This document shows, piece by piece, positions 1-53,377 of a DNA stretch of 53,377 nt. Each line of letters begins with the position of its first letter. The stretch's first letter is position 1. The stretch spans positions 1-53,377 of the forward strand of contig JAIORC010000167.1 in the NCBI GenBank assembly GCA_021108335.1. Reading direction: 5' to 3'. The DNA comes from Phycisphaerae bacterium (GTDB lineage: Bacteria; Planctomycetota; Phycisphaerae; SM23-33). The translations under genes and the position numbers were made by a program. Under the pieces are notes generated by a model that saw only the letters and a list, made by a program, of their open reading frames with translations, made no database searches and was not told the DNA's origin.

Positions 1-14
1 ATAAAAAAGTGAAA

Positions 15-46
15 TTATCGGATATCGGGTTAAATCAAACCGATAA
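15..46. promoter_or_regulatory. Inverted repeat TTATCGG-N18-CCGATAA upstream of cheW (possible operator or promoter element)
   Basis: TTATCGG at 15-21 and its complement CCGATAA at 40-46, 27 nt upstream of the cheW ATG. CCGATAA resembles the -10 half of sigma-28 promoters, but no TAAA lies at the expected spacing. Confidence 0.2.
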
Positions 47-72
47 ACAATTGGACTTGAAGGAGAATTACT

Positions 73-543
73 ATGACGGAAGCATTGGTAGAAACGGGAA
101 ACACGACTCGTGCGGGCAAGTATCTGACCTTCTCTCTTGCGAATGAAGAGTACGGCCTGGAGATACTCAAGGTGCGGGAGATTATCGGCATGATGGATAT
201 CACTGCCGTTCCCAAGGCGCCGCCTCACGTGCGAGGCGTGATAAATCTCCGCGGCAAGGTCATACCCGTGATTGATTTACGGATGCGCTTCACCCTTCCG
301 TCAATCGAACAAACGGAAGAAACGTGCATTATCGTCGTCTGCGTGGGTGACGTGGAGATGGGCGTGGTCGTGGACAAGGTCTGCGAGGTGTTGGATATCG
401 CCGGTGATGATATCGAGGATTCGCCCGAATTTGGCGAGAATGTCGATACCACGTTTATTCTTGGTATGGGCAAGGCCGAGGGGCATGTGACCATTCTCCT
501 GGATATCACCAAGGTGCTTTCGAAGGACGACATACCTGTCTGA
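73..543 (+). CDS. cheW: Chemotaxis coupling protein CheW
   Basis: 156-aa ORF with a single CheW-like domain (YLTFSLANEEYGLEILKVREI...VINLRGKVIPVIDLR). AAGGAG RBS upstream of ATG 73. First gene of a che run. Confidence 0.9.
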   Translation: MTEALVETGNTTRAGKYLTFSLANEEYGLEILKVREIIGMMDITAVPKAPPHVRGVINLRGKVIPVIDLRMRFTLPSIEQTEETCIIVVCVGDVEMGVVVDKVCEVLDIAGDDIEDSPEFGENVDTTFILGMGKAEGHVTILLDITKVLSKDDIPV

Positions 544-673
544 TTCCCGCCAGGTTTGTCTGGCGAGGCGAGGTGGAGGTGGTCTGCCAACGGTAGTATG
601 GAACAAATATACCGACGAGGGAGTCGCTATGTAAAAAAGGCGGGTGGGGGTGTTGTAACTGTGGGGTAGTAAC

Positions 674-1507
674 ATGGCTGTAGTCAAAACGCTCAATACG
701 GATATTTCTGACGCGCAGTTTGAGCAAATCAGCGCGCTGGTGAAGAATCTGGCGGGGATCAATCTTCATGACGGCAAGAAGGAGTTGGTCAAAGCCAGGC
801 TTGCCAAGCGGTGTCGCCAGTTGAAATTGCAGAATCTCGACCAGTACATTTCTCTCGTCAAAAACGACAAGACCGGCCAGGAACTTATTTCGATGCTGGA
901 CGCCCTGTCCACGAATTTGACGTTCTTTTTTCGGGAGTCGCAGCATTTCACGTTTCTCCGCGATACGGTTTTGCCAAAGATAGTAAAACGCGGCGACAGG
1001 CAGTTGCGGATATGGTCGGCTGGTTGCAGTAGCGGGGAAGAGCCGTATTCGATCTCGATGCTTCTGAACGAATCGATCCAGTCGATCGGTAATTGGGATG
1101 TGCGGATACTGGCTACGGATTTATCGACGCGGGTTCTGGCGATTGCGTGCAGTGGCGAGTACAGCCAGCAGCGGTTCAAGGAGACTCCCCGGCAGTTGGT
1201 GTCGCGGTATTTCGAGGTTGTGCGGGAGGAGCGGCCTGCTATTTTCAAGGCCAAGCCGGAGATTCGCGACCTGATTCACTTTGCTCGTCTGAACCTGATG
1301 GAAGACTGGCCGATGAAAGGGCCGTTTGACGTGATATTCTGTCGCAACGTGATGATCTACTTCGACAAGCCGACGCAATCGCGATTGATAAATCGATATT
1401 ATGACCTGCTGGCCGACGGGGGTTATCTGTTCCTCGGCCATTCCGAAAGTTTGACCGGTACGAAGCATACATTCAAGTACGTTCAGCCGGCGACGTATAT
1501 GAAATAA
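674..1507 (+). CDS. cheR: Chemotaxis protein methyltransferase CheR
   Basis: 277 aa. Has a CheR N-terminal helical domain plus a SAM-methyltransferase core (LRIWSAGCSSGEEPYS, FDVIFCRNVMIYFD). Confidence 0.9.
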   Translation: MAVVKTLNTDISDAQFEQISALVKNLAGINLHDGKKELVKARLAKRCRQLKLQNLDQYISLVKNDKTGQELISMLDALSTNLTFFFRESQHFTFLRDTVLPKIVKRGDRQLRIWSAGCSSGEEPYSISMLLNESIQSIGNWDVRILATDLSTRVLAIACSGEYSQQRFKETPRQLVSRYFEVVREERPAIFKAKPEIRDLIHFARLNLMEDWPMKGPFDVIFCRNVMIYFDKPTQSRLINRYYDLLADGGYLFLGHSESLTGTKHTFKYVQPATYMK

Positions 1508-1598
1508 CAATTTCAGCATGATTGTACAGCTCGACTGCGATGAATGCGGTAACTTGCGTTTTTTTGCAGGGGTCGGGCGGGAGCGTGGAGATGGTTTC

Positions 1599-2078
1599 AT
1601 GAAACACATCGTGGGTGTTGCGGACATGAAAGCTTCCGACAGCACGGGGGATATAATCGTTACCCATGCCCTGGGCAGTTGCCTGGGCATAACGATACAC
1701 GACGAGAAGGCCCACGTGGGGGGAATTTTGCATGTGATGATGCCCATGTCGAGTATCAACCCCGAAAAGGCCAAAGCTAATCCGTATATGTTTGTGGATA
1801 CGGGTTTGCCGGCTTTTTTCAAGTATATCTATTCCCTGGGAGGGATCAAGAAGCGGCTGGTCGTGAAGGTCGCCGGTGGGGCCAATGTGCATGCCGGCAA
1901 CGGTGACCGTTTTGCCATAGGTAAGCGGAATTACATCATGTTGAAGAAGATATTCTGGAAGAACGGGGTGTTGATCGAGTCTGAGGACGTGGGCGGATCC
2001 AAGGCTCGCACCATGTATATGGAAGTGGGTACCGGACGGGTATGGCTGGCAAACGCCGGCGCGGAATGGGACTTATAA
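1599..2078 (+). CDS. cheD: Chemoreceptor glutamine deamidase CheD
   Basis: CheD signature HALGSCLGITIHD...GGILHVMMP. The track ORF starts at 1518, but ATG 1599 has a GGAG RBS 8 nt upstream and matches the usual CheD length. Confidence 0.85.
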   Translation: MKHIVGVADMKASDSTGDIIVTHALGSCLGITIHDEKAHVGGILHVMMPMSSINPEKAKANPYMFVDTGLPAFFKYIYSLGGIKKRLVVKVAGGANVHAGNGDRFAIGKRNYIMLKKIFWKNGVLIESEDVGGSKARTMYMEVGTGRVWLANAGAEWDL

Positions 2079-2220
2079 TATTTTGTAATTTTTTATAATA
2101 CGACAGTACCATCGCCAGGTAGTTGAGGCGACGAACGTGATGCAGGTGAAATTGAATCGGGAACACAAGACGATAACAGGCGGATCGACGGACAGCACGA
2201 ACCGCCGGAGGTACTGAGCC

Positions 2221-2628
2221 ATGGCCCTTAATGTGTTGGTAGTGGATGACAGTTCGGTAACCCGGATGATGATCATCAAAACGTTGAAAATGGCTGGGCT
2301 GCCGATAGGTGAAACTTTTCAGGCGGGCAATGGGCAGGAAGGCCTGGACCAGCTTGAAGAGAATTGGATCGACATCGCCCTCGTGGACATCAACATGCCG
2401 GTGATGAACGGCGAAGAGATGATCGAGAAAGTTCGGGAGAACCCCGAGTGGCAGGCGATGCCGATTATCGTGGTTTCCACCGAGGGCAGCCAGACGCGCA
2501 TTGAAAGGCTGTTGCAGAAGGGCGTCAAGTTTATCCATAAGCCGTTCGCCGCGGAAACCGTTCGCGAAGTAATCTCTGAAATTACAGGAATTGATCATGA
2601 GCCCACAGAATCCGAAACCGATTTTTAA
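2221..2628 (+). CDS. cheY: Single-domain response regulator CheY
   Basis: 135 aa receiver domain (VLVVDDS...DIALVDINMPVMNG...VVSTEG...KPF). GGAGG RBS. Confidence 0.85.
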   Translation: MALNVLVVDDSSVTRMMIIKTLKMAGLPIGETFQAGNGQEGLDQLEENWIDIALVDINMPVMNGEEMIEKVRENPEWQAMPIIVVSTEGSQTRIERLLQKGVKFIHKPFAAETVREVISEITGIDHEPTESETDF

Positions 2629-3115
2629 CGACGTACTTGCCCACACGGCAGAGCAGACATTCGGCGAACTGGCGTTTATGCTGGTTATTCCCGAAGACAG
2701 CCCGCACCCGCAGGAGAAAACACCGCTGGGATATGCCGCCGGCGTTGATTTTAGCGGCCCATTCGGCGGGAAGTTATTTGTGGGAATTGCCGAAGAAACT
2801 CTCCACCCGCTCGCGGAGAATATGCTGGGCATAGACCCCGGCGAGTCGATGCCGGAAGGCGTAACGCTTGAAGATGCGCTGAAGGAACTGCTGAATGTGA
2901 TTTGCGGCAACCTGCTTCCGGCCATCGCTGGGGACGAGGCGGAATTCAATATCGGCGGCCCGGAGCTTCTTCCCGTTTCCCAGTTGCCCGCCGAGGTACC
3001 GGGGCAGGATTTTGCCGGTAAAGTGGGGCTGGATCTTGATTCCGGCAGGGCAGAAGTGGTAATGTTTGTTGAGCAGGGTGCGGAGATTCCCGAAATCTGC
3101 CCGCCCGGAAGCTGA
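2597..3115 (+). CDS. cheX: CheX-like CheY-P phosphatase
   Basis: 172 aa resembling the CheX/CheC-like phosphatase fold family (FNDVLAHTAEQTFGELAFM...ALKELLNVICGNLL). ATG 2597 preceded by AGGAA. Overlaps the cheY 3' end by 32 nt. Confidence 0.65.
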   Translation: MSPQNPKPIFNDVLAHTAEQTFGELAFMLVIPEDSPHPQEKTPLGYAAGVDFSGPFGGKLFVGIAEETLHPLAENMLGIDPGESMPEGVTLEDALKELLNVICGNLLPAIAGDEAEFNIGGPELLPVSQLPAEVPGQDFAGKVGLDLDSGRAEVVMFVEQGAEIPEICPPGS

Positions 3116-3122
3116 TTGCTGA

Positions 3123-4205
<1,083 letters not shown>

Positions 4206-4253
4206 TCGAACATCGTGGCTGAAAGCGTCGCTCCCGCTACGGCACCCTTTTTT

Positions 4254-4859
4254 CTACTGTTCTTTTTGGGTATCTTCTTTTTTGTCGGTTTTGACTTCAT
4301 CGCCGACGGTGCGGATAGCCCAGCGGGCGAGGGTCATTCGGGCGTTGTCGTTGAGCTTGACAACAATCTCTTCGTCGCGGGCTTCGATCACGCTGCCGAC
4401 AATGCCGCCGATGGAAATAACCTTGTCGCCCTTTTTCAACTCGCTGAGCATTTGCTTGCGTTGGGCTTCTTTCTTTTTTCGGCCTCGGCCCATGAAAAGA
4501 TACAGCAGGATGAACCCGCCGATCATGATGTACAAGAAAGACCCACCAAATGGGCTTTGCGGTTGATCTTGTTCCGCGGGTTTTTGATCTTTAGTTCCTT
4601 CGCCGTCGGCGGGTGTGTCGCCTTCGCCAGTGGCTGGGGCGGTACCGGGCGTTTTTGTGTCCGTGCCGTCGGTTTTGCCTTTGTCGGCTTTTTGTGGCGT
4701 GGCGCCCACGAATTTAGGGCCTGTCGGGGGAGTTTTTTGGGCTGTCGGCGTCTTGGCCGGTGCGGGCTTTGCATCGCCTTTTTCCTGTGCGGCGGCGAAT
4801 CCAGCCGTCAGGGCCAAAACCAATAGTCCAATCCATGCGTGTTTGACAGTCGTTTTCAT
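4254..4859 (-). CDS. yajC: YajC-family preprotein translocase subunit with an N-terminal signal-like segment and a low-complexity extension
   Basis: C-terminal half is a typical YajC (TM FLYIMIGGFILLYLF, then RKQMLSELKKGDKVISIGGIVGSVIE...VVKL). Start chosen at ATG 4859 (MKTTVKHAW...) with RBS GGAAAGAGGAAG. About 100 aa of K/P/T/A/G-rich linker precedes the YajC TM. Confidence 0.75.
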   Translation of the reverse strand: MKTTVKHAWIGLLVLALTAGFAAAQEKGDAKPAPAKTPTAQKTPPTGPKFVGATPQKADKGKTDGTDTKTPGTAPATGEGDTPADGEGTKDQKPAEQDQPQSPFGGSFLYIMIGGFILLYLFMGRGRKKKEAQRKQMLSELKKGDKVISIGGIVGSVIEARDEEIVVKLNDNARMTLARWAIRTVGDEVKTDKKEDTQKEQ

Positions 4860-5148
4860 CGGTAGCTTCCTCTTTCCGGGCCGGGTCGGTGTTTTGCCGC
4901 TTCCGGCGGTTATAAATTTTCTTGCCTGTTGGATGGCCGATTTCAATGGCCGAAGCGGCATTGTGCGCATTTGCCCCCCCTTCGTCAAACAGAAAGACAA
5001 AAACCAGATGATGGCAGTGTGAAAAATTCCCTGAATTTTGCCAATTCCTTCCGAATATTCCCGCCGGCGGCTCCGATTAGTTCACCGGGGTTTTTCTTTA
5101 ATCGTAGAGGTTGTTACAGAATGGTAATTGACACAAAAGAAGAGAACT

Positions 5149-8100
5149 ATGGCAGAAAACCAATCGATTAACGCATTGCTGGAAACTCTTTGCGTGCAGG
5201 TGGGCAAGGTCGATCCCGCCGACAAGAAGAGCGTTGTTCGTGCCGGCGAGACCATGGAGAAGGCTTATAGGTTGCTGGAGGCATACAGCCGGCCCGCCAT
5301 GGAAATGCTTAAGCTGGAACTGGAGATACTCAAAGGGATTTTCCAGGAACAGATTTCCGCCGGCGAAACCGTTGAAATATTGGCCCGGTCTCTGGAGGCC
5401 TCCGGCGAGGTTCTCTCGGGGCAATCTCCAGGCGTTAAACGTATTCGCGAAGCGAACAAGTCGCTCTGTAATATTCTCGAATCGGCTGGGCTGAGCGTAC
5501 CCGCGCGGAAAACCGACAGCCCCGCCGATAGCAAATCGTCCCCTTCGCCTGCCCGCTCGCTCGACAAATCGCTGCTTATCAACCTGTCCGCCCAGTTGCT
5601 GATTATCGGGCCGGACGACAAACAGGAATTGGACGACGCCTGGAAGAAGCTTTGCGAGTTCTGGGTGGACGAGTCGCTCAGCATGGAAATGCGGGAGCGC
5701 ATCGGGGCTGCTGCCGATTTGGTCGGGCGTGTCAGCAGCGGTCGTTCGTCAGACCCAACCGCGGCCTTGACGACCGCGGCGGGACATCTGTCCCTGGTGG
5801 CGAACGTTCTCGAAGAGACCGCCGAGGCCGGGGATGTCGATCAGACCCATGTCCCAGCCGGCATGGACAAAAAGGTACTGGAGGAATTCGTTGTCACGAC
5901 GCTCGATATCGTCGGAAAGGCGGAATTCGCCCTGATGTCGCTGGAAATAGAGCCGGCTGATCAGGCACATGCCGATCAGACGCAGCAGGCCTTCGAGAAA
6001 ATCAGGCAGTCTGCCGAGGCGGTCGGCTTGGAGCAAATCCGCCAGGTCGCCGGCATGGCTGAGGAAGTGGTCATCCGCGGCCAGAAGGGCGAAATCCGCA
6101 TTGTCGGCGGCTATGCCGACCTTGCCCTGCGGAGTTGCGATACCATTCGGTACATTGCCGAGCATCTGAAGCAATGCGCCCCCGGCGATCCGTTGCCGCT
6201 GCCGGATTATTACGTCGAGCATGTTGTCCAGTTGAGTTGCCCGGAGGGCGTGGGCATTAACGAACAATGCGCCACGGAGTCGGTTCGCCTGGGGGACATT
6301 CTTATCGGTCGCGGCTGGGCCAGCCGGGCTGATATCGAGAAAGTTATCCGCCAGCGCGGCGACGAGCCGCTTGGCGAGGCGCTGGTACATGCCGGAGTTG
6401 TTACGGCCAGCCGGATTGCCAAGGCCCTGCGGGCGCAGCAGAAGCTGCAAAGGCGAATCGAATCCGCCGCCGCCCATATCGCCGCCCTGCCGCTGGACAC
6501 TCCAGACGCTACGGACGCCCAGGGCGATTCCGGCGATTCTGTCGCCACGGGTGAGCATGCGGTTGTCGCCGAGACCGTCGAGCCGACCACGCTGCCGGCT
6601 GACAGCGACGGGGACTTGCTGAAGGAATATATCGTCGAGTGTCTCGACCACATCGCGGCGGCGGAGTCGTCGCTGTTGGAACTGGAATCCAGCCCCGGCG
6701 ATACTGAGCCGATCAACACCATTTTCCGGGCGTTCCACACCATCAAGGGCACCAGCGGATTCCTGGGGCTGACCAATATCCAGAAGCTGGCACACCTGGC
6801 CGAGAATCAACTGGACCGCGCCCGCGAAGGTGAAATCCAGATTGTCGGCGGCTATGCCGACCTGGCGCTGCAAAGTTGCGATCTGTTGCGGAGTATGATA
6901 GAGGCCTTGGACGGCAAGGCCGGCGGCGACGTGCTGCCGGTGCCCGATACCCTCGGCAGACTTTTGGGCGTCCTGAAAGACCCTGACGCCGCCGGCGTCG
7001 GCAGCCAGGCCGGTGCGTCAGCGATTGCGTCTCCTGCCCCAACGGAAGAAGCTCAAGACTCGCCCGTTGACGTGGCTGAGCAACAGGATTCCATAGCGGA
7101 GGAAAAAGGTGCCCCGGCAGAGCAAAAAGACGCCCCGCAAAAAGTCGCCGAAGGCAAGAAATCCGAGGCCTCCGTCCGCGTAACAACCACCCGCCTGGAC
7201 AGCCTTATCAATATGGTAGGCGAACTGGTCATTGCATCGGAAATGGTTGCCAAGAGCACCGATGCCATAGCCGGTGCAAGCCATCGCCGGGCCAAAAAGA
7301 AAAAGAGACGAAAAGCGACGCGGCAGCAGGTCGAAGCCGAAGCTGAGGCTGTGGAAACCAAACGAACGTCAGGCCGGAAAGACAAAAACGCCCCGGATCA
7401 ACTGTTACTCCGCAGCGTGCAGCATTCCGGCAAGATCGTCCGCGAATTGCAGGATGTAACGATGGCCCTTCGCATGGTTCCGCTGAAGGCTACCTTCCAG
7501 AAGATGGCCCGCCTCGTTCGCGACCTCGGCAGAAAGTCCGGCAAGGCGGTGCGGTTTGTTACCGAGGGCGAGGATACGGAAATCGACCGCAACATGGTCG
7601 AGCTGCTGGGCGATCCGCTGGTTCACATGATGCGTAACGCGGTGGATCACGGTGTCGAATCGGCGGAAGATCGCAAAGCCGCCGGCAAGAGCGAAACGGG
7701 AACCGTTACCTTACGGGCGTATCATCGCGCGGGCAAGGTCATCCTGGAATTGCAGGACGACGGCAAAGGCCTGGCCCGCGAGAAGATTCTCGCCAAGGCC
7801 ACTGAGCGCGGACTGGTTCCGCCCGGGCGGGAGTTGAGTGACTCCGAGGTGTTTATGCTGATATTCCAGGCGGGCTTTTCGACGGCTGAGAAGGTAACGG
7901 ACGTTTCCGGGCGCGGGGTCGGCATGGACGTGGTCAAGCGGGGCATTGAGTCGCTGCATGGGCGGGTCGAGGTACATTCGCAGGTCGGAGAAGGCACGAC
8001 CTTCACGATTCATCTGCCGCTGACTATGGCGATTACCGACGCGATGATTCTCAGTGTCGGCCAGGAGAAATACCTCCTGTCAACCGTGGCCATTCAGCAC

Positions 8101-8478
8101 AGTTTCAACGCGCCGGAGGGGTCTATTTCGACGATTACCGGCGAGGGAGAAATGGTGCGGTTCCACGGGCAATTGTTCCCAATTTACCGCCTGAGCAGCC
8201 TGTTCCACATTCCCGATGCGGTGGATGATCCATACGATGCTGTGTTGGTACTCGTGGAGTCCAACGGCAGGAAGAGCGCGATCATGGTGGACAAAATACT
8301 CGGCCAGCAGCAGGTCGTGGTGAAAAATCTTGGTGAAACTTTCCGGGGCATTCCCGGTGTTACGGGCGGGGCGATTCTCGGTGACGGACGGATAGGATTG
8401 GTTCTCGACGTGAACAGCCTCGTTCAATTCGCACAGGACGGCAATAGCATGGCGGGGTCGCTTGCGTTGTCGGCATAA
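5149..8478 (+). CDS. cheA: Chemotaxis histidine kinase CheA, atypically long: helical N-terminus, degenerate HPt, GspE_N/MshEN-like motif pair, functional HPt, P3-P4-P5
   Basis: HPt with FHTIKGTSGFLGL (His codon 6736-6738). Dimerisation segment RLDSLINMVGELV. HATPase (HMMRNAVDHG...DDGKGL...GRGVGMDVV). C-terminal CheW-like P5. ATG 5149; the track ORF starts at TTG 5128. Confidence 0.9.
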   Translation: MAENQSINALLETLCVQVGKVDPADKKSVVRAGETMEKAYRLLEAYSRPAMEMLKLELEILKGIFQEQISAGETVEILARSLEASGEVLSGQSPGVKRIREANKSLCNILESAGLSVPARKTDSPADSKSSPSPARSLDKSLLINLSAQLLIIGPDDKQELDDAWKKLCEFWVDESLSMEMRERIGAAADLVGRVSSGRSSDPTAALTTAAGHLSLVANVLEETAEAGDVDQTHVPAGMDKKVLEEFVVTTLDIVGKAEFALMSLEIEPADQAHADQTQQAFEKIRQSAEAVGLEQIRQVAGMAEEVVIRGQKGEIRIVGGYADLALRSCDTIRYIAEHLKQCAPGDPLPLPDYYVEHVVQLSCPEGVGINEQCATESVRLGDILIGRGWASRADIEKVIRQRGDEPLGEALVHAGVVTASRIAKALRAQQKLQRRIESAAAHIAALPLDTPDATDAQGDSGDSVATGEHAVVAETVEPTTLPADSDGDLLKEYIVECLDHIAAAESSLLELESSPGDTEPINTIFRAFHTIKGTSGFLGLTNIQKLAHLAENQLDRAREGEIQIVGGYADLALQSCDLLRSMIEALDGKAGGDVLPVPDTLGRLLGVLKDPDAAGVGSQAGASAIASPAPTEEAQDSPVDVAEQQDSIAEEKGAPAEQKDAPQKVAEGKKSEASVRVTTTRLDSLINMVGELVIASEMVAKSTDAIAGASHRRAKKKKRRKATRQQVEAEAEAVETKRTSGRKDKNAPDQLLLRSVQHSGKIVRELQDVTMALRMVPLKATFQKMARLVRDLGRKSGKAVRFVTEGEDTEIDRNMVELLGDPLVHMMRNAVDHGVESAEDRKAAGKSETGTVTLRAYHRAGKVILELQDDGKGLAREKILAKATERGLVPPGRELSDSEVFMLIFQAGFSTAEKVTDVSGRGVGMDVVKRGIESLHGRVEVHSQVGEGTTFTIHLPLTMAITDAMILSVGQEKYLLSTVAIQHSFNAPEGSISTITGEGEMVRFHGQLFPIYRLSSLFHIPDAVDDPYDAVLVLVESNGRKSAIMVDKILGQQQVVVKNLGETFRGIPGVTGGAILGDGRIGLVLDVNSLVQFAQDGNSMAGSLALSA

Positions 8479-8511
8479 TTACAGTCGGTTCAAGTACGAG
8501 GAGCAGGTGAA

Positions 8512-10584
8512 ATGGCTGACAAAAAAGCATGGACAATCGGAAAGCGGATGGGACTGGGCTTTGGACTGGTATTGACGGCTTTGATTGCCTTGAGCGTGGT
8601 TGCCGTCTACGGCTTGCGGACAATGTCTGGAAACGTGGAGGAAACCATCGATCGCAACCAGGTTCTCGACCAGATCAACAAAGCCGAGATTGCCCATCTG
8701 AACTGGGCGGGTGAGGTTTCGAGCCTGTTGAATGACGATCACATTACCAAGCTGGACGTGCAGCTCGACCCGCACAAATGCGGGTTCGGCAAGTGGTATT
8801 ACGGCGAGGGCCGCAAAAAGGCTGAAAAAAACATTCCCGGTATTGCCAAGGACTTGGCGGACATGGAAAAATGGCACAACCAACTGCATGAAAGCGGTAG
8901 AGAAATCAGAGATGTATTCAGACAGGGCGACGTGAATCTGAGTGCGGAAATACAGAGAATCAAGGGTAAGCATCTATTATGGCGCAACAAGGTTCAGAAT
9001 GTTTTTATTTATTCGTCACTGAAAAAGACGGGGGTCAAGCAGGATCCTCGCACCTGCCATTTCGCGAAATGGTTGTACTCTCCAGAGGCGAAGCAGATGC
9101 GTAAGGAAAATCCCGAACTCGACGCCATCTGCGCCCGCCTCGAAGAACCGCACAACAAAATGCACCTCAGCGCCAAGACCATCGACAAGCTATTGGCCGA
9201 GGGCAAACGCGACGAGGCCTTGGAATACTTCAAAGAACATACCGAAAAATACGCGACTGAGACAGTTAGCCTGATGGAAGATATAGTCGCATGGAACGAC
9301 AAAAACGTTATCGGTATGCAGAAGGCGCAGCACATCTACATCGAGCAGACCCAGCCGGCTCTGGCCAAGGTGCAGGGATACCTGGAGCATATTGGCGAGA
9401 AAGTAGCCGAGGATATCGACAAAACCAACGAGAGCACACTCGTTATGGCTGGGACGTTGAACTGGCTTTGCATTGTCGCAGCGATAGCGGCGACTATTGC
9501 CGGCGTCGTAATTGCCGTGGGAATCGTCCGTGGCGTCAATCGCATTCTCTCCCGGGTTGCCGACAATCTCGGCGACAACGCCCAGCAGGTCTCGTCGGCG
9601 GCGGGGCAGGTTTCATCGGCCAGCCAGTCGTTGGCTGAGGGTTCTTCCGAGCAGGCGGCGGCTGTTGAGGAAACCGCTGCCAGCGTCGAGGAGATATCGG
9701 CGATGGTCAAGCAGAACGCCAAAAATGCCCAGAACGCCAACGAGATGGCCAAGAACAACGCCGCCAGTGCAAATGAGGCCAAGGGCTTGGCGGACTCGGC
9801 TTCCGAGTACTCGGCAAAAGGCCAAACCGCGATGGGCAATCTCGCCGAGGTGGTTGATAACATCAAGACATCTTCCGAGGAGACGGCTGGGATTATCAAG
9901 ACGATCAACGAGATCGCCTTCCAGACGAACTTACTTGCCCTGAACGCAGCGGTCGAGGCTGCCCGTGCCGGCGAGGCGGGCAAGGGATTCGCCGTGGTTG
10001 CCGAGGAAGTACGCAACCTTGCCCAGCGTTCGGCGGAGGCGTCGGGGGATACATCGAGGCTGCTGGAAGAATCGCAGAAGTACGCCGCCAACGGCGTTAC
10101 TGCCTCCAAAGAAGTAGCTGAGATTTTGACGCAAATCGGCGACGTTGCCCAGAAAGTTTCCGTCAACATCGCCGAGGTAGCTGCCGCCAGCGAAGAGCAA
10201 GGCCGCATTACCGACGAGGTCTCCCGTGCCAGCGATGAGCAGGCTGATGGAATCAGCCAGATCAACACCGGCGTAGCCCAGATGGATACCGTTACGCAGT
10301 CCAACGCCGCCAACGCCGAAGAGACGGCATCGGCTTCCGAGGAATTAAGTGCCCAGGCCGAGGAACTCTTCAGCCAGGTCAACCAGTTGAAGGCGCTGGT
10401 AACCGGGGCGTCGGCGGTCGCAGCCAGCCGGTCGGCGACGTTCCAGCCGCAACAGGGTGCTGTTACGCGGCCGGCACAGCCGGCCAGGCCAAAACCGGCG
10501 GCGGTACAGACAAAGACGAAAGCCCAGGAAACTTCACCAGAAGAATCCATCCCCTTTGATGAAAAGGAGTTGGCCAATTTCTGA
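8512..10584 (+). CDS. Methyl-accepting chemotaxis protein with two tandem CZB-like (zinc-binding-type) modules between its two TM segments
   Basis: TM1 at about aa 14-36 and TM2 at about aa 312-335. MCP signalling hairpin [38 protein letters not shown]. Periplasmic region carries two H..W...C.FGKW...H...H motif sets. Confidence 0.9.
9583..10450 (+). repeat. MCP signalling-module repeat, copy 1 (paired with 11779-12646)
   Basis: Aligns to copy 2 at a constant offset of 2196 nt with long identical runs. For example, 10258-10402 vs 12454-12598 differ at about 2 positions by eye. Confidence 0.85.
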
Positions 10585-10731
10585 TTTTATATATCGTGCG
10601 GATGGGCGGCATAACGACATCGTAGAGGTCGCCATGCCACCCTAGATTTGAATGTTTTACACGGCAGCCTGTGCGGGCTACCGTGCCGGGATGCAAGTGA
10701 ACGCGGGGCAAATTAACGTAAGGAGAATGCC

Positions 10732-12783
10732 ATGTTCAAGAATATGAAACTCGCAACAAAGTTGGGGCTGGGGTTTGGTGCTGTTGTGTTACTGATGGTG
10801 GCGCTTGGTGTTACCGGTTACATCATGTTTGGCCGGATCGACGCAAACGCGACCGAGTTGAGCGGCCATTATATTCCCGCGGCGAAGTATGCCACCGACG
10901 TGTCGGAGTTGGCCTTGAATTGCCGCCGGGAGGAAAAAAATTACCTGATCAACCATAATGAGAAATATTATCAATTGGCACAGGGGATTCTTGAAAAGCT
11001 GAATGAAGACTTGGGCAAGATAGACAAACTCGCCAATGAATATGACGATACTGCATTGGCGGAACAGTCCAGGCATGCCCGCCATGTCATATCGCAGTAT
11101 GGGCAGCTATTCGAGCAAGCCGTCGTTAACACTAGAGCCAACAAAGTCGCGGCGAAAGCGATGGACGAGAAGGGCCGAATTGTATCCAACGCCGCCCAGA
11201 ACTATGTGAAGGACAAGCAAGAGGAATATAATAAGGCAACAGGGGAGGCGAAAAACAAGTTGCTCAAGGCAAGATCCATCGCCAACATGATCAACCAGAA
11301 CGTCTATCGAACGCGTCTACGCGAGAAGGAATATATCATTCATCCCGATCCGAACACCTGGAAGCGACTTACTAAACACGTAGCCGATTTGAAGCAGGGG
11401 CTGGTTGATTTGCGGAAGATAAGCACCGCCGCTGAAGACATCCAGAAAATTGATGCTGCCACGAAGGGTACAGAAGAATACCTGGCTGCAGCCAAAACAT
11501 GGGTGGCTAACGACCAAAAACTGCACGAGGAAATTCTGCCGAAGATGAAAGACGCCGGTGACGACGCGATGGAAACCGCCGCCAAGGCGGCCGTGGGGGC
11601 GTGGGGACACGCCGACCAAAGCACCGCCGACGTTACTTCCATCATCGCCAGTTCCAACGTGATTATTATTGTGTCGCTTATTATTGGCGTGGTGGTCGGT
11701 ATAAGCCTGGCGGTGGTTATAACCCGCGGAATTACCAGACCGGTTAACCGCATCGTAACGGGGCTTACTGAAGGCGCGCAGCAGACCACGGCGGCTTCGA
11801 CGCAGGTTTCGGCAGCCAGTCAGTCTTTGGCTGAGGGTTCGGCGGAGCAGGCTGCTGCGGTTGAGGAAACCGCTGCCAGTGTCGAGGAGATATCGGCGAT
11901 GGTCAAGCAGACCGCCAAAAACGCCCAGAACGCCAACGAGATGGCCAAGAACAATGCCGCCAACGCCGGCGAGGCGAAGTCTCTGTCGGATTCGGCTTCC
12001 GAATACGCCGGCAAAGGCCAAACCGCGATGAAGAATCTTGGCGAGGTGATCGACAACATCAAGGCGTCTTCCGAGGAGACGGCTGGGATTATCAAGACGA
12101 TCAACGAGATCGCCTTCCAGACGAACCTGCTTGCCCTGAACGCAGCCGTCGAGGCTGCCCGTGCCGGAGAGGCGGGCAAGGGCTTCGCCGTGGTAGCCGA
12201 GGAAGTACGCAATCTCGCACAGCGCTCGGCGGAGGCGTCGGGAGATACGGCGAGGCTGCTGGAAGAGTCGCAGAAATACGCCGCTAACGGTGTAGCGGCG
12301 TCCAAAGAAGTAGCCGATACCCTGACGGAAATCGGCGAAGTCGTCCAGAAGGTTTCCATCAATATCGCCGAGGTAACCGCTGCCAGCGACGAGCAGTCCC
12401 GCCTTACGGATGAAATCGCCCGCGCCAGCGACGAACAGGCAGAGGGAATCAGCCAGATCAACACCGGCGTGGCCCAGATGGATACCGTTACGCAGTCCAA
12501 CGCCGCCAACGCCGAAGAGACGGCATCGGCTTCCGAGGAATTAAGTGCCCAGGCCGAGGAACTCTTCGGCCAGGTCAACCAGTTGAAGGCGCTGGTAAAT
12601 GGGGCGTCGGCAGTCGCGGCCAGCCAGCCGGCGGCGTTCAAGCCGCAACGCGTCGCTACCACGCGGCAGGTACAGTCAGCCAGGAAACCAGCGGCGGCCC
12701 CGAAGAAGACGGCAACACAGCGGTCTTCAGGCGAGCCGGAAGCAATGATTCCCATGGACGACAAGGAGTTGTCAAACTTCTGA
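10732..12783 (+). CDS. Methyl-accepting chemotaxis protein with an all-helical (4HB/HBM-like) periplasmic sensor
   Basis: 683 aa with two TM segments and a helical ~270-aa periplasmic region. The signalling domain is nearly identical to the upstream MCP. AAGGAG RBS. Confidence 0.9.
   Translation: MFKNMKLATKLGLGFGAVVLLMVALGVTGYIMFGRIDANATELSGHYIPAAKYATDVSELALNCRREEKNYLINHNEKYYQLAQGILEKLNEDLGKIDKLANEYDDTALAEQSRHARHVISQYGQLFEQAVVNTRANKVAAKAMDEKGRIVSNAAQNYVKDKQEEYNKATGEAKNKLLKARSIANMINQNVYRTRLREKEYIIHPDPNTWKRLTKHVADLKQGLVDLRKISTAAEDIQKIDAATKGTEEYLAAAKTWVANDQKLHEEILPKMKDAGDDAMETAAKAAVGAWGHADQSTADVTSIIASSNVIIIVSLIIGVVVGISLAVVITRGITRPVNRIVTGLTEGAQQTTAASTQVSAASQSLAEGSAEQAAAVEETAASVEEISAMVKQTAKNAQNANEMAKNNAANAGEAKSLSDSASEYAGKGQTAMKNLGEVIDNIKASSEETAGIIKTINEIAFQTNLLALNAAVEAARAGEAGKGFAVVAEEVRNLAQRSAEASGDTARLLEESQKYAANGVAASKEVADTLTEIGEVVQKVSINIAEVTAASDEQSRLTDEIARASDEQAEGISQINTGVAQMDTVTQSNAANAEETASASEELSAQAEELFGQVNQLKALVNGASAVAASQPAAFKPQRVATTRQVQSARKPAAAPKKTATQRSSGEPEAMIPMDDKELSNF
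11779..12646 (+). repeat. MCP signalling-module repeat, copy 2
   Basis: See copy 1 (9583-10450). Confidence 0.85.
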
Positions 12784-12824
12784 TGTGCTGAAACAGGCAC
12801 TGTATAATTGTAATCTGCATCTAT

Positions 12825-12885
12825 CGCGCGGCGGCCATTCTTGGCCGCCGCGTTGTAATATAGGAAGGCCGCTACTGCTGCGGCG
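12825..12885 (+). terminator. Hairpin pair downstream of the second MCP (putative terminator; first hairpin is a variant of the GCGGCGGCC repeat module)
   Basis: CGCGCGGCGGCCA-TTCT-TGGCCGCCGCG at 12825-12852, then GCCGC-N7-GCGGC followed by GTTTGTGG. Lies 42 nt after the stop codon. Confidence 0.4.
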
Positions 12886-12996
12886 TTTGTGGTTGTGCAT
12901 CATCTTCGCTTGCAAAACGAGAGGTAATTGGCTACATTTCGCGGGCATTAAACAGACTTTAGCTTGGGCAGCTATTTTTTCAGGAACTGAGGTATC

Positions 12997-14865
12997 ATGA
13001 TTTCGTTTAAAATCGAGGCGACTACAGACCGTAACACCATTGGCCAATTTACACTTGAAGCTTTCGCATCCTGTCGGCAGAGCAGTAATGGCATAAGCCT
13101 TCAGTTGGACGGTGAGTTTCCATACAAGGTAACGCTGACGCCGCCGGCGGGCGAGCGGCTCAAGAATATCTCCTATTCCGTTTCGACTGGTTTGAAAAAC
13201 TTTCACCAGGTCATCGTTCCCGATACAGGCCGGGCGTATCCTTCGCAAATGCAGCTTGTTGATTTCTGGGCCAAGAAGATTGGCTCGCGGTTGAACAACA
13301 TTCGTATGCCGCTGTTTCTCCTGACCGGCTCCAATATGCAGACCGATTTTGCTTTCGGCATAATCGGGGAGAATTTCGAGACCGACTTCCTGGTCCACGA
13401 GCCGGCCAAGGACAGGGCGCTGGTTGCCTGGATGAAGCGATTCACAGTCGAAATCAGCCGCGGCACGGAGGACTATCCCATTCCCGAAACCGTCGCCAAG
13501 GCCAATGCCGACGGCTCGATTACCGAGCACATCTACTTTAAGGAAGGCTGTGCGCCCGAGGAGGAAAACTGGCTGCTGACGCTGCGGGACTTCGCCGAAA
13601 AGATGGCCTCGCTGCAAGGCCTTGCCCCGCGCACGACGCAGGACAGCCTGCTGCCATACTGGTGCAGTTGGACCGACTGGCACAGCGATAACGTTACGGA
13701 AGAGGTTATTCTCGACAACATCCGAGAAGGACTGAAGATCGGGATCAAGAATTACATTATCGACGACGGCTGGTTCGGCCCGGGCCTGGACAGCGATTTC
13801 TCCATCGATCTGAATATCGGCGACTGGGAGGAAGACCCGCAAAAGATTCCCGACCTGAAGCGGCTGGTCGACCGGATGCACGAAATGGACACCAATGCCG
13901 TTATCTGGTGCGCCCCGCATGCCGTGGCACCGGACGCAAAATGCTTTCCCGAGCGTAAGCGGTACCTCATCCAGAACGAGCCCGGCGAATACATGATGAC
14001 GCCGAACAAGTTCCATTCGCTGTGTTTCCAGTGCCCCGAATCGCGGGAGATCATGGCTGATATCTGTGCCGGCTTTATCACCCGCTACGGCGTGGACGGG
14101 GCGAAATACGATCTGTTCAACTGCGTCAACGACACTCCTTGCATCAGTGGCGAACACCAGCACGATACGGACTCCGCCATCGAGGGCCTGACCCGGACGC
14201 TGGCGCTCATCGACGAGAAAACCAGAGCGTTGCGGCCTGATTATATCGTCGAATTGAAGCAGAATTACGCTACGCCATGGCTGTACGGCTACGGGACGGT
14301 CGTCCGGGCGGGCGATACCCCGTATAATCCCGAAGGCAACTTCATGCGAACGGCCTACATCAACGCGTATACGCCGTACAGCCTGAACGATTACCAGACA
14401 ATTACCAATTACGACACCCCTGCCGCCGCAGCCGCCATCGCCGTCAAAATGATCGCTGTCGGCATCCCGACATACTCAATCGACCTGGTTGCCCTGAACG
14501 ATACGCACAAGGACATTCTGGGCTGGTATCACCAGTGGTATCAACACAACCTCGAAGACCTGAAGAATTACCGCATTCCGCTGGATCCGCTGTTCTGTTC
14601 GTGGCGGGTTCGCGGCAGGGATGGCGATATTTACTTTCTGGTCAACGGCGAAAACCGGCTGAGTATCACCGAGCCGCGCGATTGCCAGATTGTCAACGGC
14701 ACATTCTGCAAAGAACTGCTGCTGCGATTCGAGAAAAACGTTTCGATGGAAGCGGAAGTCACCAGCATCGGCCAAACGACAGGCCGGCAGAGCACTTACC
14801 GGGATACCAGCCTGGTAAGCATCCCCGTCGACACCGGCGATATCGTAAAGCTGACGATTGTGTAG
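12997..14865 (+). CDS. Glycoside hydrolase, clan GH-D / alpha-galactosidase-like (GH36/GH27-type TIM barrel)
   Basis: 622 aa with NYIIDDGWFG...GDWEEDPQKIPDLKRLVDRMHEMD...IWCAP...GVDGAKYDLFN, matching the DDGW and K-x-D motifs of GH-D enzymes. The family-level call is from memory of these motifs. Confidence 0.6.
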   Translation: MISFKIEATTDRNTIGQFTLEAFASCRQSSNGISLQLDGEFPYKVTLTPPAGERLKNISYSVSTGLKNFHQVIVPDTGRAYPSQMQLVDFWAKKIGSRLNNIRMPLFLLTGSNMQTDFAFGIIGENFETDFLVHEPAKDRALVAWMKRFTVEISRGTEDYPIPETVAKANADGSITEHIYFKEGCAPEEENWLLTLRDFAEKMASLQGLAPRTTQDSLLPYWCSWTDWHSDNVTEEVILDNIREGLKIGIKNYIIDDGWFGPGLDSDFSIDLNIGDWEEDPQKIPDLKRLVDRMHEMDTNAVIWCAPHAVAPDAKCFPERKRYLIQNEPGEYMMTPNKFHSLCFQCPESREIMADICAGFITRYGVDGAKYDLFNCVNDTPCISGEHQHDTDSAIEGLTRTLALIDEKTRALRPDYIVELKQNYATPWLYGYGTVVRAGDTPYNPEGNFMRTAYINAYTPYSLNDYQTITNYDTPAAAAAIAVKMIAVGIPTYSIDLVALNDTHKDILGWYHQWYQHNLEDLKNYRIPLDPLFCSWRVRGRDGDIYFLVNGENRLSITEPRDCQIVNGTFCKELLLRFEKNVSMEAEVTSIGQTTGRQSTYRDTSLVSIPVDTGDIVKLTIV

Positions 14866-14947
14866 AGCACATTAAGTTATCGTGGCCGATATCGGAAAAT
14901 GGAACTTTTAGACAGGAAATTGGTCTGGATGTATATATACTGTTGGC

Positions 14948-15682
14948 ATGGAAAAGGATCCTGTCATCCCAAAAGATCAAGCCGCTTCCGCTCACGAGAA
15001 TCTTGCGGAATTAAGTCGAATTGTCGGTGGGTTGGCCCACGAGATTAAAAACCCCCTTTCCACGATCAATCTGAACCTGAACCTGCTGAGCGAAGACCTC
15101 TGCCGATACGACGACGAAGAGCACCGCCGCCTGGTGCGTCGGCTGGAGCGTGTAAAGGACGAGGCGACCCGCCTCAAGCAGACGCTCAACGACTTTCTCC
15201 GTTATGCCGGCAAGGTCGAGTTGTCGCTGCGGCAGGTTGACCTGCGGGACATAGTCGGCCAATTGCACGATTTTTTCGCCCCGCAGGCCGACGCCGCACG
15301 GATAGTGTTGCGTATATCCGCGCCGGCTGAGGCGGTGCTGTGCAATATAGACGAAAATCTCTTCAAGCAGGCGATGCTGAATCTGCTGATAAACTCCGCC
15401 GATGCCATGGACTCCGGCGGCGAACTGCTGGTGAAAATCGCCCGCGAATCCAGCCATGCCGTCGTGGAGGTAATCGACACCGGCAGCGGTATTGCCGAAG
15501 ACAAGCTGGAATCGATATTCCAGCCTTATTTCTCCACGAAATCCGGCGGAAGCGGGCTTGGGCTTCCAACCGCCCGGCGAATCCTCCGGGAGCACGGCGG
15601 CAGTCTGCGCGTGGAATCCGAAGTTGGCAAAGGCACGCGATTTATCCTCACGCTGCCGCTGGCTGGGGGTGCCCGATCATGA
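14948..15682 (+). CDS. Cytoplasmic histidine kinase consisting only of DHp + HATPase domains (no sensor, no TM)
   Basis: H-box GGLAHEIKNPLS, N-box LLINSADAM, G1 DTGSGI, G2 GGSGLGL. Only about 20 aa precede the H-box. Confidence 0.8.
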   Translation: MEKDPVIPKDQAASAHENLAELSRIVGGLAHEIKNPLSTINLNLNLLSEDLCRYDDEEHRRLVRRLERVKDEATRLKQTLNDFLRYAGKVELSLRQVDLRDIVGQLHDFFAPQADAARIVLRISAPAEAVLCNIDENLFKQAMLNLLINSADAMDSGGELLVKIARESSHAVVEVIDTGSGIAEDKLESIFQPYFSTKSGGSGLGLPTARRILREHGGSLRVESEVGKGTRFILTLPLAGGARS

Positions 15683-15834
15683 CGATTTTGACCCGACAAC
15701 GAAGCCGACGGCAATTGCAGCCGTTCGGAGCAGAAATGAATTTTTAGAGGTTCCCTCATGTAATTTGCAGCTTTACCTTGTGAGGCGGCAAAGTAGTTAT
15801 TACAATTAAAGCGACCTTGAATGGAGTTGTGTTT

Positions 15835-16254
15835 ATGAAATCCTATTTTTGTCAGAAGTGCGGCAGGAGTTACAATCACAACGAATGCCTCCAGGACGGC
15901 TACAGGTTGTACTGCGTGGGTTGCGCGAAGGGAAGAATCGTTATCGCGGGCTGGCCTTTGATTTTAATAGGCATATTCCTGATAGTGATGTCGATAATGG
16001 TTCGGTCCATGCAGAATGCCGGCCGATACTGGATTTTCATCCCGTCCGGCGTTGGCATCTGCCTGGTGGGGCTGCTCAAGATTCTCCAGGAAAAACTCGC
16101 GAGAAAAAATGCCCCGAAAGAGGATCCTCTGGATATGGAAATAAAAATCCCCCAGCAAGGCCAACCCTGCCAGGCGCCTTGCCCGCCGGAAGAACAAAAA
16201 GTGGACGAAAAGGAAAAGGAAGATTCAACCCCAATCGATCCGCCGGTCATGTAG
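15835..16254 (+). CDS. Hypothetical zinc-ribbon membrane protein (CxxC...CxxC, 2 TM, acidic/Pro-rich tail)
   Basis: MKSYFCQKCG...LYCVGCAKG followed by two hydrophobic segments. ATG 15835 has TGGAG 8 nt upstream. Sits between the kinase and the regulator on the same strand. Confidence 0.5.
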   Translation: MKSYFCQKCGRSYNHNECLQDGYRLYCVGCAKGRIVIAGWPLILIGIFLIVMSIMVRSMQNAGRYWIFIPSGVGICLVGLLKILQEKLARKNAPKEDPLDMEIKIPQQGQPCQAPCPPEEQKVDEKEKEDSTPIDPPVM

Positions 16255-16323
16255 CATGCGGGACAGCCGCAACCTTCAAACCCTGATTGACAGAATCGTT
16301 CCGGCAGGGTAATTTCACTCCAC

Positions 16324-17703
16324 ATGGAAGCAAAGGAACAATCCGCAGCGGATATTTTGATTGTCGAGGACGAGGTCGGCCATGCCGAGGCCCTGGAAGA
16401 GGGTCTGTCGCGCGTCGGGCATCGCTGCACAGTCGCGCACGACGGAACCACAGCCGTCGCCAGGCTTGCCGCCGGGTCTTTCGACATCATCGTAACCGAC
16501 CTGATGCTGGGCGACGGCCCGGACGGGTTGGCCGTGCTGGCGGCTGCGAAGGAAAAGGCACCCGCCGCCAAGGTTATTCTCATCACCGCCCACTCGTCCA
16601 TCGACACCTGCCGCCAGGCCCTGCAAAATGGAGCCTTCGACTACATAGAAAAGCCGCTGGACCTCGACGAGTTGCGGGTGGTTGTCGGCAGGGCTGCGGA
16701 AATGACCGCCCAGAAGCGGACCATCGTCGAGCTTCGCGAGCGGCTGGACGAGAAGTTCGGCTTCGACCACATCATCGGGCAATCTGCCGGCATGGTCAAA
16801 GTGCTGGACACCGTCCGCCGCGTCGCCGGGAGCGACATACCCGTGCTGATACTCGGCCAGAGCGGTACGGGCAAGGAACTGCTCGCCGAGGCGATACACC
16901 AGAACTCCCCGCGAGCGGACAAAAAATTCGTCGCCATCAACTGCGCAGGCCTCAGCGAAACGCTGCTGGAAGACGAGCTGTTCGGGCACGTCAAGGGTGC
17001 CTACACCGGCGCGACCGGCGACAGGCCCGGCAGGTTCGAGCATGCCGACGGCGGGACGATGTTCCTGGACGAGGTCGGCGACATGCCCATGTCCATGCAG
17101 GCCAAGCTGCTGCGAGTGCTGGAAAACGGCGAGATCGTCCGCGTCGGCGCCAACGAGCCGGCCCGCGTCAACGTGCGGATTGTCTCTGCCACCAACAGCG
17201 ACCTGGAAGAAAAAGTCCGCAACAAGGAATTCCGCGAAGACCTCTATTTCCGCATCAAGGGAGCGACCATCGAAATTCCCCCGCTCCGCCGGCGGCGGGA
17301 CGATATACCCCTGCTGATCGATTTCTTTATCAATAGGGCCAACGACTCGCACGGTACCAAAATTAAAAGCATTTCCACCGAGGCCCGGCGGATGCTGGTG
17401 GCTTACCCCTGGCCGGGTAATGTCCGCCAACTCCGCAACGTGGTCGAGAACATGGCTGTGCTTGCCAACGGCGATACGCTGACAGTCGAAGACCTGCCGA
17501 CGGAGATTCACTCCCCGCCGGCGGCGGTTACCGACGACCAATTCCGCGACCTCGCCGGCGTCAGCATCGAAGAGGCGGAAAAGCAACTCATCCGCAACAC
17601 GCTGAAACTGGTCGACGGGAAACGGGAAAAGGCCGCCGACATCCTCGGCATCGGCGAACGCACGCTCTATCGAAAGATAAAAGAGTACAACCTGAACGAA
17701 TAG
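16324..17703 (+). CDS. Sigma-54-dependent response regulator (NtrC family: REC + AAA+ + Fis-type HTH)
   Basis: DILIVEDE...DLMLGDG receiver; Walker A GQSGTGKE; GAFTGA-type loop GAYTGA; C-terminal HTH AADILGIGERTLYRKIKEY. Confidence 0.9.
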   Translation: MEAKEQSAADILIVEDEVGHAEALEEGLSRVGHRCTVAHDGTTAVARLAAGSFDIIVTDLMLGDGPDGLAVLAAAKEKAPAAKVILITAHSSIDTCRQALQNGAFDYIEKPLDLDELRVVVGRAAEMTAQKRTIVELRERLDEKFGFDHIIGQSAGMVKVLDTVRRVAGSDIPVLILGQSGTGKELLAEAIHQNSPRADKKFVAINCAGLSETLLEDELFGHVKGAYTGATGDRPGRFEHADGGTMFLDEVGDMPMSMQAKLLRVLENGEIVRVGANEPARVNVRIVSATNSDLEEKVRNKEFREDLYFRIKGATIEIPPLRRRRDDIPLLIDFFINRANDSHGTKIKSISTEARRMLVAYPWPGNVRQLRNVVENMAVLANGDTLTVEDLPTEIHSPPAAVTDDQFRDLAGVSIEEAEKQLIRNTLKLVDGKREKAADILGIGERTLYRKIKEYNLNE

Positions 17704-17723
17704 CCCCGCGGAGCCGAACCCAC

Positions 17724-19631
17724 ATGGGTCAAATTTCACAGCTATCGAAGCATCTTGTAAACAAGATCGCCGCCGGCGAGGTGATCGAGCGCCCCGCCAG
17801 CGTCTTGAAGGAACTGGTGGAAAACGCCCTCGACGCCGGGGCTACGCGGATCGACATCGACGTTGAAGACGGCGGTAAAAAACTCGTACAGGTAACGGAC
17901 GACGGCGGGGGAATTTCCGGCGAGGACGTCGCCCTGGCCTTCGCGCCCCACGCCACGAGCAAAATCTCCGCCGAAGACGATCTGTTCAACATCAACACAA
18001 TGGGATTCCGCGGGGAGGCACTAGCCAGCATCGCCAGCATCTCCCACGCCCAGATCCGCACGCGCGTAGCCGATGAAGAAGGCGGCTGGGAGGTCTCCGC
18101 ATCAGGCCAGATAGTCAACGACCCCGTCCCATGCTCCGCCCCGAAGGGCACAACCATTATCGTGCGGGATTTGTTCTTCAACACGCCGGCCCGGCGAAAA
18201 TTCCTCCGCACCACCAACACGGAATTCGGGCATCTCACGGAGCAGTTGACCCGCCTGGCGTTGCCGCGGCCTGGGGTTGGGTTTACTCTTCGCCATAACG
18301 GGCGTCTATCGCTGCACCTGCCGGCGACGGATTCGACAGCCCGCCGCGTAGCCGACCTGTTCTCGGCAGACCTGGCTGATTGCCTGTTGCCGCTGGTCGC
18401 CCGCACCGGCGAAATCGGTGTGGACGGTTTTGTAGGCCCGCCGACGGCAGCACGCTCCAGTGCGAAGTGGCAGTACGTGTTTCTCAATGGCAGATACATC
18501 CGCGACCGTATGCTCAGCCATGCCGTCCGGGAGGCGTACCGAGGCCTGCTGCCGCCGGCGAAATATCCAGCCGTGTTCCTGTTCATCGAGGTCAACCCCG
18601 CTGACGTGGACGTAAACGTCCATCCCACGAAAATCGAGGTACGCTTCCGCAACAGTAACCAGGTATACGGCGAGCTGCTGGCAGGGCTGCGAGAAACGCT
18701 GAACCGCTCGAACCTCACGCCCGACGCGGCCATGCCGGAATCGGCGGACTTGCCCGGCGAAACCGGCGACAAAACCGCCGGTGATGGCGACCAGCGGGCT
18801 TCCGTGCGGCAGGCGATGGCGGACTTTTTCAAATCCGCACCACCGCCGCCCCGGCTTAACTTCCCGCAGGATCAATCGCAGCCGTCGGCAGCCGCAGCGC
18901 CGATGCCGCCCGATTTCAACCGTCAGCCGCTGGGCACCCCCAGCCGAACGCCTGGCGAAGATTTTACGCCCGGTTCCCAGTCCGCCGGTCCAACGCAAGG
19001 CTTTACCCCACAGCCGGCTGCCCCGCCGCAGGGCCTTACCCCGCCGGGACCGCGGGGCTTCGGGCCGCTGTTGCAAATTCACAATTCCTACATTGTCGCC
19101 CAGACTGACGACGGGCTTGTAATCGTCGATCAGCACGCCCTGCACGAGCGGCTGAATTACAACGACCTCCAACGTCGGCTCACGGGCGGGAAACTCTCCA
19201 GCCAGAAGATGCTCATCCCCGCGACCGTCGACGTAACCCCCGCCGAGGGCGTCCTGCTGGAGGAATCCGCCGAATTGCTGGGACGGCTGGGCATGGAGGT
19301 AACCGCTTTCGGGCCTGGCAGTGTTGCCGTCCAGCAGTATCCCATATTCCTGGCTGAGCGAGGCGTGGATATCTCCGCGTTTCTGCGCGAACTGCTGGAC
19401 AAGCTCGCCGAAGACGCCTCGGCTGGGCCTGAACGGATTATGGAGGAGATACTGGCGATGATGGCCTGCAAGGCTGCCGTCAAGGCCGGCGACCCGCTGA
19501 CCCCGGCGGAAATGCAAGACCTCCTGGCCCGCGCGGAAAACGCCCCAAAACGATCATCCTGCCCGCACGGCCGACCCACAACCATCCGAATGACATTAAA
19601 AGACCTCGAAAAGCAATTCAGCCGGATCTGA
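17724..19631 (+). CDS. mutL: DNA mismatch repair protein MutL (endonuclease-type C-terminus)
   Basis: N-terminal GHKL ATPase (VNKIAAGEVIERPASVLKELVENALDAG); C-terminal DQHALHERLNY, ACKAAVKAG and CPHGRP motifs. Confidence 0.9.
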   Translation: MGQISQLSKHLVNKIAAGEVIERPASVLKELVENALDAGATRIDIDVEDGGKKLVQVTDDGGGISGEDVALAFAPHATSKISAEDDLFNINTMGFRGEALASIASISHAQIRTRVADEEGGWEVSASGQIVNDPVPCSAPKGTTIIVRDLFFNTPARRKFLRTTNTEFGHLTEQLTRLALPRPGVGFTLRHNGRLSLHLPATDSTARRVADLFSADLADCLLPLVARTGEIGVDGFVGPPTAARSSAKWQYVFLNGRYIRDRMLSHAVREAYRGLLPPAKYPAVFLFIEVNPADVDVNVHPTKIEVRFRNSNQVYGELLAGLRETLNRSNLTPDAAMPESADLPGETGDKTAGDGDQRASVRQAMADFFKSAPPPPRLNFPQDQSQPSAAAAPMPPDFNRQPLGTPSRTPGEDFTPGSQSAGPTQGFTPQPAAPPQGLTPPGPRGFGPLLQIHNSYIVAQTDDGLVIVDQHALHERLNYNDLQRRLTGGKLSSQKMLIPATVDVTPAEGVLLEESAELLGRLGMEVTAFGPGSVAVQQYPIFLAERGVDISAFLRELLDKLAEDASAGPERIMEEILAMMACKAAVKAGDPLTPAEMQDLLARAENAPKRSSCPHGRPTTIRMTLKDLEKQFSRI

Positions 19632-19650
19632 AATTCTGTCCGAGAAAAAA

Positions 19651-19903
19651 ATGTCGGGTGCCCCCCAGGGGGCGGTAAAAAAACGCGTCGGGTGGCATGG
19701 TCAGCGGCAAAGCCGATGGCCATGAAAGATAGATATACGACGGCGAGTGGTATGTTGGGTGGTTTTGAGAAAGGGATGTCGCAGAAATTGCGAATCGATC
19801 TTTCATGGCTACCCCGCAAAAAACGCGGGGTTTCCATGCCACCCGATGTCGTGGGAATTTGCAATTTTTCATTTCTGCGCGGCGGTCTTCCCAGGCTGCC
19901 GCG
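19651..19903. repeat. Intergenic palindromic-repeat mosaic A, including the nested-stem element 19689-19845
   Basis: CGGGTGGCATGG (19689-19700) pairs with CCATGCCACCCG (19834-19845). GCCATGAAAGAT (19719-19730) pairs with ATCTTTCATGGC (19798-19809). Hairpin CCCCGC-A6-GCGGGG at 19812-19830. GCGCGGCGGTC-TTCCCA-GGCTGCCGCG at 19877-19903. 19769-19863 is repeated at 53283-53377 on the opposite strand. Confidence 0.85.
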
Positions 19904-20021
19904 AAAACGGCATGAGTGCCACGTGACAAAAATTAAAATATAAAATATTCTACTTTCGCCGGACAGGCCGATTATTTCTAATAGAGTAGTTGTAGACATG
20001 ACCCCTTATGGAGAAGGTACC

Positions 20022-20984
20022 ATGAAACACATCTTTTGCACCATCAGCGTTCTGGCTGCCATCGCCGCCGTTAGCGGCTGCGGCAATACGAGAATTATCG
20101 AAGCCCAAACCCTGCTGCGAAACAAGATTGAGATGGGACTGTATCCCACCGACAAGCTCCTGCAGAGCAAGGCCATCGACCTGCACCGGACCTTTACCAT
20201 GCCCGATAAGGTCGAAATCGACGCATGGGCGATCAACGCTAAAAAGTCCCCCGTTGCGGGTACTGTCATCCTGCTGCACGGTACCGGCCAATGTAAGTGG
20301 AACTACCTCGGCATCGGCAAGAATCTCGCCAAACGGGGCTACGACGTGGTGCTGATCGACCTGCGCTGCCACGGGAAAAGCACCGGTAAATACATCACCT
20401 GCGGCGCGAAAGAAAAGCAGGACGTCAAGACCGTCGTCGACACGTTGATCCGGGAAAAGAAAATCGCCGCCAAGCCGCTATACGTCTTCGGCGTTACGTT
20501 CGGAGCCGCTACCGCCCTGCAATATGCCGCAATCGAGCCGAACGTCGCCGGCGTGGTGGCGATGGCCCCCTGGAAAGACACTGTTACCAAGGCCCGGCGG
20601 GACGTCGGCATGCTGATGGAAGAAAAGGAATTCAGTGCCGTGCTGGACGACGTAGGCAAAATCGCTGACTTCGACCCGCGGGCAACCTCCGCCGCCAAAG
20701 CCGCCGCGAAACTCAAATGCCCCGTTTACCTGATTCACGGAAAGGCTGACCTGGTCGTGCCCGTTTCGGACAGCGAAGCGATTTTCGCTGTCCTGACAGG
20801 CCCAAAAGAACTGAAACTCATCTCGCCAGGCCCGGAACAACTACTCGTCGGCATGGCCTGGGAAACCTGGGTGCCGGACCAAATCGAAAAACTGCAAAAA
20901 CTGGAAAAACAGGAACCGGGGAAAACGGTGAAACAGGAACCAGGAACTAAAGAACCGGGAAAAACGGAAAAACAAAAACCGTAA
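20022..20984 (+). CDS. Alpha/beta-hydrolase-fold lipoprotein with an atypical nucleophile elbow and a K/E/P-rich repeat tail
   Basis: Signal plus lipobox-like AAVSGC; VILLHGTG; nucleophile elbow reads GVTFG (Thr codon 20496-20498) instead of GxSxG; HGKADLVVP. Tail is KQEPGKTVKQEPGTKEPGKTEKQKP. ATG 20022 has a GGAGAAGG RBS. Confidence 0.65.
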   Translation: MKHIFCTISVLAAIAAVSGCGNTRIIEAQTLLRNKIEMGLYPTDKLLQSKAIDLHRTFTMPDKVEIDAWAINAKKSPVAGTVILLHGTGQCKWNYLGIGKNLAKRGYDVVLIDLRCHGKSTGKYITCGAKEKQDVKTVVDTLIREKKIAAKPLYVFGVTFGAATALQYAAIEPNVAGVVAMAPWKDTVTKARRDVGMLMEEKEFSAVLDDVGKIADFDPRATSAAKAAAKLKCPVYLIHGKADLVVPVSDSEAIFAVLTGPKELKLISPGPEQLLVGMAWETWVPDQIEKLQKLEKQEPGKTVKQEPGTKEPGKTEKQKP

Positions 20985-20986
20985 AT

Positions 20987-21242
20987 TGTAGGGTGGGCCT
21001 GCCCCCAGGGGGTGCTTGCACCCACGCGGGAACCAGGAATCCGTTGAAATGGGAACCAGGTTTTTGGGTGGCATGGTCCCCCCCCCTTGGGGCAGGCCTG
21101 GGGACCATGTGTTTTTCCCAGTTCCTGTTTTTTCAGTGTTTGGGTGGCATGGCTTGCTTGGGGACCATGTGTTTTTCGTCCTGTGTAGATGCAAGCACCC
21201 ATCCTACGAGTGGCATGGTGGCACAGGTTTGCAACCTGTGCC
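20987..21242. repeat. Intergenic palindromic-repeat mosaic B
   Basis: TGTAGGGTGGG..CCCCCAGGGGG..TGCTTGCACCCACGCG at 20987-21028. Two copies of TTTGGGTGGCATGG...GGGGACCATGTGTTTTT at 21063-21117 and 21139-21177. GGCACAGGTTTGCAACCTGTGCC at 21220-21242. Confidence 0.85.
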
Positions 21243-21279
21243 TGGTTACGGAAAACGGTAAACAAGCCCCGGTTTTCGC

Positions 21280-21870
21280 TCAGCCGCCTCCCAGCGTCGG
21301 TTTCGCTGCGACTGAGTACACCGGCCCTTCCCTGGTAAGCCGGCTGGTGTAGACGGTCAGATGCTCCAGCCGTACCCGCCCGAAAAATTCTTCAGCCAGG
21401 GAATCCGCTACTGCCCGCATTGCCTCCGCCTGCTGTCTGCTGACGTATTTGATTCTCGCGAGGGTAATGTGCGGGTGAAACGAGCGGTTTTCCGGTGGGA
21501 AGCCCAGTGGCCCAAGTGCCTTTTGCAGGTCGGCGTGCAATTGGCCGAGCCGGCCTGTCGTATCGGCTACGTCCGCCCAGAACATTCGCAACGGCCCTCG
21601 CGGAGGAATCACCCGAACACCCCGGACATCGAACTCGATAGCCCCCGGCTGTCGCGCAGCCACCTCGCCGGCAAGGCGGCAGACCTCGGCAAGCACCGCG
21701 TCTTCGCAATCGCCGAGAAAGACTGCCGTTACGTGGAGATTTGCCGGCTGTACCCAGGCTTGCCCCAAGGGGGGGACCTTGCTGCCCTTGCCCAGCCGGG
21801 TCTGCAATTCAGCCATCCGCCGGCGGCTGGCGTCGTCGATGTCAAACGCGATAAATGTTCGATGCGTCAT
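21280..21870 (-). CDS. thpR: RNA 2',3'-cyclic phosphodiesterase (2H phosphoesterase, ThpR/LigT family)
   Basis: Two H-x-T-x motifs (HVTAVFLG and HPHITLARI) with the usual spacing and size. ATG 21870; an upstream GTG at 21885 is also possible. Confidence 0.75.
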   Translation of the reverse strand: MTHRTFIAFDIDDASRRRMAELQTRLGKGSKVPPLGQAWVQPANLHVTAVFLGDCEDAVLAEVCRLAGEVAARQPGAIEFDVRGVRVIPPRGPLRMFWADVADTTGRLGQLHADLQKALGPLGFPPENRSFHPHITLARIKYVSRQQAEAMRAVADSLAEEFFGRVRLEHLTVYTSRLTREGPVYSVAAKPTLGGG

Positions 21871-21909
21871 GTCGGGTTCACCCACGCGGACGTAATAATC
21901 ATGGCTACC

Positions 21910-22365
21910 CTACGAAGCAAATTCAGTTAGTTTTCTACAAAGCCAATTATGCTCTTTTTTCGTTTGGCCAGCTATGGCAAGCCATTTCCCATCCGGCAAT
22001 TTCAAACAAATGACATCTCCCTTTCTCAATAACTCCATTTGCATTTCATGTGTTTCCAGTTCAAATACCCACTCTTTATTCCATCGCCTGATTGTTATTA
22101 TTAACACACTGCTCGTGGCAGAAATGCAAAATATCCATCTGGCAATCATTGTGCTCATGATAAACAACCCAACCGATGCAGCCAGCACAGCCGATACTAA
22201 CATAACAGATAAAAAATCGGCCAAAGAGAATTCATCATGCCGGCTAATTCGAATGACGATAGTTTTTTCATGAAATTCCAGTACGCCTTCGCCTTTAATC
22301 CCTTCGCTCTTTTGCTTTGGAGGGGCTATACGGCCGCATTTGATTGGAGTTTTATAATCTGCCAT
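21910..22365 (-). CDS. Hypothetical membrane protein (2 TM) in a low-GC patch
   Basis: ORF with two hydrophobic segments (FLSVMLVSAVLAASVGLFIM, WIFCISATSSVLIITI). G+C is visibly lower than the neighbours. Start set at MADYKTPIK; the track ORF extends to 22431 through a repeat. Confidence 0.4.
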   Translation of the reverse strand: MADYKTPIKCGRIAPPKQKSEGIKGEGVLEFHEKTIVIRISRHDEFSLADFLSVMLVSAVLAASVGLFIMSTMIARWIFCISATSSVLIITIRRWNKEWVFELETHEMQMELLRKGDVICLKLPDGKWLAIAGQTKKEHNWLCRKLTEFAS

Positions 22366-22437
22366 AGTTATACATGCTATGCAGCAGCAGTAGGTTATGC
22401 AACTCGTGGCATAACAATTTTCCGGCGGCACGTATCT

Positions 22438-22463
22438 CGCGGCGGCCTGGGAAGGCCGCCGCG
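22438..22463. repeat. Single GCGGCGGCC-TGGGAA-GGCCGCCGC palindromic module (mosaic C)
   Basis: Perfect 10-bp stem; same family as 37234-37260 but in the opposite orientation. Confidence 0.8.
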
Positions 22464-22499
22464 CAAAGTGTCGGAGGCAAAAAATTTCTTTTGATGTAT

Positions 22500-22527
22500 T
22501 GACGAATGGGGAAAATCCAGTATATTA
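22500..22527 (+). promoter_or_regulatory. Sigma-70-like promoter candidate upstream of tRNA-Glu
   Basis: TTGACG (22500-22505), 16-nt spacer, TATATT (22522-22527). Lies about 110 nt upstream of the tRNA. Confidence 0.35.
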
Positions 22528-22637
22528 CTCAATCCCAATTGCCGCGTCATTGCGGCTGGGTGCTTTTTGACGGTTTACGAATGCAGGTGGCGACATCTGC
22601 TGAGCCTATTGCCAGGGCTTTTCGTGCCGGGCAAAGC

Positions 22638-22710
22638 GGCCCCATCGTCTAGTGGCCTAGGACACCGGGTTTTCATCCCGGCAACCGGAGTTCGAGTCTC
22701 CGTGGGGTCA
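22638..22710 (+). tRNA. tRNA-Glu (anticodon UUC)
   Basis: 73-nt cloverleaf folded by hand: acceptor GGCCCCA/TGGGGTC, D stem GTCT/GGAC, anticodon stem CCGGG/CCCGG with loop TTTTCAT, T arm CGGAG-TTCGAGT-CTCCG, discriminator A. No CCA is encoded. Confidence 0.9.
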
Positions 22711-22746
22711 TAGGGTGCGATTCCAACGAATCGCACCCTATTTTAT
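22711..22746 (+). terminator. Rho-independent terminator after tRNA-Glu
   Basis: 13-bp stem TAGGGTGCGATTC/GAATCGCACCCTA with loop CAAC, followed by TTTTAT. Confidence 0.7.
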
Positions 22747-22824
22747 TGCGCAGAGCCAGCCGCGCCGCGTCTGCCGTTTATATGCTTGCAAATGGTGAAT
22801 CCGAGGGACTAAAATCTCGCCACT

Positions 22825-23871
22825 ATGTTACAGAGACTACCAACCAATCCGTTATTGAAGCCCGAAGACCTCCGCCCCACGCGTGAGGATTTGGAAGTAA
22901 TGTGCACACTGAACCCCGCAGCCGTGCGAGTCGGCGGGGAGATTCTGCTGCTGGTTCGCGTGGGCGAGCGGGTGCGGGATGTCGAGGACGACTGGGTCGC
23001 GTATGTCGTGTTCGATCCCGATGCCGGTCAAACCGTGGTCAAAAAAATCCGCAAAGACAATCCGCACCTCGACACGTCCGATCCGAGGGGCTACTTCCTC
23101 GACGGGAAAATGCTGCTGACGAGTTTATCGCACCTGCGGATAGCACGCAGCCGCGACGGCCAAAAATTTACCTTCGACCCGCAGCCGGCAATTTACCCCG
23201 CCACGCCCTACGAAGCATTCGGCTGCGAGGATCCGCGGATAACCCTTATCGACGGACGATACTACATCACCTATACCGCCGTGTCCGATCGCGGCGTAAC
23301 CGTTGCCATGGTCGGCACGGATGATTTTGTCTCCTTCGAGCGGCAGGGGATAATTTTCCCGCCGTACCAGAAAGACGTCGCCATTTTCCCGCAGAAGGTT
23401 CGCGGCATGTACGTCTGCCGCCATCGGCCTTACATGAGCGAATTCAACCTCGCCTCGATCTGGACGGCTTATTCGCCGGACCTGCATTGCTGGGGGCACC
23501 ACGAAATAACCGTCGCGCCCAAGCCGGACTCGTGGGAGTCCGACCGCGTCGGCTGCGGAGCGGCGCCCATCCGAACCGAAGCCGGCTGGCTGGAAATCTA
23601 TCACGGCAAAGACGAAAACGGGCGATACGCATTGGGAGCGATGCTCAGCGACCTGGAGCATCCCGAGCGGGTGATCTGCCGTTCGTCCCAGCCGGTATTC
23701 GTGCCGGAGGCGGATTACGAAATTTCCGGCATTTACGGGAACTGCGTATTCTCCAACGGCCTGATTGTCGACGACGACGGAACAATGACGATTTATTACG
23801 GCGCCGCCGACCGCATCTGCGCCGCCGCGACAACAACCGTAGACGAAATGATCGCCGCCGCCCAGGGGTGA
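22825..23871 (+). CDS. GH130-family glycoside phosphorylase/hydrolase (beta-mannoside-type, DUF377-like)
   Basis: 348 aa five-bladed propeller pattern typical of GH130 (NPAAVRVGGEILLLVRV...GCEDPRIT.IDGRYYITYTA...AIFP...GAAPIRTEAGWLEIYHG...YALGAMLSDLEHP...VFSNG...TIYYGAAD). Confidence 0.75.
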   Translation: MLQRLPTNPLLKPEDLRPTREDLEVMCTLNPAAVRVGGEILLLVRVGERVRDVEDDWVAYVVFDPDAGQTVVKKIRKDNPHLDTSDPRGYFLDGKMLLTSLSHLRIARSRDGQKFTFDPQPAIYPATPYEAFGCEDPRITLIDGRYYITYTAVSDRGVTVAMVGTDDFVSFERQGIIFPPYQKDVAIFPQKVRGMYVCRHRPYMSEFNLASIWTAYSPDLHCWGHHEITVAPKPDSWESDRVGCGAAPIRTEAGWLEIYHGKDENGRYALGAMLSDLEHPERVICRSSQPVFVPEADYEISGIYGNCVFSNGLIVDDDGTMTIYYGAADRICAAATTTVDEMIAAAQG

Positions 23872-23900
23872 ACCAGGAACCGGGAAAAACAGAAACGGGA

Positions 23901-23962
23901 ATCGGGGGACAACATACTGATTAATTGACGTATATCGGTTTTGATATATTGTTGCCATGGCA
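23901..23962 (+). repeat. 62-bp direct repeat, left copy (flanks the HEAT-repeat gene)
   Basis: ATCGGGGGACAACATACTGATTAATTGACGTATATCGGTTTTGATATATTGTTGCCATGGCA. Identical to 24939-25000 except for one A/G. Contains TTGACG and an extended -10-like TGATATATT. Confidence 0.9.
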
Positions 23963-24025
23963 AGATTAACAGGAGTCATTAGTGTATAATCAGGCAAGCC
24001 AGACCAATGAAAAGGAAAAATTAGT

Positions 24026-24931
24026 ATGGTGTCCCCCGATTTTATGAATCTAAAATATGCAAACCTGTTTATTTTGATATCTTTTGGCATAATGTTTTTT
24101 GGAGGGTGCAAAGCGGAGAACCGCTCCACGAAAAACAAAGAGCCTTCTTCTACAAAAAAAACGGAATCTCAAGAGTTGCGATGTTTACTAGATAAGCTTG
24201 AATCGCATGATGATGAAGTCCAGGAGAGTGGGTGCAGGCAGTTGATGGCACGGGTAATAAGGCGAAAATTGTCTAGTGAGGCCAAACCGCTGATTCCTCG
24301 GATGATGAAGTTATTGAAAAAGGGTGATTCCGATGTCAAACTATCTCTTTTGGTTGCCTTGGGTAGCATGGGGGCCAATGCAAAGGAGGCGATCCCAAGT
24401 ATAAAACAACTTTTGAAACACTCCAATGAGTTGGTTTGCGCTTGTGCAGAAGAGGCTATTGGGCAAATAACAGAGCAAAAACAAAACAAGAAACCTTCTT
24501 CTGCGAAAAACTGGGAATACCAGCAGCTACGGCGCTTGTTAGATAAGCTTGAATCTCATGATCGCGAAGTTCGAATTAATGGATGCAGGCAGTTGATGGT
24601 ACGAGTGATGATAGGAAAATTTTCCATCGCTGTCAAACCTCTAATTCCTCAGATGACGAAGTTATTAGAAAAGGGTGATTCCGATGTCAAACTAACTCTT
24701 TTGGCTGTCTTGGGTAGCATGAGAGCCGATGCGAAGGATGCAATTCCAAGCATAAAGCAACTCTTGAAACACGGTGACATGTTCGTTCGCGCTGGTGCAA
24801 AAGAGGCGATTGAGCAAATAACGGGGCAAAAACAAAATGAGGGCAAAAATCGGGAAAATCCAGATATGATGAAGAGACTAAATCCGGCAGTAAAGCTGGG
24901 CAAATCGGGGGACAGCATACTGATTAATTGA
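24026..24931 (+). CDS. HEAT-repeat lipoprotein (low G+C), internally duplicated
   Basis: Signal plus lipobox-like FFGGC. Two 117-aa units, each with HEAT-like helices (VKLSLLVALGSMGANAKEAIPSIKQLLKH). ATG 24044 is an alternative start. The last 9 codons lie inside a partial copy of the flanking repeat. Confidence 0.6.
   Translation: MVSPDFMNLKYANLFILISFGIMFFGGCKAENRSTKNKEPSSTKKTESQELRCLLDKLESHDDEVQESGCRQLMARVIRRKLSSEAKPLIPRMMKLLKKGDSDVKLSLLVALGSMGANAKEAIPSIKQLLKHSNELVCACAEEAIGQITEQKQNKKPSSAKNWEYQQLRRLLDKLESHDREVRINGCRQLMVRVMIGKFSIAVKPLIPQMTKLLEKGDSDVKLTLLAVLGSMRADAKDAIPSIKQLLKHGDMFVRAGAKEAIEQITGQKQNEGKNRENPDMMKRLNPAVKLGKSGDSILIN
24137..24838 (+). repeat. Tandem 351-bp (117-codon) duplication inside the HEAT-repeat gene
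   Basis: Unit 1 at 24137-24487 and unit 2 at 24488-24838. The protein units align end to end (KEPSSTKK...EQKQN vs KKPSSAKN...GQKQN). Confidence 0.85.
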
Positions 24932-25000
24932 CGGGCAAATCGGGGGACAGCATACTGATTAATTGACGTATATCGGTTTTGATATATTGTTGCCATGGCA
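24903..25000 (+). repeat. Partial (24903-24933) plus full (24939-25000) right copies of the 62-bp direct repeat
   Basis: GGCAAATCGGGGGACAGCATACTGATTAATTGACG occurs twice in tandem. The second copy continues through ...TTGCCATGGCA as in 23901-23962. Confidence 0.9.
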
Positions 25001-25078
25001 GCGATTTTCGTCTTGGGTTTGCATACGTTGCGGCAATTCGATACCATGCTCCCTTGCTATTGATACAGGAGCAACCCC

Positions 25079-26455
25079 ATGAGTATGACAATTACGGAAA
25101 AGATTATCGCCAGACATGCCGGCCGCGATGCTGTTCGCCCCGGCGAAAAGGTTTGGTGCAATGTGGATATGCTGATGACCCACGACGTGTGCGGGCCGGG
25201 CACTATCGGCATTTTTGAAGAGCAGTTCGGCAAAGACGCGAAGGTCTTCGACCCGCAGCGCGTCGTCATTCTGCCGGATCATTATATCTTCACTGCCGAC
25301 CCGAAGGCCCATCGCAACATCGAAATTCTCCGTGATTTCGCCAAGCGGCAGAATCTGCCGTACTACTACGACCCGGACTTCATGATCGCCGGCGACAACA
25401 GCGTGCCCAAGCCGTACGCCGACCCCCGCAAGACCTCCTACGCCGGCGTCTGCCATGCCGCTCTGCCGGAGAAGGGCCACATTCGGCCCGGCGAGCTGAT
25501 GATCGGCACCGACAGCCATACCTGCACCGCCGGGGCGTTCGGCATGTTCGCCTCGGGCATGGGCAATACCGACGCAGCCTTCATCCTCGGCACGGGCAAA
25601 ACCTGGCTGCTCGTACCGCCATCGATGAAATTCGTCTTCCACGGCCAGGTGCCGCCGTACCTGATGGCCAAGGACTTGATCCTGCACGTTATCGGCGAGG
25701 TCGGATTTTCCGGTGCGACGTACATGGCGATGGAGTTCGCCGGCGAAGCCCTGATGAGCCTCAACATCGACGAGCGATGCACCGTGCCGAACATGGCTAT
25801 CGAAGCCGGCGGCAAAAACGGCATCATCGCCCCCGACGAGCTGGCCATCGAATACGTCAAGGCCCGCACGGATGTCCCCTTCGAGCCGGTATACTCCGAC
25901 CCCGACGCGACTTACGTAAAGGTGCTGGAATTCGACACCGACAAACTCGAACCGACGGTAGCTATGCCGCACTCCCCCGACCGCCGCGCACTGGCTAGGG
26001 AGCTGGGCGACGTAACCCTCGACCGCAGCTATATCGGCTCATGCACCGGCGGGAAACTTACCGACCTGCTGGCTGCGGCGAAGGTGCTCAACGGCAAGAC
26101 CGTCAAGATAGATACCTTCATCGTGCCCGGTTCGACAGAGACCGACGCCCGTATGGACGAGGTGATGGTCGACGGCAAAACGATCCGCCAGGTACTCACC
26201 GGCGCCGGCTGCAAGATTGGTCCGGCAAACTGCGCCGCCTGTCTCGGCGGCCCGCAGGATACCTTCGGCCGCGCGAACGAACCCATAAAAGTCGTCTCCA
26301 CGACCAACAGGAACTTCCCCGGACGAATGGGCCATAAGGAGGCGGGCATTTACCTCGCAAGCCCGCTGACCGCAGCCGCCAGCGCACTGACCGGAAAAAT
26401 CACCGACCCTCGCGACGTGGTGAAACTGGACAAACCCGTCGGCCTGGCGGTTTGA
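25079..26455 (+). CDS. leuC: Aconitase-family dehydratase large subunit (3-isopropylmalate / homoaconitate dehydratase LeuC/HacA type)
   Basis: MTITEKIIARHAG...VDMLMTHDVCGP...GTDSHTCTAGAFG...GSCTGG...NRNFPGRMG. AGGAG RBS. No small-subunit gene is adjacent. Confidence 0.8.
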   Translation: MSMTITEKIIARHAGRDAVRPGEKVWCNVDMLMTHDVCGPGTIGIFEEQFGKDAKVFDPQRVVILPDHYIFTADPKAHRNIEILRDFAKRQNLPYYYDPDFMIAGDNSVPKPYADPRKTSYAGVCHAALPEKGHIRPGELMIGTDSHTCTAGAFGMFASGMGNTDAAFILGTGKTWLLVPPSMKFVFHGQVPPYLMAKDLILHVIGEVGFSGATYMAMEFAGEALMSLNIDERCTVPNMAIEAGGKNGIIAPDELAIEYVKARTDVPFEPVYSDPDATYVKVLEFDTDKLEPTVAMPHSPDRRALARELGDVTLDRSYIGSCTGGKLTDLLAAAKVLNGKTVKIDTFIVPGSTETDARMDEVMVDGKTIRQVLTGAGCKIGPANCAACLGGPQDTFGRANEPIKVVSTTNRNFPGRMGHKEAGIYLASPLTAAASALTGKITDPRDVVKLDKPVGLAV

Positions 26456-26460
26456 CAGGT

Positions 26461-26483
26461 GGCACAGGTTTGTAACCTGTGGC
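26461..26483. repeat. Single GGCACAGGTT-TGT-AACCTGTGGC module (mosaic D)
   Basis: Variant of the 23-nt palindrome seen at 21220, 38238, 42416, 42543 and 51086. Lies 6 nt after the leuC stop. Confidence 0.75.
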
Positions 26484-26499
26484 TGAAAATTGAAGAATT

Positions 26500-27744
26500 G
26501 TGAACTATTCGGAATCGAGTTTGTGGTATTCCATGAGCGGCACGTCAAATACATATAAATTTTGCCGGCTGATAACAGCCTTGGGGCTTCTTTGTACGGC
26601 GGCTGGCGCTGCCGATGAGGGTGGCGCTCCGGCAAAGCAGCCGCTGCGGAAATTTACCGCCCGGAATATCGTTATCTACACGGACCTGCCCAACGTCGAT
26701 GCACGCGAGGCCCTCCTGCGCGTTACCGCCATGACCCAAATGTTCAGCCGGCGAATCGAGGGCTTTCCCGGCGAGATCAGCCGAGACCTGCTCTTCTATT
26801 TTTATCGCAATCTTCAGGACTATCGGGCGTCGTTGAATCCATCGCCGGCGGCGGGCAGTTGCGGCGTATATACGGGCGGCGAACTTCGGGCGGCTATCGA
26901 CATTCCGAAATTCAGCCGGCGGAGTGTATGGCGCGTGGTGCAGCATGAAGGCTGGCACGGGTTTGCCCACCAGGTGATTACGCCGAAGGGCAGGCAGTTA
27001 CCGATCTGGCTGGACGAGGCGCTAGCGGAATATTTCGGCGAGGCGGTTTGGACTGGCGATGGTTTTGTCACCGGCGTGATAGACCCCCAAAGGCTGCGGC
27101 GGGTGCAAAAGCGAATCCGCACCGGGCAATTCCGGCCCTGGAAAACGATGATAACTCTGCCCCGCGAAAAATGGGGCGAAAAACTCAACGTCGTCAATCA
27201 CGATCAGGTCTGGTCGATGGCCCAGTTTTTCCTTCATGCCGACGGCGGAAAATACAGGAAGAGTTTTGCCGCGTACTGTCGCGACATAGCCGGCGGCCTG
27301 GAGCCTCTGCCGGCATTCCAAAAGCGTTTTCGCCAGGAGCCGGAACTGCTGCAAAAAGCGTATGAGCAGTGGTGGCTGGGCCTGGGCGAGAATCCCACCG
27401 CCGGCCTCTACGACGAAATTACCATCCGCACGCTGATGAGCTTCCTGTCGCGGGCCTACACGGCGGGGGCGAAATTCAAATCCGCGAAGGAATTTTTCGT
27501 CGCCGCCCGGGCGGGCAAGTGTAACGTGGATAGAAAGAAAACCCCGTCGCGATGGCTGCCGGATCACCTGCTGGAAAAAGCCCTCGCCGAAGCGAAAAAA
27601 TACAAACGCTGGGAACTGACCGCCGGCAAGCAAGGCCGTCCCGTCCTGAGGTTGCACCGCCCGGACGGAACGACGTTAACGGCAACCTTCAGCAGCGACG
27701 GCAAAACATCGTCTCCCAAAATAATGGTTACTGCCGGCAAATAG
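26500..27744 (+). CDS. Secreted DUF1570-like putative zinc metallopeptidase (HExxH)
   Basis: Signal-like LITALGLLCTAAGAA; VVQHEGWHGFAH (HExxH) with a downstream EALAEYF. Start uncertain: GTG 26500 or ATG 26533. Confidence 0.55.
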   Translation: MNYSESSLWYSMSGTSNTYKFCRLITALGLLCTAAGAADEGGAPAKQPLRKFTARNIVIYTDLPNVDAREALLRVTAMTQMFSRRIEGFPGEISRDLLFYFYRNLQDYRASLNPSPAAGSCGVYTGGELRAAIDIPKFSRRSVWRVVQHEGWHGFAHQVITPKGRQLPIWLDEALAEYFGEAVWTGDGFVTGVIDPQRLRRVQKRIRTGQFRPWKTMITLPREKWGEKLNVVNHDQVWSMAQFFLHADGGKYRKSFAAYCRDIAGGLEPLPAFQKRFRQEPELLQKAYEQWWLGLGENPTAGLYDEITIRTLMSFLSRAYTAGAKFKSAKEFFVAARAGKCNVDRKKTPSRWLPDHLLEKALAEAKKYKRWELTAGKQGRPVLRLHRPDGTTLTATFSSDGKTSSPKIMVTAGK

Positions 27745-27745
27745 G

Positions 27746-28100
27746 GGAAAAACAGGCTGTAGGCCGGAGGCTTGAGGCTGTAGGAGTAAACCGGGGGGCA
27801 AGCAGTTTTTCCTCCCGCCTCCAGTTTGGGTAGGCCGGGTCTTGACCCGGCGATAAGAAGGCGATAGCCTTCTTACATGGAAATCCCATCCGATAATACA
27901 TCGCTGAAAAAACGTGTTTTTCGCCGCCGTGAAGCCAAATTGGACAAACTTGTTGTATGTGCCATGCAATTGCCGGGTCAAGACCCGGCCTACCAGAAAC
28001 GGAAAAAAACAGGCTGGAGACTGTAAGCTTGAGGCTGTAGGTAAACCTGGGAGCAAATTGTAGGGTTTGCCGTTTGGCAGTTTTTCCTCCCGCCTCCAGT
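27746..28100. repeat. Intergenic repeat mosaic E: direct repeats flanking an inverted-repeat-bounded core
   Basis: Direct repeats at 27746-27824 and 28001-28100 share GGAAAAACAGGCTG, GCTTGAGGCTGTAGG and an identical 24-nt GCAGTTTTTCCTCCCGCCTCCAGT. GGTAGGCCGGGTCTTGACCCGGC at 27829-27851 is inverted at 27972-27994. The core segment 27913-27994 recurs, inverted, at 50958-51036. Confidence 0.85.
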
Positions 28101-30134
28101 CTACATTGTTGTCGGCGGGGTGATTTCCGGTAGTGGGATCAGTTCCGGCGGTGTTTTGTCGGCAGTTTCAGCTTCGGTAGACTTGCCTGCTTCGCTGGCC
28201 AGCAGGTCGTTGACTGTTGGTTTGTCGAGGGTTTTGCCGTCGATAATCCGCTGGACGTCATTGGCGGAGAGTGTTTCGTACTTCATCAGCGCCTGGGCCA
28301 ATTTTTCCGTCGTGTTGCGGTGTTCTTCCAGTAGGTTGCGGGTTTTTTCAGCGGCGATATCCATCAGGCGGTGGATTTCCGCGTCGATTACTTCGGCGGT
28401 CTGGTTGGAGTAATCCTTGCCGGCGATGTCGGCAAGGGTGCCCTGCGGATCGGTGGCGTACCGGACAAAACCGATCTTCTCGCTCATGCCCCAGTCGAGC
28501 ACCATCTTCCGGGCGATGCCGGTTGCCTGGGCGATGTCGTTGCTGGCGCCGGAGGAAATATCGTTGCAGAAAATCTCCTCGGCAACCCGCCCGCCGAGAA
28601 GCTGCTGCAAAATGGCATGGCAGTATTTGCGGGTGTAGAGGTAGCGGTCTTTTTCCGGCAGAGAGAACGTCGCCCCGCCGAACGGGCCTCGCGGAATGAT
28701 GGAGACCTTGTGCAGGGGGTCGGCATCTTCCAGGAGGCATTGCACCATGGCGTGGCCGGCTTCGTGATAGGCGGTGATTTCCCGCTCTTTCTCGTCGACG
28801 ACGCGGTTTTTGCGGCTTCGGCCCCAGCGTACCTTGTCGCGGGCCTCTTCCAGGTCGCACTGCTCGACGAAGTCTTTTCCCGCCATTGCCGCGGCGATTG
28901 CGGCTTCGTTTACCAACGCAGCCAAGTCGGCGCCGCTGAACATCGGCGTGCCTCGGGCCATGCGGGTAATGTCCACGTCCGGGCCGGTTTTGATCTTGTC
29001 GATGTATATTTTGAGGATTTCGCTTCGGCCCTGGAGGTCCGGCAGCGGCACGGTAACCTGCCGGTCGAAGCGACCCGGGCGGGTCAGCGCCGGGTCCAGC
29101 ACGTCGGAGCGGTTGGTCGCGGCGATGACGATAACCTGGTCGGAACTGCCGAAGCCGTCCATCTCCACCAGTATGGCGTTGAGGGTCTGCTCCCGCTCGT
29201 CGTGCCCCCCGCCGTTGAAGCCCTGCCCGCGACGCCGGCCGACCGCGTCAATCTCGTCGAGGAAAATAATGCACGGGGCGGAATCCTTGGCCTGCTTGAA
29301 GAGGTCTCGCACGCGACTTGCGCCGACGCCGACGAACATCTCCACGAAATCGCTGCCGGAAATGTTGAAAAACGGCACGTCCGCCTCGCCAGCGATAGCC
29401 TTGGCCAGCAGCGTCTTGCCGCAGCCCGGCTCGCCAACCAGCAATACGCCGCGAGGAACCCGGCCACCCAGCCGACTGAACTTCCCGGGATTCTTGAGAA
29501 ACTCGATTATCTCGCTGACTTCATCTTTGGCGTCTTCAATTCCCGCGACGTCGTTGAACGTTATCGTGGATTGTTCCTTGGTGGTAACGCGGTGCTTACT
29601 TCGCCCGAAATTGCCCAGAAAACCCGCACCGCCGCCGGCGCCGCTCATCCGGCGGAACAGGAAGAACCATATCGCCACGAAAATGGCGATCATCAGCAAC
29701 ATGCTCGGCAACGCCCCCTTCCACCAACTCGGAAGAGGATATTCAACCTGTGCGGTACTGCCCGCGTTTTTCAGGCGGATGTTCAAATCTTTCTGAAAAG
29801 TCAGGTCGGTCGGGTAACGATACACGACATAAAATTTCCGGGGCTTGCCTTCTTCCAATGGGACTTTGTCGGACAATTCCCCCTCGATTTTTTCGGTCTC
29901 CACGCGGATTGTGCCGACAATGTCGTTGTTGTCCACGTAGTTCCAGAACTCGGTTATGGTGATCTGTTGCTGTTTGCCGGAAAAGTGCTCGCTCAACAAC
30001 GACGCCACCAGCAGGCCTATCCCGATGATGACAACCCAACCCAGCAGAGATCGGCTGAGTTTCGGGCCTTGCGGAAGTCGCTGCGGGCGCTGCGGACTGG
30101 GGGGTAACTTATCAGGCTTCTGGTTATCGCTCAT
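28101..30134 (-). CDS. ftsH: ATP-dependent zinc metalloprotease FtsH
   Basis: 677 aa with two TMs, AAA+ Walker [14 protein letters not shown], Walker [12 protein letters not shown], and zinc motif HEAGHA. Confidence 0.95.
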
Positions 30135-30212
30135 ATTATCTTCTTGTCTTCTCGGTGTTACGGTTCATCAATCATCATTCACGGCGACGCGATTTCAAAC
30201 GCAGCCCCGTTG

Positions 30213-30746
30213 CTATTGCTCGTTGCCCCACTCGGCTTCCGTGGTTTCCACGATCCGCTCGGCAAGTTTGTCCATCAGGTCTTCGGAGCCTCGGAAGAAA
30301 TCTTCATTGAAAGGCGCATCCGGCAGATAGACCGTGGTTACGCGGAAGTTCTTCTTTTCGACGTAGGTCTTGTTGCGGCGGAGGTCTTCCCATTTGAAGC
30401 TGACGTAAAACGTAATCTGCATTTCACGGGGAATGCCCGTATCGGGATTAATGCTCAGCGTAGCCTGCGAAATCCGGTCGATCGAACCGGTCAGCAAGGT
30501 GTCCGCCCGGTTTTTGGCGACCACTTTATAATTCCTGTCCAGTTCGATTTTCTTGATAATGGCTTCGGTAAGGCGGATTTCCAGATCGCGGCGGTAAATG
30601 TCGGCCCCGCGTGTCCAGATCGGCACGCAGACCGTGCTGATGCCCTGGCGGCCTTGGTTTTTTGCGGTGTAGCCGCAGCCCCCGACCCAAACAACTGTCA
30701 GCAGGCACAATGCCGGTAAAATCATCATTCGTCGTATCGTATTCAT
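30213..30746 (-). CDS. LptE-like LPS-assembly lipoprotein
   Basis: Lipobox VGGCGY. About 175 aa with the LptE-like pattern (...ADTLLTGSI...). ATG 30746 has a GGGAGGAAAC RBS and lies 1 nt after the upstream stop. The family call is a recollection-based inference. Confidence 0.45.
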   Translation of the reverse strand: MNTIRRMMILPALCLLTVVWVGGCGYTAKNQGRQGISTVCVPIWTRGADIYRRDLEIRLTEAIIKKIELDRNYKVVAKNRADTLLTGSIDRISQATLSINPDTGIPREMQITFYVSFKWEDLRRNKTYVEKKNFRVTTVYLPDAPFNEDFFRGSEDLMDKLAERIVETTEAEWGNEQ

Positions 30747-30747
30747 C

Positions 30748-31917
30748 TTAGTTTCCTCCCTTGCCGGTAATTTTTTCCAAATCTTCCAGCCGGATGGGTT
30801 TGTTTTTTTCGTCCTGCTTATCGTCCGGTTGTTCTGGCTCAGCCGGAACAACTTCGGTTTGTGGTATTTTTAATTCTGGTTGAGTTTCGGTTCCGGTTGT
30901 CGATTGGGCCGGCGGCGTTTGGGCGTTCTCGACCGATGGCCGCTCGGCAACTTGCGGCTGAGGCTCCAACGGCTGGATTCTGCCCATCATCTCCATGCGT
31001 CCGCGAGCGGATTCTGCCCAATGCGTTTCGGGATATTCCCGCAGGAGTTTCCAATAGTAAAAAACCGCCGCCCTTGGCCTTTTGACCCGCTCGTAGAACT
31101 TGCCGGAGTGGAACAGCTTATGGGCCAGCGTCAGGCGAATTTCAGCGAGAATATGAGGAATGTTTTCGCCCTTGGCTGCCTGCGGATAGGCCTGTGCGAA
31201 TACGCGGAACCGCTCGGCAGCCTCCAGCAGCGGCGTAATATCCCAATTAACGCCCCGGAAACTCAACAGATTGGCCTTGGCTGACTTGAGCATGGCGTAA
31301 GACCTGCGGGGCGACTGGGGATTCTGCTTGACGAATTCGTCGTAAACCTTGACCGCCTCGGCATATTGCTGTTTGTCAAAATGGTAGTCCGCCACTCGCA
31401 GCAGCGACCGCTGGGCAAGTTGCGTGCCCGGTGCGTGGGCGGAAATTCGCATGAGAATCTCGATGCCGTCATCCTGCGCGGAGACCTTGAAAATCTTTAA
31501 CGTCCGACGCTTCCGCCCTTTGAGAAACGCGTCGGCGATTTTGTACTCGCGATCCAGTGCCCGCTCGAAAAACGCGCCGTTGGGATAGGTCGAGATTTGC
31601 CGCTCATACCACTTGTACGCGTCCCAGTAGCGGCCGCGATTCATCTGGGCCTCACCGGCGAGGCTCATCGCCTCTTCGCAGGCAGGGCTGTCGCCGTGGT
31701 TCACCAGGAACGCGTCGACGGCCTTGACCGCCTTCTTGTTCTTCCCGTTCCCGATACGATCGCGAATAGCTTCCAGGTCCGCCTCGGGCGAACCGGGGGC
31801 TGCCGGCGAGGCCTCGACCCAGGCCTTGCCGTCCCAAACCCGCTCCGCGCGGGCAAACCCCACCCCGCAAGTTACCGCCAACGCGGCAACGGCAAGGATT
31901 CGCCATGTCGTTTTCAT
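30748..31917 (-). CDS. BamD/YfiO-like TPR outer-membrane assembly lipoprotein with an acidic/Pro-rich tail
   Basis: Signal peptide MKTTWRILAVAALAVTCG. TPR-like helices (AMSLAGEAQMNRGRYWDAYKWYERQISTYP, YAEAVKVYDEFVKQNP, YYWKLLREYPETHWA). Translationally coupled to the lptE-like gene. Confidence 0.5.
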   Translation of the reverse strand: MKTTWRILAVAALAVTCGVGFARAERVWDGKAWVEASPAAPGSPEADLEAIRDRIGNGKNKKAVKAVDAFLVNHGDSPACEEAMSLAGEAQMNRGRYWDAYKWYERQISTYPNGAFFERALDREYKIADAFLKGRKRRTLKIFKVSAQDDGIEILMRISAHAPGTQLAQRSLLRVADYHFDKQQYAEAVKVYDEFVKQNPQSPRRSYAMLKSAKANLLSFRGVNWDITPLLEAAERFRVFAQAYPQAAKGENIPHILAEIRLTLAHKLFHSGKFYERVKRPRAAVFYYWKLLREYPETHWAESARGRMEMMGRIQPLEPQPQVAERPSVENAQTPPAQSTTGTETQPELKIPQTEVVPAEPEQPDDKQDEKNKPIRLEDLEKITGKGGN

Positions 31918-32015
31918 ATTCAAATCATTCGCTCCGGGGCAGCGATGCCCGGTTTCGGCGCACAAAAAAAGCCAGTTAATACAGGCGAACGATTATACCA
32001 ATCCGGCGGCTGTAT

Positions 32016-32825
32016 TCAAGCTGGAACAGGCGTTTGTTTCTTTGTCGCGGGTTTCTTTTCCGTGGGGGGTGGTTTTGGCCCTGCCGGCGGGATAGCGTTT
32101 TGAGGCCGTGCCGTGCGGGATTTCTTCGCCTTCAGCTCGATGATTTTGCCGGCTTTGTCTGTGGTTACCGTCAGCGGCGTAGCAGCCGACCAGCCCGATC
32201 CGACGTATTTGCCCTCGGCGTAGTTCCAGATTACCGCCATCGCCCAGACGGTGAAGGTTTTGCCCTTCGGGAGATTCTCCGCAGCCTGCAGTTCGGCGAA
32301 ATCGACGTCCAGGCGGCAGTTGGTCCAGCGGGCGGGGCTTGGGGTATCCGGCGTGAAAAGATTATTCCACCGCCGGGTAAGCATCTTGCCGTTTTTCCGC
32401 ACCAGCGGGATAGCTTGCCCAAGGCGGAATTCCACGTCCAAAGCCAACCAGCGATTGCCCGGAGCGGTAATCTCGACCGCCGAGCGAATAACGAAATATC
32501 CCTTGCCGGTGGCGGCGTCTTTGCCGATCTTGACGACATCGTTTCTCAAATAGCGAACGGAAACGGTTTTGATTTTCGTGTTTGCTTTAGTTTTTGCTTT
32601 TGCCGGTGGCGACACTGCGGATTTTGCTTTCCCCTCAGCTTTCGCGGCTTTTGCGGGTTTCGCGGGCGTTTTGGCCTTGGTTTTTTCCGTAGTCTTGGTT
32701 TTCTCCTTCGGTTCCGCCGCCGTTACCTGGCACGTACATGGCTTGCAAGCTTGTCCCCAAGGGGCAAGCCATGCCACCCACGGCAACAATATCACAGCCA
32801 CGCACGATAATATAATTCGTCGCAT
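32016..32825 (-). CDS. Hypothetical secreted protein with K/A/T/P-rich linkers
   Basis: Signal-like MRRIILSCVAVILLPWVAWLA, a lysine/alanine-rich stretch, then a ~150-aa beta-rich domain. No recognisable family. Confidence 0.45.
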   Translation of the reverse strand: MRRIILSCVAVILLPWVAWLAPWGQACKPCTCQVTAAEPKEKTKTTEKTKAKTPAKPAKAAKAEGKAKSAVSPPAKAKTKANTKIKTVSVRYLRNDVVKIGKDAATGKGYFVIRSAVEITAPGNRWLALDVEFRLGQAIPLVRKNGKMLTRRWNNLFTPDTPSPARWTNCRLDVDFAELQAAENLPKGKTFTVWAMAVIWNYAEGKYVGSGWSAATPLTVTTDKAGKIIELKAKKSRTARPQNAIPPAGPKPPPTEKKPATKKQTPVPA

Positions 32826-32929
32826 GATTCTTTTTCTCCCGGACAAATGTAAAACGCGTCAGCCCAGTGTAACCAATCCCGTCGGAAATTTCAGCCCCAG
32901 CCACCGCTAATTGGCGTTTAGAAGTTCTC

Positions 32930-33691
32930 TTAAGGACCTTTATTTTTCAGCACATACTTTGCCATTCGAAGATTTTTGCCGAGTTGGTGCGTGATATGGT
33001 AGCACAGCAGGCGGTTCACGCCGTCGGCCTGGGCGTCGCGGAGCGTTACTTTTTTGCCCGCCTCTGCTGCCGCCAGGGCTGCCAGCGCCCCCAGCACCGC
33101 CGGCTCGATGCGAAACTTCTCGGCATGGCCGGCTTCGCAACCGTCGCAAAGAATCCCGCCCTCCCGGCTGGAGAAATAGACGTTGCCCTGCTGCGGAATT
33201 TCCGCCACGGGCATCCCGCAGGCAACGCAGGCCGCCAGGCCGCCAAGCAGCCCCGTATGCCGCAACAGCCGCCACTGAAAATACGCGATAACCGCACCGA
33301 TCGGCGCGTCGGCTTGGCCGAGCCGACCGAGTGTCTTGTGCAGCAGGTCGAAAACCTCCGGGTGCGGGTCAGCCTCGGCCAGCATCCCCCCGACAAGCTC
33401 GATGGCATACAGCGACGCGTTCAATCGCACCGCGTCCCGCCGCAAATCGGAATGGCTGACCGTCTCGGAAAATTCCATCAGCGTGCCGAGAGCCTCGATG
33501 TTCCGGATGGAAAACATCAGGTCGCCCTCAGCAAGTAAGTCGATAGCGCCGCCGGATTTGCTCTTGGGCCGCTTCGTGCCCTTGGCCAGCAGGCGAACCA
33601 CGCCGGCTTCCCGCGTGAGAAAATGCACAATCTGCGAAGTTTCGCTGTAGTCGGTGGTTCGCAGGCAAATGGCTGTATCGCGGTGTCGCAT
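32930..33691 (-). CDS. recO: DNA repair protein RecO
   Basis: N-terminal OB-fold pattern (AICLRTTDYSETSQIVHFLTREAGVVRLLAKG) and a C-terminal zinc motif CVACG...CDGC. Confidence 0.85.
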   Translation of the reverse strand: MRHRDTAICLRTTDYSETSQIVHFLTREAGVVRLLAKGTKRPKSKSGGAIDLLAEGDLMFSIRNIEALGTLMEFSETVSHSDLRRDAVRLNASLYAIELVGGMLAEADPHPEVFDLLHKTLGRLGQADAPIGAVIAYFQWRLLRHTGLLGGLAACVACGMPVAEIPQQGNVYFSSREGGILCDGCEAGHAEKFRIEPAVLGALAALAAAEAGKKVTLRDAQADGVNRLLCYHITHQLGKNLRMAKYVLKNKGP

Positions 33692-33713
33692 GCCGCAATT
33701 CTAAGCAAAACCC

Positions 33714-33735
33714 GCGTGGGTGCAAGCACCCACGC
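33714..33735 (-). terminator. GCGTGGGTGC-AA-GCACCCACGC module acting as a likely terminator of the upstream minus-strand gene
   Basis: 10-bp stem. On the minus strand it is followed by GGGTTTTGCTT. Lies 7 nt after the stop of 33742-34449. Confidence 0.45.
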
Positions 33736-33741
33736 AGACGG

Positions 33742-34449
33742 TTATGGCTTTTCGGCGAGTTTGAGTGCTTTGGCGAATTTTGCGTTGTGGGGTTTGGCAA
33801 GAGCCTTGGCGAACTCGTCGCTGGCCATCCATCGAAGATTCCTGTTGGCGAACAGATTGGCGAACAGTACGTTTCGGCCATGCTCGTTGAAATCGAAGCC
33901 AGCTTTTTCGCAGGCTATGATTGTCTCTGCCGGGGCGTCCTTGGCTGGGGCTAAATAGCAATATGCCACGCCCAATTTTTCCTTGCCAGGATACCGCAAT
34001 CTTTTTTCGGTTATATACTTTTCTTTGACAAGCTGGCTGAGTTGTTGGGGATACTGGTTGTTGTTTTCGGCTGCATACGCTGTTATCGCATGACGAAGAC
34101 CATGGAGATTATTCTGGGATATTGCCCGCCTGGAAAGAATTCGCCCCGAAAAGAATAATGCAAATATGGCCAAAAAGCTCAACACGATTCCCACTATTGC
34201 CAAACCTTTTTTGGAACGTTTGGTAGTCAAGGCAATGATGCCGCAAATCACCGTTGGCAAGCCAAACAGAAATACTGCTGCCAGGGCTAGGTAGACACCA
34301 AGGCACATTGACTTTAGCGGAACAAAAGCCCCGAGTCCGAGAATCAAGGCTATGATACCCATGACCAGGACAGCGATGCTGAGTCTGGCTGATTTTCGAC
34401 GGCCTGGTTGAGACGTGGCCGGCTGTGGTGTCGGCGGCGTTGATGTCAT
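33742..34449 (-). CDS. Hypothetical membrane protein (3-4 TM) with a pseudopilin-like extracytoplasmic domain
   Basis: The hydrophobic N-terminal half is followed by RRAISQNNLHGLRHAITAYAAENNNQYP. This resembles the segment after the TM helix of type II/IV pseudopilins, but there is no prepilin leader. Confidence 0.45.
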   Translation of the reverse strand: MTSTPPTPQPATSQPGRRKSARLSIAVLVMGIIALILGLGAFVPLKSMCLGVYLALAAVFLFGLPTVICGIIALTTKRSKKGLAIVGIVLSFLAIFALFFSGRILSRRAISQNNLHGLRHAITAYAAENNNQYPQQLSQLVKEKYITEKRLRYPGKEKLGVAYCYLAPAKDAPAETIIACEKAGFDFNEHGRNVLFANLFANRNLRWMASDEFAKALAKPHNAKFAKALKLAEKP

Positions 34450-34474
34450 TGTATTTTCCTTTTCCGATAGTGGG

Positions 34475-34744
34475 CTATGGCCCTTCGGCGGTCGGCGGAG
34501 TTTCCTGTCGCTTGCTTTCCAAGGCGGAATCGTCCTCCCCGGGATCGTTGGACTTTTTGGTTTCGCTCACGGCCTTTGCTGCCCGGATCAGGCGATAAAG
34601 CCCGCCGGCAAAGCCCAGCACAAACCCCACCAGCGTCCATAACGGTAACGTGTCGTACCGGGAATCCAGCCATATTCCGCCGCCGGTCAACAGTCCGACC
34701 GTGATAATAAATTCCATGCCCACGGTGGCATGAGGCAACAACAT
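34475..34744 (-). CDS. Small 2-TM protein, AtpZ/AtpI-like (putative F0F1-ATPase-associated family)
   Basis: GMEFIITVGLLTGGGIWLDSRYDTLPLWTLVGFVLGFAGGLYRLIR matches the remembered pattern of that family. No atp genes are nearby. Start uncertain (ATG 34744 or 34717). Confidence 0.3.
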   Translation of the reverse strand: MLLPHATVGMEFIITVGLLTGGGIWLDSRYDTLPLWTLVGFVLGFAGGLYRLIRAAKAVSETKKSNDPGEDDSALESKRQETPPTAEGP

Positions 34745-34864
34745 TTGACGCTTCGGAAATTCAAGCACGTTCCAGACCTCGCAGACGGTACAAGCTCTAG
34801 GGTATGTCCCCCGCAACAGGCTGTCAAGAATCCCTGGCCGGAAAACATCTCCACATGCCCGGCT

Positions 34865-34879
34865 TGGCAAATGTCTTGG
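34865..34879 (+). promoter_or_regulatory. Sigma-54-like -24/-12 element candidate (TGGCAA-N5-TTGG) in the conserved upstream box of membrane-protein cassette 1
   Basis: TGGCAAATGTCTTGG vs consensus TGGCAC-N5-TTGC. Part of a 37-nt box (34866-34902) repeated at 35457-35493 with about 3 mismatches. Confidence 0.2.
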
Positions 34880-34912
34880 AGTTTTCACGATGAATGCCTT
34901 AAATTACCAGAT

Positions 34913-35368
34913 ATGCGTAAAATAAAAATTTCCCAATTGCTCACCATTACCGCGTATGTCCTGGTCGTAGCGAATATCTGGCTGTTCAGCCCGCTCAGCA
35001 GCATGAAAATGCTGGGCACGGTCGGCCTGCTGGTTCTGTTCGTGCTGAACCCCATCGCCGTAATCGTGGCGGGCCAGCGCGCGGGATATCGCAAGGCCTG
35101 GGTATCAAACAGCCTGTTTGTCGCCCTGCTGCTCGGGGGGCTGTATGCCGGGCCTGAACTGCTGGGCATAGCTCTTGGCGTTCCTCCCATCGCCTCGCCG
35201 TGGGACTTGGGCTGGGGATATCCCGCCGCTCTCGTGGGGTTGTATGGTACATGGATATTGTTGGGAGCGATGCTCCGGCGAAAAACCCTTATGACCGTGC
35301 AGAAGTGCATCCACGAAGCCGCCGCCAGGGCTGCCCAAAAACAGCGGGACGAACAACCGGAGCAGTAG
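34913..35368 (+). CDS. Hypothetical 4-TM membrane protein, paralog 1
   Basis: 151 aa that aligns along its full length with 35553-36062 (NPIA.IV.G...GPELL..ALG..P..S.W.L.WGYP). TAG stop sits two codons before the position of the paralog's TGA. Confidence 0.55.
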   Translation: MRKIKISQLLTITAYVLVVANIWLFSPLSSMKMLGTVGLLVLFVLNPIAVIVAGQRAGYRKAWVSNSLFVALLLGGLYAGPELLGIALGVPPIASPWDLGWGYPAALVGLYGTWILLGAMLRRKTLMTVQKCIHEAAARAAQKQRDEQPEQ

Positions 35369-35552
35369 GAATCTTGATACATCCCCTCCCCCTCAGACCC
35401 GGTGCCGTGATGGGAAGCGAAGCTTTCAGCCACGATGTTTGCTCACTCCCCACGCGGGCAAATGTCTTGGAATTTTCACACTGAATGCCTTAATGTAAAA
35501 GGAGTAGTTGTCCTGAATTTGTCCTGAAAAATTTCGTGGTGATTTATCGAAA

Positions 35553-36062
35553 ATGGATAACAAAAGAAATATTAAAAGCACTCTCAAAACACTCACCATT
35601 GCCGCGACTATTCTGGTAGCGGTAGATGTCTGGTGGTCCTGCATATACAGTAACACGAAAATACTGGGCATAATCGGTCTGTCGATTCTGTTCCTGATGA
35701 ACCCCATCGCCACAATCGTGCTGGGCCGGCAGGAGGGAGACCGCGAGCCCTATATTCCAAGCAGCCTGTATGTCATTCTGCTGATCTGTAGTTCCTATGC
35801 CGGGCCTGAACTATTGCGTGTAGCTCTGGGCTACTCTCCCGTCGAATCGCTGTGGACCCTGAGCTGGGGCTGGGGATACCCCATCTCACTTGTGGTGGGG
35901 TATATCGTATGGAGGTTGCTGTGGACAATGTGGCAACAAAAGATCCTTGCAGCCGCAGCCACGCGGAAGAGAATCCACGAAGCCTTCATCATGGCTACCC
36001 AAATGCGGCAGGCCGAACAGCACGAGCCACTATTCAAACAGCAGGAGCAGCCGGAATCTTGA
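35553..36062 (+). CDS. Hypothetical 4-TM membrane protein, paralog 2
   Basis: 169 aa; see paralog 1. The conserved upstream box (35457-35493) and downstream box GGAATCTTGATACAT (36053-36067 vs 35368-35382) show a tandem cassette duplication. Confidence 0.55.
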   Translation: MDNKRNIKSTLKTLTIAATILVAVDVWWSCIYSNTKILGIIGLSILFLMNPIATIVLGRQEGDREPYIPSSLYVILLICSSYAGPELLRVALGYSPVESLWTLSWGWGYPISLVVGYIVWRLLWTMWQQKILAAAATRKRIHEAFIMATQMRQAEQHEPLFKQQEQPES

Positions 36063-36096
36063 TACATTTCTCCTCAGGCGGTACATTGGCGGCGGT

Positions 36097-37128
36097 ATGT
36101 TAAGTTCATTTTCCAAAAAAGCGAGGCTGTTTCGCACCTGGACCAGCGGGCACCCCATATGGTGCGCGTGGCAGGTTACGTACCGCTGCAACTTCCGCTG
36201 CCGGTTCTGCGGATATTGGCGAGACCCTATGGGCAAAAAGCCCGAGCCGCCCGTCAGCGATTACCGTATCGGCGCGCGCAAGCTGGCGTCGTTCGGCTCG
36301 ATGCTGATAAGCCTTGCCGGCGGCGAGCCGTTCCTGCGGCCTGACCTGCCGGAGATTGTCGGGGAAATCGCCGAGTTTCATTTACCGTTCGTTACCACCA
36401 ACGGCTGGAATGTTACCGAGCAGGTCGCCCGTGACGTGATGGCTGCCGGCTTGTGGGGTGTGTCGGTGAGCATAGATTATTCCGACCCCACCGCCCACGA
36501 CGAAGCACGAGGCCGGAAGGGAGCCTGGGAGCAGGCGTGGCGGGCGGTGGAAATGTTCGCAGCCGCCAGGAAGTACGACTATCAGCGGGTAAACGTGATG
36601 GCTGTGCTGCTGAACGACAATATCGATCAGATCGAAGACATTATGCAAGCTGCTGCCCGGCGGCAGGCGTATTTCATGATTCAGCCGTACGGGTTCCGCA
36701 AAATCAATACGCACGAATTCGCCCACAACGACGGGGCTGTCTCGCCGCGATTGCTGGAGATGTGGCGGCGAAACCGGAATTTTCTGTCCAATCCGACTTA
36801 CCTGGGCAAGTTCGACGAGTTTCTCGCCGGCGGCATTCCGGGTTGCCGGGCCGGGCGGGCGTTTTACAATATCGACTCCACGGGCGACATCGCCATTTGC
36901 GTGGAGAACAAGGCCAGGCCCATCGCCAACCTCTACCGCCACAGCCAACACGCAATCCGCGACCGGCTGCGTGCCGCCTCCAAAAATAACGACTGCACCT
37001 GCTGCTGGTACAACTGCCGCGGCGAAGTCGAAAGCCTCTACAAACCCAAAAGCCTCATCCAATCCCTCCCGACATTCTTCCACAACCGAGGCGCCGCCGA
37101 CGGAGAAAAAATGGGCCGATGGAAATAG
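36097..37128 (+). CDS. Radical SAM enzyme with a SPASM/twitch-like C-terminal Cys cluster
   Basis: CNFRCRFCGYW (CxxxCxxC), GGEPFLRPD, and C-terminal CRAGR...CTCCWYNCRGE. Start set at ATG 36097; the track ORF starts at 35890, inside the previous gene. Confidence 0.75.
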   Translation: MLSSFSKKARLFRTWTSGHPIWCAWQVTYRCNFRCRFCGYWRDPMGKKPEPPVSDYRIGARKLASFGSMLISLAGGEPFLRPDLPEIVGEIAEFHLPFVTTNGWNVTEQVARDVMAAGLWGVSVSIDYSDPTAHDEARGRKGAWEQAWRAVEMFAAARKYDYQRVNVMAVLLNDNIDQIEDIMQAAARRQAYFMIQPYGFRKINTHEFAHNDGAVSPRLLEMWRRNRNFLSNPTYLGKFDEFLAGGIPGCRAGRAFYNIDSTGDIAICVENKARPIANLYRHSQHAIRDRLRAASKNNDCTCCWYNCRGEVESLYKPKSLIQSLPTFFHNRGAADGEKMGRWK

Positions 37129-37130
37129 GG

Positions 37131-37346
37131 CAAAAACGGGAACCAGTTTTTGTAGGGTGGGTGCTTGCACCCACGCGTGGGCTGGTTGGATGGCTATGAG
37201 GAAGAATCGCGCGGAAATGAATTTTTCATTTCCGCGCGGCGGCCTTCCCAGGCCGCCGCGAAACCTGTGCAGGCGGTACAGGCTTGCCCCAAAGGGGGTT
37301 GTAACCCGTGCGAAAACCGCGTGGGTGCAAGCACCCACCCTACAGC
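37131..37346. repeat. Intergenic repeat mosaic F: inverted pair of TGTAGGGTGGGTGCTTGCACCCACGCG modules enclosing further hairpins
   Basis: 37151-37177 and its reverse complement at 37318-37344. Internal hairpins CGCGCGGAAATGAA-TTTT-TCATTTCCGCGCG (37208-37238) and GCGCGGCGGCC-TTCCCA-GGCCGCCGCG (37234-37260). 37296-37346 is nearly identical to the reverse complement of 38378-38428. Confidence 0.85.
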
Positions 37347-37372
37347 CCATGGAAATTCATTTATCCCGGTGA

Positions 37373-38173
37373 TCACTCATCGCGGCGGATGATTACTCTT
37401 GGGCCTGTGTCGTAATCGGGGTTTGGTTCTTCTTTGTGGATTGAGACATTTCCGCAGCCCCATCCCCAGCGGCGGCGTCCCCAGCCGCCGTAACCCTCGA
37501 CGTGCAAGTCCGTTGAGAGCGTGGCCGGCGGGCCGGCGGGCGGGCCGGGTGCTCGGCTTGGCGTGTTTACTTTTGCAGCGACGGTTTGGATTTGTTGTCG
37601 TACCGTGGCGAGGGATTTTTTTGCGTCGGCCAGTGCTTCCCGGGCGTTTGTCAGGGCGGCTGGGTTGCTGGCGGAGGTGCTCAGGGCTTTGTCGGCTAGC
37701 GCGATTGCCTTTTCGGCGGCGGCGACGGCCTGGCGGATTTTTTGCAATTCCGTCGCGATGTCCGCAGGCGGCGCAGGCCCGGCGGCGGGGGCTTTTTGTC
37801 GCGTGGGCGGGGCTTTGACGGCTGCCACCCATGCCTTGCCGTCCCACTTGAGTTTCGTGCTGACTGTCCGACTGGGGTTGAGCACCTCCAGCGGCGCATT
37901 GCCCGTGCTGACGGTGTTATACTGCGGAGCCGACGACGTAAAATGGGCCACCCGCGTAACCATCATGACGCCCACGTTGGTTCGCGGCGCTTCGGGCAGA
38001 TTCTTTATCGTCCGATCCGTGTAGGTTACCTGGTAGAATACGTCGGTGCTGGTGGTCGGCTCGGCGGCGGGGGCAAGTTCATTCGCCAGCCATGTCGCGC
38101 CGAGCAGAATCGCCAGCCCGCCCAGCCATTTCCAATTCCGTTTCAGCAGCTTTTCAAGTTCACAGGCGTTCAC
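37373..38173 (-). CDS. Hypothetical secreted/anchored protein with a coiled-coil segment and a W/G/R-rich C-terminus
   Basis: GTG 38173 is preceded by GGAG at 7 nt. Signal-anchor WLGGLAILLGATWLA; Ala-rich helical segment; tail GYGGWGRRRWGWGCGN. The longer track ORF (to 38416) runs through repeat mosaic G. Confidence 0.45.
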   Translation of the reverse strand: MNACELEKLLKRNWKWLGGLAILLGATWLANELAPAAEPTTSTDVFYQVTYTDRTIKNLPEAPRTNVGVMMVTRVAHFTSSAPQYNTVSTGNAPLEVLNPSRTVSTKLKWDGKAWVAAVKAPPTRQKAPAAGPAPPADIATELQKIRQAVAAAEKAIALADKALSTSASNPAALTNAREALADAKKSLATVRQQIQTVAAKVNTPSRAPGPPAGPPATLSTDLHVEGYGGWGRRRWGWGCGNVSIHKEEPNPDYDTGPRVIIRRDE

Positions 38174-38211
38174 GGGATATCTCCTTAAACAATTTACATT
38201 TTTTAACTCTA

Positions 38212-38428
38212 GCGTGGTGGCCTTCCCAGGCCACCACGGCACAGGTTGCAAACCTGTGCCACCTACACCAGTTTCGCAACCCGCCCGAAAAAGAATATCG
38301 GGTGCCATGCTTCTGCTTGCAGAAGCATGCTTCGGATTCATCATGGCGACCCCTTCGGTGTCGCCATGCCACCCACGATTGTAGGGTGGGTGCTTGCACC
38401 CACGCGGTTTTCGCACGGGTTACAAACC
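38212..38428. repeat. Intergenic repeat mosaic G
   Basis: Modules: 52-nt double-hairpin unit GCGTGGTGGCC-TTCCCA-GGCCACCACGGCACAGGTT-GCA-AACCTGTGCCACC (38212-38263); GGGTGCCATGCTTCTGC-TT-GCAGAAGCATGC (38300-38330); GGCGACCCCTTCGGTGTCGCCATGCCACCC; and TGTAGGGTGGGTGCTTGCACCCACGCG (38380-38406). Confidence 0.85.
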
Positions 38429-38608
38429 TTCGCCACCCAGCGGGCGCAGCTTCCCCGGCACAGGTAGATATCGGATTTGCCCCGTGTCAACTTAGGCTGT
38501 TTTACCGCACACGCTTTGCCGTTTTGCCGCACATATTTTACCGTTTTACCCACTGATTCAGATTCTCTCTTGCCATTGTCCCGTTTGGGTAATACACTTT
38601 GAGGCGAC

Positions 38609-39142
38609 ATGAAAAAGATACTTACCGCCGAACAGGTCGACCGCGCGCTCAGTAAGCTATTCAAGGCTGTTACCGCCAACATGCCCAAAGACGCCCCCAT
38701 TGCCATTATCGGCATTCGCACGCGCGGCGAGACGCTGGCGAGGCGGCTTGTCGAGCGACTCGCCGCCGACTACCCGAAAATGCAGGTGGACCTCGGAATT
38801 CTGGACATCACTTTTTACCGGGACGATTTGTCCCGTCGCCGTGGTGCGCCGCTGGTGCGGGCTACCGAAATAGATTTCGACATCGACGACCGCTGGATGC
38901 TGCTGGTTGACGACGTGTTGCAGACCGGCAGAAGCATCCGGGCAGCCCTCGACGCGATTCACGATTTCGGCAGGCCCAGGATTATCCGACTGGGCGTACT
39001 GATCGATCGCGGCGGGCGCGAAGTGCCCATCGCCGCCGACTACGTAGGCAAAACACTCTCCGCCCCCGACGGGCAACGAATCCAACTGAAACTGAAAGAA
39101 AACGATGGCCAGGAAGGCGCCTATATCGTCAAAAAAGCGTAA
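38609..39142 (+). CDS. pyrR: Bifunctional pyrimidine operon regulator / uracil phosphoribosyltransferase PyrR
   Basis: 177 aa with IIGIRTRGETLARRL...ITFYRDDL...LLVDDVLQTGRSIRAAL...LIDRGGRE.PI.ADYVG. Confidence 0.9.
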   Translation: MKKILTAEQVDRALSKLFKAVTANMPKDAPIAIIGIRTRGETLARRLVERLAADYPKMQVDLGILDITFYRDDLSRRRGAPLVRATEIDFDIDDRWMLLVDDVLQTGRSIRAALDAIHDFGRPRIIRLGVLIDRGGREVPIAADYVGKTLSAPDGQRIQLKLKENDGQEGAYIVKKA

Positions 39143-40130
39143 GTCGCTCCCCAAACGCGCAGCCGGACACGCCGCGCCAAATGCGGAAGTTACCGTCGAG
39201 CCGGATTTCGTCTGGACCCGCAAAGACCTGCTGGGGCTGGACGAGCTTTCGCCGCGGGAAATTGTTTGCCTGCTGGAGACGGCTGAGAGTTTCAAGGAGG
39301 TTTCCACCCGGTCGATAAAGAAGGTTCCCGCCATGCGCGGCAAGGTGGTGGGGCTGTTGTTTTTCGAGGATTCTACCCGCACGCGAATGAGTTTCGAGCT
39401 GGCAGCCAGCCGGCTCAGTGCCGATTCGCTACTGTTCACCGCCAAGGGTTCGAGCGTTTCCAAGGGCGAGACCACGATGGACACCGTGCGGAATATCGAG
39501 GCGATGGGCGTGGACGTGTTCGTGATGCGGCACGGCCAGAGCGGTGCGCCGCACATGGTTGCCCGGCAGGTGGAAGCGTCGGTGGTCAACGCCGGCGACG
39601 GCAGCCATGAGCATCCGACGCAGGCGTTGCTGGATATTTTCACCATGCGGCAGCGGCTTGGCGGAATCGCCGGCAAAAAAGTGGCTATCGTGGGCGACAT
39701 CGCTCATTCCCGCGTCGCCCGCAGTAATATCCTTGGGCTGCGTAAGCTCGGTGCCGAGGTCGTGGTGGTAGGCCCGCCGACGCTCGTGCCCAACGCCATC
39801 ACCGCGATGGGCTGTTCGATCAGCCATTGCCTCGACGACGTGCTTGGCGAAGTGGACGCGATCAACATGCTGCGGATTCAGTTCGAGCGGTTCGGCGGCG
39901 GGCTGTTCCCCAGTCTGCGGGAATATCACAAACTTTACGGCATGGACGCCGAGCGGCTCAAACGCTGCCGCAGGGACGTGCTGATTATGCACCCCGGCCC
40001 GATCAACAGAGGCGTGGAAATCACCACCGAAGTCGCCGACGGGCCGAACAGTTGCATCCTCCAGCAGGTTACCAACGGCTTGGCGATCAGAATGGCGGTG
40101 CTGTACCTGGTGTCGCAAGGAAGAGAGTAG
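39105..40130 (+). CDS. pyrB: Aspartate carbamoyltransferase catalytic subunit PyrB
   Basis: FFEDSTRTRMSFE, HEHPTQALLD and HPGP motifs. ATG 39105 overlaps the pyrR 3' end by 38 nt and gives a ~30-aa basic N-terminal extension. Confidence 0.9.
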   Translation: MARKAPISSKKRKSLPKRAAGHAAPNAEVTVEPDFVWTRKDLLGLDELSPREIVCLLETAESFKEVSTRSIKKVPAMRGKVVGLLFFEDSTRTRMSFELAASRLSADSLLFTAKGSSVSKGETTMDTVRNIEAMGVDVFVMRHGQSGAPHMVARQVEASVVNAGDGSHEHPTQALLDIFTMRQRLGGIAGKKVAIVGDIAHSRVARSNILGLRKLGAEVVVVGPPTLVPNAITAMGCSISHCLDDVLGEVDAINMLRIQFERFGGGLFPSLREYHKLYGMDAERLKRCRRDVLIMHPGPINRGVEITTEVADGPNSCILQQVTNGLAIRMAVLYLVSQGRE

Positions 40131-40136
40131 GTCTTT

Positions 40137-40871
40137 ATGCTAGTGTTCATTGACGAAAGCTATCAGCAGAAGGCAGTCGGGGATGTTTGGACTGCTTTGG
40201 CTGCAATATGTGTTCCAAAAGAAAGCTGCCGGGATATTGCCAGAGAGTTATTCAAACTGAAAAAACGTTTCTGGCACGTCAGGGAGCCGGATGAAATGGA
40301 ACTGAAGGGGTCAAAACTTCTCAATGCCAGAGGAGTCCAATCTCCTCGAAATCGAGATTTTATCCAGGAAATCATATCTCTATGCAAACTTTACAAGTTA
40401 ACGCCCTTCGCGGTGGCCCAACACCACCCGGAAGGCTTGGAGCTTAGTCGTTTGCGAGGGAAGGGAATTCTTCCGGATTTGCATAAAGGACTTGTCCGAC
40501 GAGTACACCAATTTTTAGCGGACAAGCATCCTGAGCGACTTGGCATATTGGCGTTTGATGAGCGGGATCGGCAAACAAATCGCCATATATCCAGGGCTTT
40601 TCGGAATTATCTTTTCAAGAGTAAAGAAGCTCAGGAATTCGAGCAGATTGTCGAAACCCCCTTTTTTTACGATTCTGAGATTACCCCTGCCGGGGAAATA
40701 GTCGATATTGTTGCCTATCTAATGTGTGCTCGTTACGCCGGACGAAAAAACGACTCTGTACTGGAGAAATTTTTTATGTCCTTTAGAGATCTTAGTTATA
40801 GCCCTCAAGCCGGGGCTTGGAGTTCAAAGCGGCTATGGGGCTTTTCGGCTTTGGGAGTGGATCCAAGTTAA
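40137..40871 (+). CDS. DUF3800-family protein (unknown function) inserted between pyrB and pyrC
   Basis: N-terminal MLVFIDESYQ and overall size fit DUF3800, recognised from memory. G+C is visibly lower (~48% in the first 60 nt, counted by hand) than flanking pyr genes. ATG lies 6 nt after the pyrB stop. Confidence 0.6.
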   Translation: MLVFIDESYQQKAVGDVWTALAAICVPKESCRDIARELFKLKKRFWHVREPDEMELKGSKLLNARGVQSPRNRDFIQEIISLCKLYKLTPFAVAQHHPEGLELSRLRGKGILPDLHKGLVRRVHQFLADKHPERLGILAFDERDRQTNRHISRAFRNYLFKSKEAQEFEQIVETPFFYDSEITPAGEIVDIVAYLMCARYAGRKNDSVLEKFFMSFRDLSYSPQAGAWSSKRLWGFSALGVDPS

Positions 40872-41071
40872 GCGCAAAAAAAGGAATTGGCGGTTCCGAA
40901 GAACCCATAGGCCAAACCGCTTAGGTTTGACAACCAATCCCACACATGACTATTGTACTCATTAAATTCGGCAAAAACCAAATTAAATCAAAGAAAAAAC
41001 AAAAGTAAATCGAACTTTATTGCAGCACCAGCCATGAAAAAATAACGCAACATCTTTGTACAAAGGCGGTT

Positions 41072-42352
41072 ATGAAAAAAACACTGCTTCAAAACGGACG
41101 CGTGATAGACCCCGCCAACGGGGTTGACGCGGTATGCGACGTTCTGCTGGCCGGCGGTGAAATCGCCAAGGTCGGCACGACGAACAAGACCGACGCCAGG
41201 GGCGCCGAAGTTATCGACGCCGGCGGAAAAATCGTCTGCCCCGGGCTTATCGACCCGCACGTGCACTGTCGCGAGCCGGGATACGAAGATAAGGAAACCA
41301 TCGCCACGGCGGCTGCGGCTGCCACGGCTGGCGGGTTCGCCACCATCTGCTGCATGCCAAACACCAATCCGCCGCTGGATAACGACTCGGCGGTTCACTA
41401 TGTTCTTCAGCAGTCCGGCAAGGCGAATCTCGCCCGCGTGCTGCCGGTGGGGTGCATTTCCAAAGGCCGCGACGGCAAGGAACTCGCCGAGATGGGCCTG
41501 ATGCTCGAAGCCGGCGCTGTCGCCTTTACCGACGACGGAAACGGCGTGGGCGACAGCATGGTCATGCAGCGGGCATTGCAATATTCCTCCATGCTCGGCG
41601 TTCCGCTGATGCAGCACTGCCAGGAGCCTTCGCTCTTCGGCGGCTCGATGAACTCCGGGCCTGTGGCGGTACGGCTGGGCCTGGGCGGCATCGCGTCGGC
41701 GGGCGAGGAAATCATGCTCCGCCGCGACCTGGAACTCATCGAGCGGATCGGGGCAGCCTATCACGTGCAGCACGTTTCCACCGCCGGCAGCGTCGAGATG
41801 CTCCGCCAGGCCAAGGCCGACGGGCTGAACGTATCAGCCGAGGCGACGCCGCACCATCTGCTGCTGACCGACGCTGCCTGCATGGGCTACGATCCCAACT
41901 ACAAAGTCAACCCGCCGCTGCGAACCGCTGGCGACGTCGAAGCCGTCCGCCAGGGCGTCGCCGACGGAACGCTATGCTGCCTGGCGACGGATCACGCACC
42001 GCACACGCGGGAAGAAAAGGAACTGGAATTCGCGCTGGCGCCGTTCGGCATAATTGGGCTGGAGGTGGCGGTGGGGCTTTACGCAAAGGCGCTGATCGAG
42101 GCCGGCTATTGCGATTGGCCGACACTGATCGAGCGAATGACCACAGGCCCGGCGAAGGTGATACATTCCCCGCTGGGCACGCTGACAGTCGGCCGGGCTG
42201 CCGACGTAACCGTCATCAACCCCAAAAAGAAATGGACGGTCAAGGTCGATCAATTCCATTCGAAAGGCCGAAATTGCCCCTACAACGGGATGAAACTCAA
42301 AGGCCGACCCGTAATGACAATCGTCGGCGGCGAAGTAAAGTTCCGGCTGTAA
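41072..42352 (+). CDS. pyrC: Dihydroorotase PyrC (class I, amidohydrolase)
   Basis: GLIDPHVHCREPG...ATAGGFATICCMPNT...TDDG...HVSTAGS...EATPHHL...ATDHAPH. Confidence 0.9.
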   Translation: MKKTLLQNGRVIDPANGVDAVCDVLLAGGEIAKVGTTNKTDARGAEVIDAGGKIVCPGLIDPHVHCREPGYEDKETIATAAAAATAGGFATICCMPNTNPPLDNDSAVHYVLQQSGKANLARVLPVGCISKGRDGKELAEMGLMLEAGAVAFTDDGNGVGDSMVMQRALQYSSMLGVPLMQHCQEPSLFGGSMNSGPVAVRLGLGGIASAGEEIMLRRDLELIERIGAAYHVQHVSTAGSVEMLRQAKADGLNVSAEATPHHLLLTDAACMGYDPNYKVNPPLRTAGDVEAVRQGVADGTLCCLATDHAPHTREEKELEFALAPFGIIGLEVAVGLYAKALIEAGYCDWPTLIERMTTGPAKVIHSPLGTLTVGRAADVTVINPKKKWTVKVDQFHSKGRNCPYNGMKLKGRPVMTIVGGEVKFRL

Positions 42353-42389
42353 CGTGGGGCATCTTCAAGACCGCCCACCCTTAACTCCC

Positions 42390-42583
42390 GCGTGGTGGCC
42401 TTCCCAGGCCACCACGGCACAGGTTGCAAACCTGTGCCACCCAACACCAGCCACCCTGGATTTGTTTGGGTGGCATGGTCCCCAGGGGACCATGTGTTTT
42501 TGCCCTTCGAGCGGTATCGCGGCGGCCTTCCCAGGCCACCGCGGCACAGGTTGCAAACCTGTGCCACCCAACACCAGCCACCC
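42390..42583. repeat. Intergenic repeat mosaic H: two 65-67-nt double-hairpin units as direct repeats (period 129 nt) around a terminator-like hairpin
   Basis: 42390-42456 and 42519-42583 both read G(T/C)GG(T/C)GGCC-TTCCCA-GGCCACC(A/G)CGGCACAGGTT-GCA-AACCTGTGCCACCCAACACCAGCCACCC. Confidence 0.85.
42465..42501 (+). terminator. Terminator-like repeat module TTTGGGTGGCATGGTCCCC-A-GGGGACCATGTGTTTTT downstream of pyrC
   Basis: GC-rich stem CATGGTCCCC/GGGGACCATG followed by TGTTTTT. The same module occurs twice downstream of the hydrolase gene (21063-21117 and 21139-21177). Confidence 0.45.
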
Positions 42584-42649
42584 GACGTATTTTGGTGGAA
42601 TATCGGCAAAAAAACAAAATTTTCCCCGCGTCAGACGCGATATAATAGT

Positions 42650-42997
42650 ATGACCGACGAACGTCGAAAACACCCGCGGTTTGACTTGGAGTTTACCGTC
42701 CAGGCAATCAGTTCCCGGGGCGATACGGTAATCACCGCCCTGACCACCAACATTTCGGACGGCGGCTTCTGCATACCAATGCCCGCGGAGCTTCTTCCCG
42801 ACGCCGGCCAGCCGATGAATATCCGCCTGAACGTTTTGCAGGCTGCCACAGGCAAAGCCAAGACGTATACCGGCACGAGCAGGATTATCCGGCGTGGTGA
42901 GGCTGACGAAGACGGGATGGCTGAGGTGGCGATGGAATTCACCAAACCGCTGGAACTGCAACTCGAAGACAAAACCTCATACGAACCACGACTGTAG
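42650..42997 (+). CDS. Stand-alone PilZ-domain protein (putative c-di-GMP receptor)
   Basis: 115 aa with RRKHPR (RxxxR) at the N-terminus and NISDGG (D/NxSxxG). The track ORF starts at 42392 inside repeats. ATG 42650 has no SD, and TATAAT lies at 42641-42646. Confidence 0.7.
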   Translation: MTDERRKHPRFDLEFTVQAISSRGDTVITALTTNISDGGFCIPMPAELLPDAGQPMNIRLNVLQAATGKAKTYTGTSRIIRRGEADEDGMAEVAMEFTKPLELQLEDKTSYEPRL

Positions 42998-43002
42998 GAT
43001 TC

Positions 43003-43323
43003 TCAGGCTGCTTCATAAACCACCTTCCCATATTTGTTGGCTGGGTAGGCGATGCTGCCAACGACATTCTTGCTCTCCTCGAACCATCGCGTCGCGATGA
43101 AGAGAATATCAAATGGGTAGTCGAACTCCCACAGCGCTTTTCGAATACGTACATATTCTTTGCGTTGGTTACTGGGATCGGGCTCAACAATCAACAGGTC
43201 AATATCACTGTCGCGGGTCATCTGGCCCGTGGCTGCTGAGCCGAAGAGGATGATTTTGTCTGGCTTGGCAACGGTGAGAATCCGCCGAACGATATCCTTA
43301 ATGATCTTGTCGTCTATGCCCAT
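43003..43323 (-). CDS. Minimal nucleotidyltransferase (MNT-type, Pol-beta superfamily), no HEPN partner present
   Basis: 106 aa with ILFGSAATGQ...DSDIDLLIV (GS-x-n-D-x-D). Confidence 0.7.
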   Translation of the reverse strand: MGIDDKIIKDIVRRILTVAKPDKIILFGSAATGQMTRDSDIDLLIVEPDPSNQRKEYVRIRKALWEFDYPFDILFIATRWFEESKNVVGSIAYPANKYGKVVYEAA

Positions 43324-43345
43324 AACCCTTTGACTCCAACACGCT

Positions 43346-43378
43346 ACAAAAAGGCCCCGATCATTTTCGCTCCGGGGC
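43346..43378 (-). terminator. Rho-independent terminator (minus strand) between the WD40-like gene and the MNT gene
   Basis: Minus strand reads GCCCCGG-AGCGAAAATGAT-CGGGGCC followed by TTTTTG. Confidence 0.5.
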
Positions 43379-43554
43379 TTCCCGCGAACTATAATCAGTT
43401 GGGAGGTTCCCAGTAAAATTTAAGCTTTCCAAGAGCAACCGTTTAACCATACCTCAATCCTACCGCACAGCCATGCGAATTTGCAAGAACTGTTAACCGA
43501 ACTGTCCGTCCCCAGCTACGATTTTGTCCCGCCTTTTACACGCTCGGATTGTTA

Positions 43555-44691
43555 TTACTTCGGTTTTTTGCCTTTACCAACCGGGTTTTTCCGTTTTCCC
43601 ATCGCAGAAGGAATTTTCGACATTGGCAGCATATACGTGAGACTGCTCTGGTCGGTGCGGACTGCAAAGCCGTTCTTTTCATGGGACCAAGTGATGGACC
43701 GTACCTTTGAGTCGAAGACCTTCTTGCCAGTCTGCTCACCTTTCGGCAAAGCCCATATAGTTACGGCGGAGCGCCGATCGTCTCCTCCGATCCAATGCCA
43801 GCCAGCCACATGATGGGCTGGTTTGTCAAAACACAAGCTCCACAGGAATCTCAACCCTTTGGGGCGCAACGTGGCTATGTCCTTGCCATCCGAGAGACGC
43901 CACACTCGAATGAAACCATCGGGTTGCTCAACGTCGTCCTTGATACTCCATGCCCCGGACATTCCGAGAAACGCCCCATTTTCCGAGAACGCCATGCTGG
44001 CGACATCTTCTGTGTAAACTTGTGTCCGCAGAATCGCGTCGTGTTCTGGCAATCGTAGTTCCTGGAGAAGACCGCCGGTCTTCGTATCCCACAGAGCGAC
44101 AACTGACTTATAACCTTCTTGTGAGGGTTTCCAGAAATAGGTCGCAAGCTTCTTTGAATCATGGGATAACGCCATGCAGTCAAATCGCTGAATCGATGGC
44201 ATATATCCATCGGAGTCTCTTGTAACATCCGGAAGGGCAATGGGCAGTTGCCTGAGTACTCTGAGGGTGTTGGCTTGAACCAGTATCACACGATAAGTGA
44301 TGTGCGTAGAGCATTCTGCCAGCGCAATAGCCAGCATTTGGCCATCGGGACTCAGCGCCATCGACTCAGCCTTCCCCTCCAGAAAGAGGGACATGCTTCC
44401 GCTATCTTGCCGTCTTGTTAATCTCGTGTGATACGAATCCTTTTTAGCCTTGGTGGTTAAGGAATACGCTACGCGGCCATCCGGTGCCTCCAAATGGATT
44501 GGCCAATACTGCCAGATGCACCCCTGGGATGACATCAACACCACGACGGCCAGGATCGCAACCATAGAATAGAATCTACTACACCCGAACGAGCCATCTA
44601 TTTGCACAGCGCCTATGCCACAGCGTTTGTGCTTATTCGACTCCAACGTGTCCATTTCCCTTCTCCTTCCCATAGTTCGTAGGTTATACAA
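43555..44691 (-). CDS. Hypothetical membrane-anchored WD40/beta-propeller-like protein (lower G+C)
   Basis: Signal-anchor MVAILAVVVLMSSQGC, then repeated ...S.A.SPDG..LA....V.LW...G... blades (MALSPDGQMLAIA, MALSHDSKKLATY...VALWDTKTG, MAFSENGAFLGM...IRVWRLSDG). Start uncertain: several in-frame ATGs at 44691, 44655 and 44565. Confidence 0.45.
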   Translation of the reverse strand: MYNLRTMGRRREMDTLESNKHKRCGIGAVQIDGSFGCSRFYSMVAILAVVVLMSSQGCIWQYWPIHLEAPDGRVAYSLTTKAKKDSYHTRLTRRQDSGSMSLFLEGKAESMALSPDGQMLAIALAECSTHITYRVILVQANTLRVLRQLPIALPDVTRDSDGYMPSIQRFDCMALSHDSKKLATYFWKPSQEGYKSVVALWDTKTGGLLQELRLPEHDAILRTQVYTEDVASMAFSENGAFLGMSGAWSIKDDVEQPDGFIRVWRLSDGKDIATLRPKGLRFLWSLCFDKPAHHVAGWHWIGGDDRRSAVTIWALPKGEQTGKKVFDSKVRSITWSHEKNGFAVRTDQSSLTYMLPMSKIPSAMGKRKNPVGKGKKPK

Positions 44692-44796
44692 CTTGTTGCA
44701 ACCTACTGGCTATTGTAGCATCGTGGCTGTTGCTTCGCTTCCCGCCACGGCACCCCGCGAATGTCACGGCATCCCGGTACGCCGCATGCGGCGATA

Positions 44797-46077
44797 TTAT
44801 TTTGTTTCGCTGATGGCTTTGTCGCCTATGTCGCTTCGCCAGTATGCGCCTTGCCATTGGATTTTCGTTACTGCGCCGTAGGCCTTTTCCTGAGCCTCTT
44901 CGAGCGTGTCGCCAATGGCTGTAACGCCCAGCACCCTGCCGCCGTTGGTAACCAGTTTGTCGTTACGCATGGCTGTGCCGGCATGGAAAACCTTCACGTC
45001 TTCAATGGCGTCGGCGTCGGCGATGCCGGTAATCTCAAAGCCATTTTTATACGCCTCCGGATAGCCGGCGGAGCTCATCACCACGCAAACAGACGGCCTC
45101 GGGTCCCACTCGATGGTAACCTTGTCGAGCCGATGCTCAGCGGTGGCAGTCAGTATTTCCAGGAGGTCGCTTTTGAGCCTCATCATCAGCGGCTGACATT
45201 CCGGGTCGCCGAAGCGGCAGTTGAATTCGATAACCTTAGGCCCGGCGGGCGTGAACATCAGCCCGGCATAGAGTAGGCCTTCGTATCGGCCGAAATCGCG
45301 ACGCATGGCGTCGATGATCGGCACGAGGATTTCCCGCTCGATGTGGGTCATCATGGCGTCGTCGATAATCGGCACGGGGCTGTACGCTCCCATGCCGCCG
45401 GAGTTCAAGCCGGTATCGCCCTCGCCGATCGGCTTGTGATCCTGAAGGGCTTCGAGGGGGTAAATGTTCCGCCCGTCGCACAATGCCAACACGCTGCCCT
45501 CCTGGCCGGTGAGCATTTCCTCGATGACGACGGTCTCGCCGGCTTTGCCGAAGACCTTGCTGCCCATGATGTCTTCCAGCGGCTTGATTGCCTGGTAGGG
45601 TTCCGGGCATACGAACACGCCCTTGCCGGCAGCCAGCCCGGAGGCCTTGACGGCTATGCCGTGATCCCGCGAGAGTACGTAAGCCTTGGCTGCGTCGAGG
45701 TCTGTGAATATCCGCGCTTCGGCGGTCGGCAGCGAGACATGTTGCATGAGCATTTTGGCATAGGCTTTGTCGGATTCAATGCGTGCGCCCTCGGCGGTCG
45801 GGCCGAAACACAGCAGGCCCGCGTCACGGACGGCGTCGCCAAGCCCGGCGGCAAGAGGCACCTCAGGCCCTACCACAACGAGCTTCACGCCATTGGACTT
45901 GGCGAACTCCACGATGCCTTCAATATCGTCCGCCGCCAGGTCGACGCACTGGCCGCCGTCGGCGGTGATACCCGGATTGCCGGGGGCTGCGTAGAGCGTT
46001 TCGCATTGGGGAGACTGCATCATTTTCCACGCCAGGGCATGTTCCCGTCCACCACTTCCGACCAGCAAAACCTTCAT
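44797..46077 (-). CDS. purD: Phosphoribosylamine--glycine ligase PurD
   Basis: MKVLLVGSGGREHALAWK...; full-length ATP-grasp PurD pattern over 426 aa. Confidence 0.95.
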   Translation of the reverse strand: MKVLLVGSGGREHALAWKMMQSPQCETLYAAPGNPGITADGGQCVDLAADDIEGIVEFAKSNGVKLVVVGPEVPLAAGLGDAVRDAGLLCFGPTAEGARIESDKAYAKMLMQHVSLPTAEARIFTDLDAAKAYVLSRDHGIAVKASGLAAGKGVFVCPEPYQAIKPLEDIMGSKVFGKAGETVVIEEMLTGQEGSVLALCDGRNIYPLEALQDHKPIGEGDTGLNSGGMGAYSPVPIIDDAMMTHIEREILVPIIDAMRRDFGRYEGLLYAGLMFTPAGPKVIEFNCRFGDPECQPLMMRLKSDLLEILTATAEHRLDKVTIEWDPRPSVCVVMSSAGYPEAYKNGFEITGIADADAIEDVKVFHAGTAMRNDKLVTNGGRVLGVTAIGDTLEEAQEKAYGAVTKIQWQGAYWRSDIGDKAISETK

Positions 46078-46325
46078 TGAGATATCCTTTCCCGTGAAAA
46101 ACGGAGATTGTGTCCAGGAGATTCTATATCAGCGGGAGAAGTGTAATCGAAGAAGGCCGGGGAATCCAGTAGTCTGTGATGGTTTGCCGAAGTCCATCCG
46201 TGTTGCTTTCACGACGGCCTGATGATGTAAAGAAACCCCCCGGAGCAGCTTAAGCAATTTTTGTCGCACCCTCGCTCACCCTGCTACGACAATCATTACT
46301 CAAACTGCTCTGAAATAGTCCCCAC

Positions 46326-46667
46326 CTAACCCTCCGCGAATGAGTGTATGGCGCGCTGCTGGGTATCGAATATCGGGATGAGCCGATCCATGTGGACCAG
46401 TTCGAGAACTTCCTCGACGGCTCCCGATGCACAGCAGATGCGGAGACGGCCGTTGGCGTCCTGACATTTATTGTGGCAAGACGTAAAGGCGGTCAGACCT
46501 GTACTGTCAACGTATTGTACCTCTGTGATATCCAGGATCACCTTGCAATTCTCCCGGAACATCGGGGTGATGTTCGCAATGGCGTCCTGATAATTGGTGG
46601 CATCGAGGCATGGCTCTTGAAGGGAAACTATAACCACCCCTCCGTGTTTTTCCACGTTCAGGAACAT
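46326..46667 (-). CDS. STAS-domain protein (anti-sigma-factor antagonist type)
   Basis: 113 aa with VVIVSL...KVILDITEVQYVDSTGL..F (DSTGL phospho-site motif). ATG 46667 has an AGGGAGGAAC RBS. Confidence 0.7.
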   Translation of the reverse strand: MFLNVEKHGGVVIVSLQEPCLDATNYQDAIANITPMFRENCKVILDITEVQYVDSTGLTAFTSCHNKCQDANGRLRICCASGAVEEVLELVHMDRLIPIFDTQQRAIHSFAEG

Positions 46668-47123
46668 GTAGTTCCTCCCTTTCGCATACGAACCGGGGCA
46701 GCAGTCGCAATGGCCGAAAAGCCATCTGAATTTCCCCGACAACTATCTACTGTTGCAAACGAGATTCCATTCATTGTTATTGTATCCTGTCACGAAAGGA
46801 ATTTCCCAGATAACGGGCGGAATCGGCCACGCGGGCGCAGGGGGAGCTGTAAAGCCTCGCCGGCAAAGGGGTTATCGGCGAAGAGGGGTTGGGGTTAAAT
46901 AATTCCGCCCCACCCAAAGAGCAGATGGACTGTTAGAAATATGGAATGTTTTGAGTGGCTTGCCAGAGCCGCTATCCGATTATGAGGTTTCCTAAAGAGT
47001 GCCCTATGCTACGGTTATGCCCCTGCCCGCTGGGCTGGCGGCATAGCGATGTCGCGACAGCGGTGGATATCAGCCGAAAGCTTGAGCATACAGGGACAAC
47101 CCTTGGTATGTTCAACCATCATG

Positions 47124-47363
47124 TTACTTGTTGATACTGCGGGACTTAGGCCGAAACAGGAAGAACATCGCCCCGCCCAGCGAAATGCTGAACACGGCCA
47201 GTTCCAATCCACCGGCTTCCGCCCGGTTTACCGCCAACGTACTGGGAGACTGCTGGTCTACCGATACCGTTGTGCCTGTTTCTTCCCCGCTGACAATGAT
47301 CCCCGCACCGAAAATCAATACAGCAGCAACAACAATAACCATCCTCACAAGAACGCGATTCAT
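47124..47363 (-). CDS. Hypothetical small protein with N- and C-terminal hydrophobic segments
   Basis: 79 aa: MNRVLVRMVIVVAAVLIFGAGIIV ... GGLELAVFSISLGGAMFFLFRPKSR. GGAG-containing RBS region. No family recognised. Confidence 0.3.
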   Translation of the reverse strand: MNRVLVRMVIVVAAVLIFGAGIIVSGEETGTTVSVDQQSPSTLAVNRAEAGGLELAVFSISLGGAMFFLFRPKSRSINK

Positions 47364-47564
47364 AAACTCGCTCCATTATCCACCAACCTGGCGGATGCTA
47401 CGGCGATTCCCTTCTGTTTTTCGGGGAGTTGAGCTACCCGGGGATGCTCCTCCATCTCCAAAAAACAGTATACAATATATTGCTTATTTGTCAAGTTTAT
47501 CTTATTGTTTTTTACGGCTTGTCCGCGAGCCAGCCACGCAGATAAGCTCTGTCGGCAAAAGCAG

Positions 47565-48242
47565 TTACGGCTGCTCCTCTACGTCTTTTTCCGGCAGGTC
47601 GTGATGATCCCTGCCTTTATGTTCGATAAACAGATTTATAATGTTGCAGGACATGTCCTCTGCGAGGGTTTTAGTCAGCTTTCGGCCTGCATTTTTTATG
47701 TATTCATGGGTCTCGCGGGGCGTGCTGACTTTCTTTACGTCATAGCCTTCCAGGCTGTCTTCAGGCCATAGCGTACCCTCTTCGGCACCGACCACCCGAA
47801 TGGTCGTCCGCAGGTTTCCCTGCCAGACTGGACTTGATGGATGGTCCTTCAGCGAAAATTCTCGTATCTGGACATACAGGACAATATCCGCACCGATTTT
47901 TTTCGCGATTTCCGTATTGGAAAGGTTGTGGAATTCCGGTGTCGCCACCATCAACTGCCTCAGTTGATGATAGGAAATTACATCCTCGGTAATGCAACTG
48001 GCTACGAGGTCTTTATTGAGTTGGCGGGTCAGTTCGTATCGAATTGATTCGCCTTGGGCAAGATGGGACGGGTCGTCCACGAGAACCAGTATCGTCTTGT
48101 CTTTGGGAATTTCGTATTCCGGCTTGATCGTTTTGGGCGGGGTAAATAGCGTCGCCAAATATGCGAATGCCGCGCAGCCGCTGAGACTGCTCATTGCGGA
48201 GGCACCTGCCAGAATCAATAAGATGGATATTTTTGTCTTCAA
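47565..48242 (-). CDS. Hypothetical lipoprotein, paralog B (LpoB/CsgG/FlgO-like motif GADIVLYV)
   Basis: Lipobox LSGC, 225 aa. Aligns with the upstream lipoprotein (TILVLVDD / TVAILIYAD; GADIVLYVQIREF / NADFVLFVALEEY). Start lies 2 nt after the upstream stop. Confidence 0.55.
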   Translation of the reverse strand: MKTKISILLILAGASAMSSLSGCAAFAYLATLFTPPKTIKPEYEIPKDKTILVLVDDPSHLAQGESIRYELTRQLNKDLVASCITEDVISYHQLRQLMVATPEFHNLSNTEIAKKIGADIVLYVQIREFSLKDHPSSPVWQGNLRTTIRVVGAEEGTLWPEDSLEGYDVKKVSTPRETHEYIKNAGRKLTKTLAEDMSCNIINLFIEHKGRDHHDLPEKDVEEQP

Positions 48243-48244
48243 TG

Positions 48245-48919
48245 CTACTCCTCGCTCGGGGCAAGCTCGTCTTTATATTTGGGCACTTTGTGGTTATAGA
48301 AAAACTTCACCAGGTTTTCGGAGAAGACTATCTCGGCTTTGTTCCTGATCTTCAGCTCGTGCCCGGCGGAATACATAATATGTTCCGGGTAGATTGCTTC
48401 TGCGGTTCTCGTTTCCCCATCTGTCGGCCAGACGGGGTCTTCGTCTTCGGCAAGGGCGTCGTAGAGTTCAGCCGTCGCCGTAATCCGCCCCTGGTAGGCG
48501 TCCATGGAGCCGTAAACCCGCGAGGTATACTCCTCCAGCGCAACGAACAGCACAAAGTCCGCGTTGAGATCTTTGCAGATTTTCTGTTTGTCAAACGACT
48601 CCCAATGACTGTGTTCGTCCTGGTACCGGGCCGTTGCAAGGGGGGAGATAACCCGGATTTTTTTGATATGCTTTTTCAGTTGGGCGGATATATGGGCGCC
48701 GAGCGTCAGGCGAACGGTGGGATATTCCAACTGAACGGATTCGTCGGCGTAGATCAGGATGGCGACAGTATGGTTTTTCAGGTTGCCAAACTCAGCCTTT
48801 ACTTTTATTTCTTCCGTAGAGTGCCCCAGCCAAATCCCATAACGCACAGCGTCGCAACCAACCAGACCAGCCATGCCCAGCAGTAGCAAAATTACCGTCT
48901 TTTGAAAATTTAATCTCAT
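48245..48919 (-). CDS. Hypothetical lipoprotein, paralog A
   Basis: Lipobox LVGC, 224 aa. See paralog B. Confidence 0.55.
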   Translation of the reverse strand: MRLNFQKTVILLLLGMAGLVGCDAVRYGIWLGHSTEEIKVKAEFGNLKNHTVAILIYADESVQLEYPTVRLTLGAHISAQLKKHIKKIRVISPLATARYQDEHSHWESFDKQKICKDLNADFVLFVALEEYTSRVYGSMDAYQGRITATAELYDALAEDEDPVWPTDGETRTAEAIYPEHIMYSAGHELKIRNKAEIVFSENLVKFFYNHKVPKYKDELAPSEE

Positions 48920-48935
48920 TCGTATTCCTCGTACA

Positions 48936-49427
48936 TCATACTCCGACGGGGTATTGTCCCGTCGCCACGCCGATGGCCACCTTCAGGCCCCATCCGCCAA
49001 GCCAGGCGGCTATCGCACCGGCCAGCCACCATTTCCAACGCCTCGGGCGAATCCGACCCAGCACATTTCGCCCGGTAACAGCCTGAACGGCTGCCAATAT
49101 CATCGCCGCTACGACGGCTGCGAAAACCAGCACGCCGAACAGATGGGCGCGAAACGCCAAGCCAATCTGCCCATGAGCCATCGCCGCCAGTGACGTCGTC
49201 ATCCCGCAGGAAGGACACGGATAACCCGTCCTCACCAGGTAACCGCACACCGGCAAACCACCCTGCCTGTGCGTGCCATGCCCGGCAGGATTAGGCGACA
49301 ACATCGCCGCCGTCGCCAGCAAAGTTCCGCAGGCCAGCGCAACCACCAAGCCAACAAGGCGTCTACGCCGCCGCTGGGCAGAGGCAAACAGCCCCGGCGT
49401 TTCGGGTTTTCGGTTCTCCAGTTGCAT
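48936..49427 (-). CDS. DUF2752-family membrane protein
   Basis: VCGYLVRTGYPCPSCGMTTS motif typical of DUF2752, followed by TM helices. First gene of a three-gene minus-strand operon. Confidence 0.6.
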   Translation of the reverse strand: MQLENRKPETPGLFASAQRRRRRLVGLVVALACGTLLATAAMLSPNPAGHGTHRQGGLPVCGYLVRTGYPCPSCGMTTSLAAMAHGQIGLAFRAHLFGVLVFAAVVAAMILAAVQAVTGRNVLGRIRPRRWKWWLAGAIAAWLGGWGLKVAIGVATGQYPVGV

Positions 49428-49749
49428 CCGCCTATAGTCGGCTCATCGGTTTTTGCGCAAAAATCGTCAACAATCCGCCGCCGCACCGGCAACATCCCGC
49501 GCAGCAACGAAGATATATCGTTATCTATTCCATCGGCAGGAAAAGGCTCAGAGGATTAGCGGACATCGTAGCCGTAGCGCACGGGTCGCGCCGGTGGCGA
49601 ACGATTTTTTACGCGAAAAATTTTGCCATTTCAATGTGATTTTGGGGAAACGGGATATAATTGGAATAGCTTGGCTCGTAAGGGATTAAACGGCTTTTGC
49701 CGGTGGCTCAGCTTGACTCAATTGAAAAATCCCTTCGGAGAGGATTAAG

Positions 49750-50853
49750 ATGGAATTTCGCTCATTCAGACCAGCTACAGGTCTAATCGTGAGGTTTTTG
49801 CCGCGAAGGTTTTTAATTACCCTGCTCCGGGTTGCGGTGGTTTGTTTGTGCGTTTCGCCGGCGATGGCTGTAACCACGACGGACTGGACCGAATATCCCT
49901 CGAACCCCGTCTATTCGCCCCTGCCGGACAGGGCGTATTATCCAACCATAATCAAAGATGCCGGCGTGTATAAAATGTGGTATGACTCTTCGTACTCTTT
50001 TACAGGCCCGTGCTACGCCACTTCCACCAACGGGATCAACTGGACAATCGGCAACGGCGGCAATGCCGTAACCGGCCTGGCCAACGCGAGGCACGCGGTT
50101 GTCCGGTATAATACTTCCATCAGTCGATACCAGACATGGTACTGGGATTCCACCGAACTCTACTCCATAAGCGCCCTTCGCTATGCCGATTCCGCCGACG
50201 GGTTGACGTGGGCGAACGATCAGGTGCTGACGCAAGACGCCAGCCGGCAGATTGTTACCGGTGGCAGCGGCGACTGGAATCGCGGCAGCTATGGCCCGTG
50301 CGACGTGCTGATGAACCACTCGGCCAGCAATACTGGCACCGATCCGCGGGACTATTCGTACGTGATGTACTATGACGGAACGACCGGCGGGGAGGAATCC
50401 GTGGGGCTGGGCTATTCCGCCGACGGGAAGCACTGGTATCGCTACGGGGCGACCAATGCTGACGGCGAGGTGCTGGCTCCGACGAATAACCCCGGCGACT
50501 GGGACAGAACACACGTCAGCCGATGTACCGTCGTCAAGGAGAACGATACCGCATATCACATGTGGTACAGCGGCGGGGACGGCTCGATGAATAACGGAAT
50601 CGGCTACGCTTCCTCCAGCGACGGGATATCATGGACCCGCGACGGGTCGAATCCGATTTTCAGTAAAGACGACGGCGTCGCATGGCGGGACAGCCGCACC
50701 TACACTCCCTGCGTCATCGGCGACGAGATGTGGTTCAGCGGCAGGAACAGCAGCGGCACCTACGCCATCGGCTACGCCGTTCCCGAGCCGGTAACATCAG
50801 GCCTCGTGATTATGGCCGTCGGCCTGCTGCTACGGCGGCGAAAAAAATCATAG
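49750..50853 (+). CDS. PEP-CTERM-anchored secreted five-bladed beta-propeller protein (GH43/GH32/GH130-like fold, no catalytic assignment)
   Basis: N-terminal signal. Repeated Y.MWY....DG..W blades (VYKMWYDS, YQTWYWD, ADSADGLTW, YVMYYDG, SADGKHWY, YHMWYSG, SSDGISW, EMWFSG). C-terminal VPEP + TM + RRRKKS matches the PEP-CTERM sorting signal. Confidence 0.7.
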   Translation: MEFRSFRPATGLIVRFLPRRFLITLLRVAVVCLCVSPAMAVTTTDWTEYPSNPVYSPLPDRAYYPTIIKDAGVYKMWYDSSYSFTGPCYATSTNGINWTIGNGGNAVTGLANARHAVVRYNTSISRYQTWYWDSTELYSISALRYADSADGLTWANDQVLTQDASRQIVTGGSGDWNRGSYGPCDVLMNHSASNTGTDPRDYSYVMYYDGTTGGEESVGLGYSADGKHWYRYGATNADGEVLAPTNNPGDWDRTHVSRCTVVKENDTAYHMWYSGGDGSMNNGIGYASSSDGISWTRDGSNPIFSKDDGVAWRDSRTYTPCVIGDEMWFSGRNSSGTYAIGYAVPEPVTSGLVIMAVGLLLRRRKKS

Positions 50854-50875
50854 CCATCCCCTTTGAATTATCTTG

Positions 50876-51135
50876 CCGGGTGCCATGCTTCTGCTTGCAG
50901 AAGCATGTGTTGTTACGAATTCTATCACCACCGACCAGCCGCGAAGCTACAGTTTTTGGTAGGCCGGGTCTTGACCCGGCAATTGCATGGCACATGCAAC
51001 AAATTCGTCCATTTGGGTCAGTCGCGGCGAAAAACACATGGCTTGCAAGCAAGCCATGCCACCCAACGCGCGGTATGTTGCAGGTGGCACAGGTTTGCAA
51101 CCTGTGCCGTGGTGGCCTGGGAAGGCCACCACGCT
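50876..51135. repeat. Intergenic repeat mosaic I
   Basis: GGGTGCCATGCTTCTGC-TT-GCAGAAGCATG (50878-50907). GGTAGGCCGGGTCTTGACCCGGC plus core (50958-51036, inverted copy of 27913-27994). CATGGCTTGC-AA-GCAAGCCATGCCACCC. 52-nt double-hairpin unit in reverse orientation (51084-51135). Confidence 0.85.
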
Positions 51136-51147
51136 GTGGCGTGTGAG

Positions 51148-53232
51148 TTATTTCTCCGGCGGGAGGGGCGGCGTTGTTATGCCCAGGCGTAACTGGCAGC
51201 GGAGGCAGCGGGAGGCCTCAGCCACGGCAGCCTGCTCGTCGTAGCCAAGCTCTACCTGGCAGAAGCTTTTCGTCCGCTGGGCCGGTTCAAGCTCCGGTAT
51301 GGCAAGGCGGTCTTTCTCCGCGAAACCCTCAACCCTGCCGATATACGGCTCGTCCTGCTCGTCGGGAATATATTTCTGGTCGATATCGCCGTCGCCGTCG
51401 AGGTATTTGTCGATGGCTGTCGCTGCGACGCGCCCGGCGTTGATCGCCTTGATGACCGAAGCCGGCCCGTAGGCGATGTCGCCGCCGGCGAATACGCCCT
51501 GCCGGCTGGTGGCGGCGTTTTCGTTGACCTGTATTTCGCTCCACTTATTGACGTCCACGCCGAACGCCTCCGGCACGACCGACTGCTGGCCGATGGCTGC
51601 GACGAACCAGTCGCCTTCGATCTTGAACTCGCTGCCGTCTACGGGCACGGGTCTCCGTCGGCCGCTCGCGTCAGGCTTGCCAAGCTCCATGCGAATGCAC
51701 TCGATCTGCAGATTTTCATCGCGCGGGTGAATCCGCAGGGGATTCGTCAGGAAATTCATCTCCACGCCTTCGTCCAGGGCTGCCTGGATTTCCTCCGGCT
51801 CAGCGGGCATTTCCGCACGCGTCCGCCGGTAAACCAGCGTAACTTTATCCGCGCCCTTCCGCAGCGCGCTGCGGCAGACGTCGATGGCTACGTTGCCGCC
51901 GCCGACCACAACCACTCTGCCGGGCAGCTCGACATCCTCGCCGAGATTTATCCGCCGCAGCAGGGCGATACCGTCCGTCGCCCGCGCGTCGTCCTCGCCG
52001 TCGATGCCCATCATCGTGCCGTCAACCGCACCGATGCCCAGGTAAACCGCGTCGAACCCGTCGGCGAACAATTCGTCGAGAGATCCGACAGCCGTGTTGG
52101 TCTTCAGATCGACACCGATAGCGGTGATGTCCGCAATTTCCCGATCCAGAATTTCCGCCGGCAGTCGATAACGCGGAATACCCACTCGCATCATGCCGCC
52201 GGCTTCCGGCAGCGCCTCGAAAATCGTTACGGCATAGCCTTTCTTGCGGAGGAACCACGCCGCCGTCAGGCCGGCTGGGCCTGAACCGACGACCGCGACC
52301 TTTTTGCCCGTGTCGGCTGCGACTGTAACCCCCGGCTGCCAGCGACGGGAATCCTGCATGGCTGCGTACTGCTTCAACGCGCGAATGGCGATGGGTTTGT
52401 CCAGGCTTTCGCGGCGGCAGACCTCTTCGCATGGATGGTCGCACACACAGCCGAGCACCAACGGCAGCGGCGCCTTCTGGCGGATAACCTCGACGGCATC
52501 CTGATACTTGCCCTCGGCGATAAGCCCGACGTAACGGGGAATGTCGATACCCGCCGGGCAGGCGTTGGAACACGGCAAAAGGCTCTCTTCCCGCTCGGCC
52601 TCGGTGAAGGTGTTCTTGTCCACCAGCGCGCCGGTGGGGCAAACCTCCACGCACGCACCGCAGAAACGACACTGGGCGTCGGCAAGCGACTCGTCGCTGT
52701 TGGTGTTGACAATCGTGTCTATCCCGCGATTGACCAGCCCGATAGCCCCCACACCGCGAACCTTCTGGCACATCCGCACGCACCGCTCGCAGAGAATGCA
52801 GCGGTTCGGGTCGCGAACGTACAGCGGATCGTTTTCGGCGACGGGCAGAGGCGGCCTGGATTTTCTATGGCCTGCCGGAAATTCCTTCATGCCGATATAG
52901 TCCACCACCTTCTTGAACTGCGTGCCCTCGACCAGCTCGATCGGATACTCGCTAAGCAGCAGCCATATGAGATTCCGGCGGAATTCCTGGACGGCTGGGC
53001 CGTGGGTGCGAACGACCATGCCGTCGGCAGCCTTCGTCGTGCACGAAGTGGGAAAGCCTCGCATACCCTCGATCTCCACCACGCAAAGCCGGCATGCACC
53101 GATCGGGGTGAGGTCGGGATGATAGCACAGCGAAGGAATGTAAATCCCCGCCTGTTCCGCCGCCTCAAGAACGGTTTTGCCCTCTTGAACTTCAATCTTC
53201 TTATCGTCTACGGTTATCGTAATCATTTTCAT
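51148..53232 (-). CDS. Fusion oxidoreductase: NuoG/HydA-N-like [2Fe-2S] + 2x[4Fe-4S] ferredoxin module fused to a GltD/NfnB-like NAD(P)H-FAD oxidoreductase
   Basis: N-terminus ITITVDDKKIEVQEGKTVLEAAEQAGIYIPSLCYH...GACRLCVVEI; CILCERCVRMC and CRFCGACVEVCP; GltD-type CSNACPAG...CDHPCEEVC; VAVVGSGPAGLTAA and VVVVGGGNVAIDV dinucleotide folds. ATG 53232. Confidence 0.85.
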   Translation of the reverse strand: MKMITITVDDKKIEVQEGKTVLEAAEQAGIYIPSLCYHPDLTPIGACRLCVVEIEGMRGFPTSCTTKAADGMVVRTHGPAVQEFRRNLIWLLLSEYPIELVEGTQFKKVVDYIGMKEFPAGHRKSRPPLPVAENDPLYVRDPNRCILCERCVRMCQKVRGVGAIGLVNRGIDTIVNTNSDESLADAQCRFCGACVEVCPTGALVDKNTFTEAEREESLLPCSNACPAGIDIPRYVGLIAEGKYQDAVEVIRQKAPLPLVLGCVCDHPCEEVCRRESLDKPIAIRALKQYAAMQDSRRWQPGVTVAADTGKKVAVVGSGPAGLTAAWFLRKKGYAVTIFEALPEAGGMMRVGIPRYRLPAEILDREIADITAIGVDLKTNTAVGSLDELFADGFDAVYLGIGAVDGTMMGIDGEDDARATDGIALLRRINLGEDVELPGRVVVVGGGNVAIDVCRSALRKGADKVTLVYRRTRAEMPAEPEEIQAALDEGVEMNFLTNPLRIHPRDENLQIECIRMELGKPDASGRRRPVPVDGSEFKIEGDWFVAAIGQQSVVPEAFGVDVNKWSEIQVNENAATSRQGVFAGGDIAYGPASVIKAINAGRVAATAIDKYLDGDGDIDQKYIPDEQDEPYIGRVEGFAEKDRLAIPELEPAQRTKSFCQVELGYDEQAAVAEASRCLRCQLRLGITTPPLPPEK

Positions 53233-53249
53233 ACTCGCACTTTCTGGTC

Positions 53250-53377
53250 GCACAGGTTTGCCCCCAGGGGGGTTGTAACCTGTGCAATTTCCCACGATAT
53301 CGGGTGGCATGGAAATCCCGCGTTTTTTGCGGGATAGCCATGAAAGATCGATTCACAATTTCTGCGACATCTCTTTC
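53250..53377. repeat. Intergenic repeat mosaic J (truncated by the window end)
   Basis: GCACAGGTTTG-CCCCCAGGGGGG-TTGTAACCTGTGC at 53250-53285. 53283-53377 is the reverse complement of 19769-19863, with about 6 mismatches in 95 nt counted by eye. Confidence 0.85.

Follow-up and report, generated by a model that had tools for sequence, protein, structure and literature searches.

The 53-kb contig of an uncultured planctomycete analysed here (the window) carries ~38 short palindromic units amounting to ~1.37 kb, a density of ~0.7 per kb on this contig alone. All but one of the 38 are intergenic, spread over 13 gaps that sum to 3.1 kb (5.8% of the window), and the remaining unit lies within the 5' end of a called ORF.

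Palindromic units of the window

The units and the longer blocks associated with them are given below by position, with the strand where one was assigned.

10603..10645 (-): M7-type REP, hairpin CTAGGGTGG-CATGGCGACC..., in the gap separating two MCP genes
12824..12855 (+): M3 variant, 11-bp stem CGCGGCGGCC(A), loop TTCT
19654..19677 (+): mini-REP, GGGTGC leader and CCCCC-A-GGGGG palindrome; the core is also nested in other units
19686-19726 (+) and 19803-19848 (-): inverted pair of two different M7-type REPs, GGGTGG leaders outward
19769-19863: first arm of a 95-nt repeat (partner arm 53283-53377)
19875..19906 (+): M3 copy whose stem has two G-T mispairs
20986..21244: mosaic between convergent genes (M1, two M5, degenerate M1, M2)
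20986-21030: M1 with nested CCCCCAGGGGG insert, in the 20986..21244 mosaic
21062-21118 and 21138-21178 (+): two tandem M5 hairpins with T-runs, same mosaic
21180-21210 (-): degenerate M1, same mosaic
21214-21244: M2, same mosaic
22435..22466 (-): lone M3 unit upstream of tRNA-Glu
26455..26485 (+): M2 variant with GTGG foot
27826-27853 (+) and 27970-27998 (-): M6 inverted pair, GTAG-GCCGGGTC tt GACCCGGC, feet outward, ~115-nt spacer
27745-27825 and 27995-28100: ~85-nt direct repeat around the M6 pair, 82% identity
32735..32785 (-): M5-type REP with nested CCCTTGGGG core, in frame as codons 16-31 of called gene 32016-32825 (-)
33709..33740 (-): M1 core hairpin directly after the stop of gene 33742-34449 (-); 10-bp stem and no GTAG head, then TTTGCTT
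37148-37179 (+) and 37316-37347 (-): M1 inverted pair between convergent genes, GTAG heads outward, 140-nt spacer
37208-37238: 14-bp hairpin in the spacer of the M1 pair
37232-37263: M3 in the same spacer
37268-37316: M2-like unit with nested core, same spacer
38210..38408: mosaic between divergent genes (M3b-M2, M4, M7-type, M1)
38210-38268: abutting M3b-M2 doublet, in the 38210..38408 mosaic
38293-38335: M4, same mosaic
38340-38378 (-): M7-type REP, same mosaic
38377-38408: M1, same mosaic
42388-42446 and 42515-42573: two M3(b)-M2 doublets downstream of the dihydroorotase gene
42462-42503 (+): M5 hairpin with T-run, between these doublets
50871..51137: mosaic between convergent genes (M4, M6, M5, M2-M3b)
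50871-50916: M4 with TGTTGTT tail, in the 50871..51137 mosaic
50952-51017: M6 and 60 nt common to the 27.9-kb spacer, same mosaic
51026-51068 (-): M5 with T-run, same mosaic
51080-51137: M2-M3b doublet, same mosaic
53245-53289 (+): M2-like unit with nested core, within 53245..53377
53298-53343 (+): M7-type REP, within 53245..53377
53283-53377: second arm of the 95-nt repeat; the contig ends inside this arm

The repeats exceed chance expectation, lie between genes and form stable hairpins. Perfect hairpins with stems of at least 9 bp number 22, against 0-3 in Markov shuffles, and within the window GGGTGGCATGG occurs in 10 copies (0.06 expected by chance) and the M3 20-mer in 7 (0 expected). Of 31 perfect hairpins whose stems reach at least 8 bp, 25 lie in the gap DNA; the perfect stems of the units measure 8-14 bp, and folding of the modules as single-stranded DNA gave z-scores of -2.8 to -5.5. 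In being short (~20-45 nt), imperfect palindromes that form stable hairpins, and in being extragenic, the units agree with the definition of REP sequences. REPs of the GT[AG]G-tagged superfamily are usually dispersed over a whole genome in more than 100 copies, and they typically flank a gene for a REP-associated tyrosine transposase (RAYT; Y1/HUH, PF01797). An earlier note on this DNA had described intergenic palindromic mosaics of seven module families (M1 to M7) in at least eleven gaps. These mosaics are real, and every module coordinate given for them was recovered. Two of the 13 gaps counted here lie upstream of the range it had covered, and its estimate of ~2.3 kb of module DNA compares with ~1.37 kb for the units themselves. 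The three M5 sites it gave were confirmed, but its list had overlooked a fourth M5 copy at 51026-51068 (-), the M5-type copy in the called ORF and the CCCCCAGGGGG unit with its own leader at 19654-19677.

In an independent assembly (L034) with 99.92% identity to the contig, the repeats in the gaps at 33.7, 37.1 and 38.2 kb, as well as a portion of the 27.7 kb gap, show no difference, indicating that the repeats are not assembly artefacts. All 10 mismatches fall outside the repeats, and in this comparison with a single close relative the mosaics were identical, with no presence/absence difference. The L034 contig terminates in the 27745..28100 repeat region, and both assemblies break inside repeats. 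Relatives at 84-85% ATCase identity bear other REP families.

Foot, doublets and T-runs

When the modules are placed in the direction of their conserved leader, almost all of them are hairpins whose 5' foot is GT[AG]G, as expected of REP sequences. The foot is GTAG in M1 and M6; in M2, M5 and M7 it is GTGG within a (G)GGTGG leader, and M3b carries GTGG...CCAC, at both ends. M3 (GCGG) and M4 (GTGC) are without the canonical foot. GT[AG]G stands at the stem base of 14 of the 25 perfect gap hairpins, against a background of 8%, and GTGG lies just inside the stem in three M3b units and the M1 core. Orientation by the foot places all copies within each family in register. The modules therefore do not make up seven unrelated families; nearly all are REPs sharing this foot, and M7, listed in the note as half-sites, is the leader of M5-type hairpins.

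Seven inverted pairs have their feet outward: one of M1 (37148/37316), one of M6 (27826/27970), one of M7 (19686/19803) and four of M3(b) with M2. M2 and M3, listed previously as separate modules, frequently abut and together make a single doublet (38212-38265, 42390-42443, 42517-42570 and 51083-51135). This inverted pairing, together with clusters of alternating orientation, is the arrangement of REPINs and BIMEs, and it bears out the proposal that modules are combined in varied order and orientation in a BIME-like manner. The feet-outward form is reported as the dimer type that GTAG REPs prefer, and the dimers of the PVC bacterium O. terrae, with GTGG tags and a spacing of 1-2 bp, are among those described (PMC3733652). 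Copies that are chimeric and copies that co-vary (21138-21178; M3 versus M3b) suggest that the units have recombined with one another.

M2 contains TGGCAC...TTGC, and a sigma-54 enhancer-binding protein (activator) is encoded at 16324-17703, as would suit units that were binding sites or promoters instead of mobile repeats, with M2 (TGGCAC-N4-TTGC) as a sigma-54 promoter. Sigma-54 promoters need a 10-nt spacing from GG to GC. M2 reads TGGCAC-AGGT-TTGC, that is GG-N9-GC and not the required GG-N10-GC (TGGCAC-N5-TTGC); it is a perfect palindrome fused to M3, and most of its copies are found between convergent genes or on the downstream side of a gene. A promoter or binding-site role for the units is hardly credible on these grounds.

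T-runs follow the M5 and M4 units and are absent from most other units. By sequence, the features of Rho-independent terminators, a GC-rich hairpin and a T-run oriented downstream of a gene, were found only in the M1 core (33709, -), in M4 (50871) and in M5 (21062, 21138 and 42462 on the + strand; 51026 on the - strand). Every one of the four M5 units, and of the two M4 units the one at 50.9 kb, has the orientation of a terminator for the upstream gene, and these units ranked as top matches in a terminator scan. The units with T-runs (M5, M4 and, at 33.7 kb, the M1 core) probably have a second role, in Rho-independent termination of the upstream gene or in stabilising the 3' end of its mRNA. 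It could be proposed that host selection for intrinsic termination or for mRNA 3' stabilisation mainly accounts for the hairpins, and that local duplication and gene conversion spread them without a dedicated transposase. The T-rich tails and orientation of the M5 and M4 units, the position of the largest mosaics between convergent genes, the signs of recombination among copies and the lack of a transposase on the contig are all compatible with this. However, most units have no T-run, units are present in both orientations, some of them in gaps that are divergent or upstream (38.2 kb, 53.3 kb, 22.4 kb), and one copy lies in an ORF. The conserved unpaired GT[AG]G leader is moreover the RAYT recognition signature with no part in termination, M1 and M2 doublets recur in unrelated genomes, and M1 flanks a RAYT in another genome. 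Termination as the main basis of the repeats appears unlikely.

Occurrence in other genomes and transposase search

M1 (GTAGGGTGGGTGCTTGCACCCAC) is one stem base pair apart from the RAYT-associated REP of H. parasuis, GTAGGGTGGGTCTTGACCCACC (PMC2817692). The exact M1 27-mer was found at 33 loci in other genomes, mostly as head-outward doublets spaced 16-50 nt, and M1 REPINs occur in many Pirellulales MAGs. The RAYT gene of a Brachymonas MAG (L032) has M1 on both sides, and an M6-like REP precedes a RAYT in L128. A link of M1-type REPs to RAYT is shown in other genomes. M2 was found at 57 loci of other genomes; in 56 of its 59 occurrences across genomes and metagenomes other than this one, GT comes before it and gives the GTGG foot, and in one JGI metagenome at least 25 contigs have it as one side of a head-outward doublet. 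A GGGTGG-CATGGGCG...CCAC doublet of M5/M7 type is present in a Planctomycetota MAG (L133), and an M5/M7 pattern scan over 185k genomes returned just 2 matches, which is chance level. Restriction of the modules to this locus, which the earlier note had said would refute its reading, is contradicted for M1 and M2. Its impression that the repertoire was undescribed holds in part: M1 and M6 fall in published RAYT-associated REP types (Nunvar 2010, Table 1, PMC2817692) and M1 is widespread, but in literature queries with M1, M2 and M7 only the generic GTAGGGTGGG head appeared among the papers listed, and the stem sequences of M2 and M7 were not found in them.

The window contains no transposase, as the note had observed: Pfam searches of ~40 ORFs gave no transposase match, gene calls of the 27.7-40.1 kb stretch included no transposase family, and the best E-value that a RAYT HMM reached on any six-frame ORF was 2.2. 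Planctomycetota commonly have RAYT genes; among them, L001 has Pfam Y1_Tnp and belongs to a family (7,074 relatives) named RayT by JGI, in agreement with the literature (PMC3733652, PMC6006769). Among 80 RAYT relatives, 21 have GTAGGGTGGG within their loci, mostly on both sides of the gene, and one of these is a Planctomycetaceae MAG. The REP types seen at the RAYT loci examined were GTAGGGTGGG, GTAGC-GCCGGC and GTGGATGGCC; none had GTGG-CA(T/C)GG-type REPs (M2, M5, M7).

The longer shared blocks, comprising the 95-nt repeat, a 66-nt repeat (27935-28000 and 50952-51017) and the ~85-nt direct repeat bracketing the M6 pair, might indicate that the units derive, as fragments or MITEs, from a classical insertion sequence with an intact copy elsewhere, as might the M2 doublet of metagenome Ga0315274, which lies within a ~130-nt element bearing terminal inverted repeats. 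Against this, the units are 22-45 nt long and each is a self-contained hairpin, no DDE or other transposase is present in the 53-kb window, and the long blocks consist of REPs with flanking DNA, as described for REP clusters (PMC3733652). Neither terminal inverted repeats nor target-site duplications recur consistently around the units, and the MITE structure of 15-30 bp terminal inverted repeats with a target-site duplication matching IS ends was not found. Such an origin is very improbable.

The modules are likely to be REP sequences with a 5' GT[AG]G foot, many arranged as REPINs or BIMEs, which a RAYT gene at another place in the genome would multiply and maintain. If it works as in characterised systems, this enzyme, of the HUH/Y1 type, would bind the hairpin of the 20-45-nt palindromes in single-stranded DNA and would cut and join beside the foot, multiplying and maintaining single units, feet-outward inverted doublets (REPINs) and larger clusters (BIMEs). 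Units would then build up where insertion is least harmful, above all between convergent genes. A RAYT in the source genome may mobilise all of the families.

Likeness to known repeat systems

The class 3 TnpA(Y1) elements of Planctomycetes and Acidobacteria (Quentin et al. 2018, PMC6006769) share the planctomycete host with the units here and are high-copy short hairpins, but they have a CnGA foot and atypical hairpins where the feet here are GT[AG]G, and no class 3 gene was seen in the window. As in REPINs (Bertels & Rainey 2011, PMC3116915) and enterobacterial BIMEs, an inverted REP pair is the repeated unit and clusters are extragenic; in those systems the transposase is single-copy and usually distant from most copies. 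Here, however, many doublets are zero-spacer heterodimers of different hairpins (M3b and M2), several families are intermixed within one gap, and the conserved linker motifs of enterobacterial BIMEs (IHF site, others) are not evident.

With the GTAGGGTGGG-type REPs of H. parasuis, H. influenzae and Cardiobacterium hominis (Nunvar et al. 2010, PMC2817692; Charnavets et al. 2015, PMC4690160), M1 shares the GTAG foot, the GGTGGGT stem start, the TT loop and the length class, and like them it forms inverted doublets and flanks a RAYT, in the Brachymonas MAG. M1 differs from them in having one more base pair in the stem (GTGGGTGC versus GTGGGTC) and a planctomycete as host, and no RAYT lies beside it on the contig.

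The GTAG-tagged superfamily (Di Nocera et al. 2013, PMC3733652) includes closely spaced, GTGG-tagged head-outward dimers in Opitutus terrae and multiple families in Rhodopirellula baltica. The units described here resemble it in their stems of 6-13 bp, loops of 2-4 nt of the TY/CMA type, a GT[AG]G tag at one end, several families per genome, a preference for dimers with tags outside, clusters that carry flanking DNA along, occasional intragenic copies and complex self-complementary loops. They differ in that the GTGG foot sits in a longer shared leader, (T/C)NGGGTGG, and in that the host class, probably Phycisphaerae, is outside the genomes surveyed in that study. The families are new members of a known REP kind, in an uncultured planctomycete.

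Hairpin units and their conserved foot

At least seven families of palindromic module (M1 to M7 listed) had been reported from the window in an earlier note, and a module was found at every position listed there. Perfect hairpins with a stem of at least 9 bp number 22 in the window versus 0–3 in shuffled sequences, GGGTGGCATGG occurs 10 times (0.06 expected) and the M3 core 7 times (0 expected). Perfect hairpins with a stem of at least 8 bp are concentrated in 3.1 kb of gap DNA (25 of 31), which is 5.8% of the window. In all, 38 units were catalogued, from 13 gaps and one ORF, with a combined length of 1.37 kb; as single-stranded DNA they form stable folds (z-scores of −2.8 to −5.5), the exception being a disrupted M1 at 20986. 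A second assembly (ERZ26872896 NODE_654, compared in part as L034) is 99.92% identical to the window over 12.4 kb, and since all ten differences between the two fall outside the repeats, the mosaics are not assembly noise. An Rfam scan of the window and of 15 M2-bearing loci returned tRNA-Glu only, indicating that the modules belong to no RNA family already known.

Oriented by their conserved unpaired leader, the units of the different families align in register.

Module families aligned by their leader
M1: T-GTAG-G-GTGGGTGC tt GCACCCAC
M6: G-GTAG-GCCGGGTC tt GACCCGGC
M2: G-GTGG-CACAGGTT tgc AACCTGTG
M5/M7: (T/C)NGG-GTGG-CATGG...CCATG, M5 with added TGTTTTT
M4: GG-GTGC-CATGCTTCTGC tt GCAGAAGCATG
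M3b (M3 variant with GTGG...CCAC ends): C-GTGG-TGGCC ttccca GGCCA-CCAC-G

A 5' GT[AG]G at the hairpin foot is the signature of canonical REPs (PMC6006769; PMC3733652). It stands at the stem base of 14 of the 25 perfect gap hairpins, against a background of 8%, and four further perfect gap hairpins carry GTGG just within the stem; M3 (GCGG) and M4 (GTGC) are exceptions to this pattern. Two other assignments were considered and rejected: the spacing of M2 (GG-N9-GC) is one nucleotide short for a sigma-54 promoter, and the foot of class 3 TnpA(Y1) elements, a group enriched in Planctomycetes, is CnGA (PMC6006769) rather than the GT[AG]G seen here.

Of the families listed earlier, M3 and M2 are often halves of one abutting doublet (four copies), and M7, given as a separate half-site, is instead the leader of M5-type hairpins. 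Three units had also been missed:

51026-51068, minus strand: M5 copy
32735-32785, minus strand: M5-type copy within an ORF
19654-19677: stand-alone CCCCCAGGGGG unit

The intragenic M5-type REP has a nested CCCTTGGGG core and lies in frame at codons 16–31 of the called gene 32016-32825(−), where it encodes WVAWLAPWGQACKPC directly after a signal-peptide-like N-terminus.

Pairs, composites and genomic setting

Seven inverted pairs were found in the window, all of them feet-outward, which is the layout of REPINs and BIMEs.

Paired units and longer repeats
37148/37316: M1 inverted pair, 140-nt spacer holding three other hairpins
27826/27970: M6 inverted pair
19686/19803: inverted pair of two different M7-type REPs
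four copies: M3(b)-M2 heterodimers, zero spacer
19769-19863 / 53283-53377: 95-nt repeat
27935-28000 / 50952-51017: 66-nt repeat
27745-27825 and 27995-28100: ~85-nt direct repeat around the M6 pair, 82% identity

The three longer repeats are composites with dragged-along flanking DNA, as in GTAG REP clusters. The right copy of the ~85-nt repeat contains a 20-nt insert with a small GTAG-footed hairpin.

The M5 copy at 21138-21178 has the left arm of one variant (CTTGC, as in the copy at 51026-51068) and the right arm of another (GGGGACC, as in that at 42462-42503); it is a chimera of two M5 variants, which suggests recombination between copies. The arms of M3 and M3b co-vary (CGCGGCGGCC/GGCCGCCGCG versus CGTGGTGGCC/GGCCACCACG); together with the chimera, this points to upkeep of the hairpin as such and to recombination among copies. 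A mini-palindrome, CCCC(C)AGGGG(G), is found both by itself and inside M1, M2 and M5 units, where it is nested in a loop or arm. In the M2-like nested forms it is placed between GGTTTGC and GGTTGTA and resembles a short duplication.

Sites of the mini-palindrome
19654-19677
20986-21030
21062-21118
37268-37316
42462-42503
53245-53289

The largest mosaics occupy convergent gaps at 21.0, 27.9, 37.2, 42.4 and 51.0 kb. T-runs follow the hairpins of all four M5 units, of one M4 unit and of the 33.7-kb M1 core; these hairpins are directed away from the upstream gene's stop codon and are the top hits of a terminator scan. By this pattern, a subset of the units looks like putative Rho-independent terminators, and the repeats may supply terminators. 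The reading of the hairpins as purely host-driven terminators does not fit the many units that lack a T-run, which occur in both orientations, upstream of genes and in one case inside an ORF, and it would leave the conserved unpaired foot unexplained.

The window is a complete contig of 53,377 nt. Its genes include a chemotaxis cluster (73-12783), a sigma-54 activator, MutL, tRNA-Glu, FtsH, RecO, PyrR/ATCase/DHOase, PurD and others, and the ATCase is 81–89% identical to its best relatives, several of which are named Phycisphaerae, pointing to an uncultured planctomycete probably of that class. Look-ups of the last gene (51148-53310) with three alternative starts, aimed at sequence beyond the contig end, returned no record. 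Two tandem methyl-accepting chemotaxis genes (8512-12783) are recent paralogues, judging by a stretch of at least 300 nt with 83% nucleotide identity; the gap between them contains an M7-type REP. A low-GC (41%) ORF without a Pfam match (21910-22431) adjoins the tRNA-Glu gene, which is directly followed by a 14-bp hairpin and TTTT (region 22638-22741). A low-GC (43%) HEAT-repeat gene (24026-24931) is surrounded by a 63-nt direct repeat (23900-23962 / 24938-25000, 98% identity), and an exact 35-nt tandem lies at 24898/24933; this region (23895-25000) may have arisen by duplication of a 5' region or by insertion of a cassette. The DUF3800 gene at 40137-40871 (GC ~47%) separates ATCase from dihydroorotase; as these two genes overlap directly in the relative L130, the pyr operon seems to have acquired it by insertion.

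Relatives of the units and the transposase search

The exact M1 27-mer was found at 33 loci of the genome collection, most of them in MAGs of Pirellulales and other Planctomycetota, and also in Alysiella crassa DSM 2578, Neisseria sp. HSC-16F19, a Brachymonas MAG and an Anaerolineales MAG, nearly always as head-outward doublets 16–50 nt apart. Its identity between Planctomycetota and the Neisseriaceae isolates, the Brachymonas MAG (L032) and the Anaerolineales MAG (loci L002, L024, L028, L032 and L009) could be due to horizontal spread of RAYT (REP-associated tyrosine transposase) and REP or to a constraint of RAYT specificity. M1 has one stem base pair more than GTAGGGTGGGTCTTGACCCACC, the RAYT-associated REP of Haemophilus parasuis (Nunvar et al., PMC2817692). 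In the Brachymonas MAG, two M1 copies lie on either side of a frameshifted RAYT gene whose product has the motifs DHLH...YIHFNP and a Pfam Y1_Tnp match. Among 80 relatives of this RAYT, 21 (one of them in a Planctomycetaceae MAG) have loci that contain GTAGGGTGGG, in most cases both before and after the gene, and the M6-like GTAGGGCGGGTCTTGCACCCGCC precedes one relative. The Pirellulales MAG CSMAG_2275 (locus L001) has a RAYT-like gene in the region 5290-6340, 1.4 kb from an M1 REPIN; arrays of short GTAG/GTAA-footed hairpins flank this gene and also extend into its 5' part. The family of this protein has 7,074 relatives, many labelled "REP element-mobilizing transposase RayT" by JGI, and two of them are accompanied by GTAGC-GCCGGC REPs.

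The exact M2 23-mer is present at 15 loci in genomes of Verrucomicrobia, Phycisphaerales, Desulfobaccales and other groups, and on 42 metagenome contigs; GT precedes it in 56 of 59 occurrences, giving a GTGG foot. On at least 25 contigs of metagenome Ga0315274, M2 makes up the left-hand member of a doublet with heads outward, GGTGG-CACAGGTT..AACCTGTG-CC-C-GCACAGCTT..AAGCTGTGC-CACC. This doublet forms the centre of an element of ~130 nt whose outer inverted repeats are GCGCAGAAATAACCT; many contigs end at the element. The metagenome scan with M2 found no other window module in Ga0315274, which is a different organism, and nothing else shared. The Verrucomicrobia 23-mer lies in a context common to several genera, GCAGAGAAAGT-M2-GACGGAG...GCGAGTGCTCCA (L035, L038, L039, L041, L047 from Akkermansia, L048, L158 and L159), which has no Rfam match and might represent a separate conserved element. 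A doublet of the M5/M7 kind was found in a Planctomycetota MAG (L133): GGGTGG-CATGGGCG tct CGCCCATG-TGTTTTT ... CACGGGCG gga CGCCCGTG-CCAC. Scans of a 185k-genome collection with M2 and the M5 pattern detected no multi-copy relative, and in a BLAST comparison of the window with all retrieved loci only the repeats aligned. In two relatives at 84–85% ATCase identity (L130 and L131), the orthologous gaps hold different REP families, of the (C/T)GTC-ATTCCCGCG type and GTAGG-GCGGGCA, so these relatives provide no empty-site comparison. The family in L130 (ATCase 84% identical), (C/T)GTC-AT(T/A)CCCGCGAAAGCGGG(A/T)AT at 8857-8921, 12747-12836 and 17961-17980, is of the CGTC-tagged, dRS3-like type.

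The earlier report of no transposase in the window was borne out: neither a RAYT nor another transposase was detected by Pfam on ~40 window ORFs, gene calls of the 27.7-40.1 kb stretch contained no transposase, and with a RAYT HMM (70 sequences) none of the six-frame window ORFs scored better than an E-value of 2.2. A classical IS or MITE origin of the units lacks support, with no consistent terminal inverted repeats or target duplications around them and no transposase in the window. In REP systems one RAYT serves hundreds of dispersed copies, and a contig free of RAYT is therefore normal. Most likely, the modules are REPs and REPINs maintained by at least one RAYT encoded elsewhere in the genome, with units accumulating at sites that would tolerate insertion. 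REPs of the GTGG-CA(T/C)GG type were absent from the RAYT loci examined, and the 80 relatives of the Brachymonas RAYT have other REP types.

It is conceivable, though rather improbable, that one RAYT services all GTGG-leader families (M2, M5, M7 and perhaps M3b and M4) by reading mainly the (T/C)NGGGTGG leader and tolerating almost any stem, leaving the hairpins to diversify and nest. Diversification could then proceed by arm swapping (cf. the chimera at 21138-21178), by co-varying arm changes (cf. M3 versus M3b), or by one palindrome inserting in another's loop (cf. the CCCCCAGGGGG cores in M1, M2 and M5 units). Such a leader-guided, stem-agnostic system, if true, would explain identical M1 and M2 units in distant phyla.

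Comparison with known REP systems

New here are the host lineage, the (T/C)NGGGTGG leader common to several families, the nesting of hairpins within hairpins and, probably, the particular stem sequences of M2–M7; the literature query covered the M1, M2 and M7 strings, none of which turned up among the papers listed. The REP/REPIN catalogue is extended to an uncultured planctomycete lineage, probably Phycisphaerae, in which several REP families with a common GT[AG]G leader coexist in one short genome stretch. The near-identity of M1 to Pasteurellaceae and Neisseriaceae REPs, like the repeated occurrence of M2 in PVC bacteria, provides data on the question whether RAYT/REP pairs move between phyla. 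In practical terms, such repeats disrupt short-read assembly, as both assemblies terminate within them (one contig end of NODE_654 lies inside the 27.7-kb repeat gap), and they give rise to spurious ORF calls in gaps. The understanding of REPs is unchanged by these results.

The kind of element is well known, as multiple GTAG/GTGG REP families have already been reported in PVC bacteria, including a planctomycete. GTAG REPs prefer tags-outside dimers, with 1–2-bp spacing in the PVC bacterium Opitutus terrae, one REP family of which has GTGG in place of GTAG, and several REP families coexist in Rhodopirellula baltica (Di Nocera et al., PMC3733652). Their clusters drag flanking DNA, their loops can be complex and self-complementary, and occasional copies are intragenic (PMC3733652). 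It is exactly these traits that the REPs of the window have in common with the GTAG REPs of Di Nocera et al. (PMC3733652).
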